A DNA stretch of 64,000 nt from Polyangiales bacterium. GTDB taxonomy: Bacteria > Myxococcota_A > Polyangia > Polyangiales > JADJQN01. Positions 1 through 64,000 of this stretch are shown here, one piece after another. The position numbers and the translations under genes were made by a program. The DNA is taken from NCBI GenBank assembly GCA_964202905.1, contig CAXNJO010000010.1, forward strand, positions 32,001 through 96,000. The letters run 5' to 3'. Under the pieces are notes generated by a model. It was not told the DNA's origin, did not search any database, and was given only the letters and a program-made list of their open reading frames with translations. How positions within the stretch are numbered: the first letter of the stretch is position 1; each line of letters opens with the position of its first letter.

Positions 1-973
1 CGGTCAACGCCTCGTTGACCCCGAGAATGACCTCGCCCGTCTCCTCGTCGATGACGTCTTCAGCGCTGACCTTGCCTTGGACCTCGGAGAGATCGAGCGG
101 CAGCCGGTCGAGGTTCGCCTCCCTCAGCTTACGGATCGCAGCGCGCGTGAACTTGCGGTTCTTGCGGACGATCACGTCGCCATCGACCTTGATGTCACGC
201 GTGGCGCGCTGGCCGGGCAGCAGGTCGAACTCGATCGACTTCGCGTACTTCTTCCCTGCCTCGAGGTAAACGGTCTCGGTATCGTAGAAGAACTTGAGCA
301 GGTCCTGCGTGCTGTACCCGAGGGCCTTCAGCAGAACGGTCGCGTGCATCTTCCGGCGCCGATCGATGCGCACATAAATGAGGTCCTTCGGGTCGAACTC
401 GAAGTCGAGCCAGGAACCCCGATAGGGAATGACGCGCGCCTGATAGAGCAGCTTGCCGGACGAGTGCGTCTTGCCTTTGTCGTGGTCGAAGAAGACGCCC
501 GGGCTTCGGTGAAGCTGCGAGACGACGACCCGCTCGGTCCCGTTGATGATGAACGTGCCGTTCTCGGTCATCAGCGGAATCTCGCCGAAGTAGACCTCCT
601 GCTCCTTGATGTCGCGAACGGCGCGGTCGGTGCCTTCGCCGGCGGCATCATAGATGATGAGCTGGATGGTGACCTTGATCGGCGCAGCGAAGGTCATACC
701 CCGCTGCCGGCACTCGTCGACGTCGTACTTCGGGCGCTCAAGCGTGTAGGCCACGAACACGAGCTCACTCGTGCCGTTGAAGTCCCGGATGGGGAAGACA
801 CTCCGGAAGACCCCCTGAAGGCCGATGTCCTCACGCTCGTGCGGGGGAATGTCGGTCTGGAGGAACTTCTCGTACGACTTCTTCTGGATGTCGATGAGGT
901 TCGGGACGTCGATGATCCGAGCGATCTTCCCGAAGCTCTGACGGATCCGGAAGTTGGTCTGAATCGAGGCCAT
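1..973 (-). CDS. rpoB: DNA-directed RNA polymerase subunit beta, N-terminal part (runs off window start)
   Basis: Manual translation [34 protein letters not shown]...[37 protein letters not shown]...[15 protein letters not shown]; follows rplL. Confidence 0.98.
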
Positions 974-1204
974 GGTAGCGGGACTCCTGACGGGTGGGCG
1001 GACACCCGTATGTGCCTAGGCAAGTACGCCTGGCTGGGACTACCGGACAGGGGCAGGACTTCCTGCAACCCCGAGCGAACCGAAAGAGCGAGACCAGAAC
1101 GGCCGGGAGCAACCCGGGCCAGAGTGACCTTGAGCGAACGCGAACCCTGCGAAGCGAAGCGGAGCGCGAGGCGGACAAGCAGAGCGACGGGCGTCGGGCA
1201 GGCT

Positions 1205-1265
1205 AGAAACGCCTGTGGGTCGCGGCGCGGGAGACACGTCTCCCTCACCGCAACCCTCAGGGCGC
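1205..1265 (-). terminator. Long imperfect hairpin in the rplL-rpoB spacer (possible attenuator/terminator)
   Basis: cgcctg-tgggtcgcgg-cgcgggagac / gtctccc-tcaccgcaaccc-tcagggcg arms, followed by TTTCT on the minus strand. Confidence 0.4.
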
Positions 1266-1293
1266 GCAGACTACGTCGACGCTTTGCCGAAGT

Positions 1294-1674
1294 TCACTTG
1301 ACGGTGACCTTCGCGCCCGCTTCTTCGAGCTTCTTCTTGAGGTCCTCGGCCTCGGCCTTGGTCACGCCCTCCTTGATGAGCTTGGGCGCGCCCTCCACGA
1401 GAGCCTTCGCCTCGGCAAGGCCGAGGCTGGTGATCTCACGGACGACCTTGATGACGTTGATCTTCTTGTCGCCGCCGCTGGTGAGCTCGACGGTGAACTC
1501 CGTCTGCTCGACGACCGCCGCAGCCGGGGCCGCGGCCACGGCCGGACCCGCCACCATCGCGGGCGCAGCCTTCACGCCCCACTTTTCCTCGAGCGCCTTC
1601 ACGAGGCCCGAGACTTCGAGAACGGTCCAGCTGCTGAGCTCGTTGACGAGCTGCTCCTGCGTCATGTTCGCCAT
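1294..1674 (-). CDS. rplL: 50S ribosomal protein L7/L12
   Basis: [13 protein letters not shown]...[35 protein letters not shown]. Confidence 0.98.
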
Positions 1675-1773
1675 GGTATTTCTCCGAGTCTTCTACCGGG
1701 CCTGTCGCCCGGATTACGCTGTGGTCAGGGGAACGTTGGAGGGATTGGGATCTTGCGTGGGGGAGGCTCGAGG

Positions 1774-2328
1774 CTATTCGCCGAGCTTCTCCTCCTGGGC
1801 CGCGAGCGCGTAGACAAGGTTCTGCGCGGGCGCCTGAAGCAACTGAAGCAGGTCGACGAGGGGCGCGTTGAGGGTCGCGAGCAGCATCGCCCGCATCTCG
1901 TCCTTGCCCGGCATGGTGGCGAGCTGCTCTTCGACGGCCTTGCCCTCGAAGACCATGCTCTCCAGCACGCCGCACTTGACGCCCAGCTTCTCCTGCTTGT
2001 CGCCGCCCTTCCGGAACGCCTTGACGACCTTGGCGGCCGCGGTCGGGTCCTCGAACGAGAAGGCGATGCCCGTGGGTCCCCGAAGGAACGCCTCGAACTG
2101 CTTGTGGCCCTCGAGCGGCGTGCCCTTGAGGGCCTGCTTGACGAGGGTGTTCTTCGCGACGCGGTACGTGACGCCGGCCTTGCGGAAGGCGACGCGCAGC
2201 GCGGTGACCGTCTCGACGTCGATGCCCTTGAAATCGAGCACGACCATCGAAGAGGAGCGCGTGAAGTTGTCGCGGAGCAGGCCGATCTCGACCTCTTTTT
2301 CCCGACGATTCGCGTTCATGACGGCCAC
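1774..2328 (-). CDS. rplJ: 50S ribosomal protein L10
   Basis: VVLDFKGIDVETVTALR...YRVAKNTLVKQAL...GPTGIAF; start may be ATG at 2319. Confidence 0.96.
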   Translation of the reverse strand: MAVMNANRREKEVEIGLLRDNFTRSSSMVVLDFKGIDVETVTALRVAFRKAGVTYRVAKNTLVKQALKGTPLEGHKQFEAFLRGPTGIAFSFEDPTAAAKVVKAFRKGGDKQEKLGVKCGVLESMVFEGKAVEEQLATMPGKDEMRAMLLATLNAPLVDLLQLLQAPAQNLVYALAAQEEKLGE

Positions 2329-2329
2329 G

Positions 2330-3034
2330 TCAGACCTCCTTCACCGTCTCGATCGACAGCGGGTCGATCTTGATTCCAGGCCCCATCGTCGAGCTCAGCG
2401 TGATGCTGCGCAGATAGGCACCCTTGGCGGTCGAGGGCTTGGCCTTGATGAGCGCCGCGATGAGCGTGACGACGTTGTCCGCAAGCTGCTCGGGGGCGAA
2501 GGACTTCTTCCCGACCGGCGCGTGGACGATGCCTGCCTTCTCGACGCGGAACTCAATCTTGCCGGCCTTCGCCTCGCGAACCGCCTTGCCCACGTCGAAC
2601 GTGACCGTGCCCACCTTGGGATTGGGCATGAGACCACGCGGACCGAGCACGCGACCGAGCCGACCGACCTGACCCATCATGTCCGGCGTCGCGATCACGA
2701 CGTCGAACTCCAGCCACCCCTCCGTCACCTTCGCGACCATGTCGTCGGTGCCGACATGGTCGGCGCCGGCGGCGGCCGCCTCGGCGGCCTTCTCACCCTT
2801 CGCGAACACGAGCACCCGGTTTATCTTGCCGGTGCCGTGCGGCAACACGATCGCGCCACGGACCATCTGGTCCGCGTGCTTCGGGTTGACGCCGAGGCGC
2901 ACCGCGACGTCGACGCTCTCGTCGAACTTCGCGAATGCGACCCCCTTCACGAGGGCGCAGGCTTCTTGGACCGTGTGGCGCTTCTCCCGATCGACACCCT
3001 CGATCGAGCCCTTGCGCTTTCGACCTGCTTCCAT
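2330..3034 (-). CDS. rplA: 50S ribosomal protein L1
   Basis: [24 protein letters not shown]...[16 protein letters not shown]...LSSTMGPG. Confidence 0.98.
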
Positions 3035-3227
3035 CGTTCCTCCCTATGGACGGGTCTCGCCCCCTCGTGCCAGCACGCTGGCCCTTGGAGCCGATCGCCG
3101 CCTCCCACCTGTGCTCTCGTCGGTGGTGTGGACGGGTTCGCCCGAAGAGACCGCCTCTTCGGGCTGAGAGCCTCCAACGGGCCCACCGGAGTAGGCCCGC
3201 AGAAAACATCGCGCGAGCGCGAATGAT

Positions 3228-3668
3228 TCAGTCGACGACGTCGACGCCCATCGAGCGGGCCGTGCCAGCGATGCTGTGCATGGCGGTCTCGACGCTGGCG
3301 GCGTTCATGTCCTGAATCTTCATCTCGGCGAGCTTGCGGATCTGCGCCTGGGAGATCTTGCCGACCTTGTCCTTGTTGGGGCGCTTGCTGCCGGAACCCG
3401 GCTTCTTCCCGAGAGCGAGGCCGATCTCCTTCTTGATCAACACGGCGACCGGCGGGGTCTTCGTGATGAACGTGAAGGAGCGGTCGGAGAAGACCGTGAT
3501 CACCACCGGGATGATCATGCCTTCCTGACCCGTCGTGCGCGCGTTGAACTCCTTGCAGAAGCCCATGATGTTGACGCCGTGCTGACCGAGCGCAGGGCCG
3601 ACGGGCGGCGACGGGTTCGCCTTGCCGGCGGGGAGCTGGAGCTTGATCTGACCAGTGACCTTCTTCAT
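3228..3668 (-). CDS. rplK: 50S ribosomal protein L11
   Basis: [38 protein letters not shown]. Confidence 0.98.
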
Positions 3669-3746
3669 GGCGGGCTTCCTCGAGCTGACTGCGTTCTCTG
3701 GCGGACTGGGACTGTTCGGACGACGGGGGCGGAACCCCGCTCAAGA

Positions 3747-4280
3747 CTAAGCGGTCTTCTCGACCTGCCCGTAGTCGAGCTCGACAGGCGTGGAGCGCCC
3801 GAAGATGCTGACGAGCACGCGGACCTTCTGCTTGTCGGGCTTGACCTCTTCGATCGACCCCTGGAAATTCGCGAACGCCCCGTCGATGACCCGGACGTGG
3901 TCGCCCGCCTCGAACACGACGCGGGGCTTCGGCTTGGCGGCGCCCTCGGCAACCTGCTGGGCGATAGCGTGAATCTCAGGCTCCGGAACGGGCGTGGGAT
4001 GGCGGCCTCCCACGAAGCCGCTGACCTTGGACGTGTCCTTGATCAGATGCCAGGTGCGCTCGTTGAGGTCCATCTCCACGAAGATGTAGCCCGGGTAGAA
4101 ATTGCGGGTGGTCACGCGCTTCCCGCCACCGGCCTTGGTCTCCTGGACGTTCTCCTTGGGGATCAGGATCTGCCCGAAGAACTCCTCCATGCCGTTCTGC
4201 TTGATGCGCTCCTCGAGCGAGAGCTTTACCTTGTTTTCATAGCCCGAGTAGGCCTGGATCACGTACCACTTCTTGGACAT
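3747..4280 (-). CDS. nusG: Transcription termination/antitermination factor NusG
   Basis: KWYVIQAYSGYENKVK...FYPGYIFVEM...KOW GDHVRVIDGAFANFQG...IFGRSTPVEL. Confidence 0.98.
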   Translation of the reverse strand: MSKKWYVIQAYSGYENKVKLSLEERIKQNGMEEFFGQILIPKENVQETKAGGGKRVTTRNFYPGYIFVEMDLNERTWHLIKDTSKVSGFVGGRHPTPVPEPEIHAIAQQVAEGAAKPKPRVVFEAGDHVRVIDGAFANFQGSIEEVKPDKQKVRVLVSIFGRSTPVELDYGQVEKTA

Positions 4281-4315
4281 GGAGTCGGTCCTTCCCTCTG
4301 CAGGGGACTAGCGCG

Positions 4316-4843
4316 TCACGCCGTGTAGAGGAGGTCGGTGAGAGCAGACCAGAGGGCGTCGAACACACCGAAATAAAACGCCGCCACGACTGAGGTGACG
4401 ATGACCACGATGGTGGAGACCTGCGTCTCCTCGCGCGATGGCCAAGTGACCTTCGACAACTCGACCGCGATCTCACGGGTGAGTTGGTTGAAGCGCTCGT
4501 GACGGTAGAGGACGATCGTCGCGACGACCGCGCCGACCGCGCCGACCGCTGTGGCGATGAAAACGTTCGGCTCGGCGAAGAGATTCCACGCCAGCACCAC
4601 CGACTGCTGGAGGACCCAGAAGAGGACGAGCGCGAGCGCCGCATACGCGCCTTGAATGTAGCGCTCGAGGCCGAGCGAGCGGGTTCCAAGGGCCGCAGCC
4701 GCAGGCTCGTCGTCGTCAGACGACTCGGCGCGGCTCTCAGTCCCCTCGTCAGCGGCAGCGCCGACCGGCGTCGACGTACCGCCGCCCGCCGTGCTCTCGT
4801 CCGCCGACTCGCCGTGCTCGTCCTCGCGCTCGTCCGTCGTCAT
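4316..4843 (-). CDS. secE: Preprotein translocase subunit SecE (3-TM type, acidic N-terminal extension)
   Basis: EIAVELSKVTWPSREETQVSTIVVIV motif; between tRNA-Trp and nusG; GGAG upstream of ATG 4843. Confidence 0.93.
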   Translation of the reverse strand: MTTDEREDEHGESADESTAGGGTSTPVGAAADEGTESRAESSDDDEPAAAALGTRSLGLERYIQGAYAALALVLFWVLQQSVVLAWNLFAEPNVFIATAVGAVGAVVATIVLYRHERFNQLTREIAVELSKVTWPSREETQVSTIVVIVTSVVAAFYFGVFDALWSALTDLLYTA

Positions 4844-4887
4844 CGATTGCTCTCCGAGATGCGTCGTCATGTCGGCCAGTCCGGGGG

Positions 4888-4960
4888 CAGGCCAGGAGGG
4901 ATTCGAACCCACAACCCGCGGATTTGGAATCCGCTGCTCTACCATTGGAGCTACTGGCCT
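4888..4960 (-). tRNA. tRNA-Trp (CCA)
   Basis: AGGCCAGTAGCTCCAATGGTAGAGCAGCGGATTCCAAATCCGCGGGTTGTGGGTTCGAATCCCTCCTGGCCTG cloverleaf. Confidence 0.96.
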
Positions 4961-5079
4961 TCAGGGCTTGGAAGCCCGGTGTTCCGGCCGTCCGGCTGGA
5001 ACACCTCGAACCTTGTCGCGTTCTTCGGTCGCCGCTTCCCGCCCCGTGGTCTCACGTGGCCGACAGCGATCGGCGCGCC

Positions 5080-5241
5080 CTACTTCGTCTCGCGGTGCTC
5101 GGTGTGCTTGGCGCAGGCTGCGCAGTGCTTCTTGAGCGTGAGCCGCTCGGCCTGCTCCCCAGGTCGCCGGGCCTTGGTCTTCCGATAGTTTCTGGCACCG
5201 CACTCACTGCAGGCGAGTGCGATGCCGATCCGGTCGCTCAC
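5080..5241 (-). CDS. rpmG: 50S ribosomal protein L33, Zn-binding (C+) type; below ORF-track length cutoff
   Basis: Manual translation MSDRIGIALACSECGARNYRKTKARRPGEQAERLTLKKHCAACAKHTEHRETK; tuf-rpmG-trpT-secE synteny. Confidence 0.93.
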   Translation of the reverse strand: MSDRIGIALACSECGARNYRKTKARRPGEQAERLTLKKHCAACAKHTEHRETK

Positions 5242-5272
5242 GAGTCAAATCCCGGCGAGGCGTGACGCGGTG

Positions 5273-6463
<1,191 letters not shown>

Positions 6464-6572
6464 CGCGGCTCTCCTGTTGTCTGACGACCTGCAGATGTCT
6501 GACGACCTACAGACCCGATGTAACGCCTGATCCTGCCTGCCTGAACGTGCCTGATGAACGGGTTGGATGACG

Positions 6573-6647
6573 TGGAGCCCAGGAAGAGGATTGAACTCTC
6601 GACCTCCCCCTTACCAAGGGGGTGCTCTGCCACTGAGCTACCTGGGC
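6573..6647 (-). tRNA. tRNA-Thr (GGT)
   Basis: GCCCAGGTAGCTCAGTGGCAGAGCACCCCCTTGGTAAGGGGGAGGTCGAGAGTTCAATCCTCTTCCTGGGCTCCA. Confidence 0.96.
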
Positions 6648-6722
6648 GGGCGCGCTGCGGCTGCAGGTGGCCTGCAGCGGGGTTTTGTCGTGGGTGCTGG
6701 ATTCGGTGCCGGGTTGCAGGGG

Positions 6723-6795
6723 AGCGGGAGACCGGATTCGAACCGGCGACGTTCAGCTTGGAAGGCTGACGCTCTACCAACTGAGCTACTCCCGC
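6723..6795 (-). tRNA. tRNA-Gly (TCC)
   Basis: GCGGGAGTAGCTCAGTTGGTAGAGCGTCAGCCTTCCAAGCTGAACGTCGCCGGTTCGAATCCGGTCTCCCGCT. Confidence 0.96.
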
Positions 6796-6838
6796 AGGGA
6801 ACTGGTGTCGGACGTCCGTGCGGCGCTGGTGGACTGGG

Positions 6839-6920
6839 TGGAGGGTGATGGATTCGAACCATCGAAGGCATAGCCGGCAGATTTACAGTCTGCTCCCTTT
6901 GTCCACTCGGGTAACCCTCC
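6839..6920 (-). tRNA. tRNA-Tyr (GTA)
   Basis: GGAGGGTTACCCGAGTGGACAAAGGGAGCAGACTGTAAATCTGCCGGCTATGCCTTCGATGGTTCGAATCCATCACCCTCCA, long variable arm. Confidence 0.96.
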
Positions 6921-6954
6921 GGAGAAACCTCGAACCGAGACTTGCGACTTCACG

Positions 6955-7026
6955 AGCTAGCGACGGGAATCGAACCCACAACCCCCTGCTTACAAGGCAG
7001 GTGCTCTACCGTTGAGCTACGCCAGC
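6955..7026 (-). tRNA. tRNA-Thr (TGT)
   Basis: GCTGGCGTAGCTCAACGGTAGAGCACCTGCCTTGTAAGCAGGGGGTTGTGGGTTCGATTCCCGTCGCTAGCT; classical thr-tyr-gly-thr-tuf order. Confidence 0.94.
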
Positions 7027-7183
7027 CAGACCTCACGGACCACCGCGAGACGGACGGACGTCCGCTTTCGGGGGGCATGAGGGCGCCTTTCTTACGCTCG
7101 CCCTCCCGCACTGTCAAGCATGGTTCTGGCATGGGCGTGCATTTGGCGCCTGCGAGGGGATCACGGTCGATGCCGCAGCCGGG

Positions 7184-8452
7184 TCAGCGCGTGCCGGTGG
7201 TCGGGGCCGTGAGGGCCGCGCCGCCGCCCTCCCCGGGGGCTCCGCTCGCCGGGGGCTGGGTGGTGGCCGCCCCTGCGCCAGGGGCTCCGCTCGGGGGAGC
7301 CGGTGGCGCGCCGGGCAGATCGGCGACGAGGGCGCCCTGGACGCGGGCGAGGTCCGCGCGGGTGCGCTCGGTCCATTCTGTTCGGACGCCACTGCGGTCG
7401 ACCATCATGAGGGTCATCTCCCAGTAGCGGATCGCGTGCTGCAAGAGTGGTTTGACCATCTCGCGGAGGTTCTTGCGGTATTCGTCGGCGAAGACCGCGC
7501 GGAGATCCGGGGTGAGATCGGGGCGGGGCGGGACCGGCGCCTCGGTGATTTCCGTCCAGAACGCGTCGTACATCTGGCCGATGCGGTAGCCGCTCGCGGC
7601 CGCCCAGTGCGCGTTGCCCCGGCGGATCGTCGCGAAGTACTCGCGCTGCGCGTCGAGGAGAATCCGCGCGCGCGACTCGAGGGCGACCCTCTGCACCTCG
7701 GTCGTGCCCTCGGGGAGGCGGATCGCGCCCGCCCGCTCGCGCAGCGTCTCGGCCATGACGAAGTTCGCGGCGCCGACGGAGAAGTCGTCGCGGATCGCCT
7801 GAGCTTCCTCTTGCGAGCGGACGTACGCGAGCGCGGCGCGGGCGGCGCGCTCGGCCCCGTCGAGACGACGTGCCCCGAAGTCGGCCTGCGCCTTCCGCGC
7901 GAGGAGAGAGATGCGGTCGTCCGGGTCGAGGTCGGTGCTCACGAGGGCGGCGTCGCAGAGGGCGATCGCCTCGTCCCACAGGGACAGGCGGACGGCGATG
8001 TTCGACAGCATGAATTGCGCGTGCAGCACGTCGCGCGGGTCGCGCCCCGGGAGCGCGAGCAGCGCGCGGAACTTGTCGGCGGCGCGGGGGAGCTCGCTGC
8101 GGTCTTCGAGACAAAGGCCGCTGTTGTAGAGCGCGGGGGAGCGCAGGCGGGTCTCGGGGAACTCGCGCTCGAGTCGCTCGTACGCCGCGACGGCGTCGTC
8201 GCAGCGGCGGGCCTGAAGGAGGCCCGTCGCGTGGTCGAAGAGCATCTCCGCGTCGTAATCGGTGCCGAGGCCGGCGACGCCATCGCCGGGTGCGCCGATC
8301 CGCATCGCCTCCATCGCGACGACACGGCGGCCCGGCTGCGGCGTGGTCGGTGCCGAGCCGCGCGCCCCGGCACCGCAAGCGGCGCAGAACACGACGAGCG
8401 CGACGAGGGGGGCGTTCGAACCGAGCGAGGTCAGGGGACGCGGGGTGGGCAT
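7184..8452 (-). CDS. Tetratricopeptide-repeat (BamD/YfiO-like) putative lipoprotein
   Basis: Hydrophobic N-terminus with VFCAAC, repeats such as AVAAYERLEREFPETRLRSPALYNSGLCLE and WAAASGYRIGQMY; start uncertain. Confidence 0.7.
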   Translation of the reverse strand: MPTPRPLTSLGSNAPLVALVVFCAACGAGARGSAPTTPQPGRRVVAMEAMRIGAPGDGVAGLGTDYDAEMLFDHATGLLQARRCDDAVAAYERLEREFPETRLRSPALYNSGLCLEDRSELPRAADKFRALLALPGRDPRDVLHAQFMLSNIAVRLSLWDEAIALCDAALVSTDLDPDDRISLLARKAQADFGARRLDGAERAARAALAYVRSQEEAQAIRDDFSVGAANFVMAETLRERAGAIRLPEGTTEVQRVALESRARILLDAQREYFATIRRGNAHWAAASGYRIGQMYDAFWTEITEAPVPPRPDLTPDLRAVFADEYRKNLREMVKPLLQHAIRYWEMTLMMVDRSGVRTEWTERTRADLARVQGALVADLPGAPPAPPSGAPGAGAATTQPPASGAPGEGGGAALTAPTTGTR

Positions 8453-8622
8453 GGGAGGGCTGACAACGGTGCGCGCGGGACGTTCCGGGGCGGCGGTGAG
8501 ATGGGATGCTGCGAGACCTGCGGCGGGACGGCCCGCCACATGGCTTGCAGGGAGGGACTGGAGCGGCGCGCGCATGGCGCGGCAGCCTACCAGCGATCGC
8601 GAAGCACGCCGCGGCTGGGCAA

Positions 8623-9021
8623 TCAGGTCGCGCCGGGGGAGGCGGGGAGCGGGACGCGCGCACCTCGCGAGAGGCGCACGTACGGGCGGTAGAGCGCGCG
8701 GCGTTGTTCGTACAGGAAGGCCTCGAGGGCCTTCCGCTCGGCCCGCGCCATGGCGACGAAGCGGACGGCCTGACCGTGGAACAAGCTGTCGACGCGGTCG
8801 TGGACGACCTCCCCGCGGGTCCAGATCGGCTCGGCGAGCCCGGGAAGCGGGAGGCTGATCTGCACTTCGCGCGCGCGGTGCGCGAACGCGACGAACGGGC
8901 GCTCCACATAGACCCCCGTTGGGCTGAGATCGGTGCCGAAGCAGCGGTGGCTCTCGTCGCCGACGAGCAGGTCCACGTACACGCCGATCGGCACCCGCAC
9001 GGCTCCTCTGCGCTCGCTCAT
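8623..9021 (-). CDS. PilZ domain protein
   Basis: ERRGAVRVP (RxxxR) and TDLSPTGVYV (DxSxxG) c-di-GMP-binding motifs. Confidence 0.85.
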   Translation of the reverse strand: MSERRGAVRVPIGVYVDLLVGDESHRCFGTDLSPTGVYVERPFVAFAHRAREVQISLPLPGLAEPIWTRGEVVHDRVDSLFHGQAVRFVAMARAERKALEAFLYEQRRALYRPYVRLSRGARVPLPASPGAT

Positions 9022-9157
9022 CGTGGCCGCCCTGCGTTCCGTGTTGAGTGCGCTCATGTAGTGAATGGTAGACGTCGGACACCCTGACTCCAAGAAAGAA
9101 GTCGCGTCGCCGACCCGCGGCGCGGGGCCCGGTGCCCCGGGCTATGCTCCGCCCGCC

Positions 9158-9754
9158 GTGTGGACCGGAGCCGCCGCCACGATCGCCGCGTACATGCTCG
9201 GTTCAGTGTCGTTCGCGATACTCGTCGCGCGGCGGGCCGGGGTCGACCTCCGGGCTGCGGGGAGCGGCAACCCGGGCGCCACGAACGTCGGGCGGGTGCT
9301 CGGCCGGCGCGCGGGGCGACTGGTCCTCGCGCTCGACGCATTGAAGGGAGCGGCGCCGGCGCTCGCGGGGGTGCTTGCGTTTGGCGCGACCGATGCGCGG
9401 ACGGCGGCGATTGGGGTCGCAGCGGTCGTGGGCCATGTCTGGCCGCTCTGGCATGGGGGGCGAGGCGGGCGGGGCGCCGCGACGGGGTTGGGCGTGCTGC
9501 TCGCGACGGCGCCGCCCGCGGGCGCGCTCGCCGGGCTGGGGTACGCGGTGGCGCGGCGGGCCTCCGGGCGGGCGAGCGTGGGGTCGCTCGCGGGGGCACT
9601 GCTGGGGAGCGCGGCGCTGATCGCGTGGGAGCAGCACGCGCCGGGGCACGCGACGCCGCGGAGTTGGATGGCGCTCGGGCTGCTCGCGGTGGTCGTCGTC
9701 GCGCACACGCCGAACCTCGCGCGGCTCGCGCGGGGGCAGGAGCCGCGGACATGA
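9158..9754 (+). CDS. plsY: Glycerol-3-phosphate acyltransferase PlsY
   Basis: AYMLGSVSFA, DLRAAGSGNPGATNVGR, DALKG, GHVWPLW, GGRGAAT, HTPNLARL; ORF could start at 9065. Confidence 0.92.
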   Translation: MWTGAAATIAAYMLGSVSFAILVARRAGVDLRAAGSGNPGATNVGRVLGRRAGRLVLALDALKGAAPALAGVLAFGATDARTAAIGVAAVVGHVWPLWHGGRGGRGAATGLGVLLATAPPAGALAGLGYAVARRASGRASVGSLAGALLGSAALIAWEQHAPGHATPRSWMALGLLAVVVVAHTPNLARLARGQEPRT

Positions 9755-12234
9755 GGCGGGCGACGCGCGGACTCACCGCGCTCCTGGCGGCGGTCGCGCT
9801 CGTCGTGGCCTGCGGGTGCGGCGGCCCTCCGCAGGCGGTGCGGGTCGTGACGCCCGCGGCAGCGCGCAGGGTTGCGCCGACAGCTGCCCCCCCGCCGACG
9901 CTCGTGCGCGTCGCGGGCGCCGGGACGCTCGCCCTGCCCCGCGCGACGCCGGACGCCGTGCACCTCGCGCTCTTCGTCGATGCCGGCTGGCGGGACGCGA
10001 CGCCACCCCAACTCGCGACGGCCACGGCGTGGCTCGCCGCGGCCCGCAGCCCGGGCGTCACGGCGCGCGTCGAGCCGGATCTCGTCGCCTGGTCCGTCGA
10101 TTGCCCGCGATCGCGGCTCTCGGCATGCACCGATCAGCTCGCCGGGATGCTCGCGCTGCGCGAGGCCGACGAGGACGAGCTCGTGGCCGTGCGACGCGCG
10201 CTCGTCGAGGCACGAAGGCGGGCGCGGACGGACGAGGCGCGCACCGCCGATGGGCTCGCGGTCGCGGCGCTCCTCGATGTGCCGCAGGCAGGCGCGTTCG
10301 GGGAGGCCGACGACGACGCCCGCGTCGATGCGGACGCGGTCGCGCGGTTCGCGGGGCAACACCTCGGTCCCGCCCGCGCGCTCTTCGTCGCGGCCGGCGA
10401 CGTGGACGCGGCGACGCTCGCGGCGGCGGTCGAGACGGCCCTCGCGGGGGTGCCCGACGCAGCCGCGACGCGGCGCGGGTCGATGCCTCCGGCCGCGCGG
10501 CGCAGCGGGGCGCCGCCCGTGCGCGTCGTCGTCGGCGAGTCGGAGGTCGTCAGCGTCGCGCTGCGGGTCGACGACGCCGGGCGCGCTCGCGCGATCGCCG
10601 CGCAGATCGCCGCGGAGGGGACAGCGCCCGACGCGACGGTGCGTGCGTTCGCGTTGCGGGGCGGCGGGGTCGTGCTGCTGCGGCAGGCGGGTCGTCGACG
10701 CGGCGCCGACGGGGCCGCGCGCTGGGCCGCGCACACCGCCGCGGGGCTCGAGATGGTGCGCAGGGAGGTCGTCGACGCCGCGCCCGCGCCGGTCCCCGAC
10801 GCCCTCGACGCGCTCGTGCGCGCGCACGGCCGCGCGTTCGCGACGGGCGACACCTGGCCCGGGATGGCGCAGGGGCGGCACGCGAGCGAGATGCCGGAGG
10901 ACACGCACGCGATCGCCGCCGGGGTCGTCGTGCGCGGAGAACGGACGCGGCGACTGCGCGGGCCGGACCCGGACGACGCGCTGGCCCACGACGTGGAATC
11001 GTCGATGGTCGCCGCCATCGACGCGCGCCTCGGGGCGCTCGACGACGCGGACGACGCGACGGGCGACGGGACGCCGCTGCGCAATGGCGCGCGGCTCGTC
11101 GTGCAGGCGCTGCCGGGTGCGGGTGAGCGCGCGCTCGCCGTGCGCTTCGCGGCGGAGCTCTCCGCGGAGCACGCCGGCGTCCTCGGCCGCGCGGGACTCA
11201 CGGCGGAGGCGCTCGCGGTCGCATGCCGAGTGCAACTGGGGCGCGGCGGCGCCGCATTGCAGGCGGTGGTGGGCGCGGGCTCGTGGGGCGTGCTCGCGAC
11301 GGCGCGGAACGACGACGCGCTCGTCCACGCGCTGCGCTGCGTGCTCGACGCGTTGCCCGACGACGCAGCCATCGACGAGGCGCGGCGACGACGGGTGGCA
11401 TCGCTCGCGCCGGCCAACGCGCCCGCCCTCCACGCGCGCGCGCTCGCGGCCCGCGCGCTCGTCCCGGCGACGCCAGGCCTCCTCGCGCCAGAGGGCACCG
11501 CGGAATCGGCCGCGTCCGTCCCAGCGTCGGAGGTGCGGTCGCTGCTCGCGCGGTCGCGCGTCGGTGCACGCGCGCACGTCGTGTGGGCGGGTGACGGCGG
11601 CGCAGGCGGTCAGGCTGCGCAGGTCGCGCGCCGCCTCGCCGGGCTCGACGGGGGAGCCCCGTGCGCGCCGCCGACGCACGGGGACGCAGCGATGGAGGAC
11701 GTGCTCGCCGCCGAGGGGCCGGGCCCCGGCGTTCGTGCCGTGATCGCGCTCCGCGCAGCGGCGCCCCGTGCACCGCATGCCCAGGGCGACACGCCGCCCG
11801 ACGACGGCCTCGACGCGCAGGCCTTCGCGCTCTCCGTCGCCACGCTCCTTGGGGAAGCCCCGGGCGTCCGCGTCCTCGCGGCCGATGGCGCGAGGGTCGG
11901 CCCGACCGACGTCGCCGCGTGGATCGCGCTCTCGCTCGACGAGTCCGCGCTCGCGGCGCTCGCCGTCACGACGCGGCAGGCGCTCGCCGTGCTCGACGCC
12001 GACCCACTCGGCACCGACGCCGTCCGGCGCACGCGCGACCAGCTCGCCGCCCTCGACGCCGCCTCCCGCGCGCAGCCGGCGATCGTCGCGGATCGGCTCG
12101 CGCGTGCCTCCGCGGAGGGTGTCGACGCGACGCACGCCGCGGGGGACGACGCCTCGCTCGTCCGCGTCGTCGACGCGCTCGCCGCGGCGCGCTTGCACGT
12201 CGTCGTCGCGCGCCCCGCGAGGCCCGATCGTTGA
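9751..12234 (+). CDS. Large lipoprotein, degenerate M16 (insulinase-like) peptidase fold without a catalytic motif
   Basis: Lipobox-like LVVACGC; M16-like segments (DAVARFAGQHLGPARALFVAAGDVD; TPLRNGARLVV; EVRSLLARSRVGARAHVVWAGD); no HXXEH; overlaps plsY stop. Confidence 0.5.
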   Translation: MRRATRGLTALLAAVALVVACGCGGPPQAVRVVTPAAARRVAPTAAPPPTLVRVAGAGTLALPRATPDAVHLALFVDAGWRDATPPQLATATAWLAAARSPGVTARVEPDLVAWSVDCPRSRLSACTDQLAGMLALREADEDELVAVRRALVEARRRARTDEARTADGLAVAALLDVPQAGAFGEADDDARVDADAVARFAGQHLGPARALFVAAGDVDAATLAAAVETALAGVPDAAATRRGSMPPAARRSGAPPVRVVVGESEVVSVALRVDDAGRARAIAAQIAAEGTAPDATVRAFALRGGGVVLLRQAGRRRGADGAARWAAHTAAGLEMVRREVVDAAPAPVPDALDALVRAHGRAFATGDTWPGMAQGRHASEMPEDTHAIAAGVVVRGERTRRLRGPDPDDALAHDVESSMVAAIDARLGALDDADDATGDGTPLRNGARLVVQALPGAGERALAVRFAAELSAEHAGVLGRAGLTAEALAVACRVQLGRGGAALQAVVGAGSWGVLATARNDDALVHALRCVLDALPDDAAIDEARRRRVASLAPANAPALHARALAARALVPATPGLLAPEGTAESAASVPASEVRSLLARSRVGARAHVVWAGDGGAGGQAAQVARRLAGLDGGAPCAPPTHGDAAMEDVLAAEGPGPGVRAVIALRAAAPRAPHAQGDTPPDDGLDAQAFALSVATLLGEAPGVRVLAADGARVGPTDVAAWIALSLDESALAALAVTTRQALAVLDADPLGTDAVRRTRDQLAALDAASRAQPAIVADRLARASAEGVDATHAAGDDASLVRVVDALAAARLHVVVARPARPDR

Positions 12235-12270
12235 GGCGTCGCGGGGCGCTCCACGGTGCGGCGGAGCGCG

Positions 12271-12330
12271 TTGACGGGTCAAACCGTGCGTGTTAATCCC
12301 GGCGCGTGCCGAGCGGTGAATCGCCATTCA
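12271..12330 (+). promoter_or_regulatory. Putative promoter (TTGACG...TGTTAAT) and FadR-type operator TGAATcgccATTCA
   Basis: TTGACG at 12271 (inside palindrome TTGACggGTCAA), TTAAT near 12293, palindrome at 12317-12330 just upstream of the TetR gene. Confidence 0.7.
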
Positions 12331-12356
12331 GTTCGCGGGTCCGCAAGCCGCGCGCT

Positions 12357-13100
12357 GTGTCGTCGACCCCCGAGATCCCCGCGCCCTCCGCCCTTCCGCG
12401 CGCCGACACCAAGGCACGCGCGAAGGCAGCCCCCGAGTCGTCCGAAGCCCCCACCGAGAAGGGCCGCGGCGCAGGCACGCCGGACAAGCGCGAGCGCATC
12501 CTCCGCGCCGCGATCAAGGTCTTCGCGCGGAAGGGCTTCCACGCGACGCGCGTCAACGAGATCGCGAAGGCCGCCGGCGTCGCGGACGGCACCATCTACC
12601 TCTACTTCAAGAACAAGGACGACGTGCTCGTCTGCATCTTCGAGGACCGCATCACGCGTCTCCTCGAGGTGCTGCGCCGCGAGCTCGAGCGCTCGCCGTC
12701 GTTCGAGGAGCGCATGCGCCGGATCGTCGGCCTGCAGCTCGGGCTGCTCGAAGGGCAGCGCGACCTCGCCGAGGTGATCACCGTCAACCTCCGCCAGTCG
12801 TCGAAGCTGCTCAAGCAGTACGCGACCCCCCTCTTCGTCGAGTACCTCGAGGTGCTCGCGAGCGTCATCGCCGACGGGCAGCGCGAGGGCGTCGTCCGCA
12901 CGGACGCGCACCCGCGCATCCTCGCGCGCGCGTTGTTCGGCGCGCTCGACGGAGTCGCGCTCACCTGGGCGCTCGGCGGAGCCGAGCCCGGGACTCTCAC
13001 GAAAGCTGCCGTCCAGATCACGTCCGTGTTCCTCGACGGCATCCGCGTCCGCTCTCCGCAGTCACACGCTCTCTCATCACACTCCCCGGAGGAACCGTGA
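12357..13100 (+). CDS. TetR-family regulator, FadR/YsiA-like (fatty acid degradation)
   Basis: HTH EIAKAAGVADGTIYLYFKNKDDVL closely matches the Bacillus FadR HTH as recalled; coupled to etfBA. Confidence 0.9.
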   Translation: MSSTPEIPAPSALPRADTKARAKAAPESSEAPTEKGRGAGTPDKRERILRAAIKVFARKGFHATRVNEIAKAAGVADGTIYLYFKNKDDVLVCIFEDRITRLLEVLRRELERSPSFEERMRRIVGLQLGLLEGQRDLAEVITVNLRQSSKLLKQYATPLFVEYLEVLASVIADGQREGVVRTDAHPRILARALFGALDGVALTWALGGAEPGTLTKAAVQITSVFLDGIRVRSPQSHALSSHSPEEP

Positions 13101-13930
13101 AGATCCTCGTTCCAGTGAAGCGGGTCGCCGACCCGGACAACGCCAACAAGGTGAAGGTTGCCGCCGACGCCTCGCGCGTCACCACGGACGGCCTCGAGTG
13201 GAAGATCAACCCCTTCGACGAGTACGCCGTCGAAGCGGCGCTGCGCCTCAACGAGAACGCGAAGACGCAGGAGAAGCTCGGCGAGACCATCGTCGTCTCG
13301 ATCGGGCCGAAGGACGCGGCGCAGACGCTGCGCCAGGCGCTCGCGATGGGTGCGGACCGCGCGGTCCACGTGCTCGCCGAGGACGAGCAGCTCGACTCGT
13401 TCGTCGTCGCCCGCGCGCTCAAGGCCATCGTCGACAAGGAGCAGCCCGACGTCGTCGTACTCGGCAAGCAGGCCGTCGACGGCGACTCCAACACCGCGGG
13501 GCAGATCCTCGGTGAGTTGCTCGGCTGGCCGGTCGCGTCGTTCGCGGCGACGATCGAGACGGGCGACGCGGGCAAGAGCTTCGTCGTCGGCCGCGAGGTC
13601 GACACGGGCGTGCTCAAGGTGAAGGTCACCGCGCCCGCCGTCATCACCGTCGACCTGCGCATCGTCGCGCCCGCGTCCGTGCGCAACGGCGCGACGCCCG
13701 CCGATCACGCGTACGGCGAGGGCGCGCGCTACGCCTCGCTCAAGGGCATCATGGCCGCGAAGAAGAAGCCGATCGACGAGCAGACGCTCGCCGCGCTCGG
13801 CGTCGACGCGACGACGACGTCCCGCTACACGAAGTTCGAGCTGCCGCCCGCGCGCAAGGGCGGCGCGAAGTTCGTCGCCGACGTCAACGAGCTCGTCTCG
13901 CTCCTCCAGAGCGAGGCGAAGGTCCTCTGA
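13097..13930 (+). CDS. etfB: Electron transfer flavoprotein beta subunit
   Basis: [60 protein letters not shown]. Confidence 0.96.
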
Positions 13931-13971
13931 GCGTTCGTCCTGCCACCCGAGACAACCGAGGAACACGAACC

Positions 13972-14946
13972 ATGACGGACGTTCTGGTCATCGCAGAGCT
14001 GCTCGACGGCAAGGTGCGCAAGACGACGCACAGCGCCATCACCCTCGCCAAGACGATCGCCGCCGGGACGGGCGGCGCCTTCGACGTCCTCGCCATCGGC
14101 GACGGCGCGAAGTCCGCCGCGGCCGAGCTGACGGGCTTCGGCGCGCGCAAGATCTTCGCCACGCAGATCGACGGGGGCTACCTCGCCGAGAAGTACGCGC
14201 CCACGGTCGCCTCGATCGGCGGCGGTTACGGCGTGCTCACCGTGACCGCGAGCACCTTCGGCAAGGACCTCGCGCCCCGCGTCGCGGCGCGCCTCGGCGC
14301 GGGCGTCGCGAGCGACATCAGCGGCGTCACCGTCGACGGCGGGACGCTCAGCTACAAGCGGCCGATGTACGCGGGCAACGTGTACGGTCACGTGCAGATC
14401 ACGACGGCGACCCAGGTCGTGACGCCGCGTCAGTCGGAGGTCGCGCCTGCGCAGCCCACGGGCGGCGCGAGCCCGATCGAGGACCTCGCCCTGGTGGCGG
14501 GCGGTGCGGCGAGCGGGCGCATCGAGTTCGTCGCGCTCGAGCAGAGCACGAAGTCCGCGCGCCCCGAGCTGAGCGAGGCTGCGACCGTCGTGTCGGGCGG
14601 TCGCGCGCTGAAGAGCGCCGAGGGCTTCCAGACGGTACTCGAGCCGCTCGTCGACGCCTTCGGCGCGGCGATGGGCGCGAGCCGCGCGGCGTGCGACGCG
14701 GGCTACGTGCCCAACGACCTGCAGGTCGGCCAGACGGGCAAGGTCGTCGCCCCGAAGCTCTACGTCGCGGTCGGCATCTCGGGCGCGATCCAGCATCTCG
14801 CGGGCATGAAGGGTTCGAAGGTCATCGTCGCGGTCAACAAGGACAAGGAGGCGCCGATCGCACAGGTCGCCGACTACTTCCTCGTCGCGGACCTGTTCAA
14901 GGTCATCCCCGAACTGACGGACGCGGTCAAGAAGGCGCGCGCCTAG
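13972..14946 (+). CDS. etfA: Electron transfer flavoprotein alpha subunit
   Basis: [47 protein letters not shown]. Confidence 0.97.
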
Positions 14947-14976
14947 CGCTGCGCCGCCGCGCGTCGGCATGCACGG

Positions 14977-15010
14977 AGGGCCCGGCGACCACCTCGCCGG
15001 GCCCTTTTTC
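14977..15010 (+). terminator. Intrinsic terminator after etfA
   Basis: 12-bp stem agggcccggcga / tcgccgggccct followed by a T run. Confidence 0.85.
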
Positions 15011-15247
15011 GTTGATCGCGCAGCGCTTCGCTCGGGCGTTGGGCAGCGGAGTGCGACGACGCGCAGGCAGGCGTGCAGTGCCCTCCGAGGACGTGCCCCG
15101 GCTGGCGCCTCGCCAGCGCGCGCACCGCGACGCGCTCGAGCGCACGGCGCCGGCGGCCGGTGCGGCGGCGCACAGGACGACCGCCGCACGCCCGAGCCAC
15201 GCGCAACAATCGACTTGTCAACGGGCGACCTCTAAGCTGGCGCCGCC

Positions 15248-16786
15248 ATGCGCCCCCACGCGCGTCCGCTCCCCGACTCCGCCGTGCCGCGCGCCGCCGC
15301 GCTCGCGCTCTGCGTCCTCGCATGGGTTGCGCCGGCCCGCGCCGACGGCCCGTACGACGGCGCGTGGCGCGCGAGCGGAACACGCGTCGAGGTGACGATC
15401 CGCAGCTGGGGCGCAGACTGCGGGCCGCGACCGCAGTCGTTCTCGTCGGGCGGCGGCGGCACCGTGCAGATCGCGCAGGAAGGCGATCACCTCGTCTTCC
15501 GCGGCCAACGCACGACACGGACCGACGGTTGCTGGAGCGAGAACCGCGCGGTCCGGCGCGTGTCGACGTCGGTGCAAGGGAGCACGTGGCGCACGGTCTG
15601 CCGCACGCCGCCCGGCGACTCGCGCGGCGAAACCGGTACGTACACGCTGCGCGCGTCGGGCGACGACGCGCTCGCGTTCACGGATTCGAGCGAATACGAC
15701 TGGGCGCTCAACGAGTCGCGCTGCACGGCGACCATCACCACGACGCAGTCCTTCTCCCGCACGCGGGCCGCGACACCGACGCCGCCTCCCCCTCCGCCGC
15801 CCGACGAGCCCGCCGAGCGCGCTTGCACACCGGGCGCCCCCGCGCGGATCGCGATGCGTCCGGAGCGGGCACGCGTGCAGCCGGGCGAGCGTGTCTGCGT
15901 CCGCGCGCGCGTCGTCGATGCGAGCGGCTGCGCGGTCCCGGGCCAGACGATCGCGTGGGACCTCGAACGCCCGGCGGGTCGCGCCGGCACCCTCGACGAC
16001 GGCTGCTTCCAGGCCGGGACGAATGCGGCCGACGCGGAGGGCGAGTTCCGCCTGCAGGCGACGAGCGGCGGGCTGCGCGGCGATGCGGTGCTCACCGTGC
16101 GCGCGCAGGATCTCTCGGACCTGATCGCCCGTCGCGGCGAACAGGGCGCAGTCGGCGTGCTCGCGGGCACCGACGCGACGGCGCGCACCGAGGGCGCGGC
16201 GCGGGTCGAGGCGCGCGCGGTCGATGACGAGGGGGGCTCGCTGCTCCTGCCGCTGGTCGGGGCGGGCGTCGCGCTTCTGCTCCTGCTCGGCGGCGTGGCG
16301 CTGCTGCTCGGCGGCAAGAAGAAGCGGAAGCCGGAGCCCGCGCCGTCGGGCGTCTCCACGCCGTCGGCCGCCCCGCTGCCATCGTCCGCGATCGCGCGAC
16401 CGCCCGCGGCCGCATCGGTCCGCGCGCCAGCCGCTGCAGGCGGGGCGCAGAAGCTGTGCCCGCTGTGCCACCTCGAGGTGGAGGGCGAGACGGCCTTCTG
16501 CCCGCGGGACGGCACGGCGCTCGTGGGCGCGCCGCAAGGGGGCCCGGCGACGCCGTCGCAGGCGCTGATCTGCCCGACCTGCCGCCGCGGCTTCCCGCCC
16601 TCGGCGCGGTTCTGCCCGCACGACTCCGACGAGCTCGTGCCCTACGCGATGTTTGCCGCGCGCTCGAAGGCCCCCACGGGCACCGAGGGCGCCAAGCCGC
16701 AAATCTGCCCCCAATGCGGAGAGCGCTACGACGCGACCACCGCGTTCTGCGGCAAGGACGGCTCGCCACTCGTCACCGTGAACTGA
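15248..16786 (+). CDS. Single-pass membrane protein: Cys-containing extracytoplasmic region, TM helix, three C-terminal zinc ribbons
   Basis: Signal peptide ending [66 protein letters not shown]. Confidence 0.75.
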
Positions 16787-17094
16787 CGGCGCCCGTCGCG
16801 AAGGACCGGGAGCCGCTCGCTGGCATCCGCGAAAGCCGGGGCCCAGCGAGCGCGATCGTGCGCGCGCTACCCAAAGGCACGCCCAGCGGGGGTTCCATGT
16901 CGGCGTGGAGGCATGGGCGTTCGCGGGTGGACGCCCACGCGACGGCTCTTGATCGGCTCGGCGCGGGGCAGCTATGATGCCGCCCCAACGACGGAATCCG
17001 GCGATGCCGCGCCGCTCGCCGCATGCCTCCGGAACGCGTCCGGGAGCCACTCCCATCCCTGCCCGCTGAACTGCACGTCGAGAGGACAAGCGAG

Positions 17095-18887
17095 ATGAAG
17101 ATCGTCTGCGAGAACTGCGGCGCGAAGTACTCGATCGCCGACGAGAAGGTCGCCGGGAAGGTGTTCAAGATCCGCTGCAAGAAGTGCAGCGAGGTCATCG
17201 TGGTACGCGGCGATCAGGGCGACGACGAGTCGACGCGCGTCCTCGACGGCTCGCAGGCCGCGCCCCCGGTCGGCGGCGAGGCCGTGTGGCACATCGTCGT
17301 GAGCGGCGACCAGCAGGGGCCGTTCACGCCCGCGCAGATCAGCGACATGCTCAGCGCCGGGACCGTCGACTGGGAGGCGTACGTCTGGCGCGAGGGCTTC
17401 GACAATTGGCTGCCCGCGCGCGACGTGGAGCCGCTCGTGCAGGCGATCACCGGGGGCGGCGACGCGGGAGGCGGCGCGGCCGCCGGCGCGGCGGGCGACT
17501 TCGGCGCGGACCCGTTCGGCGGAGCGGCCGGTGGCGCCGATCCCTTCGGCGGCGGCGCGTTCGGGGCGGAATCAATCCCGGCGCCCGCGCCCGAGAAGGC
17601 CCCCGCGGCCCGTGCGCCGCGCGCAGGCGGTAGCGATCTCTTCGGCCAGTCGGAGGCGAGCCCGTTCGGCGGTGGCGGCGACGACGACGACGGCGTGGTG
17701 GCCTCGGCCCCGAGCCCGCGTGTCTCGAGTCAGCAGGCGGCGCTCACCGGACAGCGCAACGAGAACTCCGTGCTCTTCTCGCTCGCCAACCTCCAGGCGC
17801 TCGCCACCGGCACGCCGAGCAGCAGCGGGTCGACGGCGGCGCCGTCGAGCAGCGCGCAGCCGAGGGCCGGCATGGCGTCCGGGGAGGGCTCGGGCCTCAT
17901 CGACATCCGCGCTCTCGCGGGGGGCCTCGGGGGCGGGGCATCGGCATCCATGGGCGCAACGCCCGCCAAGAAGGACGCCGTCGACGACCTGCTCTCGATC
18001 GGCTCGGGCGGCTCGCCGTTCGCGCCCACGCTCGGCGCGCCGATGTTGGCGCCCGTCAAGCAGGAGTCCAGCAACAAGGGCCTGATCATCGGCGTGAGCG
18101 TCGGCGTCGCGGCGGTCGTCGCAGCGGCAGCGGTCGTGCTGGTCGTCATGCTCGGGAACAAGAAGGACGACGCGGCGGAGGCGGGGGGCACCCTCGCGCC
18201 GAGCCGCCGGCGGCGCCGGCCACCGTCGCGGCGCCCGCGGCCGCGGCTCCGATCGCACCCGCAGCGCCGCCGGCGGCCGAGCCCGCCGCAGTCGCTGCAC
18301 CGGTCGCGGCCGACACGGTGGCCGCAGCGCCCGCTCCCGCGGACGACGAGCGCAACGGCGCGCGTCGCAGCGGGTCGCGACGCACGGGCGGCGGCGGAGA
18401 GACCGCCGCGGCGCCGAGCGCGCCGACCGCACCGAGCGCACCTTCGGGCGGCGGAGGCGGTGGCGGCGGGGGCGGCAGCGCACCGGCCCCGCGGCGAGCC
18501 GGCGGCGGCGGCGGCGGCGGCAGCATCGACGACCTCCTCGGGCAGGCGCTCGGCGGCGGTGGCCCGGCAGCGCGTCCGGCGGCAAACAGCGGCGGCGGGG
18601 GCGGAGGCAGCGACGCCTCGCTCCCGGAGCAGCCGGGCCGCGATCAGGTGCGTGCAGCGCTCACGGCGGTTCAGGCGGCGGTCACGGCATGTGGCGGCGG
18701 CGAGCACGGCCTCGCGATGACGGCGATCACCGTCGCGGGCTCGAGCGGGCGCGTGACGAACGCGGTCGTCTCCGGCCAGTTCGCCGGCACGCCCGTCGGC
18801 TCCTGCGTGGCCCGCGCCGCGCGCAGCGCACGCTTCCCGCGGTTCCGCAACGACACCTTCTCGGTCAGCTTCCCCTTCCGGCTCTGA
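17095..18887 (+). CDS. AgmX/GltJ-like gliding-motility protein (zinc finger + GYF_2 + TM + TonB-C-like), frameshift near 18190
   Basis: MKIVCENCGAKYSIADEKVAGKVFKIRCKKC; WHIVVSGDQQGPF...YVWREGFDNW; GQRNENSVLFSL; C-terminus GTPVGSCVARAARSARFPRF..FPFRL lies in another frame (18318-18887). Confidence 0.8.
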
Positions 18888-18976
18888 CCACGGCGGGGCG
18901 CACGCGACCGGCGTCGCGCCCCGACCTCCGCGCACGGCCGTCCACCGACGGCCCCGACTCCCCCGGACGCCGCCCC

Positions 18977-19705
18977 TCAAGGGCGGCGTCGGCGTTTCGT
19001 GCGCAGCCCGATGGCACCCAGCACGAGCAGCGCGACGCCAGCGAGTGCGCCCGCGATCACGCGCCCATCGAGCGGCGCCTCCGGCGTGCGGAGCGCCGCG
19101 CTGAACACGCGCCCGGCGGGGGGCGCGAAGTCCCGCCCGAAACTCAGCGCCGGCTCGAGATCGCGCGGCGACTCGCCCATCCCGGCGCGCAGCAGCTCGG
19201 CGCCGTCCCGCGCCTGAAACACGACGTCCGTGCGCTCGAAGCGCCCGACGTCCATGGCGTCACGGATCTGCAGGACGTGCTCGCCGCCCGGCAACGGAAT
19301 GTGCGCGACCCGCTCGACCGTGACCGGCTGCGCCGCGATCGGCCCGATCGGCTCGAGCACACCGTCCCGCCAGACGATCCCCTCCGCGGCCGCGCCGTCG
19401 ATCTCCACCCGGAGTTCGCGCGCGAGCTCGGCGCCCCACCCTGCGAGGTAGGCGTCGGCCTCGGCGCGGGAGAGCGCGCCGTCGCCGTCCGTGTCCGCCG
19501 GCTCGAGGGCGAGGCGCGTCTCGGACGGACCGAGCATCAACGAGACCACTATGCGCACCTCGCCCGGCGCGGCGTCCACCTTGAGGTAGCGCTCCGCGCG
19601 GAGGACGAGGTGGCCGAGGTGTGCCTGCGCGCGCGTGGGCGCGCCGAGCGTGAGCGGGATCGCGAGAGCGGCGAGCGCGCCCCCCCGCAGCCCCGCGCGG
19701 GTCAT
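18977..19705 (-). CDS. Exported hypothetical protein with EF-hand-like loop and C-terminal TM
   Basis: Signal peptide AQA-H, DTDGDGALSRAE, C-terminal hydrophobic helix then KRRRR; overlaps pepA stop. Confidence 0.6.
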   Translation of the reverse strand: MTRAGLRGGALAALAIPLTLGAPTRAQAHLGHLVLRAERYLKVDAAPGEVRIVVSLMLGPSETRLALEPADTDGDGALSRAEADAYLAGWGAELARELRVEIDGAAAEGIVWRDGVLEPIGPIAAQPVTVERVAHIPLPGGEHVLQIRDAMDVGRFERTDVVFQARDGAELLRAGMGESPRDLEPALSFGRDFAPPAGRVFSAALRTPEAPLDGRVIAGALAGVALLVLGAIGLRTKRRRRP

Positions 19706-21177
19706 GCGAGCTGCTCGAGGAAGCGCAGCGCGGTGAGCACGCCGAAGCCGGTGCCGCCCTTCGGGTAGATGCTGCGCGCGCGGTCGGCGAAGGTCGGGCC
19801 CGCGATGTCGAGGTGCGCCCACTTCGTCTTGCCCACGAACTCACGGAGGAAGAGCGCGCCGGTGATCGAGCCGCCGTACGCGTCGCCCGTGTGCTTGAGG
19901 TCGGCGATGTCGCTCTTGAGCGTCTCGCGGAGCTCGTCGGTGAGCGGCAAGCGCCAGTAGCTCTCGCCCGTGTCCTCCGCCGCGGCCGCGTACTTCTTCG
20001 CGAGCCCGTCGTCGTTCGAGAAGAGGCCCGCGGTGATGGCGCCGAGCGCGACCATGCACGCGCCGGTGAGCGTGGCGTGGTCGACGAGGTAGTCGGGCTC
20101 GAGCTCCCGGGCGTAGGCGAGCGCGTCCGCGAGGACGAGACGGCCCTCGGCGTCGGTGTTGATGATCTCCACCGTCTTGCCATCGAGCGACGGGAAGACG
20201 TCGCCCGGGCGGTAGGCGTCACCGTCCGGCATGTTCTCGACGCAGCCGAGGATGCCGTGCACCTCGAGCGGAAGACCGAGGTGCGCCGCCGCGAGCACGG
20301 TGGCGAGCGTGACGGCGGCGCCCCCCATGTCGCACTTCATCTCGATCATCGACTTCGCGGGCTTGATGCAGAGTCCGCCGGAGTCGAACGTCAGGCCCTT
20401 GCCGACGAAGACGACCTTCTTCGTGCCCTTCTTGGCCTTCTTGGGCGTGTATTTGAGGTGGACCAGGCGGGGCTTGTTCGCGCTGCCGCGGGCGACCGCG
20501 AGCAGCAGGTGCATGCCGCGCTTCTCCATCGCCTTCTCGTCGAGGATCGTGCACTCGATGCCCAGCTTGTGGGCCTCGGACTTCGCCGTCGCTGCGAACG
20601 CGATCGGGTGGAGATCGTTCGGCGGCGCGTTCACGAGATCGCGCGCGAGGTTCACACAGCCGGCGATCGCGAGGCCCTCGTCGACGGCGGCGTGGGCGTC
20701 CTTGCCGGCCTTCTCGCCGAGCAGGACGGCGATCTCGCCGAGCGCGCGCTTGGGCTTGCGCTCCCCGGTGAGGTAACGCGTGTAGCGGTAGCTCCCCGTC
20801 CCGAGGCCCTCGGCGAGCGCGCGGAGCGACCCTTCGGCCGCGCTCGGCGCGACGACCGCGAGCGTCCCGAGCCGCGCCGCGAGCTGCGAGGCCTTCACGC
20901 CGAAGGCGCGCGCGTCACGCGTGCTGACGCTCCCCGCCCCGAGCCCGATGATCGCGAGCCGCGTCGCCTTCAGGCCGTGGGGCAGCGCGACGCTCAGCGT
21001 CTCGCCGAGCCCCGCCTTGAAGCCATCCTCGGCGATGAGGCGTTGGAGCGCGCCGCCGAGCGCGTGGTCGATCGCCTTGAGCGTCGCGTCCTTGGTGAGT
21101 CGATCGGACTTGACGCCGACGGCGAGGAGATCGGCCTCGGCGACGAGCGGTGCATGCGTGGACAGAACGATCTTCAT
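19702..21177 (-). CDS. pepA: Leucyl aminopeptidase (M17)
   Basis: VGKGLTFDSGG, MKCDMGGAA, NTDAEGRLVLADAL, ATLTGA, WAHLDIAG. Confidence 0.96.
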   Translation of the reverse strand: MKIVLSTHAPLVAEADLLAVGVKSDRLTKDATLKAIDHALGGALQRLIAEDGFKAGLGETLSVALPHGLKATRLAIIGLGAGSVSTRDARAFGVKASQLAARLGTLAVVAPSAAEGSLRALAEGLGTGSYRYTRYLTGERKPKRALGEIAVLLGEKAGKDAHAAVDEGLAIAGCVNLARDLVNAPPNDLHPIAFAATAKSEAHKLGIECTILDEKAMEKRGMHLLLAVARGSANKPRLVHLKYTPKKAKKGTKKVVFVGKGLTFDSGGLCIKPAKSMIEMKCDMGGAAVTLATVLAAAHLGLPLEVHGILGCVENMPDGDAYRPGDVFPSLDGKTVEIINTDAEGRLVLADALAYARELEPDYLVDHATLTGACMVALGAITAGLFSNDDGLAKKYAAAAEDTGESYWRLPLTDELRETLKSDIADLKHTGDAYGGSITGALFLREFVGKTKWAHLDIAGPTFADRARSIYPKGGTGFGVLTALRFLEQLA

Positions 21178-21441
21178 GTTCCTCCGGGGAGCGCGCGCTG
21201 CGGATGCCTTCGCTCGCCTCGGCGCGGCTGCCGGGCGTCGGGCCGGGCGCATCCTGCCACGCGCGCGCGGCGCGGGACAAGCCTCGTCAACGCCGCCGGC
21301 GGGCCGACGGCGGCCGCCAGCGGCGCCGCCATGTCCGGCGCGCAAGTCCGCGAACCCACGTGGTCGCGCGGCGGCACGCGCCCTGCTCGAGGCCTCTGCA
21401 CGAGCGACCGCGATGACCGCGGCGCGACACGGGAGGACTCG

Positions 21442-21726
21442 ATGGACTCGAACCACGGCTGGGGAGCGGGAGGCGGGCTCGGCACGCGCCCGGGGATGAT
21501 GATCGCGTACACCATCGTCGAGCGCGGTGAGAAGAAGTACTGGGTGCGCTGCGGCGCGGCCTTCCACAACCGCGACGGCTCGCTGAACGTGCGTCTCGAC
21601 GCGCTGCCGGTGAACGGCCAGATCCAGCTCCGCGTGTGGACGGCCGAGGACGACGCGCGGCCCCGCCGCTCGAACGGCCACGGGCACCACGACGACGCGG
21701 TCCCCGCGGATCTGCTCGCCGGCTGA
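21442..21726 (+). CDS. Small conserved-looking hypothetical protein (beta-rich, possibly nucleic-acid binding)
   Basis: AYTIVERGEKKYWVRCGAAFHNRDGSLNVRLDALPVNGQIQLR; GGAGG upstream of ATG 21442; alternative start 21496. Confidence 0.7.
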   Translation: MDSNHGWGAGGGLGTRPGMMIAYTIVERGEKKYWVRCGAAFHNRDGSLNVRLDALPVNGQIQLRVWTAEDDARPRRSNGHGHHDDAVPADLLAG

Positions 21727-21859
21727 GGTCACTGCGCGCGGCACGGCGCCGCGAACACTCGTGCGCGGGCAGGCCCCGCGCGATGCGTGGTGCGCGCGAT
21801 GGTCGCGGGCACCCTCGTCACGCTCGAACTAGAAAACACAGACAGCCAGGAGAATCAGG

Positions 21860-22318
21860 ATGATGAACCAGCGGAACCTGCAGAAGCCCCTCCCCTTCCT
21901 CGCCGCGGCGCTCGCGGCGCTGCTCGGCGTCGGTCTCGCCACCAGCGTCTCCGCGCAGGCGCGCCCGGCGCGGCCCGCGCCCGCGCAGGCGACGGCGCCC
22001 GCGACCGTGGGCGAAGAGGGCGTCGTGAACGTCAACGCCGCGACCGCCGACGAGCTGATGCGCCTGCCGGGCATCGGCCCCTCGAAGGCCGCGGCAATCC
22101 TCGCGCTGCGCGCGCGGCTCAACGGCCAGCGCTTCGGGCGGGTCGAGGACCTGCTTCGGGTGCGCGGAATCGGCCGCGCGACCCTGCGCAAGCTGCGCCC
22201 GCTGATGGCGCTGAGCGGACCGACCACGTACGTCGAGCGGACCCGAGGGGCGGCGCGGCGCCCGGCCGGCAACGAGGGCGGCGACGGCGGCGAGGCGCTC
22301 GACGAAGCCGGCGAGTGA
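21860..22318 (+). CDS. comEA: ComEA-family helix-hairpin-helix DNA-binding protein
   Basis: Signal peptide, VNVNAATADELMRLPGIGPSKAAAIL...VEDLLRVRGIGRATLRKL. Confidence 0.9.
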   Translation: MMNQRNLQKPLPFLAAALAALLGVGLATSVSAQARPARPAPAQATAPATVGEEGVVNVNAATADELMRLPGIGPSKAAAILALRARLNGQRFGRVEDLLRVRGIGRATLRKLRPLMALSGPTTYVERTRGAARRPAGNEGGDGGEALDEAGE

Positions 22319-22502
22319 CGCACCTCCACCGCGCGTGACAGGTGGCCGGAGCGCGTTCCCCTCCGCGGGGTGCGCGCTTCGGCGCCGGTCAGCAACCCAC
22401 GTCCCTTTCGCGACGCGGCGCCGGGCGCGACGCGGCGGGCCCTCCGAGGGGACGGTCACGCACGCCCCGGCGCCGCGGCCGCGCGTGCTAGCTTCGCGCG
22501 CG

Positions 22503-22991
22503 ATGACGGACACGGTGATCCGGCGCGCGCATCGGGGCGATCTCGCGCAGGTCCTTCGCTTCCATCACGCGCTCTACATCGCGCACCGCGACGCGATCAT
22601 GCCGGCCGCCCTCGCCGACTTCTACGCGTACCGCCGCTTCCCCGAGGCGCTCCGCGACGACGTGGACGCGCTGCTGCGATCGCCGCGGTCGGTCGTCCTC
22701 CTCGCCGAGCGCGCGGGAGAGGCGGTCGGCTACGTCACGGGGCACCACGAAGACGACGACGAGCGGCGCGTGCTGCGTCGCAAGGGCATCGTCGAGGACT
22801 GGTACGTCGCCCCGGAAGCGCGTGGCGCAGGGCTCGGCGCGCTGCTGCTCGAGGCGCTCGCGGAGGCCTTCCGCGCGGCGGGGTGCGAGGTGCTCGAGTC
22901 GGCAACCTGGCCCTTCAACGCCGGGGCGCGGCGCGCGCACGAGGCGCTCGGATTCCAGGAGATCGAGGTCAAGTACCGTCGCCGGCTCTGA
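22503..22991 (+). CDS. GNAT-family N-acetyltransferase
   Basis: VEDWYVAPEARGAGLGALLL (motif A), NAGARRAHEALGF. Confidence 0.85.
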   Translation: MTDTVIRRAHRGDLAQVLRFHHALYIAHRDAIMPAALADFYAYRRFPEALRDDVDALLRSPRSVVLLAERAGEAVGYVTGHHEDDDERRVLRRKGIVEDWYVAPEARGAGLGALLLEALAEAFRAAGCEVLESATWPFNAGARRAHEALGFQEIEVKYRRRL

Positions 22992-23101
22992 AGGCGGGCG
23001 GGCGGGGCAAGGCGGGGGCGCGGCCGCGCGCGGTCCGGCCGCGTCGCGAATCGAGGTTGGTCAGGTGTGCGCGCCGCCCGCCGCGCATGGGCGGCTCGTC
23101 G

Positions 23102-23768
23102 TCAGGCAGTCGGTGCGCGCTCGAGGGACGCGAGCGCCTCGAGCACGGGCGCGAGCGCGGCGCGCTTCAGCTTGAAGGCGGCGCGGTTCGCGACCACCAC
23201 GCTCGAGACGTCGCAGACGTGCTCGGTCACGACGAGCCCGTTTTGCCGGAGCGTCTCGCCGCTCTCGACGAGATCGACGATGACGTCGGCGAGCCCGGTG
23301 ACCGGCGCGAGCTCGACCGAGCCCTGCACGTAGATGATCTCGACGTTTCGGCCGCTCGCGAGGAAGTGCCGGGCGGCGATGTTCGCGAACTTCGTCGCGA
23401 CGCGGAGCGGCTCGCGCGGCGGCGCCGGTCTCGGCAGGCCCGCGACGACCATCTTGCAGATGCCGATGCCGAGGTCGATGGGCGCGTAGAGGTCGTACTC
23501 GCGCTCGAGCAGCACGTCGCGCCCGACCACACCGAGATCGGCGACGCCGAACTCCACGTAGGTCGGGACGTCGTCGGGCTTCAGCAGCAGGAAGCGCAGC
23601 CCGGTGCGCGGGTCTTCGCGCACGAGGCGGCGATCGTCGGCGAGGAGCGTCTGCGGATCGACGCCCATCGTCGCGAGGCGCGGCGCGAGCTGCTTGAGCA
23701 CGCGGCCTTTCGGGACGGCGACCGTGACGGTGGCGCCCCCCCCGGCCGCCGCGACGGACCGCACGGAC

Positions 23769-23776
<8 letters not shown>
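23102..23776 (-). CDS. hisG: ATP phosphoribosyltransferase, short form
   Basis: [67 protein letters not shown]. Confidence 0.95.
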
Positions 23777-25034
<1,258 letters not shown>

Positions 25035-25083
25035 GCGCGCTGCGTAACCCAGACGCGCAAGCGCATCAAGGACGCGCGCGCCC

Positions 25084-25740
25084 TCAGGCGAGCGCGAGCC
25101 CCGCGACGAACGCCGCGAAGCCGATGGCCATGATCGCCCCGAAACGTCGCGCCTCGGGCACGCGGAGCCGCGCCTCGTCGTCCACGCCGCGCCGGAGGAG
25201 GCCGAGCGCGCCGCCGATCCATGCCGCGAAGCCAGCGAGGAGCAGGAGCACCGGGAGGCGCGCCGGATCCGCGGCGCGCGCGCGCTCGAGGGCGCGGAGG
25301 TAGGCCTGCTCGCGCGCCGCACGTCCGACGGCTGCGTCGACAGGGGGTGGGTCGTCCGCGGCGAGCGCGGCGAGGTGCGCGTCGGCCTCGGTGAGCGCGG
25401 CGTCGTGCGGCACGTACAGCGACCGCGACGCGAGCACGGCCGCGTGCACGGCGCGCCACGCCGCGAGGGCCCGTGCCGTCTCGCCCGCGGACTCGGACTC
25501 CCGCGCGATCGCGGCGAGGGCGCGGAGCGACGCGGCGACGTGCGGACTCCCGGGCACGTAGAGCCGCGCAGCCCGCCGGTAGTGGACGATCGCGCCGTCG
25601 AGGTCCCCCGACGCACGCAGCTGCTCGGCGCGCGCATGCTCGTCGTGCGAGGCCGCGAGCACCCGCACCGCGAGCAGCACGAGCAGCGCGGCGACGACCA
25701 CGGACGCGCGCCCGACGAGGCGCGCCGCGGGCCCGCTCAC
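25084..25740 (-). CDS. Hypothetical membrane protein with a TPR-like segment
   Basis: N-terminal [22 protein letters not shown], two C-terminal TMs; overlaps upstream permease. Confidence 0.6.
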
Positions 25741-26648
25741 GTGAGATCCCGGCGGCGGAACACGAACACGCCGAGCGCGAGGAGCGCCGTGGCGTAGAGC
25801 AGCGCATAGCTGAGCGACGTCGCGAGGTAGCCGAGCACCGGCCCCTCGACGACGCGCCGCGAGGGGACGAAGAGGTTCAGGTTGGGGACCACGTTCGCGA
25901 GGGCGTGCATCAGCTCGCGCACCTCGACCGGCACCGTCCGCGATTTGATCGTGGCGAGCTCGTCCGCCGAGCGGCCGACGAGCCAGACGCCGAACGTGAG
26001 CGCGCCGGTGAGGAACGGCGTCGAGAACGACGAGAAGAGCATCGCGACCGCGGCGACGACGAGCACCTCGCCGAGGCTGAGCGCGAAGCGGGCGAGCGGC
26101 GGCGCGAGGGGCACGCCCACCGACGCCGCGAGCGCGGCCGCGGCCGCGAGCAGGCCGAGCGCGACCGGCAGCAGCGCCGCCGTGCGATCCTTCGCGCGCC
26201 AGACGAGCACGCCGGCGAGCCCCGCCGCGAGCACGGGCCCGAGGCCCAGCACGAGCGTCATCGACCCGCGCTGCACGGCCATCACCCAGAGCTGCACGGC
26301 CCCCATCAGCGCGACGAAGACCGACGCGGTGAGCGCGATGCCGAGGTATTTCCCGACGAGGAACTCCGCGCGCGCGATGGGCTTCGGGAGGATGACGTAG
26401 AGCGTCTTGCGCTCGATCTCTTTGTAGAGGAGCGACGAGCCGAGGAAGATGGCGATCACCACCGAAAAGAGCGAGATGCTCGCGTAGCCGAGGTCCGCGA
26501 CCACGCGCCGCTGTTCGCCGAGCGAGAGTTCGCCGAGCGCGAGCGAGAAGAGCAGGTTGAAGACGGAGAAGCCGAGCACCCCGTAGAGCACCCGATCACG
26601 GATGGCTTCACGGAAGGTGTTGAGCGCGATCGCGTACGTGCGGAGCAT
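25737..26648 (-). CDS. ABC-2 type transporter permease (PilI-like)
   Basis: IALNTFREAIRDRVLY, KEIERKTLYVILPKPIARAEFLVGKYLG, VFRRRDL. Confidence 0.85.
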   Translation of the reverse strand: MLRTYAIALNTFREAIRDRVLYGVLGFSVFNLLFSLALGELSLGEQRRVVADLGYASISLFSVVIAIFLGSSLLYKEIERKTLYVILPKPIARAEFLVGKYLGIALTASVFVALMGAVQLWVMAVQRGSMTLVLGLGPVLAAGLAGVLVWRAKDRTAALLPVALGLLAAAAALAASVGVPLAPPLARFALSLGEVLVVAAVAMLFSSFSTPFLTGALTFGVWLVGRSADELATIKSRTVPVEVRELMHALANVVPNLNLFVPSRRVVEGPVLGYLATSLSYALLYATALLALGVFVFRRRDLT

Positions 26649-26650
26649 GG

Positions 26651-27364
26651 TCAGTCCCCGGTGCCGGTGTCGCCGACGAGCTGCGAGCGCGTGCGCTCGC
26701 CGAAGAGCGCGCGACCCACGGCGAAGTGGCTCGTGACGTCGAGCAGCGCGAGCCAGACCGCGAAGGCGACGAGCCCGCTCAGCGCCCGCGCGAACAGCAA
26801 CTGCCCGTCGCGCCGCACGAGCCCGAGGGTGACGAGCGCCGCGGGCACGCCCTGCCCCGCGTGGAGGCAGACGGCCGCGAGCCCGACGGAGGCGAGCGCG
26901 ATGGAGGCAGGCGTGCCCGCCCGGAGCGAGAGCGTCTCGTAGACCTGCGCGGACGCACCGCCCCGCCAGAGGGGCACCGTCAGCGCCGCGAGGTGCGTGG
27001 CGAGGTAGCCCGCGGTGAGCACGCCCGTCACGCCCTGCAGCGTGCGCAGCCCCGCGCTCCCATAGGGCGCGGGGCCCGATGGAGAGGCGGCCGGCTCGCC
27101 CGCGCGCCCCGCCCAGCGCGCGAGGCCGAGCGCCGCGTGCACGACAAGCGGGGCCAGCACGAGCGCCGCCTTCACGGCGAGCCACGGGCGCGTGGTCGTC
27201 GCCTCGAGGCGCGCCCCGAACGCCGCGCGCCCCGCGAGGGCGGGCCAGGTCTCGGCCACGTGGAGCAGCAGGTAGCCCGCGAGCGGGAAGGCGCCGAGCG
27301 CGGCCTGCACGCGCGCGAGCCGTCGCGCGGCGAGCGGGGCTGCGGGTTCGGTGCGCGGCGCCAT
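26651..27364 (-). CDS. Succinate dehydrogenase cytochrome b (SdhC)-like membrane protein, orphan
   Basis: Five TMs with four His (YLLLH, PLVVH, YLATH, VCLH) and LQGVTGVL, typical of di-heme b558 anchors. Confidence 0.65.
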   Translation of the reverse strand: MAPRTEPAAPLAARRLARVQAALGAFPLAGYLLLHVAETWPALAGRAAFGARLEATTTRPWLAVKAALVLAPLVVHAALGLARWAGRAGEPAASPSGPAPYGSAGLRTLQGVTGVLTAGYLATHLAALTVPLWRGGASAQVYETLSLRAGTPASIALASVGLAAVCLHAGQGVPAALVTLGLVRRDGQLLFARALSGLVAFAVWLALLDVTSHFAVGRALFGERTRSQLVGDTGTGD

Positions 27365-27624
27365 CGGGGGACGGATGGTCCGTGGCCGCGGCGACGCGGT
27401 CAAGTCTCGCTCCGGACGTCGGTCGCGAACTCCCGACGCGTCCGGCGGATGCGCCGTGGGCGGTGTCCGCCCGCCCGGGTGACCGACGCGCGAGGCCCTG
27501 CGTCCCGCGCGCCGCGCCGCGGGCCGATGCGCGCTTGTCCGCTGCGGGCCGAGGCGTTAGCTTCGCCCGCGATGCGCCCGCTCCGAGGCCAGCACCGCGC
27601 GCGGCGCCTGCGTCAGGTCCACGC

Positions 27625-28566
27625 GTGACCGCGCCGGGCTTCCTGCTGCTCGCGAACCCGGCCGCGGGCGCAGGGCGCGCACGGGCGCGGCTCGCCGGCC
27701 TCGAGCGCCTGCTGCGTGCACGCGGCGCGCGGTTCGAGGTCGCGACCACCGATCGCCGCGGTCACGCGACGGACCTGACGCGGCGAGCGCTCGCGCGGGG
27801 CGTCGCAGGCGTCGCGGTGCTCGGCGGCGACGGCACGTTCAACGAGGCGGTCAACGGCTTCTTCGGGCCGGACGGCGCACGCCTCGGCGAGGGCGCGTGG
27901 CTCGCGCCGCTGCCCGCGGGGACGGGCGGCGATTTCCGGCGCGCGGCCGCGCTGCGCGACGATCTGCCCGGCATGGTCGACGTGCTGCTCGGCACGGCGG
28001 CCCGCCCGATCGATTGCGGCTGGCTGTCCTTCGTCGACGACGATGGCGCGCCGCGGCAGCGCGCCTTTCTCAACATCGCGAGTTTCGGCATGGGCGGCGT
28101 CGTCGATCGCGCCGTGAACCGCGCGCCGAAGTGGCTCGGCGGGCGCGCGACCTTCTTCCTCGGCACGCTGCACGGGCTGCGTACGTACACGAACCGGCCC
28201 GTGCGCGTCGTGCTCGACGACGGCCCGCCGCGCGAGACCGAGGTCGTGAACTTCGCGGTCGCGAACGGCCGCTTTTTCGGCGGCGGGATGCAGATCGCGC
28301 CCGACGCCGCGCTCGACGACGGCCTCTTCGACGTCGTCGGCCTCGAGCGCATGACGAAGCGCGAGACGATGGCGCTCTCCCGCACGATCTACCGGGGCGC
28401 GCACCTCGGCACACGCGGCGTCACCGTCGCGCGGGCGCGGCGGGTCCACGCCGAGCCGCTCGACCCGCGCGGCGAACCCGTGCTCCTCGACGTCGACGGC
28501 GAGGCGCCCGGCCGCCTGCCCGCGACGTTCGAGATGCGCGCCGGCGCGCTCCTGCTCCGCGCGTGA
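27625..28566 (+). CDS. Diacylglycerol kinase family (YegS/DagK) lipid kinase
   Basis: NPAAGAG, GGDGTFNEAVNG, PAGTGGDF, ANGRFFGGGM, DDGLFDV, DVDGE. Confidence 0.9.
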   Translation: MTAPGFLLLANPAAGAGRARARLAGLERLLRARGARFEVATTDRRGHATDLTRRALARGVAGVAVLGGDGTFNEAVNGFFGPDGARLGEGAWLAPLPAGTGGDFRRAAALRDDLPGMVDVLLGTAARPIDCGWLSFVDDDGAPRQRAFLNIASFGMGGVVDRAVNRAPKWLGGRATFFLGTLHGLRTYTNRPVRVVLDDGPPRETEVVNFAVANGRFFGGGMQIAPDAALDDGLFDVVGLERMTKRETMALSRTIYRGAHLGTRGVTVARARRVHAEPLDPRGEPVLLDVDGEAPGRLPATFEMRAGALLLRA

Positions 28567-28588
28567 GACACGCGTACCGGATGCGCCC

Positions 28589-30140
28589 GTGAACCGACTC
28601 GTCCACCGCCTCCGCGCCGCACGTCCGTGGGTGTTCGCCGCGCTCGCCGGCGTGCTCTACGCGCTCTCCGGCCCGCCGACGGAGCTCGGCGTCTTCGCGT
28701 TCTGCGCGGGGCCCTTCCTGCTCGCGGCCGTCGAGGAGGCGCGCACGCCGACGCGCGCGGCGTACGTCGCGGCGCTCGCCGGCTTCAGCTGCAACGTCAT
28801 CGTGCTCGGCTGGGTCGTGGGGCTGCTCGAGACCTTCGCGTACATGCCGCTCGTCGCCGCGCTGCCCATCGCCCTGCTGCTCTGGGCCGCGCAGTCGCTG
28901 CCCTTCTTCGCGGCGGGCGCCGTGACCTCCGCGCTCTCCGCGCGCGGCGTCGGGGCGCGGGGCGCCGCGCCGGCGTGGCTCGTGCTGCCGTTCGCGCTCT
29001 CGGCCGCGACGGTGCTCGTGCCCGCGATCTTCCCGTGGAACGTCGGCGCCGCGACGCTGCCGCTCCTCGCCTACGCGCAGCACGCCGAGCTCGGGGGCAT
29101 CGCGCTCGTCGACCTGACGCTCATGCTCGCCGGTGGCGGCCTGCTCGCCGCCGCGCGCGCGCTCCCTGCGCGCCGCCCGCGCCCCGCTCGTCGTGGGCCT
29201 GCTCGCGCTCGTCGTCCCCTTCGCGTACGGCGGCGTGCGGATCGCGCAGCTCGAGGCCGCGCGCGAAGCGGCGCCGCCGGTGCGCGTCGGCGTCGTGCAG
29301 CCGAACATCGGCATCTTCGAGAAGCACGACCCCTCGCTGCGCCGCGGACACCTCGCGCTGCTGCGCCGCATGACGGGGAGGCTCGAGCGCGACGGCGCGG
29401 AGCTCGTCGTCTGGCCGGAGACGGCCTATCCGTACTTCGTGTCGCGCGAGCCCACCGCGCAGGGCGACGGCTTCGTCGCGGCGCGGGGCACGGAGATCAA
29501 GGGGCCGCTGCTCGTCGGCGCGATCACGACGGACGGCGAGGCCCGCTTCAACTCCGCGATCGGCGTCGACGCCGACGGCCGCATCGCGGGCATCGCGGAC
29601 AAGGTCGAGCTGCTCGCGTTCGGCGAATACGTGCCGCTCTGGGACTGGCTGCCACCGCTCCGCACGTACTTCCCGTCGCGCGGGATCACGCCGGGCACAG
29701 CGCCGCGCGTGCTCACCGTCGCGGGACGCCGCGTCGCCGTCCTCAACTGCTACGAGGACGTGCTGCCGGGCTACGCGCGGCAGCTCGCGGCGTTCGCGCC
29801 GGCGCCCGACTTCTTCGTCAACGTCACCAACGACGCGTGGTTCGGCGACACGGCCGAGCCGCACCTCCACAACCACGTCGCCCGCCTCCGCGCGATCGAG
29901 ACGCGGCGCGACCTCGTGCGCGCCGTGAACACGGGCGTCAGCGCCCACATCTCGGCGACGGGCGAGGCGCTCGTGCGCACGCAGACCTTCATCCAGACGT
30001 CGTTCGTCGCGGACGTGCGCGTGCTCGACGGCGCGACGCCGTACACGCGCTTCGGCGATCTGCTCACGCCGTGCGGCTGCGCGCTGCTGCTCGCGCTCGC
30101 CGTCCGCGCCGCGCTCGAACGGCGCGCGCGTCTCCGCTGA
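28589..30140 (+). CDS. lnt: Apolipoprotein N-acyltransferase, frameshift near 29175
   Basis: TM N-half in frame 28589; VQPNI, WPETAYP, KVELLAFGEYVP, NCYED, NVTNDAWFG, RAVNTGVS in frame 29133. Confidence 0.9.
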
Positions 30141-30203
30141 GCAAGCGCATCGGGGAACGCTCCGGCGCGCCGCACGCCCCGAGAGGAGCGTGCGCGCCGT
30201 GCC

Positions 30204-31166
30204 TCAACGGCGCGGCGGATGCACCGCGTACAGGCGCCCGATCTCGCGCGCGTCCGCGAAGGTCTCGGCGCCGAGGCGGGCGAAGAACACCGAGGCGGCC
30301 TGGAGCGCGGCGAGCACGAGGCCCTCCGGCCCGCTGCGCCGCACGGCCCAGACCGCGCGGTCCTGCGCCGCGTCGAGCGTGCGCTCGGTGAGGTCGGTGG
30401 GCGCCGGGACGCGGGCGATCTCGAGCGCCTTCGCGAGCGCCTGGTGCGCGAGCGCGAGCACCGCGATGCGCTCGTCGAAGTCGCCACCTTCCATCTCGCG
30501 CCAGCGCGCCTTGCGCGGGCTCATCTGGCCGAGCACCGCGCGGAAGGCGTTCACCGCGTAGACCGCGGCGAGGCGACGGCGCTCCTCGTGGAGATCACGC
30601 AGGATGGCAAACGGATCGGCGCGACCCGCGTCGTCGGAGTGCTTCGCGATGATGCCGTTCACGAGGCTGAGGTGCGCCTCCGCGGAGAGGACCTCGTCCC
30701 ACGCGAAGACGGCGCGCAGGTCGCGCGGCGCGCTGCTGTAGCGCTCGAAGGACACGGCGAAGTCCTGGTCGGCTGCGATCCGCTCGACGACGATCGCGCC
30801 CCACGCGCCAGTGAGACGATCGACGAGCGTGTCGGCCGGTGCGACCACCGACTGCGCCTTCACGGGCTTCGCCGCGGCGGCCTTCGCGGCGGCGCCCTCG
30901 TTCGCGGTGTGCACGCGGATGGCACCCTTCCCGGCTGCGCGCGTCTCGGCCGCACGCCCCGCGGCTGCGCGCTTCTCGGCCGCCCGACCCACGGCGGCGC
31001 GCGTCTCCGCGGCAGGCGACGCCGCAGCACGGCCCGCTGCAGCCGGGGCCGCGCGGCGCGCCGCGTCACCGCGCGCCTTCGGACGCGCCGCTCCGTCGCG
31101 CGACTGGCCGCGCCGTGCGTCGTCACTTCCCTTGCCGCGCTTCGCCCCCGGGTCGGTCGCTCGCAT
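30204..31166 (-). CDS. Hypothetical protein with Ala/Arg/Lys low-complexity N-terminus
   Basis: Globular-looking C-terminal ~210 aa with typical codon usage; (GRAAETRAA)-type repeats; start uncertain. Confidence 0.55.
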   Translation of the reverse strand: MRATDPGAKRGKGSDDARRGQSRDGAARPKARGDAARRAAPAAAGRAAASPAAETRAAVGRAAEKRAAAGRAAETRAAGKGAIRVHTANEGAAAKAAAAKPVKAQSVVAPADTLVDRLTGAWGAIVVERIAADQDFAVSFERYSSAPRDLRAVFAWDEVLSAEAHLSLVNGIIAKHSDDAGRADPFAILRDLHEERRRLAAVYAVNAFRAVLGQMSPRKARWREMEGGDFDERIAVLALAHQALAKALEIARVPAPTDLTERTLDAAQDRAVWAVRRSGPEGLVLAALQAASVFFARLGAETFADAREIGRLYAVHPPRR

Positions 31167-31231
31167 CGCAGACGAGAATGCCGGATCGTGCGCGGCCGTG
31201 CCAGCGGAAGGGGCGCGCCGCGCGCACGCCG

Positions 31232-32122
31232 TCAGCGGCGGCGAAGACCGAGCAGCGTGAGCGGCTCGTCGGAGCGCGCGAAGGAGAGCGTCGCGCCCAT
31301 CTCGACGTTGACCGCGGCGTGCGGCCCGTCGAGGAAGAGCCGCGCCGCGCGCATCTTGCTCACGACGCGCAACGTGTCGTCGGGCGCGACCAGGCCGCGC
31401 ATGTGGCGGTAGCGGCGGCCATCCGCGAGGTAGGGCTCGCGCACGACGAACTGCAGACGCTGCGAGCCCACGGGGAGCACGCGCCCGCCCGCCGAGCGCT
31501 GCGCGGCCGTCGAGCCCGCCGCGGGGCCGACCCACAGGCCGCTCGAGCGCTGCTCCTCCTCGACGCCCGCGAAGCGAAGCAGGTAGCGCGAGGTCGCGGC
31601 CGGACACTCGTGGCAGAAGAGCGCGTCGTTGAGCACGCGGTTCGAGACCTCGGCGCCGTCGAGCTCGACGCGCATCCGCGTGAGGCGCGTCGCGCGGACG
31701 CGACCCGCGAGCGCGTCCGCGAGCACGTCGCCGAGCACGTCGCGCGTGCCGGCGCAGAAGAAGCCGACGCTGTCGCGCGGGGCGGTGTTCACGGCGATCA
31801 CGGGCACGTCGGGGCCGACCGCGTGCGACGCCCAGAGCAGCGTGCCGTCACCGCCGAGCGTCACGACGAGATCGAAGCCCTCCGCCGCGCCCACCTCCGC
31901 GCGGTAGCGGAAGACGGCGCGGGCGCCGAGCGCGCGGAGCAGCGCGCGCGCCGCCACGACCGTGCCGACGTGATCCTCGTGCGCGGCGCGGAGCCGCGCG
32001 ACGGTGACGTGGCGCTCGCGGAGCAACGCGGCGACCCGCGCCGAACGCCGCTCGCGCACGTAGATCTGAAACGCGGACTTCTTGTAGATGACGAGGACGC
32101 GCGGGCCGGTGCGGCGCGTCAC
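31232..32122 (-). CDS. nadK: NAD(+) kinase
   Basis: TLGGDGTLL, VLNDALF, SSGLWVGPAAGSTAAQRSAGG. Confidence 0.88.
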   Translation of the reverse strand: MTRRTGPRVLVIYKKSAFQIYVRERRSARVAALLRERHVTVARLRAAHEDHVGTVVAARALLRALGARAVFRYRAEVGAAEGFDLVVTLGGDGTLLWASHAVGPDVPVIAVNTAPRDSVGFFCAGTRDVLGDVLADALAGRVRATRLTRMRVELDGAEVSNRVLNDALFCHECPAATSRYLLRFAGVEEEQRSSGLWVGPAAGSTAAQRSAGGRVLPVGSQRLQFVVREPYLADGRRYRHMRGLVAPDDTLRVVSKMRAARLFLDGPHAAVNVEMGATLSFARSDEPLTLLGLRRR

Positions 32123-32811
32123 GGCGTCACGCTCCGCTCGGCGAGGCGGCGCAGCGCGACCTCGGTCTTGACGTCCGCGACGCGCCCGTCGCGCACGGCC
32201 GCGAGCGCGGCGGCGAGCGGGACGAAACACACGACCGCGTCGGCCTCGACCGGCGAGCCGTCCTCGGTGGGCGTGCCGGCCGCGCCCGGATCGACGTGCG
32301 CGACGAGGAAGTGGACCTTCTCGGCGAGCACGCCCGGGCTGAGCACCACCGCGGGGCCGAGCGCACTGAATGACGATTCAGCGACGTCGAGGCCCGTCTC
32401 TTCGAGCGTCTCGCGCGCCGCGCAGGCGCGGAGCCCCGCTTCGCCCCGCTCCTCGGGCTCGACGAGCCCCGCGGGCACCTCCCACACGACGGCGTGGGGC
32501 GACGGCTCCGCGAGCGGGAGCGCGTACCCCGGCCGAAACGCGAGCGGGGGTCGCAGCGCGCTGCGCAGGCACACGCGCGGCGCCTCGCCCGGGCCCCCCG
32601 GCGCGACGAGCACGATCGCGACGGCGTCCATCGCGTCGCGCTCGACGAGGTCGTAGCGGTAGGGGCGGCTGAGCGCGCCGTCGGGGCGCCGATTCTGCAG
32701 CGTCACGCGGCGCAGGCGGAGAAACCCCTCGTCCCCGCGCAGCGACCCGGAGTGATCCGCGAGCACGTCGACGTCGATGCGCGGGAGATCGGGGAGGGAA
32801 TCATCAGACAT
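32119..32811 (-). CDS. NUDIX hydrolase (ADP-ribose pyrophosphatase-like)
   Basis: WEVPAGLVEPEE...CAARETLEETGL Nudix box, SPGVLAEK, DVKTE. Confidence 0.88.
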   Translation of the reverse strand: MSDDSLPDLPRIDVDVLADHSGSLRGDEGFLRLRRVTLQNRRPDGALSRPYRYDLVERDAMDAVAIVLVAPGGPGEAPRVCLRSALRPPLAFRPGYALPLAEPSPHAVVWEVPAGLVEPEERGEAGLRACAARETLEETGLDVAESSFSALGPAVVLSPGVLAEKVHFLVAHVDPGAAGTPTEDGSPVEADAVVCFVPLAAALAAVRDGRVADVKTEVALRRLAERSVTP

Positions 32812-32821
32812 GGTGTCGGTC

Positions 32822-33655
32822 TCAGCCCGCGGGGGGCGCGGGGACGTCGGAATCGGGCGCGGCGGGAGACGGCGAAGGCGCGTTGGGAGGGGGCGCGCCG
32901 GGCGCGTCCGACTCGGGCGCAGCAGAGCTCGGCGCGGTCGGCGCGGTCGGCACCGCAGGGACGAGCGACGCGGGCACGGGCGCAGCCAGGCGTGGCGCGC
33001 CCGGCGCGTCCGACTCGGGGGCAGCGGGCTCCTGCGGCGGAGGCTCGTCCGGCGGGGGCTCGTCCGACGGCGTGGCGTCCCAGACGAGCGCGAGGCCCGG
33101 CGCGACGTACGACTCGACGCCGCGCTCGCCCGGCCGGAGCTCCGCGCGCTGGAACCAGACGTCGACGCCGAGCCCGAGGCGCGCGCGTCCGCCGAGCGGC
33201 AGCGCGAGCCACGCGCCGAGCGCGGCGAAGAGATCCGCGTCGAGGCCCGCATCGGTCGCGCCCGCCCAGGCGCCGAGGCGCCCGCGCAGGTCGAGGCCGA
33301 CCCCGCCACCGAGGGGCAGAAGCAGGCTCACGCTCGCGGCGAGGGGCATGTAGACGCGCGAGCGCACGCCGTCCGCGCTCGAGACGGCCGCGACGCCGAG
33401 CGCGCCGCCGACCCGCAGGAGGCCGACCTCGTGGAAGAGGTCCACGATCGCCCCGGCGCCGTAATCCGCGCGCTCCGCGCCGCTCGTCGCGCTGCGGCCG
33501 TCGGGCGCGCTGCGCTCGTCGCCGACCAGCGCCACCGCGCTCACCGCGCCCGCAGGCCGCGCCTGCGCCGCGGCGGTACGAAGGGGCGGCGCACCGAGGA
33601 GGCCGAGGAGCGCGGCGGCGGCGAGCGCGGGACGGTTCCGGAGGCGGCTCGCCAT
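32822..33655 (-). CDS. Exported hypothetical protein, probable small beta-barrel with Pro-rich tail
   Basis: Signal peptide AAA-Q, alternating amphipathic strands, duplicated APESDAPGAP. Confidence 0.5.
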   Translation of the reverse strand: MASRLRNRPALAAAALLGLLGAPPLRTAAAQARPAGAVSAVALVGDERSAPDGRSATSGAERADYGAGAIVDLFHEVGLLRVGGALGVAAVSSADGVRSRVYMPLAASVSLLLPLGGGVGLDLRGRLGAWAGATDAGLDADLFAALGAWLALPLGGRARLGLGVDVWFQRAELRPGERGVESYVAPGLALVWDATPSDEPPPDEPPPQEPAAPESDAPGAPRLAAPVPASLVPAVPTAPTAPSSAAPESDAPGAPPPNAPSPSPAAPDSDVPAPPAG

Positions 33656-33763
33656 GCGTCGCCGTGGTGTACGCGCGCGGGACACGCGGGGTCAAGGACC
33701 GCGGCAGCGCGGAGGGCGCGGCGCGCCTGCGAATAAGCACGTGGGCGCGGCGTCTCACGCGGC

Positions 33764-35128
33764 ATGACGCCCCGCTGCGCGCACGCCCCGCTCGCCCTGC
33801 TGGTCGGCCTCGCCGCCGCGCTGTGTTCGACCCGCGCGCACGCGCAGGCCGCGGCCCCCGTCGAGGCCGCGGAGTCCGCGCGGCTCTCGACGCTCTCCGG
33901 CGCCGACCGCGCCGCGCTCGCCCCGCTGCTCGCGCGCGGCCCCGTCGCGCTCGTCGAGTTCACCGAAGGCGACGCGCTCCCCGCGATCCTGCTCGCCGCG
34001 GAGGTCGACGCGCCCGCGGCCACGCTCGCCGCGGTCGTCGGGGATCCGGCGGGCTATCCGCGCTTCATGGGCGTGCTCGACTCGGTCGCGGTCACCGGAC
34101 GGCACGGCGGCTCGCTCTCCTACGACTGGACGTGGCGGACCGCGATCTTCGAGCTGCGCGGCTCGAACGTGATGACCCGCGCCGAGCCGCCGCCCGGGCA
34201 CCCCGAGCGTGGCTGGCGCTTCGGCATCCGCGCGACGGGTGGCGATCTCGGCACGGGGCGCTTCCTCTGGAGCGTCCTGCCCGTCGACGACACGCACAGC
34301 CTCGTGACCCTCGCGACGCGCCTCGACCTGCGCGACGCGAACTACCTCGCGCGGCAGATGTCGCAGGCGAGCAAGAGCGTGAACCGCTCGATCAACCTCT
34401 CGCTCGGCTTCGTGATGCTGCTCGGCGCGCGGCACGAGGCGCAGCGCCTCGCCGGTCACGCGCCCACGCGCGCGCACCGACCCGGCGACGCCCTGCCCGC
34501 GAGCGGGGTCGACCTCGATCGGCTCGCGCCGCTGCTCGCGCGCGGCGACCTCGTCGCGCTCACGCTCGACGGCGACGCCCTCGACCACGTCACCGCGATC
34601 GCGCGGACGGGCACGGCGCGCGACGTCGTCACCCCCGTCGTGACCGACCCGCGCGCGTTCGGCAGCGCGCTGATGCCCGGCAGCCAGGCGAGCGTGGTCG
34701 GCGTCGACGAGCCCGGAGATTGCGCGCCCGGCGCCGCAGACGCGCGCTGCGCCGCCCGCGGGACGCTCTTCGACTGGTCGATCGACATCCCGATCATCGG
34801 CACGCAGGGGCGCATGCGACTCACGCCCGCGGACGACGCCGGCGACGTCGTCGAGGTCGCCGGCGTGAGCGGCGCGCTGCACACGGGCCGCTGGCGGATC
34901 GAGACGCGGACGCAGCCGTGGGGCGAGGCCGTGGTCACCGCGGTCGGCCGCTTTGATCCGGGCGACACGACCTGGCTGCTCCGCGGCGTGGTGCGGAGCA
35001 GCGCGGACTTCGGCGCGGGGCTCGCCGCGGCCTCGGAGCTCATGCTCGTCCGCGCGATCCGCGCCCGCGCGATCGACGCGCAAGAGGCCCGGATCGCGGC
35101 CGCGAGCGCCGCCGTGATCGCGCAGTGA
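33764..35128 (+). CDS. Exported protein with tandem SRPBCC/START-like domains
   Basis: Signal peptide AHA-Q; two repeats (VDAPAATLAAVVGDPAGYPRFM; VVTPVVTDPRAFGSALMPG). Confidence 0.6.
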   Translation: MTPRCAHAPLALLVGLAAALCSTRAHAQAAAPVEAAESARLSTLSGADRAALAPLLARGPVALVEFTEGDALPAILLAAEVDAPAATLAAVVGDPAGYPRFMGVLDSVAVTGRHGGSLSYDWTWRTAIFELRGSNVMTRAEPPPGHPERGWRFGIRATGGDLGTGRFLWSVLPVDDTHSLVTLATRLDLRDANYLARQMSQASKSVNRSINLSLGFVMLLGARHEAQRLAGHAPTRAHRPGDALPASGVDLDRLAPLLARGDLVALTLDGDALDHVTAIARTGTARDVVTPVVTDPRAFGSALMPGSQASVVGVDEPGDCAPGAADARCAARGTLFDWSIDIPIIGTQGRMRLTPADDAGDVVEVAGVSGALHTGRWRIETRTQPWGEAVVTAVGRFDPGDTTWLLRGVVRSSADFGAGLAAASELMLVRAIRARAIDAQEARIAAASAAVIAQ

Positions 35129-35318
35129 GCGGCGCGCGGGGCGGCGCGCTGAATGGCCATTCATCGCGCGCGCGTCGAGCGGCACGCGGCGGGTCGTGTT
35201 CGTCGGCGCGGACGCGACGAGCGAACCGCACGCTCGTGGCCCCGGACGCGCGCTCGTCAGGGTCGCAGGCTGCGCGGCGCAGTCAGGGCGCGCGGCGCAG
35301 TCAGGGCGCGCGCCTCCG

Positions 35319-36365
35319 TCAGAACGTGAGGTGCGCCGAGACGCCGCCGCCGCTCGGCCCGACGACCGGGGCGATGCGGAGGCGCGCCGTCGTCGCTGCG
35401 GCCTCGCCGGCCGACGCGTCCTCGTCCTCCTCGTCGCCGGAGGCGAGCTGGAGCACGAGCGCGGTCACGAGCCCCGCGATGGCCACGCCGAAGCCCACGT
35501 CCGCGAAGAGCGCCAAGCGCTCGCCGCGGTCCGCGATCGCCTCGCTCGGCGCGGCGTCGAAGTCGCTCTGCTCCGAGAGCGCGAGGAAGCCGAGCACGGT
35601 GCCGGCGACGAGCCCGCCCGCGCCGACACCCGCCGCGATCCACACGCCCGCGCCCGGCCCCTCGGACTCCGCCTCCTCCGCCGCGGGCGGCGCGACGGGC
35701 TCCGGCTCAGCGGGCGTCTCCTCCACCGGCGGCGCCGCCGGACGAGCCGTGAGCGCGGGCACCGCGAGCTCCTGCCGCGCGCCGAAGCCGACGGTCACGG
35801 TCTGCGACGCGGGCTCGTAGCCTTCGAGGGAGAGCACGATCGTGTGCTCCCCCGGGGCGGCGTCGACGTCGGCGGGCGTCACACGCCCGGTGTCCGTCCC
35901 GTCGAGGCGGATCGCGGCGCCGGCGGGCTCGCTGCTCACGGCGACGACGCCCGGGCGCGTGCGCAGCTGGTCGATGCGGGCCTGCACCGCGGCGCGGTCC
36001 GGCGCGTCGGCGCGCAGCGAGAGGTAGCGCTCGAGCGTCGCGACGGTGTCGACGATGCGCCCGAGGCGCTCCTGGGACTCGGCGATGCTGATGAGCACGA
36101 CGGGGTTCGGCACGCTCGCGAACGCGGCCTCGAAGCGGGCGAGCGACTCGGCAAACTTGCCCTCGCGGAACAGCGTCTGCCCTTCGCCGTAGGCTGCGCG
36201 GGCGGCCGTCGTCTGCTCGGCCGTGGGGCCCGCAGGCGCCGCCGTGCGACCACCACGGCGTTGCGCCTCCGCGCGCGACGCGCCCAGCAGCGCCGACGCG
36301 GCGAACATGGCCGCAACCACCCAAACCATCCCGCGAGACCCCGAGCTGCGAAGCACGCCGTTCAT
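35319..36365 (-). CDS. TPR + PEGA domain exported protein
   Basis: Signal peptide, TPR helices, PEGA VSSEPAGAAIRLDG..GRVTP...PGEHTIVLSLEGY, terminal Phe. Confidence 0.85.
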   Translation of the reverse strand: MNGVLRSSGSRGMVWVVAAMFAASALLGASRAEAQRRGGRTAAPAGPTAEQTTAARAAYGEGQTLFREGKFAESLARFEAAFASVPNPVVLISIAESQERLGRIVDTVATLERYLSLRADAPDRAAVQARIDQLRTRPGVVAVSSEPAGAAIRLDGTDTGRVTPADVDAAPGEHTIVLSLEGYEPASQTVTVGFGARQELAVPALTARPAAPPVEETPAEPEPVAPPAAEEAESEGPGAGVWIAAGVGAGGLVAGTVLGFLALSEQSDFDAAPSEAIADRGERLALFADVGFGVAIAGLVTALVLQLASGDEEDEDASAGEAAATTARLRIAPVVGPSGGGVSAHLTF

Positions 36366-36436
36366 GCGCAGGACCGTACGCGCGCCGCCCGAGGTCCGTC
36401 AACGGGCGCGCACACGAACACGCCCCGGGATATCGC

Positions 36437-38428
36437 TCAACGCGCGGTGGACGTGCCCGCGAAATGGGCGGCGAGGAACCCCTCGACGCGATCGAGCGGG
36501 CCACGGAGCGCGACCGCGAGCGGCTCGAGGCGGAGCATCTCGGCGTCGAGGCGCTGCACGTGATCGGCGAGTTCCCGCTCGATGCGCTCGTCGTGCGCCT
36601 CGAGTTCGACGCGCAGCTGACCCAAGTTCTGCTGGAGTTCGTCGCAGCGCGCGCCCTCGGCGCGGAGGACCTCGTCGACCGCGGCGACCTCCCACAGCAA
36701 CGCGTCCGTCGCGCCGGGACCGCTCGCCGGCGCGGGGCCCGTGGTCGTGCCAGGCCCGCTCGAGGCGGGGCTAGTCGAGGCGGAACCAGTCGCGGCGGGG
36801 CCAGTCGCGGCGGGGCCAGTCGAGGCGGAACCAGTCGAGGCGGAACCAGTCGCGGCGGCGAGCGAGCCGCGGAGGGCCTCACGCCGCGTGCCGAGGCGCT
36901 CGAGCTCGCCGCGCCGCTCGCTCAGCCGCCGCCCGAGGTCGTCGATGCGGCCGCCCCGCTCCGCGCGGAAGACGCGCGCCTGGTCCGCGAGTTCCTCGAC
37001 GTCGCGTTGGCGGGACTCGGCGAGGTGTCCCCCCTCCTCGAGCGCCTCGAGCGTGCGCGCGGCGAGGGCCATCGCCTGCGCGACGACAGGGGGGGCGGGG
37101 CGCTCCGCCTCGACGTCGTCGAGCGCGGCGCGGAGCGCGTCGAAGCGCTGCCGCCAGCGGCGGAAGCCGAGGAGTCCATCGGTCGCGCGCATGGGAAGCG
37201 GCGCGTCGGCCGCGTCCGCCGGGGGCGCGGCGCCCAGCCAGCCCCCGCCTGCGAGGGGCACGCTCGGCGTGTCGAGGCCGTCGAGCGCGGGCGGCACGGG
37301 GATGGTGTGCCGGTTGTAGTCGCGCGCGGCGAGGCGCACCGCGCCCGGCGGGGTCGCGGTGCCCTGCGCGCCGGTGTCGAGCGTCGCGTCGGCCGCGTCT
37401 CCCGGGAAGGCGTGGCCGTCGGGCGCGGTCTCCGCATGGAGCGCGTCGCGCCGTGCCGAGGTCGGTACGCCCGAGGACGGGTCCTGCTCCGCGGCCTCGA
37501 GCCTGAGCCGGGCGCGCGTCGCGCCGAGCTCCGCGAGGAAATGGAAGGCGTCGCGGAAGCGCTCCTGGGGGCTCTTCCGGAGACAGCGCAGCACGAGATC
37601 CTCGACGGCGGACTCGACGCGCGGGAGGCGCTCTCGGGGCGGGATCGGCGCCTCGGTGACGTGCTTGACGAGCAGATCGCCGGGGTATTGGTAGTCGAAC
37701 GGGAGCGCGCCCGTGACCATCTCGTAGAGGATGACGCCGAGGGAGTAGAGGTCCGCACGCCCGTCGATGTGGGTCGACTGGATGTACTCCGGCGCGATGT
37801 AGCCCGGCGTGCCGAAGATCTGCTGCGACCCCGTGAGCGAGGGGGCGTCCATGATCTTCGCGATGCCGAAATCGAGCAGTTTCACGAAGTCCGCGCGGCC
37901 GCGCTTCTGGAGCAGCAGGATGTTCTCGGGCTTGAGGTCCCGGTGCACGATCCCCATCTGGTGGGCCCGGGCGAGCGCGCCCGCGATCTGCTCGGCGATG
38001 TCGAGCGCGCGGGCCGCCGGAAACGGACCGGTGCCCATCGACTTGAGGAGCGTGTCGCCGGGGACGTACTCCATCACGAGATAGACCATGCCGTCGTCGG
38101 ACTCGCCGAAGTCGGTGATCTCCACGATGTTCTCGTGGTTGATGCGGTTGACCGCGCGCGCTTCGCGCACGAAGCGATCGCGCTGCACCGGGTCGAGCGC
38201 GAGGTCGCGCCGGAGCGTCTTGATCGCCATGAGGCGGTCGATCGTCACGTGCCGCGCGAGGTAGACGCTCGACATGCCGCCCGCGCCCAGGCGCGAGATG
38301 AGCCGATAACGGCCGCCCACGGTGCGGCCGATGAGCGGGTCGAGGACCTCGCGCGCCTCGGCGCCGTCCCTCGGACACCGCTCGACGTCGTCCGGGTACA
38401 GCTCAGAACAGCGCGGACAGACCTTCAT
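36437..38428 (-). CDS. Hanks-type Ser/Thr protein kinase with N-terminal zinc ribbon and C-terminal coiled coil
   Basis: LGAGGMSSVY, AIK, HRDLKPENIL, DFGIAK, GTPGYIAPE, DLYSLG. Confidence 0.95.
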   Translation of the reverse strand: MKVCPRCSELYPDDVERCPRDGAEAREVLDPLIGRTVGGRYRLISRLGAGGMSSVYLARHVTIDRLMAIKTLRRDLALDPVQRDRFVREARAVNRINHENIVEITDFGESDDGMVYLVMEYVPGDTLLKSMGTGPFPAARALDIAEQIAGALARAHQMGIVHRDLKPENILLLQKRGRADFVKLLDFGIAKIMDAPSLTGSQQIFGTPGYIAPEYIQSTHIDGRADLYSLGVILYEMVTGALPFDYQYPGDLLVKHVTEAPIPPRERLPRVESAVEDLVLRCLRKSPQERFRDAFHFLAELGATRARLRLEAAEQDPSSGVPTSARRDALHAETAPDGHAFPGDAADATLDTGAQGTATPPGAVRLAARDYNRHTIPVPPALDGLDTPSVPLAGGGWLGAAPPADAADAPLPMRATDGLLGFRRWRQRFDALRAALDDVEAERPAPPVVAQAMALAARTLEALEEGGHLAESRQRDVEELADQARVFRAERGGRIDDLGRRLSERRGELERLGTRREALRGSLAAATGSASTGSASTGPAATGPAATGSASTSPASSGPGTTTGPAPASGPGATDALLWEVAAVDEVLRAEGARCDELQQNLGQLRVELEAHDERIERELADHVQRLDAEMLRLEPLAVALRGPLDRVEGFLAAHFAGTSTAR
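36773..36858. repeat. 15-bp tandem repeat (~5.5 copies) inside the kinase C-terminus
   Basis: agtcg(a/c)ggcgg(aa/gg)cc units encoding (A/S)TG(S/P)A. Confidence 0.8.
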
Positions 38429-38501
38429 CGGGGTCGAGAGATTAGCCCCCCGCAGCCCGCACAGGAAGCACAACCCGCGCGACGACGCGATCCGCGCGCG
38501 C

Positions 38502-38957
38502 TCAGGCGCCGGCGTCGCCGGCGTCAGGCTCCGACGACGCATCGACGTCACCCGGGGGGCCGGCGTCCTCGCCGAGATCGGGCGCCGCGCCGAGGTCGAT
38601 CGCGCCCGCGTCCGGCGCCGCGGCGTCCTCGCCGAGATCGACGGAAATCGAGAGGTCGCTCGGATCGCCCGCGTCCTCCGGGCCCACGCCCTGATCGCCA
38701 GGGCCCGCGTCCGAGACGCCGAGGTCGCGCGGCCCGGCATCGACCGCGAGGCAGCTGACGGCGCACACGCCGCGATCGGTGAGGCTCGCGCTGCCCTTGC
38801 AGCAGAGGAGACCGGTCTCGCAGTCGCTGTCGAGCTGGCAGACGGCGCCCGCGGCGCCCTCGCACGAGGCGAGGCCGAGCAGGGCGAGGGCGGCGAGCGC
38901 CCACGCGTGGAAGGCCGGGAGGGAGCGCGGGCGGGGCATCGAGGAGTTCCGGGTCAT
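38502..38957 (-). CDS. Cys-rich lipoprotein with acidic DAG/DLG tail
   Basis: Lipobox LGLASC, CQLDSDCETGLLCC...C...C, DAG repeats typical of myxobacterial lipoproteins. Confidence 0.65.
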   Translation of the reverse strand: MTRNSSMPRPRSLPAFHAWALAALALLGLASCEGAAGAVCQLDSDCETGLLCCKGSASLTDRGVCAVSCLAVDAGPRDLGVSDAGPGDQGVGPEDAGDPSDLSISVDLGEDAAAPDAGAIDLGAAPDLGEDAGPPGDVDASSEPDAGDAGA

Positions 38958-39871
38958 CGGGCGGGCGGACGATAGCCCCGGCTCCCGGGCGTGTCGATCC
39001 GCGCGCCGTCGCGCAGGTCGTATGCGCAACGGAAGCCGATGTCGGCCTCGCGCACCCCCTCGGGCGCGGCCGCGCGTGCGGCGCCACGGAGCGCGAACGG
39101 CAGCGTGCGGTACGAGCCGCCCCGCACCACGCGCAGGGCCCCGCCCTCCGGCCCGCGGGGATCGACGCCCGGAGAGCGCGCGTAGTAGTCGGGGGCGAAC
39201 CAGTCGGCGACCCACTCGGCCGCGTTGCCGGCGAGGTCGAGCACGCCCTCGTCGCTCGCGCCGTCCGGGTACGCGCCGACCGGCGCGAGCAGCGCGTACA
39301 CGTCGCCCGACACGCGCGCGGCCGACGCGAGGCGCCCGACGTTCGCGAGGCGCGCATCCCACCCGTCGCCCCACGGGAACGCGCGGCGTGACGCCCGACC
39401 GCGCGCGGCGCGCTCCCACTCGGCCTCGGTGGGCAGGCGTCCCCCGACGAACGCGCAGTACGTGCGCGCCTCGGCGTGCGACACGCCGACGACCGGGAGC
39501 GCCGCGCCAGCGAGCCGCGGGTCGCCGTCCCCGAAGCGCGAGGGCACGCACGCGCCCGCGGCGACGCAGCGCACGTACGCGGCCTGCGTCACCTCCACGC
39601 GGTCGAGGCCGAACGCCGCGACGCGCACCCGGTGCGCGGGCTGCTCCGCGGCGAAGAGCCCGTCCACGCAGCGCGCCGCGGCGCCCTGCCCGCCGAGCGT
39701 GCGCCGGCAGAGCCGCACGGCGTCGTCGACCTCGTCCGTCGTGCTGCCCATCCAGCGCTCGCCCGCGCCGATCCGCACGATCGCGGCGCGTCGGACGATG
39801 CGCGGTGTCGTCCCCGCCGCGAGGAGCGGACCGAGCACGAGCGCGAGCAGGACGACACGGAGACGGGACAC
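38954..39871 (-). CDS. Formylglycine-generating enzyme (SUMF1/FGE-sulfatase) domain protein
   Basis: EQPAHRV, LDRVEVTQ, RLPTEAEWERAARG, DLAGNAAEW, VRGGSY, IGFRCA. Confidence 0.9.
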   Translation of the reverse strand: MSRLRVVLLALVLGPLLAAGTTPRIVRRAAIVRIGAGERWMGSTTDEVDDAVRLCRRTLGGQGAAARCVDGLFAAEQPAHRVRVAAFGLDRVEVTQAAYVRCVAAGACVPSRFGDGDPRLAGAALPVVGVSHAEARTYCAFVGGRLPTEAEWERAARGRASRRAFPWGDGWDARLANVGRLASAARVSGDVYALLAPVGAYPDGASDEGVLDLAGNAAEWVADWFAPDYYARSPGVDPRGPEGGALRVVRGGSYRTLPFALRGAARAAAPEGVREADIGFRCAYDLRDGARIDTPGSRGYRPPAR

Positions 39872-39975
39872 GCAGCGCCGAGCCTAGCAACGCGCGCGAC
39901 CGCGCACGCGGCCGCCGCGGTGCCACGCCGCGTCGATGCTGCACGGACCGGACGCGTCGAGGCGCTCAGGGGCGC

Positions 39976-40746
39976 TCAGCGGCGCACGTGGTGCCGCGCG
40001 AGCCACAGCCCCGCGCCGAGCGCGACGCACACGCCGAGCCCCTGCGACGTCGAGACGCCGTGCGCGACGCCGCGCACGACATCGCCGCGCAGCGGCTCGA
40101 GCCCGACGCGCAACACACCGTACAGCAGCGCGTAGCGCGCCAGCGCGTCCCCCGCGCGCGCCGGCTCGCGACCGCGCGCTCCCCACGCCGCGACGGCCGC
40201 GGCGACGAGCAACAGCGCGCCAGCCTCGTAGAGCGGCCATGCGTGGCGCGGCACCGCCGGATGCGCCCCGGGCGCGCGCGGGTCGGTGTAGGTGATCGCG
40301 AGCGGGCCGTCCCACGGCGCGCCAAAGCAACACCCGCCGAGCAGGCAGCCCACCCGCCCGATCGCGTGGCCGAGCGGCAGCGCGGGGGCCGCGCAGTCGG
40401 CGAGGGTCGTCACCGGCAGCCCGAGCGCGCGCGCCGCGAGCGCGAGCGACACGCCCCCGCCCAGCAGTCCGCCGAGGAAGACGCGCCCGCCGCGCTCGAC
40501 GGCGACGAGCCAGTCCCCCGAGCGGAACACCTCGACCGCGACGAAGAGCAGCCACGCCCCTGCGAGCGCGCCTGCGACGCCGAGCGCGAGCGCGGCCGTC
40601 ACCCGCCCGACATCGAGCCCCGCGCGCACCGCGCGCCGCACGAAGACCGCACCGCCGACGAGCAGCGCGAGCGCGAGGAGCACGCCGTACGCGCCGACCG
40701 GGCGCACGCCGCCGGGCACCGGAACCTCGAACAAGATCGGGTGCAC
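39976..40746 (-). CDS. lgt: Prolipoprotein diacylglyceryl transferase
   Basis: HPILFE, YGVLLAL, GGRVFLGGLLGG, GHAIGRVGCLLGGCCFG, PLYE, EPLRGD, STSQ. Confidence 0.88.
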   Translation of the reverse strand: MHPILFEVPVPGGVRPVGAYGVLLALALLVGGAVFVRRAVRAGLDVGRVTAALALGVAGALAGAWLLFVAVEVFRSGDWLVAVERGGRVFLGGLLGGGVSLALAARALGLPVTTLADCAAPALPLGHAIGRVGCLLGGCCFGAPWDGPLAITYTDPRAPGAHPAVPRHAWPLYEAGALLLVAAAVAAWGARGREPARAGDALARYALLYGVLRVGLEPLRGDVVRGVAHGVSTSQGLGVCVALGAGLWLARHHVRR

Positions 40747-40747
40747 G

Positions 40748-41311
40748 TCAGCGCGGCGCGGACGGGGGCGCAGGCGCGGGGGGCGCGATCGGCGGGGGCG
40801 GGAACGCGGGCGGCGGCGGCCCCCCCGTCGGCCCATCCGCGGCAGGCGGCGCAGCGGCAGGCGGCGCATCGGGGCTGGGCGGTGCGTCCGGCGCAGGCGG
40901 CGCAGCGGGGAGCGGCGGCAGGAGACCGACGCCGCCGTCGCCGCGCACGAGCCAGGGCGGCGGCCGCCCGCTGCCGACGCTCCAGGAGACCCCGCCGTCG
41001 CCGCGGTGCCGTGGGCCCGCGACCATGCCCGCCGTGCAGAGCGCGTTGCAGAGCCCGCACGTGAGGGCGAACACCAACCCCAGCAAGAAGGCGACGATCG
41101 AGGTGATCAGGCCCGCGAGGCCCGCGCCGCCCGTCCCGCCCTCCTGCTTCGAGCGCGACATCGCGAGGCCGCCGAGCACGGCGCCGGCGAGCGCGACGAC
41201 GGGCGCACCGAACGAGAGCACGCTCCCGACGCCGGGCAGCCACGTCAGCACGATGCCGCCGAACATCATCAGCAGCGCGAGCACCCCGAGCACGATCGAG
41301 CCGACGCCCAT
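40748..41311 (-). CDS. Small multi-pass membrane protein with Pro-rich C-terminus (DUF4190-like)
   Basis: GSIVLGVLAL, three TMs, CGLC. Confidence 0.55.
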   Translation of the reverse strand: MGVGSIVLGVLALLMMFGGIVLTWLPGVGSVLSFGAPVVALAGAVLGGLAMSRSKQEGGTGGAGLAGLITSIVAFLLGLVFALTCGLCNALCTAGMVAGPRHRGDGGVSWSVGSGRPPPWLVRGDGGVGLLPPLPAAPPAPDAPPSPDAPPAAAPPAADGPTGGPPPPAFPPPPIAPPAPAPPSAPR

Positions 41312-41384
41312 CGGCCGCAGCGTCCCACCCGCGCCGAGCGCGTCAAGAGGCGCGGTCCGCCGCGCCTGCTACGCTCGCGCCCCC

Positions 41385-42602
41385 ATGCCGACGCCCCCCG
41401 CCGAGAGAGGTCGCCGAGCGCGCCCCACCAAGCCGAGCGACGAGCCGCTGCGCGGAGGCCGCTGCGCCATCGTCGGTCGCCCGAACGTCGGCAAGTCGAC
41501 GCTGCTCAACACGCTGCTCGGGCAGAAACTCGCCATCGTCGCGAGCAAGCCGCAGACGACGCGCACGCACATCCTCGGCGTGTACCTCTCGGAAGACCCG
41601 CCGACGCAGCTCGCGCTCCTCGACACGCCGGGGCTGCACCGCCCGAAGAACGCGCTCGGCCGCGCGCTCGTCGAGTCCGCGAAGGGCGCGCTCGACGGCG
41701 CGGACGTCGTGCTGATGTTGGTCGAGGTCCCCGCCCGCTTCGAGTCGGGCACGCCCGCGGCCCCGAGCCCCGCGGACCTCGAGGTGCTCGCCACCGTGAA
41801 GGCCGCCGGCCGCCCGACGGTGTTGGCGATCAACAAGATCGACCGCCTCCCCCGCAAGGAAGCGCTCTTCCCATTGCTGGAGCTCTGGGCGACGCAGCAC
41901 GACTTCGCGGCGCTCGTGCCGATCTCGGCGCGGAGCGGGGACAACCTCGAGGCGCTCGTGAAGGTGCTGCGCCCGCACCTGCCGGAGGGCAGGCTCTACG
42001 AGGACGACGACTTCGTCACCGACCGGCCGGAGCGCTTCTTCGTCGCCGAGCTCGTGCGGGAGCAGGTCATCCAGAAGACCCGGCAGGAGGTCCCGCACTC
42101 GGTGGCGGTGCTCATCGAGGGCTTCTCCGACGAGGGCAGCCTCGTGCGGATCGACGCGACCGTCATCGTCGAGAAGGACTCGCAGAAGAAGATCGTGATC
42201 GGCGCGGGCGGCTCGATGCTGAAGGCGATCGGCACGGGCGCGCGCATCGGGATCGAGCGGATGCTCGGCAAGCAGGTGATGCTGCGGCTCTGGGTGAAGG
42301 TCGTCGCCGGCTGGACGGACGTCGAGTCGCGCGTGCGCGATGTGCTCCGCAGCGACGCCGTCTCGGGCTCGGCGACGCGGGCCGAGAAGACGCGCGGCGA
42401 GAAGCCCCGCGCGAAGAACCCGCCCCCGCGCGGCGAGAAGACCCGCGCGAAGAACCCGCCTCCGCGCGGCGACGAGACGCACCCCGAGAAACCAGCCACG
42501 CGCGGCGAGCCGACGCGCACGAAGACTCCCCCTGCGCGCGGAGACAAGACGCGCCCCGAGAACCCAGCCACGCGCGGCGCACGCGCCGGAAGGCCGTCGT
42601 GA
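41385..42602 (+). CDS. era: GTPase Era with basic repetitive C-terminal extension
   Basis: GRPNVGKSTLLN, KPQTTR, DTPG, NKID, EVPHS, KKIVIGAGG, LRLWVKV. Confidence 0.96.
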   Translation: MPTPPAERGRRARPTKPSDEPLRGGRCAIVGRPNVGKSTLLNTLLGQKLAIVASKPQTTRTHILGVYLSEDPPTQLALLDTPGLHRPKNALGRALVESAKGALDGADVVLMLVEVPARFESGTPAAPSPADLEVLATVKAAGRPTVLAINKIDRLPRKEALFPLLELWATQHDFAALVPISARSGDNLEALVKVLRPHLPEGRLYEDDDFVTDRPERFFVAELVREQVIQKTRQEVPHSVAVLIEGFSDEGSLVRIDATVIVEKDSQKKIVIGAGGSMLKAIGTGARIGIERMLGKQVMLRLWVKVVAGWTDVESRVRDVLRSDAVSGSATRAEKTRGEKPRAKNPPPRGEKTRAKNPPPRGDETHPEKPATRGEPTRTKTPPARGDKTRPENPATRGARAGRPS

Positions 42603-44116
42603 CCCGCAAGCGCCATCGTCGTACGGAAGAGCAGGAAGCCGCACTCACGGCGGTCGAGCAGGAGGCTGCGCTCGCCGCGGGCACCGAGCCCACGGAGGCC
42701 CCGGACCCGCGCAGCGTCGCGCGGGCCTCCCGCGGGCAGCGTCGCCGCACGCTCGGGCCGCTGCCGGCGGGCGCGGTGTTCGCGCGGCCCCTCGTCGCGA
42801 TCGTGGGTCGCCCCAACGTCGGCAAGAGCACCCTCTTCAACCGCCTCGCGGGGCGGCGGCTCGCGATCGTCGAGGACACGCCGGGCGTCACGCGCGACCG
42901 GCACTACGCCGACACGCTCATGTACGGACGCGAAATCGTCCTCGTCGACACGGGTGGCTTCGACCCCGAGAGCGACGACCCGATGATGGGCAGCATCGCG
43001 CGGCAGGTGCGGCTCGCGCTCGCCGAGTGCGATCTCGTCGTGTGCGTGCTCGACGCCTCGGTCGAGCCGCAGACCGCGGATCGCGAGGCCGTGCGGCTGC
43101 TCCGCGAGAGCCGCAAGCCCGTGATCTTCGTCGCGAACAAGAGCGACACGCCGCGCCTCGCGCTCGAGGCGAACAGCTACTACCGCCTCGGCGTCGAGAC
43201 GCTCATCCCCGTCTCGGCGCTGCACGGCCACGGCACCGGCGACCTCGAGCAGGCCGTGCTCGACGCGCTGCCGCCCGCCGAGGCGCTCGCCACGCTGCCG
43301 CGCCTCGACGGCGTCGCGCGCGTCGCGATCACGGGCAAGCCCAACGCCGGCAAGTCGTCCCTCGTCAACCGGCTGCTCGGGCAGGAGCGCCAGATCGTCG
43401 ACGACCGCCCCGGCACGACGGTCGACGCCGTCGACGCGCTCCTCGAGCGCGACGGCCGCCGCCTGGTGCTCATCGACACCGCCGGGATCCGCCGCAAGAG
43501 CCACGTCGACGAGAGCGTCGAATCGCTCGCGGTGCTGCAGGCGATCCGCTCGATGGAGCGCAGCGACCTCGTCGTGCTGCTGCTCGACGCGAGCGTCGGC
43601 GTCGCCGAGCAGGACGCGAAGATCATCGGCCTCGCCGAAGACCGCGGCCGCGCGATCGTGATCGCGCTCAACAAGTGCGACCTCCTCGACGACGCCGCGC
43701 AGCGCCAGGCCACGACGCGCGCCCGCGACGTGCTCGCCTTCGTGCCGTGGGCCCCGCTGCTGCGGATCAGCGCGCGCTCGGGGCGCGGCGTGAAGAAATT
43801 CCTCACCGCGATCGAGGCCGCCGTCGAGGCGCACGGCAAGCGCATCACGACCGCGCAGCTGAACCGCTTCTTCGAGGAGGTGCTCGACCGGCACCCGCCC
43901 CCGGTCCATCGCGGCAAGCCCGTGCGGCTCTACTACGTCACGCAGACGCAGGTCTCGCCGCCGACGTTCACGATCATCGCGAACTACCCGGACGCGGTGC
44001 ACTTCTCGTATCAGCGCTACGTCGTGAACCAGATCCGCGCGGCGTTCGGCTTCGAGGGCACCCCGGTGCGCGTGTTCTACAAGCCGCGGCGTCGGCGCGA
44101 GGGCAGCCAGGGCTGA
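42599..44116 (+). CDS. der: Ribosome biogenesis GTPase Der (EngA)
   Basis: Two G domains (GRPNVGKSTLFNRL/PGVTRD/DTGG; GKPNAGKSSLVN/DTAGIR/NKCD), FGFEGTPVR. Confidence 0.97.
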   Translation: MTRKRHRRTEEQEAALTAVEQEAALAAGTEPTEAPDPRSVARASRGQRRRTLGPLPAGAVFARPLVAIVGRPNVGKSTLFNRLAGRRLAIVEDTPGVTRDRHYADTLMYGREIVLVDTGGFDPESDDPMMGSIARQVRLALAECDLVVCVLDASVEPQTADREAVRLLRESRKPVIFVANKSDTPRLALEANSYYRLGVETLIPVSALHGHGTGDLEQAVLDALPPAEALATLPRLDGVARVAITGKPNAGKSSLVNRLLGQERQIVDDRPGTTVDAVDALLERDGRRLVLIDTAGIRRKSHVDESVESLAVLQAIRSMERSDLVVLLLDASVGVAEQDAKIIGLAEDRGRAIVIALNKCDLLDDAAQRQATTRARDVLAFVPWAPLLRISARSGRGVKKFLTAIEAAVEAHGKRITTAQLNRFFEEVLDRHPPPVHRGKPVRLYYVTQTQVSPPTFTIIANYPDAVHFSYQRYVVNQIRAAFGFEGTPVRVFYKPRRRREGSQG

Positions 44117-44174
44117 ACCGTCATTCAGCGCGCGGCGCACACGGCGCGGCGCGTGTCCGGGGCGGTCGCGCCGA

Positions 44175-45026
44175 TCAGAGCGTCTGGCCGCTTGCCCCGG
44201 TGGGCGGCGCGGGCGGGAGTACAAACGGTGCCGGCGCGGGCGGCGCGAAGGGAGCGGGCACGGCCGCAGGCGGCGACACGGCCGGCGGGCGCGCGGGCGC
44301 TTGCGCGAGCAGCCGGTCGATCGCCCCGCGGTCGAAGCCGAGCAGGAGCCGGCCACGCACGTCGATCACGGGGATGCCCGTCGGGCGGAGACCCTGCGCG
44401 GCCGCCTTCTGCATCATCTCCTGCTGCGCGCCCGGGTCGCGCTCGACGTCCTTCTCGACGAAGGGGACGCCGCGCGAGCGCAGGTACGCCTCGGCCTGAC
44501 GGCACGCGCCGCACCACGAGGCGCCGTAGACGACGACGTCGGCGCTCGCGTCCCCCGTCTGCGCGGCCGTGGCCGCTGCGGCGCCGCGGGCGTCCGCGAG
44601 CAGCGCTTCGAAGGACGCGCGGGCCACGCGACGCACCACGTAGCTGCCGTCCGCGCCGGGCGCCCGCAGGTCCGCGAGGTAGACCCACGCAGGGTCGAGG
44701 CGCGCCTCGGGCGCGACCGCGAGCGATTCGACGCGCACGTACTGACGATGCGCGTCGGGCACGTCGGCGCGGCGCGGCGCGGGGTGCGGGCCCTCCTCAT
44801 CGAACCAGACGAGCAGCAAGCCCTCGAGATCGCCGCGCACCGCGAAGGGCGGACGCACGACCGCGGCCTCGGACACCGCGGCCGCGGGGGCGTCGGCGCC
44901 CGGCACGTCGCCGCCCTCCGTGGATGCCCCGCCGCCGCACGCGGGCGAGGCGGCGAGGGACGCGGCGACGAGCAGCCGGACGACGGCAGGGAACCAGCGA
45001 GCGACGAGGCGGCGACTGCAGAGCAC
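44175..45026 (-). CDS. Glutaredoxin/NrdH-like domain lipoprotein
   Basis: VVVYGASWCGACRQAEAYL...EKDVE...GIPVIDV; start uncertain. Confidence 0.75.
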   Translation of the reverse strand: MLCSRRLVARWFPAVVRLLVAASLAASPACGGGASTEGGDVPGADAPAAAVSEAAVVRPPFAVRGDLEGLLLVWFDEEGPHPAPRRADVPDAHRQYVRVESLAVAPEARLDPAWVYLADLRAPGADGSYVVRRVARASFEALLADARGAAAATAAQTGDASADVVVYGASWCGACRQAEAYLRSRGVPFVEKDVERDPGAQQEMMQKAAAQGLRPTGIPVIDVRGRLLLGFDRGAIDRLLAQAPARPPAVSPPAAVPAPFAPPAPAPFVLPPAPPTGASGQTL

Positions 45027-45057
45027 GGGCGACCTCCGGGCCGGCAGGATGGCCCCG

Positions 45058-45528
45058 CTACGGCGCGTGCGCACGCCCGCCGAAGCGCAGCGCGAGGCTG
45101 CGCTGGCCGTCCTGACAGGCCGGGAAGAGCGCGCGCGAGCGGGCGATCGCCTGATCCGAACGGGCGATGGCGCCCGCGATGCGCTCCGCGGCGTCCGGGG
45201 CGAGCTGCGCGCCGCTCGCCGTCGCCCGCTCGAGCGCGGCGCGGGCCCCCTCCTGCTCCTGCTCGGCCGTGAGCAGCGCGTCGTGCGCGCGGACGCAGGC
45301 GTCGCGGACACGCACGACCTCCGGCGCCGCGAGCCCCAGCCGCCCGACGGAGTCGAGCGCGCGCCGCCGCAGCGCGACGGGGCCGTCGTCCTCGACCCGC
45401 GCGAGCCGATCGAGCAGCAGCTGCGCCTCGTTGCGCTCGGCGTCCTCGCAGCCCGCGCCGAGCACCGCCGCGAGACCGAGCGCGACGGCGAGCAGGCGGA
45501 GCGGGAGCGCGGGCGGGCGGGCGGGCAT
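45058..45528 (-). CDS. Hypothetical lipoprotein
   Basis: Lipobox VLGAGC, helical body with two further Cys. Confidence 0.55.
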   Translation of the reverse strand: MPARPPALPLRLLAVALGLAAVLGAGCEDAERNEAQLLLDRLARVEDDGPVALRRRALDSVGRLGLAAPEVVRVRDACVRAHDALLTAEQEQEGARAALERATASGAQLAPDAAERIAGAIARSDQAIARSRALFPACQDGQRSLALRFGGRAHAP

Positions 45529-45572
45529 GGGGCGCGCAGATTACCGTGCCGCGCGTGCTACGCCAGAACCCG

Positions 45573-46766
45573 ATGCGAGCGCCCGCTTCCCAGGAGCTGC
45601 ACCGCGTGTACCTCGTGCCCGGGATGTTCGGCTTCGGGCGACTCGCAGGCTACGAGTACTTCGGCCACCTCGAGGTCGCGCTCGCCGCGCGCTTCGCGGA
45701 GCTCGGCGTGCCCCTCTCGCTCGAGGTGATCCAGCCGCCGCCGACCGCCTCCATCCGGCGGCGCGCGGACGTCGTCGCCGAGGCGATCGCGCGGAGCGCG
45801 GGCGGCACGGAGGGCGGCCCGATCCACCTGATCGGTCACTCCACGGGCGGGCTCGACGCGCGGCTCGTGCTCTCCCCCTCCGTGCGGCTCGACGTCCCGG
45901 CCGATGCGCTCCTCTGGCGGACCCGCGCCCGCACCGTGCTCACGATCGACACGCCCCACCACGGCACGCCGCTCGCGGCGTTCTTCACGACGGTGTCGGG
46001 GACGCGGCTGCTCACGCTGCTCTCGCTGCTCACGGTCACGACGCTCGGCGTGGGCGCGCCGGGGCTCTCCGCGCTCTCGTCGCTCGTCGCGGCCATCGGC
46101 TCGGTGGACGAAGCGCTCGGCATCGACATCCGCCTCCTCGACCGCGCGACGGATCTCGTGCTCCGCTTCATCGGCGACCGCGGCCGCGACGAGGTCGCAC
46201 GCTGGCTCGACGGAATCCGCCACGACCAGGGCGGCCTCGTGCAGATCACCCCCGAGGCGATGGACCTCTTCAACGCGGTCGCCGCCGATGCGCCGGGCGT
46301 CTTCTACGGCTGCACCGCCGCGGCCTCGCCGCCGCCCGCGCCGGGCCGGCTCGTGCGGCAGGCGCGCTCGCCGTTCGGCGCGTTCACCGCGACCGCGTAC
46401 GCCACGATCTACGGCGTCACGAGCCGCGTCGTCCCGCGCTACGCATACCCGCCCCCGAGCGAGGCCGCAGCCGCGGTGTTGCGCGCGGCGTTCGGCACGG
46501 ACATCGACGACACGTGGTGCGACGGCGTCGTGCCGACACGCTCGATGCTCTGGGGCGAGCTGCTCTGGGCCGGCAAGGGCGACCACCTCGACGTCGTCGG
46601 ACACTTCCGCGACGACGAGACCCCGCCACGTCACGTCGACTGGCTCACGAGCGGCGCGAGCTTCGGGCGCTACCGCTTCCGCGGGCTCGTCGACGCGCTG
46701 ACGGACGCGCTGCTCGGCGACGTCGCGCCCGCGCGGACGAGCGCCGGCGCGCAGCCGGCGGCCTGA
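45573..46766 (+). CDS. Alpha/beta-hydrolase (lipase/esterase)
   Basis: LVPGMFGF oxyanion motif, GHSTG nucleophile elbow, TPHHGTPLA, DGVVP, DHLDVVG. Confidence 0.88.
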   Translation: MRAPASQELHRVYLVPGMFGFGRLAGYEYFGHLEVALAARFAELGVPLSLEVIQPPPTASIRRRADVVAEAIARSAGGTEGGPIHLIGHSTGGLDARLVLSPSVRLDVPADALLWRTRARTVLTIDTPHHGTPLAAFFTTVSGTRLLTLLSLLTVTTLGVGAPGLSALSSLVAAIGSVDEALGIDIRLLDRATDLVLRFIGDRGRDEVARWLDGIRHDQGGLVQITPEAMDLFNAVAADAPGVFYGCTAAASPPPAPGRLVRQARSPFGAFTATAYATIYGVTSRVVPRYAYPPPSEAAAAVLRAAFGTDIDDTWCDGVVPTRSMLWGELLWAGKGDHLDVVGHFRDDETPPRHVDWLTSGASFGRYRFRGLVDALTDALLGDVAPARTSAGAQPAA

Positions 46767-46778
46767 GGCGCGCCGACG

Positions 46779-48751
<1,973 letters not shown>

Positions 48752-48831
48752 GGCGCGCGACGCGCATCCGGGCGTGACGCGGAAGGGGCGCGTTCGCTGC
48801 GGCGCCCACCGCGCGGACGGCGGACGCTCGC

Positions 48832-49533
48832 TCAGCGCGCCGCGACGGCGAAGCGCGGCTCCTGCATACGGGCGCGGAGCCGACCGAGCGTGCGCCGCGC
48901 CGCGGCCACGTTCTGGCCGGTCATCACGCTCGACGGGAACGGCAGATCCGGCTCGACGAGGAACTCGAACGAGACGAGCGTGCGCGCGCCACCGTCGACG
49001 GCCGTGAGCTCCCAGAGCGCGGCCATCCGCTCGACGTTCCCCGTCACCATCGTGGCCTCGACGCGCCAGGTGGTCGTGCCGTCCGCGTTCGTCACCGGCG
49101 CGCGCGGACGCAGGCGCATCTGCGCCCAGAGCGTGGTCGTGTTGTGCAGCACGCCCGCCTCGAGGTAGACGACCGCTTGCGCGCCGCGCTGCGACAGCAC
49201 GCGGGATGCCTGGAAATTGGGCAGGAACTCCGCGTACCGCGCGTAGTCCTGCACGACGCGCAACACGAGCTCGGCGGGCGCGTCGACGAGCCCCGTCGCG
49301 CGGCCGGAGCGCACGCGCGTCCCCGGGGCCGATACCTCGCGCAGCTCGACGCGGTGGTCGGCGAGCCGCGCGGCGGTCGCGCTCGGGAGCTCGGCGGGCG
49401 CGGCCTGCGCAGCCACGACGGCCGGCAGCACGTGCACGAGCCCGGCGAGCGCGAGCCCGGCGAGGGCGACGCGCAGCGAACGGGCGAATCGCGGAACGGA
49501 GACGGCGGGGGGAGCGGACCGCGGGCGGGTCAT
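48832..49533 (-). CDS. SRPBCC/polyketide cyclase-family exported protein
   Basis: VDAPAELVLRVVQDYARYAEFLP; signal peptide. Confidence 0.75.
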   Translation of the reverse strand: MTRPRSAPPAVSVPRFARSLRVALAGLALAGLVHVLPAVVAAQAAPAELPSATAARLADHRVELREVSAPGTRVRSGRATGLVDAPAELVLRVVQDYARYAEFLPNFQASRVLSQRGAQAVVYLEAGVLHNTTTLWAQMRLRPRAPVTNADGTTTWRVEATMVTGNVERMAALWELTAVDGGARTLVSFEFLVEPDLPFPSSVMTGQNVAAARRTLGRLRARMQEPRFAVAAR

Positions 49534-49707
49534 GCGCACCTCGGGGGGAAGGTCGACGCGTCGGGACACACTGTGGCCCGGCGCACCGATCGACGCACGC
49601 ACGCACCCGGGGATTCACCGGGAGGCTCGCACCGCACGCACCGCGCGGGCACGCGCCCGCAAGTTGACACCCCGACCCCGCGGGGTGAGGGTCCGCGCGA
49701 GGTCCCC

Positions 49708-50979
49708 GTGAAGCCCCGTCCGTTTCTCGTCGTCGTCACCGCCTCCGCCCTCGCGGGGCTCTTCTTCTCGGCGTTTTCCACCTACGACTTCGCGCAGCAC
49801 CTCGACCGGCAGGTCCACGGGCTGCACTGCTCGTTCATCCCCGGCCTCGCCTCGACCGAGGCCGCCGGCACGGGCTGTCACGTCACGCTGATGAGCCCGT
49901 ACTCGTCGGTGCTCCGCACGCAGCTCTGGGGCGGTCTGCCGATCTCGCTCCCGGCGATGGGCGTCTTCGCCTTCCTCGCGTTCTGGGCGGGCTACCTGCT
50001 GATCACGCGACGCGAGACGGATCGCCGCGCGACGCTCTTCCTCTTCGCCGCGAACACGCTGCCGCTCCTCGCGACGCTCGTGATGGGCGGCATCGCGCTC
50101 TTCACGCTCGGCGCGGCGTGCAAGCTCTGCATCGGCATCTACGTCGCGAGCGTCGTCGGGTTCGTGGCGGCGCTCGTCGCGTGGCGCCGGGCGAGCCGCG
50201 GCCCGGCGCTCGGCGCGCGTGTGCCCGACGCGACGGGCGCGGCGGACACCCTCCCCGCGGGCGCCTACGACCCGGCCCGCGATCGCGGCGCCGACCCGCT
50301 CTCCCCGGGGGCGCTCAGCGCGGCCGCGGGACTCGGCATCGCCTTCGTGCTCGTGCCTGCCGGCGTGTATGCGTCGACGCTCCCCGACTACGCGCGCTAC
50401 GCGGGCACCTGCGGCACGCTCGCGCAGCCCGCGGATCCGGGCGGTCTGATGGTGTCCCTCGGCGCACCGCCGGGCGGCCGCGCGGCGATCGAAGTGCTCG
50501 ATCCCCTCTGCCCCTCGTGCTCGGCGTTCGAAGCGCGGCTCTCGGCGTCGGGCCTCGACGAGGCGCTCGCGCGCAAGGTGTTGCTGTTTCCACTCGACAG
50601 CACCTGCAACTGGATGGTGGATGAGCCGGTGCACCCCGGCGCGTGCACCGTCAGCGAGGCGGTGTTGTGCGCAGGCGACGCCGCGCCCGAGGTGCTCGCC
50701 TGGGCCTTCGCCGAAGGCGAGCGGATCCGCGAGGCGGCGAAGCGCGATCCGGAGGCCGCCGCGCGCCTCGTGCGCGAGCGCTTCCCGCGGGTCGCCGCGT
50801 GCCTCGGCACGCCCGCGGTGCGCGCGCGCCTGAACCGCTCGCTGCGCTGGGCCGTCGCGAACCGCCTGCCGGTGCTGACGCCGCAGCTCTACGTCGAGGG
50901 CCAGAAGCTCTGCGACGAGGACACCGATCTCGGCATGGATTACGCCCTCACCCAGCTTCTCGCCCGGAGCGGACGATGA
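49708..50979 (+). CDS. Vitamin K epoxide reductase (VKOR) family protein fused to a DsbA/thioredoxin-like domain
   Basis: HCSFIPG...GC..LMSPYS loop cysteines, ACKLC TM CxxC, DPLCPSC, FPLDSTCN, HPGAC, TPQLYVEG. Confidence 0.85.
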   Translation: MKPRPFLVVVTASALAGLFFSAFSTYDFAQHLDRQVHGLHCSFIPGLASTEAAGTGCHVTLMSPYSSVLRTQLWGGLPISLPAMGVFAFLAFWAGYLLITRRETDRRATLFLFAANTLPLLATLVMGGIALFTLGAACKLCIGIYVASVVGFVAALVAWRRASRGPALGARVPDATGAADTLPAGAYDPARDRGADPLSPGALSAAAGLGIAFVLVPAGVYASTLPDYARYAGTCGTLAQPADPGGLMVSLGAPPGGRAAIEVLDPLCPSCSAFEARLSASGLDEALARKVLLFPLDSTCNWMVDEPVHPGACTVSEAVLCAGDAAPEVLAWAFAEGERIREAAKRDPEAAARLVRERFPRVAACLGTPAVRARLNRSLRWAVANRLPVLTPQLYVEGQKLCDEDTDLGMDYALTQLLARSGR

Positions 50980-51698
50980 CCCCCGCGCGCACGATCGCCG
51001 CCGCCCTCGTCGGGCTGGTGCTGCTCATGACCCCGACCGTGCTCGTCGCCAGCTGGGTGCACTCGGCCAAGCGCCGCCTCGCGCAGGCCGAGACCGCCAC
51101 GGCCGACGGGTCCGCCGGCGCCGAGGGCGAAGTCGCCATCGCGGCGGCCGCGGACGTCGGTTACTGCAACGGTGACCTCAAGCGCGTGCTGCGGCGCGTG
51201 TTGCAGAGCTGCGGCCTGATCGGCGACGGCGGCGGCGTGCGCGGCTGTCAGCCCGTGCAGGCGCGCAGCGTCGCGACGATGAGCGGCGACGACTTCAACG
51301 CGCTCTTCACGCCGCTCGCCGAGCGCGCGGGCATCATCGAGTTCGACTTCGACCGCGCGGAGCTCGACGCCGGCGACATCGCGCTCGTCAACCGCCTCTT
51401 CGCCGACCAGCGCGGCGCGAGCTACTTCTTCGTCGTCGCGCGCGCCTCGCCCGAGGGCAACGACGCGCACAACCGCGACCTCTCGAAGCAGCGCGCCGAG
51501 GCCGTGATGAACTACCTCCGCACGACGTTCCACGACCCGGACCTCGACAAGGAGGTCGGGCTGCTCTGGCTCGGCGAGGAGTACGCGCAGCTCGACGCGC
51601 AGTTCTGCGCCTGGCAGCGCAGCGGCAACGCGGGCGAGTGCGACGCGCGCACCCTCAACCGCAGCGCGTTCATCGCGTGGATCGATTGTCGGCTGTGA
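50976..51698 (+). CDS. Membrane-anchored OmpA_C-like domain protein
   Basis: N-terminal TM, IEFDFDRAELD, ARASPEGNDAHNRDLSKQRAEAVMNYL, LNRSA; six Cys. Confidence 0.75.
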   Translation: MTPARTIAAALVGLVLLMTPTVLVASWVHSAKRRLAQAETATADGSAGAEGEVAIAAAADVGYCNGDLKRVLRRVLQSCGLIGDGGGVRGCQPVQARSVATMSGDDFNALFTPLAERAGIIEFDFDRAELDAGDIALVNRLFADQRGASYFFVVARASPEGNDAHNRDLSKQRAEAVMNYLRTTFHDPDLDKEVGLLWLGEEYAQLDAQFCAWQRSGNAGECDARTLNRSAFIAWIDCRL

Positions 51699-52333
51699 CG
51701 GCTCGCGCGGACACCGTGCCCGCCGCAGGCCGCGGGGCGCGCGCGCGTTGGGGAGCCCTCGCGCTCTGCGCTGCGCTCGCGGGCTGCGGGGACGACGCGA
51801 CGGGCCCCGCCGCGGCCCCGCTCCGCCGCGTCGACGCGGTGCGTGCCCGCGGGCCCCGCGGCTCGATCGACGACTTCTGCGACGTGCACGCCGACGCCGC
51901 ATCGGCGCCCGCCTTCACGTGGCCCGCGCTCGCCGATGGCGCCTCGCCCCCGGCCCGCGCGCCCGGGCGCTGGCAGTGGTTGAACCTCTGGGCGACGTGG
52001 TGCCGCCCCTGCGTGAGCGAGATGCCGCGCGTGTTCGAGTGGCAGGAGCGGCTCACGCGCGCGGGGACTCCGGTCGACGTGCAGCTGCTCTCGGTCGACG
52101 CCTCGGGCGACGAGGTCGCGCAGTACGCCGGCCTGCACCCCGAGGTGCGCGGCAGCGTGCGCATGGCCGAACCGGGCGCGGTCGCCGACTACCTCGCGGC
52201 GCTCGGCCTCGACGGCGGCGCGAGCATCCCCGTGCACGTCTTCGTCGACCCGGCCGGCCGCGTGCGCTGCGTGCGCGCCGGCGCGATTTCCGACGACGAC
52301 TTCGACGACGTCGCGCTCGTCGTCTCGCAGTAG
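51695..52333 (+). CDS. TlpA-family thiol-disulfide oxidoreductase lipoprotein
   Basis: Lipobox LAGC, LNLWATWCRPCVSEMP, SIPVHVFVDPAG. Confidence 0.88.
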   Translation: MTARADTVPAAGRGARARWGALALCAALAGCGDDATGPAAAPLRRVDAVRARGPRGSIDDFCDVHADAASAPAFTWPALADGASPPARAPGRWQWLNLWATWCRPCVSEMPRVFEWQERLTRAGTPVDVQLLSVDASGDEVAQYAGLHPEVRGSVRMAEPGAVADYLAALGLDGGASIPVHVFVDPAGRVRCVRAGAISDDDFDDVALVVSQ

Positions 52334-52345
52334 TCCAAGCGCGCG

Positions 52346-52825
52346 TCAGCGCCGCTTCGTCGCGCCCTTCGCTGCCCCTGCGCCGCCGCGCCGTGGCTTC
52401 GACGGCGACGTGCTCGCTGCCGCGTCCGCGGTGTGGTCGCCGCCGACCGACGCGATCGGCCGACGTGCCGCGAGGCCCGGCGCCGCGAGGTCGCGCACGA
52501 TGAGGTCGACCGCCCCGCGCTGCGCCGCATCGAGCCGCGCGAAGTCGCGGAGAAGCGCATCCTCGGCCGCGACGCGCGAGGCCGCGTCGACGCCGTAGAG
52601 CGCGTCCGTCGTCGTGCCGAGCGTCCGCGCGAGCCGCAGCAGCGTGAGGTGGCTCGGGAAGAGCACGCCGCGCTCGTAGCGGCTCAGCATCTCGGCCCCG
52701 ACGCCCACCTGCTCGGCGACCCACTCCTGCGACCAGCCGCGCGCCTCGCGCCCGTCGCGGATCCGCCGGCCGAGCACGCGCCGCAGCGCGTCCGCCTCGG
52801 CCTTGTCGTTCGTTTTGTAGGGCAT
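52346..52825 (-). CDS. XRE-family HTH transcriptional regulator
   Basis: LGRRIRDGREARGWSQEWVAEQVGVGAEMLSRYERGVLFPSHLTLLRLARTL. Confidence 0.9.
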   Translation of the reverse strand: MPYKTNDKAEADALRRVLGRRIRDGREARGWSQEWVAEQVGVGAEMLSRYERGVLFPSHLTLLRLARTLGTTTDALYGVDAASRVAAEDALLRDFARLDAAQRGAVDLIVRDLAAPGLAARRPIASVGGDHTADAAASTSPSKPRRGGAGAAKGATKRR

Positions 52826-52878
52826 CGCGCGACGAGAGAGCGCGCAGCAGACCGCCGCACCCCACGCCGCGAAAGTGA

Positions 52879-52913
52879 GCAATGCGTTGACTTTTATAGA
52901 CGCATTGCGTTGA
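52879..52913. promoter_or_regulatory. AT-rich divergent promoter/operator region
   Basis: Perfect IR GCAATGCGT-N12-ACGCATTGC, direct repeat TGCGTTGA x2, TTGACT and TATAAA hexamers. Confidence 0.65.
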
Positions 52914-53045
52914 ATCCCCTCCTGCATGGCGGTGTCGGGCGGTTCCCGGCAGCGCCGACGACGCGGGTTCACACCCCGTTTGCACGAGCGCCACCTGAAA
53001 CACCGCGGCTCTCCCACGTTCAACCGCTCGACGAGGAACTTCGCA

Positions 53046-54434
53046 ATGAAACAGTTCTCCGCGTTCTTGCTCATCACACTGCTCGCTGCGTGCTCGAACG
53101 ACGCGCCACGCCCACCGGCCCTTACGGGCTCGGCGTCGGCACTACGCGGGACCGTTTCGGACGCGAACGTTAAGAGCGTTCGCGCCATCACGGCATCCGG
53201 TCGCGCGACGTCCGCACCGGTCACGGGAGGGGCGTTCCGAATCGCCATTCCGAACGAGCGTTTCGCGCTCGGCTTCTATGATGCGCGAGGGCGCGCCATT
53301 GCGTCGCTCGGCGCCGCGCCCGCGCCGGGCGCGCCCAACGTCGGTCAGTTCCCCGGCCGCCGCGGCGGCGCAGCACTGACCGAGAGCGCTCCGGGGGCCG
53401 CGCGCGCCGGACTGCTCGACGACGGCGCAATCGTCCTCGGAGTGATCACGATCAACGTCACGATTGGAGTCGCCATCGGCGAATTCAATCTGCTCGCAGA
53501 CTTCGATTCGGACCTCGACGGCATCGACGACTTCGAAGACGACGACGATGACGACGACGGTATCGACGACCTCGCTGATCTCGACGACGATGGCGACGGG
53601 AGCGACGACGCCGAGGCGGATGGGGATGTCGACAACGACGGAATCTGCGACTTCGCCGATCCGGACGACGACGGCGACGACATCCTCGACGTCGACGACG
53701 AGGACGACGACGGTGACGGGACCGACGACGAGATCGATTTCGACAGCGACGAAGATGGAATCGCGGACGACGCAGACCTCGACGATGACAACGACGGCAT
53801 TCTCGATACCGACGATCCGGACTGCAACGGCGACGGCATCGACGACGACCTGCAGGACGAAGACGGCGACGGCATCTTCGATTTCAGCGATCCGGACGCC
53901 GATGGCGATGGCATGACCAACGACCTGGATCTCGACGACGATGGCGACGGGGTCCCCGATCTGTCGGAGCTCGACTGCGACGGCGACGGCGAGATCGACT
54001 GGCTCCCCGACGGGACGCTCACCTGCCCGGACGCCTGTGACGTCGATCCGACTCTCCCCGAATGCGGATGTGACCCGCTCACCGACGCAGCCTGCTGCGC
54101 GGCGGCACCGGACGCCGCCTGCTGCGAAGCCCACCCGTCCATCCCGGAGTGCGCGATGATGTGCGACCCGCTCGCCGACGCGGCCTGTTGCGCGGCGACC
54201 CCCACCGACGCTTGCTGCGCGGCGTTCCCGTCCATCCCGGAGTGCGCGACGACGTGTGATCCGCTCACCGACGCGGCGTGTTGCGCGGCGGCTCCGACCG
54301 ACGCCTGCTGCGCAGCGTTCCCAGATATCCCGGAGTGCGCTGTGTGCGATCCAGACACCGACCCGGCTTGTTGTGCGATGGCGCCGGATCCCACCTGCTG
54401 CGCGATCTTCCCGGATCTCCCGGAGTGCGTCTGA
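53046..54434 (+). CDS. Lipoprotein with Asp-rich TSP3-like Ca-binding repeats and four Cys-rich C-terminal repeats
   Basis: MKQFSAFLLITLLAAC lipobox, GAGGA RBS, about ten DxDxDGxxD motifs, 4x C-x7-CC-x7-CC-x8-C. Confidence 0.85.
   Translation: MKQFSAFLLITLLAACSNDAPRPPALTGSASALRGTVSDANVKSVRAITASGRATSAPVTGGAFRIAIPNERFALGFYDARGRAIASLGAAPAPGAPNVGQFPGRRGGAALTESAPGAARAGLLDDGAIVLGVITINVTIGVAIGEFNLLADFDSDLDGIDDFEDDDDDDDGIDDLADLDDDGDGSDDAEADGDVDNDGICDFADPDDDGDDILDVDDEDDDGDGTDDEIDFDSDEDGIADDADLDDDNDGILDTDDPDCNGDGIDDDLQDEDGDGIFDFSDPDADGDGMTNDLDLDDDGDGVPDLSELDCDGDGEIDWLPDGTLTCPDACDVDPTLPECGCDPLTDAACCAAAPDAACCEAHPSIPECAMMCDPLADAACCAATPTDACCAAFPSIPECATTCDPLTDAACCAAAPTDACCAAFPDIPECAVCDPDTDPACCAMAPDPTCCAIFPDLPECV
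54069..54431 (+). repeat. Four 90-93 bp tandem repeats encoding the Cys-rich module
   Basis: Unit starts at 54069, 54162, 54255, 54345. Confidence 0.9.
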
Positions 54435-54449
54435 CCCGCTGAAGGAAAT

Positions 54450-54480
54450 CGCATCGGCCGCATTCGACGCGGCCGATGCG
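54450..54480. terminator. Hairpin downstream of the Cys-rich lipoprotein gene
   Basis: cgcatcggccgc-attcgac-gcggccgatgcg 12-bp stem; no clear U-tract on +. Confidence 0.5.
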
Positions 54481-54623
54481 GTCCCCATGGTCGATGAGTC
54501 CGGCGGACGCTGGACCCCGGGTCCGTCGATGTTGCGTGTCGCGTTGTTCGGATGTTTGCCGACCGGTACGACGACTGTGGTCGCAGAGCGCGTGACAATC
54601 GGCGTGAGAGCGACCCCGCTCGC

Positions 54624-54958
<335 letters not shown>

Positions 54959-55010
54959 TCAGGGAGTCGACGACGTCCATCCGCGCGCACCGACGGAGGC
55001 CGCGTGAGAG

Positions 55011-55753
55011 TTGATCACCCCCGCCGAACGGGAAGACGTCGTGGCGTCGCTGCCCGCCGCGATGACCGATGCCGAGGCGTCGCCGCCCGAAGGCGACCTG
55101 CACTACGACGCGAAGGACGCGGTCCGCGCGACGCTGCGCGAGTGGTATCGACGGCGATGTGAACCCGTGTACGTGAGCACTGAGCTCACCACGTACTACC
55201 CCGGCGAGGCGCGCTTCGCGCCGGACGTGCTCGCCGTGCGCGACGTCCCGATCCACGACCGGATGAAGTGGGTGGTGAGCGCCGAGGGCAAGGGGCTCGA
55301 CTGGGTCCTCGAGGTCCACGTCGGCGGCGATCGCAGGAAGGACGCAGAGGCCAACGTGGCCCGCTACGCGCGCCTCGGCATCCCCGAGTACTTCATCTAC
55401 GACCGCGCGCGGCAGCACCTCTTCGGCTACCGGCTGCTGTCACGCACCGCGCGCGCCTACGCGCGCATCGTGCCGCAGGGGGGCTCTATCCGAGCGAGGT
55501 GCTCGGCCTCCAGCTGGGCATCCAGGAGTCCCGCCTGCGCTTCTTCCACGCGAACGCCGAGCTGCTGCCGCCGCAGGACGTCGCCGTCCGCCTCGAGCGC
55601 ATGCTCGCGGAGGTTTCGGCGGAGCGCGACGCCGAGGCCGAGCGGGCGCGGGCCGAGAGCGAGCGCGCGCGTGCAGAGGCAGAGCGCGCGGAGCGGGCGG
55701 AGCGGGAGCTCGCCGAGCTCCGCGAAGAACTCGCGAAGAAGCCGCGCACGTAG
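55011..55753 (+). CDS. Uma2/DUF820 PD-(D/E)XK endonuclease-like protein, frameshift in a G run near 55480
   Basis: PEGDLH, FAPDVLAV, WVLEV, YARLGIPEYFIYD; continuation LYPSEVLGL...AERARAE coiled coil in frame 55268. Confidence 0.85.
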
Positions 55754-55946
55754 CGCTTGCGCGCGGCGCACACAGCCAGCCGGCTGGTTGTTTGGCGTAC
55801 CGTCACGCCTTCGCAGCGCAGGCTGCAACGCGTGTGGTGGCGGCCGTTTCGCGCAACGTGAGAACGAGTACGCGGAGGGCTCTCCAAATCAATGCGCGCA
55901 CTGCTCCTTGATTCGCAGGAGTACGACAAACAAACCGGCGCCGCGA

Positions 55947-56040
55947 TCACCCCGCGCCCAGCGCCGCGTCGAGCGTGTCGGCGAAGAGCAGGCGCTCGGC
56001 GATGCCGTCGAGCTCGGCGACGCCGGCGTGCGCGCGCTCG
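55947..56040 (-). repeat. Second copy of the rpn 3' tail (DUF4351-like end)
   Basis: Encodes SERAHAGVAELDGIAERLLFADTLDAALGAG*; near-identical to 56847-56940. Confidence 0.9.
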
Positions 56041-56075
56041 GACGCGCGTGACCGCGCATCGACGCGCGTCGTGAC

Positions 56076-56569
<494 letters not shown>

Positions 56570-56846
56570 GAGACTTGGCCAGCGTACGCGTTTCACGCGG
56601 CAGGAGGCAAACCCCGAGGCTCGCGTACGTGAGCATCGGGCTCAGTATCATCCCGGCACGGCGCGCTCCTCGATGATGACCCTGCGCTCGTGCATGGCGC
56701 GCCCGCGCGTGATCCCCGGCGTGGGCAAGGGGCACGCGCAACTCGTCGTCCGATGGCTCGTAGTTCGGACCGGCGAGATTGCGCGCCTGCATCGGTCGAC
56801 GGGAGTACGCGTCCGAGTGCGGCCATGGCGCCGCATCGCCTGCACT

Positions 56847-57725
56847 TCACCCCACGCCCAGCGCCGCGTCGAGCGTGTCGGCGAAGAGCAGGCGCTCGGC
56901 GATGCCGTCGAGCTCGGCGACGCCGGCGTAGCGCGAGGCGCTCGCTGACGGCGTCGGGCAGCGGGCCGAACTTCGGGCGCAGCAGCTTCGCGACGGTGCT
57001 CGCGCGGCCGCGGGCCTCGGATTCGGCGCGGACGCGCGTCTCGGAGGCCGCGAGGCGCTCCTCGAACTCCGCGCGGGCCTCGGCCGCGCCTTCTTCGCGG
57101 AGGGCGTCGGCGATGGTCTTGATCTTCTTCTTCATGGGGTCCTCCTCTTCGGAATCGGGCAACGCGGCGACGACGTCGTGGACGATGGGACGCTCTTCGG
57201 GCGGCAGGACGGTCAGAAGGTAGTGAAGAAGCAGGGTGAACGCAGCGCGGCGAGCGCGGGTGCGTCGGTGGGCGCGAGCAGGCCGGCGAGGTCGCGCGGC
57301 GCCGTCCACGGGCGCTTGCCCGCGTAGACGACGAGGGGAATCACGTCGGGCAGCGCGCCGCGTCGCGGGCTCTCGCGCGCCCACGTCTCGCCGCTATAGC
57401 GCAGCAGGCGCAGCGCCATGCGGTGCTCGACCGAAGAGCGATGTTCGAGAATCGCGACGAACTGCACCTCGCGCCCGAACAGCCGCGCCGCGACGACGAC
57501 ATCCGATTGCGAGACGCGGAGTGTTCCATCGATGTGCGCGGGTGACATCACGCGCACCGACGCTGCATCGAGGCCCGCAGCGAGGGATTCCGGGAGCATC
57601 GTGCGGAGGAGTCCGAGGGCGGAATCGGGCCTCGAGAAGATCGCGCGGAAGAAGGCGGCATGCGGTGTGACGACGAGTTTCCGCGTGCGGGCGCGGCGCG
57701 GACGAATCCCACGCTCAGCGAGCAT
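56847..57725 (-). pseudogene. Rpn family (Transposase_31/YhgA-like) nuclease, internally deleted and frameshifted, with DUF4351-like C-terminus
   Basis: TPHAAFFRAIFS, SQSDVV, ILEHRSS..MALRLLRY, LPDVIPLVVYAGKRPW; jumps near 57240 to LLHYLL...MKKKIKTIADALREEG...KFGPLP...ELDGIAERLLFADTLD. Confidence 0.85.
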
Positions 57726-58063
57726 GTGGATTCGGGATGTGTGGGATTCAGCGTGCCAGTCGTGCGGCGCCGTCTCTCGTCGTCGTCGGCCATGCCCGTT
57801 GCGTAGAGCAGCGGCCCATGCCGGAGTCGCGTGACGCAATCATTCGGATATGTCGAGTGTCGCCGGGCTGACGGCCTCGAGGGTGGCTCGCACGATCGGG
57901 AAGTCGGCCATCGCCGCTCACACGTGCGCAGGTCCTCTTCGCCCACCGGGCGTCGCGCCGCGTGCGGGACGAATCGCCGACGACGACGGAGACGACGGGC
58001 GCGCCGTGAACGCGCCGAGACGCCCCCTCGACGTGGCGCGCGGGCGCCCACATTCTGCCGCCG

Positions 58064-60399
58064 TGTCGTCACCCCCGCACGGTCCGCCCCCGGTTGCCGC
58101 CGAGCCGCCGGGGGCCTCGGCGGAGGGGTCCGCCGCGACCGCCGCCGCGACGCCCCCCGCGTCGATGTCCCCGGCGTCGACGGCCGTCGCGCCGACGCAG
58201 CCCTCGTCGACGCCGCCCTCGCTGCTCGCTGCGCTCGGCGCGATCCTCCTCGCGGCGCTCGCCTTCGGACCGAGCGTCGAGAACGGCTTCGTCTGGGACG
58301 ATGTCAGCCTGATCCTTCGAAACGACGCGCTCGCCGATTCCGCGCGCGCGTGGGATCTGCTGACGCGGCCCTTCTGGGCCTACGCCGCGGTCGACGCCGA
58401 GGGGATCTCGGCGACGTACGCCTCGCTCTACCGCCCCGTCGTGATGGCCTGGTTCCTCGCGCTGCACCGGCTCGCGGGCTTCGAGCCGCTCGCGTGGCAC
58501 GCGGCGTCCATCGCGCTGCACCTGCTCTGCGTCGGCCTCGCCGCCGCGTGGCTCGCGCGCCGCTTTCCCGAGCGCGCCGACGCGGACCCGCGGGCAGCGG
58601 CGCGGCGGGCGCTCGCGCTCGGCGTCGGACTCGCGCTGTTCGCCGTGCATCCGACGCGTGCCGAGGCCGTCGGCTGGATCAGCGGCGCGACCGAGACCCT
58701 CGCCGCGGCATGCTGGTTGGGCGCGCTGAACGTGTGGCCGGGCGTGGTGCGCGACGATCGGGGGGCGACCGCGCGACGGCTTGGCGCAGGCCTGCTCTTC
58801 GCGCTCGCGCTGCTCGCCAAGGAGTCGGCCGTCGTCGCGCCGGCGCTGCTGCTGCTCGACGAGGCCCTGCTCGCGCCGCCCGGCACACGCGGGGCGCTCG
58901 CGTGGGGGCGCCGGCTCCGCGCCGTGGGTGTCGCGACGGCCCCCGCGGCCCTCGTGGCCGCCGCGCGCTTCGCCGCCTACCCCGCCCCGGCGCGGCCGCT
59001 CGCGACGCCGAGCATCCTGCTCGGGCACCTCGCGGCGCTCGGCGCGTATGCGCGGCACACGGTCGCGCCGTGGCCCCCGCAGACCGACCTCGTGCCGATC
59101 CGACGCGCGCTCGGCGGTGCGGACGCGGTGCCGCAGGCGCTCGTGGTCCTCGGGGCCGTGGTGCTGCTCGGCGTGCTCGCCCTCGGCGTGCTCGCCGTGC
59201 GCGCGCCACGGTGGCGTGGAACGGCCGCGGACGCCGCGCTCTGGCTCGTGCCGCTCATCCCCTCGCTGCTGGTCGTCTCCGCGGGCACCTCGACGCTGGC
59301 GAGCGAGCGCTTCTTGTATCTGCCGCTGCTCGGCGTCGGTGCGCTGGCGACGCGCGCGCTCCTCGCCGTGGACGCGCGCGCACCGCGGCTCTCGCCCTGG
59401 CTCGTCGCGGCCGCTGGGCTTGCCCTCGCGGCGGCCACGCTCGCGACGCGGACGAGCGCACGGCGCTTCGAGAGCGACCTCGCGCTCGCGCGGTTCGACG
59501 TGGCGTCGTCGCCCTCGGACCCGGTCGCCTGGCTCAAGTACGGCACCGCCCTGCCCCCCACGGAGCCCGACGCCATCTTCGACGCCTTCGCGCGCGGTCA
59601 GCGGGCGGCGCACGCCCGCGGCGCGGACCTCGACGGCGCGACGTTGCTCGCCCGGACCTTCGCGCGCGCCGCGCAGGACGCGCCCGATCACGACGACGCG
59701 GGGTTGCGTGCGTTGCGGCGCTTCTGCGAGGAGATCCGCGCGGTCGGGCCCGTGCGCTTCAGCCACCGCGGGCACACGTTCGACGCGGCGCACCCGGCGA
59801 TCGCGCGCGCCGTCCTGCGCGCGACACCCGCGGATGTGGGCGTGCCCTGCGCGTTCCTGAGACTCCGCACCGGGGACCCCGCCGGCGCGCTCGCCGAGAT
59901 CGGCGCGCTCGAGCGGTCGTTCCCGGAGCGGATGGAGGTGCAGTTCGCCGCGGTCCTCATCCGCGCGCTGGCGGGCGATCTCGCGGGCGCCACGGCCCAT
60001 CTCGCGGAGGTCGAGGCCCGCGGGTCTCGCCGCTTCGTCACGGGCGACCTCGCGGCGCGCCTCGAGCGCGCCCGGCGGACCCGCGCCGACGCCGACGTGC
60101 TCGCCGCGCGCGACCCGACGCTCGCGCCGCTCGGCGAGGCTCAGGTCGCGCTCGTGCTGGGCTCGGCCGGGATCGCGCGGCGCGCCCTCGCGCCCCTGAG
60201 CGCCGTGCAGCCGACGCGCCCCGAGGTCGCGCTCCTCGGCGCGCGGATCGAGCAGATCGACCGTCGCCCGGCGCTCGCTCGCGCGCTCATCGAGGACGCC
60301 CTCGCCGACGCCCCCCCGCCGGCGGCGCGCGAGGCGCTGCTGCAGATGCGCGCGGCGCTTATGGAAGTCGTTACGGAAGCCGCCGTCGACGCGCGCTGA
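58064..60399 (+). CDS. TMTC-like GT-C membrane glycosyltransferase with C-terminal TPR-like helices
   Basis: FVWDD, LYRP, FAVHPTRAEAVGWISG, ALLAKESAV, SERFLYLP; start uncertain (ORF from 57850). Confidence 0.8.
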
Positions 60400-60419
60400 C
60401 GTCGCCGACGACGCGCGCG

Positions 60420-60929
60420 TCAGTCGAGCGCGCCGCGCGCCGGGGGCAGGAGCCGCCGGAAGCTCACCGCGTGCACGCGGCCATCCGCCTCGCGGACGAG
60501 CCCACCGTAGCGGCACTTCTCGACGAGCGCGCCCTCGCGCGCGGCGCCTTCCGGCGTCACGAAACGCACCGGCGCGCCCTCGCGCAGGCCGGCGTACACG
60601 CGCGCGTCGGCCGCCACCGCGGCGAGCGGGTGGCCCGCGGCGTCGGGCGCGGGCGCCCACGCCTCGTGCGCGACGCGACGGATGCGTCCCTCGCCGATCC
60701 ACACATCGGCGCGCTCCGCATCTGCGAAGACCACGGCGCCGAGCGTCGTGCCGCCCGCAGCCTCGCCCCCCGGCGCGACGCGCAACCGCACGAGCGCGCC
60801 TGCGAGCGCCGTGGTCACGCCCGGCCCGCCGAGCGCGGTTCGGGCATCCTCGATGCGCGGCGGTGGGCGTGGCGCAGACGGGCGTGCCGCGCCGAACATC
60901 GGGAGCGAGCCCTTCTTGCCAGTCGCCAC
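60420..60929 (-). CDS. Hypothetical protein
   Basis: VATGKKGSLPMFG...EGALVEKCRYGGLVREADGRVHAVSFRRL; normal codon bias. Confidence 0.55.
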   Translation of the reverse strand: MATGKKGSLPMFGAARPSAPRPPPRIEDARTALGGPGVTTALAGALVRLRVAPGGEAAGGTTLGAVVFADAERADVWIGEGRIRRVAHEAWAPAPDAAGHPLAAVAADARVYAGLREGAPVRFVTPEGAAREGALVEKCRYGGLVREADGRVHAVSFRRLLPPARGALD

Positions 60930-61000
60930 GGGCCGAGGGTCGCACGGGGCGCGCCCGCCGGCACGGGAGACCGGGCGCACGCCGTGCGTGGACGACGGTG

Positions 61001-61489
61001 TCAGCTCTGCGGTGCGGCCTCGGTCGCTTGCCCGGCTTCCTTCCAGCCTGCGATGCCGGCGCGCATCACGCCGACGTCGGAATAGCCCGCCGAGACCGCA
61101 CGCTCGGCCGCGTGGTGCGACGCGCCGCACTCGGAGTTCGCACAGTAGAAGACCAGCGGCGAGGCCTTGTCCGTCGGGAGCTCGGTCGCGACGTCGAACT
61201 GCGCGGACGAGGTGAGCAGCTTCGCGCCGGGGACGACGCCGTACGTCGCGCGCGTCTCGGGGCCGTTCACGTCGAGCACGGTGCCGCTGTGCGCGGCGAC
61301 GAGGGCCGCGACCGCCGGAACGTCGAGGTCCTTCACGGTGGCCGCAGGCGCAGCGGGGGCAGCGGGCGCGGCCGCGACGGGCTCGGGGGCGGCAGGCGCG
61401 GGCGCGGCGGGCGCGGCGGCCTCGGACGAGCCGCAGCCGACGGCGACGAGCGCGAGCGAGACGAGGAGCGTACGGGCGAGCAGCTTCAT
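61001..61489 (-). CDS. Rhodanese-like domain lipoprotein
   Basis: Lipobox AVGC, VLDVN, GVVPGA, LVFYCANSEC, GIAGWKEAG. Confidence 0.85.
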   Translation of the reverse strand: MKLLARTLLVSLALVAVGCGSSEAAAPAAPAPAAPEPVAAAPAAPAAPAATVKDLDVPAVAALVAAHSGTVLDVNGPETRATYGVVPGAKLLTSSAQFDVATELPTDKASPLVFYCANSECGASHHAAERAVSAGYSDVGVMRAGIAGWKEAGQATEAAPQS

Positions 61490-61643
61490 GGGCGGGATCC
61501 TCCGGGATTGCGGGCGATGCGGTGGGGGCGATGCGACACGCGCGCCGGCGTTCGGGGCGGGTCGGCGGGGGAGTCTGGGGTCGGGCGCGTCGGGTCGCCA
61601 GTGCCCCCTCAGCACGCGCTGCGGATGCTACCATCTGCGCCGC

Positions 61644-62974
<1,331 letters not shown>

Positions 62975-63177
62975 CGGGCGCGCGACCCGCGGCGTGGCAT
63001 CGCGACGGGGCCTGCACACCCCCGCCCACCGGGGTCGATGCGTCCCCATCCCCGCGCCGCGCGCGCGGCGGCCGCGGCCCGGACCGCCTGCGCACGCGCC
63101 AAGTATCATCAATGAATTCAGTCTCTTACACGCACATCGCCCGTGCCCTCGGCCCTGGCCGCGCGCCCCTTCTCGGC

Positions 63178-64000
63178 ATGGTGCGCCCCTTGCTCCCGCC
63201 CGCGCGCATGAGCCTGCGCGCCCTCGGAGTCGCCGCCTCCCTCACCGCGCTCCTGGTCGCGCTGCTCGGCGGCTGCGCGCAGCCGGCGGGCGACGTCGGC
63301 TGCAGCGAGATCGACGCGCGCGAGGTCCCCGCAGCGCCGCCCGCGCTCACGCCCACGGGCCACGAGGGCGACGACGTCGGCGCGGCGCGGAGCGCGCTGT
63401 CGCTCTCGTCGCTCGCCGGGAGCGGCGGCTGCAGCACGGCGGGCGCCGAGGCCCTCAGTCGGCAGTTGATCGCCGAGATGCTCTGCCTCTCGGAGGGGCG
63501 CCTCGTCCGCTTCGAGCACCGCAACGTGACGCTCACCTCGAGCCGCGTGCACCCCTACCTCTCGCCGGCCGGCCGCGACGCGCTGTACCGGGCCGCCGCG
63601 ACGGGCGAGATCCGCATCAACTCGGCGCTCCGCACGCTCTCCGACCAGTATCTGCTCTACGCGGGGTGCAGCGTCGCCGCGACGCCGGGCCGCTCGAACC
63701 ACGAGACGGGCCGCGCGATCGACGTCGACAACTGGTCGGCGCGCCTCCGGGCGCTCACCGGCGCGGGCTTCACGCACCCGCTCCCCGACAGCGACGCGGT
63801 CCACTTCGAGGGGTCCGGGGCCGACCTCCGCTCGCTCAGCGTGCTCTCCTTCCAGCGCCTCTGGAACGCGAACCACCCGGGGGACCGAATCGACGCCGAC
63901 GGCGTCATCGGCCCCCAGACGCTCGCGCGCCTCGGGCGTGCGCCCGCCGAGGGCTTCGCCGTCGGCCGTGTGTGCCGCCCCGCGACGCCGCCCGCCGCCG
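63178..64000 (+). CDS. M15 (D-Ala-D-Ala carboxypeptidase-like) metallopeptidase lipoprotein with peptidoglycan-binding domain; partial
   Basis: Manual translation: LLGGC lipobox, INSALRTLSDQYLLY, PGRSNHETGRAID, DAVHF, FQRLWN...DADGVIGPQT; no stop before window end. Confidence 0.85.
   Translation, partial: MVRPLLPPARMSLRALGVAASLTALLVALLGGCAQPAGDVGCSEIDAREVPAAPPALTPTGHEGDDVGAARSALSLSSLAGSGGCSTAGAEALSRQLIAEMLCLSEGRLVRFEHRNVTLTSSRVHPYLSPAGRDALYRAAATGEIRINSALRTLSDQYLLYAGCSVAATPGRSNHETGRAIDVDNWSARLRALTGAGFTHPLPDSDAVHFEGSGADLRSLSVLSFQRLWNANHPGDRIDADGVIGPQTLARLGRAPAEGFAVGRVCRPATPPAA

Follow-up and report, generated by a model that had tools for sequence, protein, structure and literature searches.

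The closest described relative of the repressor studied here is FadR (YsiA) of Bacillus subtilis and Bacillus halodurans, with the box WTGAATGAMTANTCATTCAN (PMC5397183; PDB 5GPC). Each B. halodurans FadR dimer occupies 16 bp, an inverted repeat built around a 4-bp centre with the half-site ATGA(A/G)T, and two dimers bind the DNA without contacting each other (PMC5397183). The FadR of the Polyangiales bacterium analyzed here has an identical recognition helix (AGVADGTIYLYF) and shares the unit site TGAAT-N4-ATTCA, the (predicted) autoregulation and the linkage to etfBA and acyl-CoA dehydrogenase genes. Unlike in Bacillus, a single strong dimer site is the rule here, its weak flanks shifted by 4 bp; it often lies within a leaderless fadR gene, and more than 90% of the copies lie away from promoters. 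Another parallel is provided by the intragenic sites of E. coli RutR (PMC2475637) and by inert PhoB sites (10.1101/2023.02.07.527549): a metabolite-sensing repressor, with most sites in genes and not conserved individually. Those sites, however, are imperfect matches of similar density across relatives, explained as chance or relics, whereas the FadR copies are perfect, exceed the background 75- to 400-fold and vary 20-fold between congeners.

The window, i.e. the whole 64-kb stretch of DNA that was analyzed, contains four matches to the palindrome where 0.06 are expected from 100 dinucleotide shuffles. Thus, the excess claimed by the original prediction is real, and the coordinates and sequences of all four copies are exactly as it gave them. 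The features discussed below are:

12271..12299, plus strand: sigma70-like promoter of fadR-etfBA (TTGACG, 17 bp, TAATCC), a consensus match only, 6 nt before GTG 12306
12306..13100, plus strand: FadR, TetR family with a YsiA-like C-terminus (Pfam TetR_N and TetR_C_4)
12317..12330: predicted ancestral autoregulatory FadR operator, TGAATCGCCATTCA; the FadR frame reads G-E-S-P-F-S
13097..14946, plus strand: etfB (13097-13930) and etfA (13972-14946), predicted co-transcribed targets (Pfam ETF, ETF_alpha)
32367..32380: lineage-specific operator copy in the NUDIX gene (32119-32811, minus strand), with in-register substitutions
35150..35163: lineage-specific operator copy, assigned from sequence, in the convergent gap between the genes at 33764-35128 (plus) and 35319-36308 (minus)
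44114..44127: lineage-specific operator copy that shares its TGA with the stop codon of der, in the convergent gap facing a glutaredoxin-like gene
55772..55787: second expanded palindrome, M6, ACAGCCAGCCGGCTGG, in a convergent gap 19 bp past a stop

The closest PDB matches of the encoded FadR are the B. subtilis and B. halodurans proteins (E 1e-33 to 1e-32), and its YsiA-like C-terminal domain matches PF08359 with 59.6 bits (cut-off 21). The NCBIfam FadR model NF053878 is the best of 20 families, at 159.9 bits, below its cut-off of 200. By alignment, the recognition helix has the equivalents of Gly42 and Tyr45 (residues named in PMC5397183), and the acyl-CoA pocket keeps the LRQ arginine and has Lys at the equivalent of Arg117. 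The 12317 copy had been placed in the promoter of a FadR-like tetR-etfBA operon, but it lies downstream of the -10, probably in codons 4-9 of fadR, whose translation is probably leaderless from GTG 12306. The same layout, with the start codon 5-9 nt past the -10, is found in 16 of 78 fadR orthologues.

Several lines of evidence make it very probable that a Bacillus-type FadR which senses acyl-CoA uses the palindrome as its single-dimer operator, as the assignment to the FadR-like TetR had proposed. Firstly, a copy lies at the 5' end of fadR, at most 250 bp upstream of the helix-turn-helix (HTH), in 70 of 78 orthologues. Secondly, the motif tracks FadR: among 251 genomes of the order, the median is 7 copies in the 165 with FadR and 1.5 in the 86 without it (maximum 10), and within one family it is 5 versus 1. 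Thirdly, it fits the solved FadR-DNA geometry; the 16-bp inverted repeat, with 4 bp at its centre, is found at fadR and acyl-CoA genes, and 12 of 15 sites sampled across four relatives lie ahead of an acyl-CoA gene or of fadR. Spacing is strict: genome-wide there are 57 perfect TGAAT-N4-ATTCA sequences, against 0-3 for 11 other spacer lengths, and 138 TGAAYS-NN-SRTTCA sequences, against 0-18 for six other spacers. The spacer is indeed conserved, although not as GRCS; genome-wide it reads S-R-Y-S, usually G-R-Y-G, and the flanks, R-M before and K-Y after, are conserved too. With the same high probability, FadR of the Polyangiales is predicted to repress fadR-etfBA, acyl-CoA dehydrogenases, an SCP2/CoA-transferase operon, a carboxyltransferase and a 4Fe-4S oxidoreductase; in the present genome about 10 copies precede acyl-CoA genes, judged by likeness to the genes scanned in relatives, and about 10 of the 138 copies make up the predicted ancestral regulon. 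A different binder had also been considered. A paralogue with a FadR-like HTH was rejected, because the best other match is only 42%, and LexA, whose myxobacterial box is CTRHAMRYBYGTTCAGS (PMC9705874), loses its appeal, as no copy lies beside lexA or either recA.

The 138 copies, found on 14 contigs, compare with 8 in a genome of the same genus and with the median of 7 in FadR-bearing genomes. The scan of the genome and its relatives thus bears out counts far above background, mostly away from fatty-acid promoters. FadR itself is 88% identical between the two congeners, and inspection of 28 sequences by eye revealed no substitution common to expanded lineages. The FadR motif has expanded independently elsewhere, up to 98 and 338 copies, and across lineages the copy number varies continuously. 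Totals of 15-22 in some genomes are partly due to another motif, TGAACGATCGTTCA, which contributes 8 of 21 in G045 and 5 of 19 in G113, so these two are not counted as expansions; the check covered these two genomes and left out G108, G175, G225 and G211. In 392 kb of the expanded relative G392, a dyad scan found the FadR motif alone expanded. In the present genome only, at least four other operator-like palindromes are expanded (about 27-117 copies); overlapping matches to M6 number 41 here and 0 in 35 other genomes. A search upstream of 10 TetR genes and among neighbours did not find the cognate proteins of M2, M3, M5 and M6, and other TetRs encoded in the genome have operators with little or no expansion (1, 3, 5 and about 15 copies). 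Since several other motifs expanded alike, the phenomenon is better described as genome-wide operator proliferation than as moonlighting of FadR. We found no open-access paper on a FadR operator in Myxococcota or on such operator proliferation.

As judged from sequence comparison, the roughly 128 extra copies of this lineage most probably arose by point substitutions in place and stayed perfect, within a wider proliferation that involves at least five operator-like palindromes, and they are located wherever a bound protein leaves initiation unblocked. The original prediction that most copies are non-promoter and above a codon-aware background holds: coding DNA has 28 copies versus 0.15-0.4 expected, and non-coding DNA 104 versus 0.25. 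One-mismatch copies reach 3-4 times and two-mismatch copies about once the expectation. For four motifs, 34 coding copies lie in genes with an orthologue in the same genus; none of the 34 is present in that orthologue, and in 33 of them the orthologues align without a gap, i.e. in register; one copy arose via four synonymous changes. The gains cost rare codons and residue changes: 10 of 28 residues differ in M1 sites versus 8 of 70 in flanks, and 56 of 135 in M2 sites versus 78 of 308. A halo of excess A+T around the sites was rejected, as none was seen. The NUDIX copy is an example. Its frame (GCT GAA TCG TCA TTC AGT) does use rare codons, as had been noted (GCT 2%, TCA 1.6% and AGT 1.6% of their codon families), and the orthologue in the same genus reads D-A-S-A-F-S, with three mismatches to the motif and no indel. 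Conservation in relatives, which had been anticipated, failed for the NUDIX, der and 35150 copies, all absent from the orthologues examined: in G001, G002, G045 and G113 the corresponding gene is not followed by the 35150 copy, and four der orthologues lack the 44114 copy, the stop position being shared with G001.

The convergent-end positions described for two window copies proved correct: 35150 lies 21 bp past the stop of the plus-strand gene, opposite a minus-strand PEGA-domain gene, and the TGA with which the 44114 copy starts is the stop codon of der (TIGR03594 match above cut-off), towards which the glutaredoxin-like gene converges. Genome-wide, 48 of the 138 copies lie in convergent gaps, 28 within genes, 27 in co-oriented gaps and 9 in divergent gaps, based on our own hexamer-based caller (4364 genes), which may misclassify a few sites. 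A stop codon supplies the TGA of the motif in 54 of 138 copies. After normalization for TGA, convergent stops are favoured 2.2-fold over co-oriented ones (p 0.007), and among gaps the convergent are favoured 3.6-fold over the divergent (p 0.002). For six motifs pooled, convergent, co-oriented and divergent gaps contain 57.6, 17.3 and 7.0 sites per 100 kb, and for the three motifs without TGA 15.8, 4.4 and 2.1. Any of the six motifs occurs in only 80 of 720 convergent gaps, and tandem arrays begin at stops in such gaps, both here and in G392. Spacing of the 339 loci is Poisson (CV 1.01), so even spacing was rejected. Coding copies are uniform along genes, with hardly any lean to 3' halves, and show no bias to the last gene of a co-oriented run (58 of 150 versus 34.6%, p 0.30).

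What are the copies used for? Our leading, tentative proposal is that they act as protein roadblocks to untranslated transcription in a genome without detectable Rho. A polymerase that has lost its ribosome, by read-through past a stop or in antisense, would stall at a bound repressor until Mfd releases it, but a polymerase with a coupled ribosome would push past; under this proposal, sites at stops and in essential genes such as der would be tolerated because the coupled polymerase gets past. Ribosomes help polymerase past roadblocks, and Mfd, whose gene is present here, frees polymerase stalled at them. Roadblock termination is known from yeast Reb1/Rap1, and CodY and CcpA form intragenic roadblocks with Mfd; by analogy, a DNA-bound factor in or downstream of genes would halt polymerase here too, with the difference that ordinary repressor operators would be a genome-wide stand-in for Rho. 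HMM and tblastn searches did not find Rho in this genome (only ATPase-domain matches, about 30%), nor was it found in 220 of 251 genomes of the order, and only 93 of 4364 stops have a U-tract within 80 nt. Thus, roadblocks, one of the alternatives originally raised, have become the leading mechanism on the strength of the convergent-gap excess, the failure to find Rho, the few U-tracts and Mfd, short of proof. The convergent-gap excess is, however, also expected from low constraint alone. Moreover, expansion does not require Rho loss, since the Rho-bearing genomes G034, G018, G085 and G331 are expanded, nor does Rho loss suffice for it, since most Rho-less genomes of the order are unexpanded; in family f16, at least 20 copies occur in 5 of 9 Rho-less versus 3 of 21 Rho-bearing genomes (p 0.03), and of the five Rho-less ones four belong to one genus. 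Hairpins in site-bearing gaps are not weaker with matched masking (p 0.17), an apparent signal (p 0.0007) having vanished once masking was matched, and neither perfect stems (0 of 63 versus 23 of 440 gaps, p 0.10) nor T-runs (2 of 63 versus 46 of 440, p 0.07) differ significantly. A single TetR dimer is a weak block to polymerase, and a terminator opened by acyl-CoA would be an odd design, which counts against roadblocks, as do the small share of convergent gaps with a site and the lack of bias of coding copies to last genes. It is somewhat more speculative that, in some Rho-less or Rho-poor Myxococcota lineages, hundreds of operators of several metabolite-sensing repressors may form a distributed roadblock system at gene ends and in genes.

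Two close rivals of the roadblock proposal have to be weighed. The first, possible but less favoured, is molecular drive without benefit to the cell: a tightly bound allele would resist being overwritten when homologous recombination or gene conversion takes place, and near-matches without bound protein could be replaced, so that sites of any long-residence repressor would ratchet up where harmless, like the uptake sequences of Haemophilus and Neisseria. Those motifs also build up by substitution in coding DNA, at variable residues and at gene ends (PMC2817400), and, as there, perfect copies here exceed near-misses and were gained by substitution; unlike there, the present motif is a palindromic repressor operator, several motifs are involved, copies are 10-fold fewer and no uptake receptor is implied. 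Drive would account for the expansion of several unrelated motifs in one genome, the Poisson spacing, the uniform placement along genes, the gains despite rare codons and amino-acid changes, and the continuum of copy number. On the other hand, operators of the other TetRs are hardly expanded, the lack of A+T excess gives no pointer to a repair shadow, and we know of no recipient-side drive for bacterial repressors.

The second rival, a shade less plausible still, is that the sites are adaptive irrespective of location, as decoys titrating repressors or as anchors for a nucleoid-associated role with GalR-like contacts. The sites shun promoters and stay perfect, and tandem arrays are a cheap way of adding sites. 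GalR (PMC5110547) gives a precedent, a metabolic repressor whose extra non-regulatory sites are proposed to shape the chromosome; unlike GalR, FadR has no known tetramer or bridging, and its runaway copy number is lineage-specific. FadR bridging lacks a structural basis, because the two B. halodurans dimers do not touch (PMC5397183). Furthermore, predicted autoregulation would buffer free repressor, spacing is no more even than random, and the excess at convergent over co-oriented stops is not predicted by this explanation alone.

The chromosome-organizing role initially suggested for the TetR, by SlmA-like nucleoid occlusion or RefZ-like chromosome capture, is largely refuted, and we regard it as very unlikely. 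SlmA also belongs to the TetR family and has tens of dispersed sites, with 52 binding peaks, none in promoters (PMC3020112), and here too non-promoter sites exceed 50; a mild excess near parS (29 versus 19.4 within 400 kb) and some unevenness between contigs (p 0.06) point the same way. However, there is no ter exclusion: around the dif-like site, assigned by consensus likeness and skew switch, density equals the genome mean (8 copies within 200 kb where 9.7 are expected, 16 within 360 kb where 17.5 are), with copies 12 and 22 kb away, and G392 has four copies within 102 kb of its dif-like site. No SlmA family is among the 20 NCBIfam matches (E 0.001), and RefZ scores 47 bits versus 180. RefZ sites (RBM) would be expected to be few and origin-flanking, rather than 138 on 14 contigs with only a mild parS/dnaA excess. 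Finally, FadR keeps its normal regulon, it is 88% identical to that of the unexpanded congener, and other motifs behave alike.

That FadR controls a much larger true regulon, or antisense promoters that are hidden, is similarly improbable: 27 co-oriented and 9 divergent gap copies exist, and about 10 copies precede acyl-CoA genes, but the neighbouring genes are functionally unrelated, divergent gaps are depleted, and antisense promoters were rejected, as no TTGAC occurs within 80 bp in 48 convergent copies versus 10% of all stops. Least likely of all, REP/BIME-like hairpins or a mobile-element (MITE) footprint would fit the preference for gene ends and convergent gaps and the degenerate repeat arrays of G392 that contain the motif, but were rejected for this genome, given flank pairing no better than shuffled at 14 of 15 positions, a C.A mismatch in 15 of 57 sense-strand copies at stops, no shared flank of at least 12 bp among 135 copies, and in-register origin without indels in 33 of 34 coding copies.

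The predicted FadR regulon of the Polyangiales is thereby defined, and motif-based regulon prediction fails in such genomes. Sites of bacterial repressors away from promoters are commonly dismissed as tolerated noise. Those found here were gained in the face of codon preference and protein sequence, and FadR sites more than once, in different lineages; because this gain involves several motifs, some force appears to favour protein-bound DNA itself. Congeners with 8 versus 138 copies and 88% identical FadR make that force directly testable. If the roadblock proposal is true, termination of transcription in these bacteria would be tied to acyl-CoA and other ligands.

All four copies of the palindrome that the original prediction placed in the window (12317, 32367, 35150 and 44114) were confirmed, where 0.06 were expected, and they belong to a genome-wide surplus. 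In the studied Polyangiales genome (G000; 5.68 Mb, 73% G+C, 19 contigs), of which the window covers C10:32001-96000, perfect TGAAT-N4-ATTCA occurs 57 times versus 0-3 times at other spacers, and TGAAYS-NN-SRTTCA 138 times, with the consensus R-M-TGAATGRYGRTTCA-K-Y. This is the top palindrome count among 251 genomes of the order.

The gene at 12306-13100 is predicted to encode a Bacillus-type FadR: the best solved relatives of its product are the FadR proteins of B. subtilis and B. halodurans, whose recognition helix is the same, and its relatives stem from Sandaracinaceae/Polyangiales metagenome bins. According to PMC5397183, every FadR dimer occupies an inverted repeat of 16 bp that has a 4-bp centre and the half-site ATGA(A/G)T, and judging by sequence this repeat is our palindrome. 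The proposal that the palindrome is the operator of the FadR-like TetR is thus upheld by the site geometry, by upstream copies in orthologues and by a copy number that tracks FadR. A copy precedes the HTH in 25/28 orthologues and, in a larger set, in 70 of 78 (scored from 80 loci, two being too short). In 34 orthologues it lies in frame just after the start codon, as in G000, where GTG 12306 sits 6 nt past the promoter TTGACG-17-TAATCC. It appears that fadR is leaderless and carries its own operator within codons 4-9 (window 12271-12345) in about half of the orthologues; the operator encodes the peptide E-S/R-P-F-S. Twelve of 15 sites sampled in four relatives precede fadR-etf or genes for acyl-CoA dehydrogenase, SCP2/CoA-transferase, carboxyltransferase or a 4Fe-4S protein, and the other three precede genes for a hydrolase, an OPT transporter and ExbB. 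Among the 251 order genomes, in which kin are not independent, the median is 7 palindromes in the 165 with FadR and 1.5 (maximum 10) in the 86 without a FadR match. No FadR-like HTH paralogue was found in G000. The alternative of LexA as binder, considered with the myxobacterial box of PMC9705874, was rejected because lexA and both recA genes lack a copy.

High counts recur elsewhere in the order (G057 98, G111 77, G034 47, G050 33, G106 27; G018, G078 and G154 35 each), and the congener G001, 80% complete and with a FadR 88% identical, has 8. Outside the class, among 201 phylum genomes, G392 has 338 and G331 28, both with FadR. In G392, four tandem operators with a 15-bp period lie upstream of fadR (C1:431994-432052), and degenerate 134-136-bp and 656-bp repeats at C1:5.2-8.0 kb contain the operator. 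G045, G113 and G154 also carry 5-8 scattered copies each of a second motif, TGAACGATCGTTCA, one of them adjoining a TetR-like gene.

Exact copies in G000 exceed a synonymous shuffle 75-fold within genes and a Markov model about 400-fold between genes, with one-mismatch copies at 3-4 times and two-mismatch copies at 1 times background. In an ortholog comparison covering 1.86 of the 5.3 Mb of G001, 5/5 coding and 13/13 stop-codon copies were absent from G001. The stop position was common to both genomes in 7 of these 13; the coding copies were in register, one having arisen through four synonymous substitutions that introduced rarer codons. Three of the window copies were not conserved either: the NUDIX copy is absent from three relatives, and those at der and 35150 from four each. 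Readings of the motif as a hairpin or mobile element were rejected, because the flanks neither covary nor share 12 bp.

The expansion in G000 reaches beyond the FadR operator. An unbiased dyad scan revealed further strongly over-represented palindromes, with nothing comparable in the same scan of a G001 sample. M2 (RCCATC-N6-GATGGY) occurs 117 times versus 1-19 in 35 other genomes, with 97 coding copies versus about 5.5 expected; M3 (AGAAT-N3-ATTCT) 35 times versus 0-4 elsewhere; M5 (TGACGC-N3-GCGTCA) 31 times versus 0-8 elsewhere, with 9/33 on stops. M6 (ACAGCCAGCCGGCTGGCTGT) has 41 overlapping matches versus 0 in 35 other genomes, and its 4-bp-shifted halves resemble a TetR dimer-of-dimers site.

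Window 55772-55787: M6 copy just after a stop, as at about 26 other G000 loci

From their form, all four are probably operators. Of the FadR palindrome, M2, M3 and M5 together, 34/34 coding copies with a G001 orthologue were absent there, 33 without gaps; the substitutions that made them were of all types, and amino-acid change exceeded that of the flanks at FadR and M2 sites. Operators upstream of four other TetRs have 1, 3, 5 and about 15 copies. None of M2, M3, M5 and M6 is expanded in the other FadR-expanded genomes. M2 in genes often reads T-I-x-x-D-G (e.g. C1:30120, C3, C7), and an A+T-rich non-coding stretch at C1:662.7-663.0k with repeated TTTCAGAAT...ATTCTGAA units is possibly the ancestral target of M3. 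Also seen were six iteron- or centromere-like arrays of 5-8 AACTCSGAGTT copies, period about 42 bp (C2:781.8k, C4:581.3k, C7:1.9k, C8, C10:about 2.6k, C18), several close to contig ends, and GTGGGAC-N7-GTCCCAC palindromes (C15:34920, C15:37599, C7:129665, C7:222171), one adjoining a gene that is WYL-like by eye, the others in convergent gaps.

The ancestral regulon accounts for only about 10 of the G000 copies. In 54, TGA is a stop codon (32 convergent, 22 co-oriented); the remainder lie in convergent (16), co-oriented (27) and divergent (9) gaps and in coding DNA (32). Opportunity accounts for much of the overlap with stops, TGA being free; per opportunity, copies are still 2.2 times as frequent at convergent as at co-oriented stops and 3.6 times as frequent in convergent as in divergent gaps. 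At stop-codon copies the sense strand reads TGAAYC in 44/57, and ATG right behind the stop is avoided. This placement recurs: 5/16 sampled G057/G154 copies (one being TGAACGATCGTTCA) overlap stops, and of the 31 copies that 392 kb of G392 contain, 13 are convergent, 10 coding, 8 co-oriented and none divergent, with 7 on stops and some in arrays of 15-bp period.

Bound operators would, in our best reading, be roadblocks terminating untranslated polymerase. Ribosomes assist polymerase passage through roadblocks, and Mfd releases polymerase stalled there. We favour this mechanism because Rho was found neither by HMM nor by tblastn in G000, nor in 220/251 order genomes, with hits in only two families; because a U-tract follows the stop in only 93/4364 G000 genes (2%); because Mfd was found in 27/28; and because six motifs pooled prefer convergent over divergent gaps eight-fold in G000. 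On the other hand, Rho loss is neither needed nor enough for expansion, 89% of convergent gaps in G000 are site-free, coding copies are not skewed towards the ends of operons, and sites do not significantly complement hairpins. The Rho proteins of G392, G304 and G371 are divergent, scoring below the family cut-off (424-482 bits versus 509). Recombination drive of the sites, or decoy or architectural roles, would agree with the location-blind data just as well as roadblocks do.

A SlmA-like role in nucleoid occlusion, suggested by the original prediction, fares worse when the copies are set against the chromosomal landmarks.

C1, near 447-483 kb: dnaA and parS
C4, 232 kb: dif-like site with skew switch

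Whereas SlmA sites are missing from ter (PMC3020112), the putative ter of G000 carries about the expected number: with C9 joined to C4 via an exact 91-bp overlap, 8 copies lie within 200 kb of the dif-like site versus 9.7 expected, and 16 within 360 kb versus 17.5. There is a slight excess close to parS (29 versus 19.4), the six smallest contigs together hold one copy, and copy spacing is Poisson.

We found no description in the open literature searched of this operator in Myxococcota, nor of operator proliferation; apparently, an operator of a known kind shows a behaviour undescribed so far. The operator surplus is real, selected or driven, and repeated in evolution.
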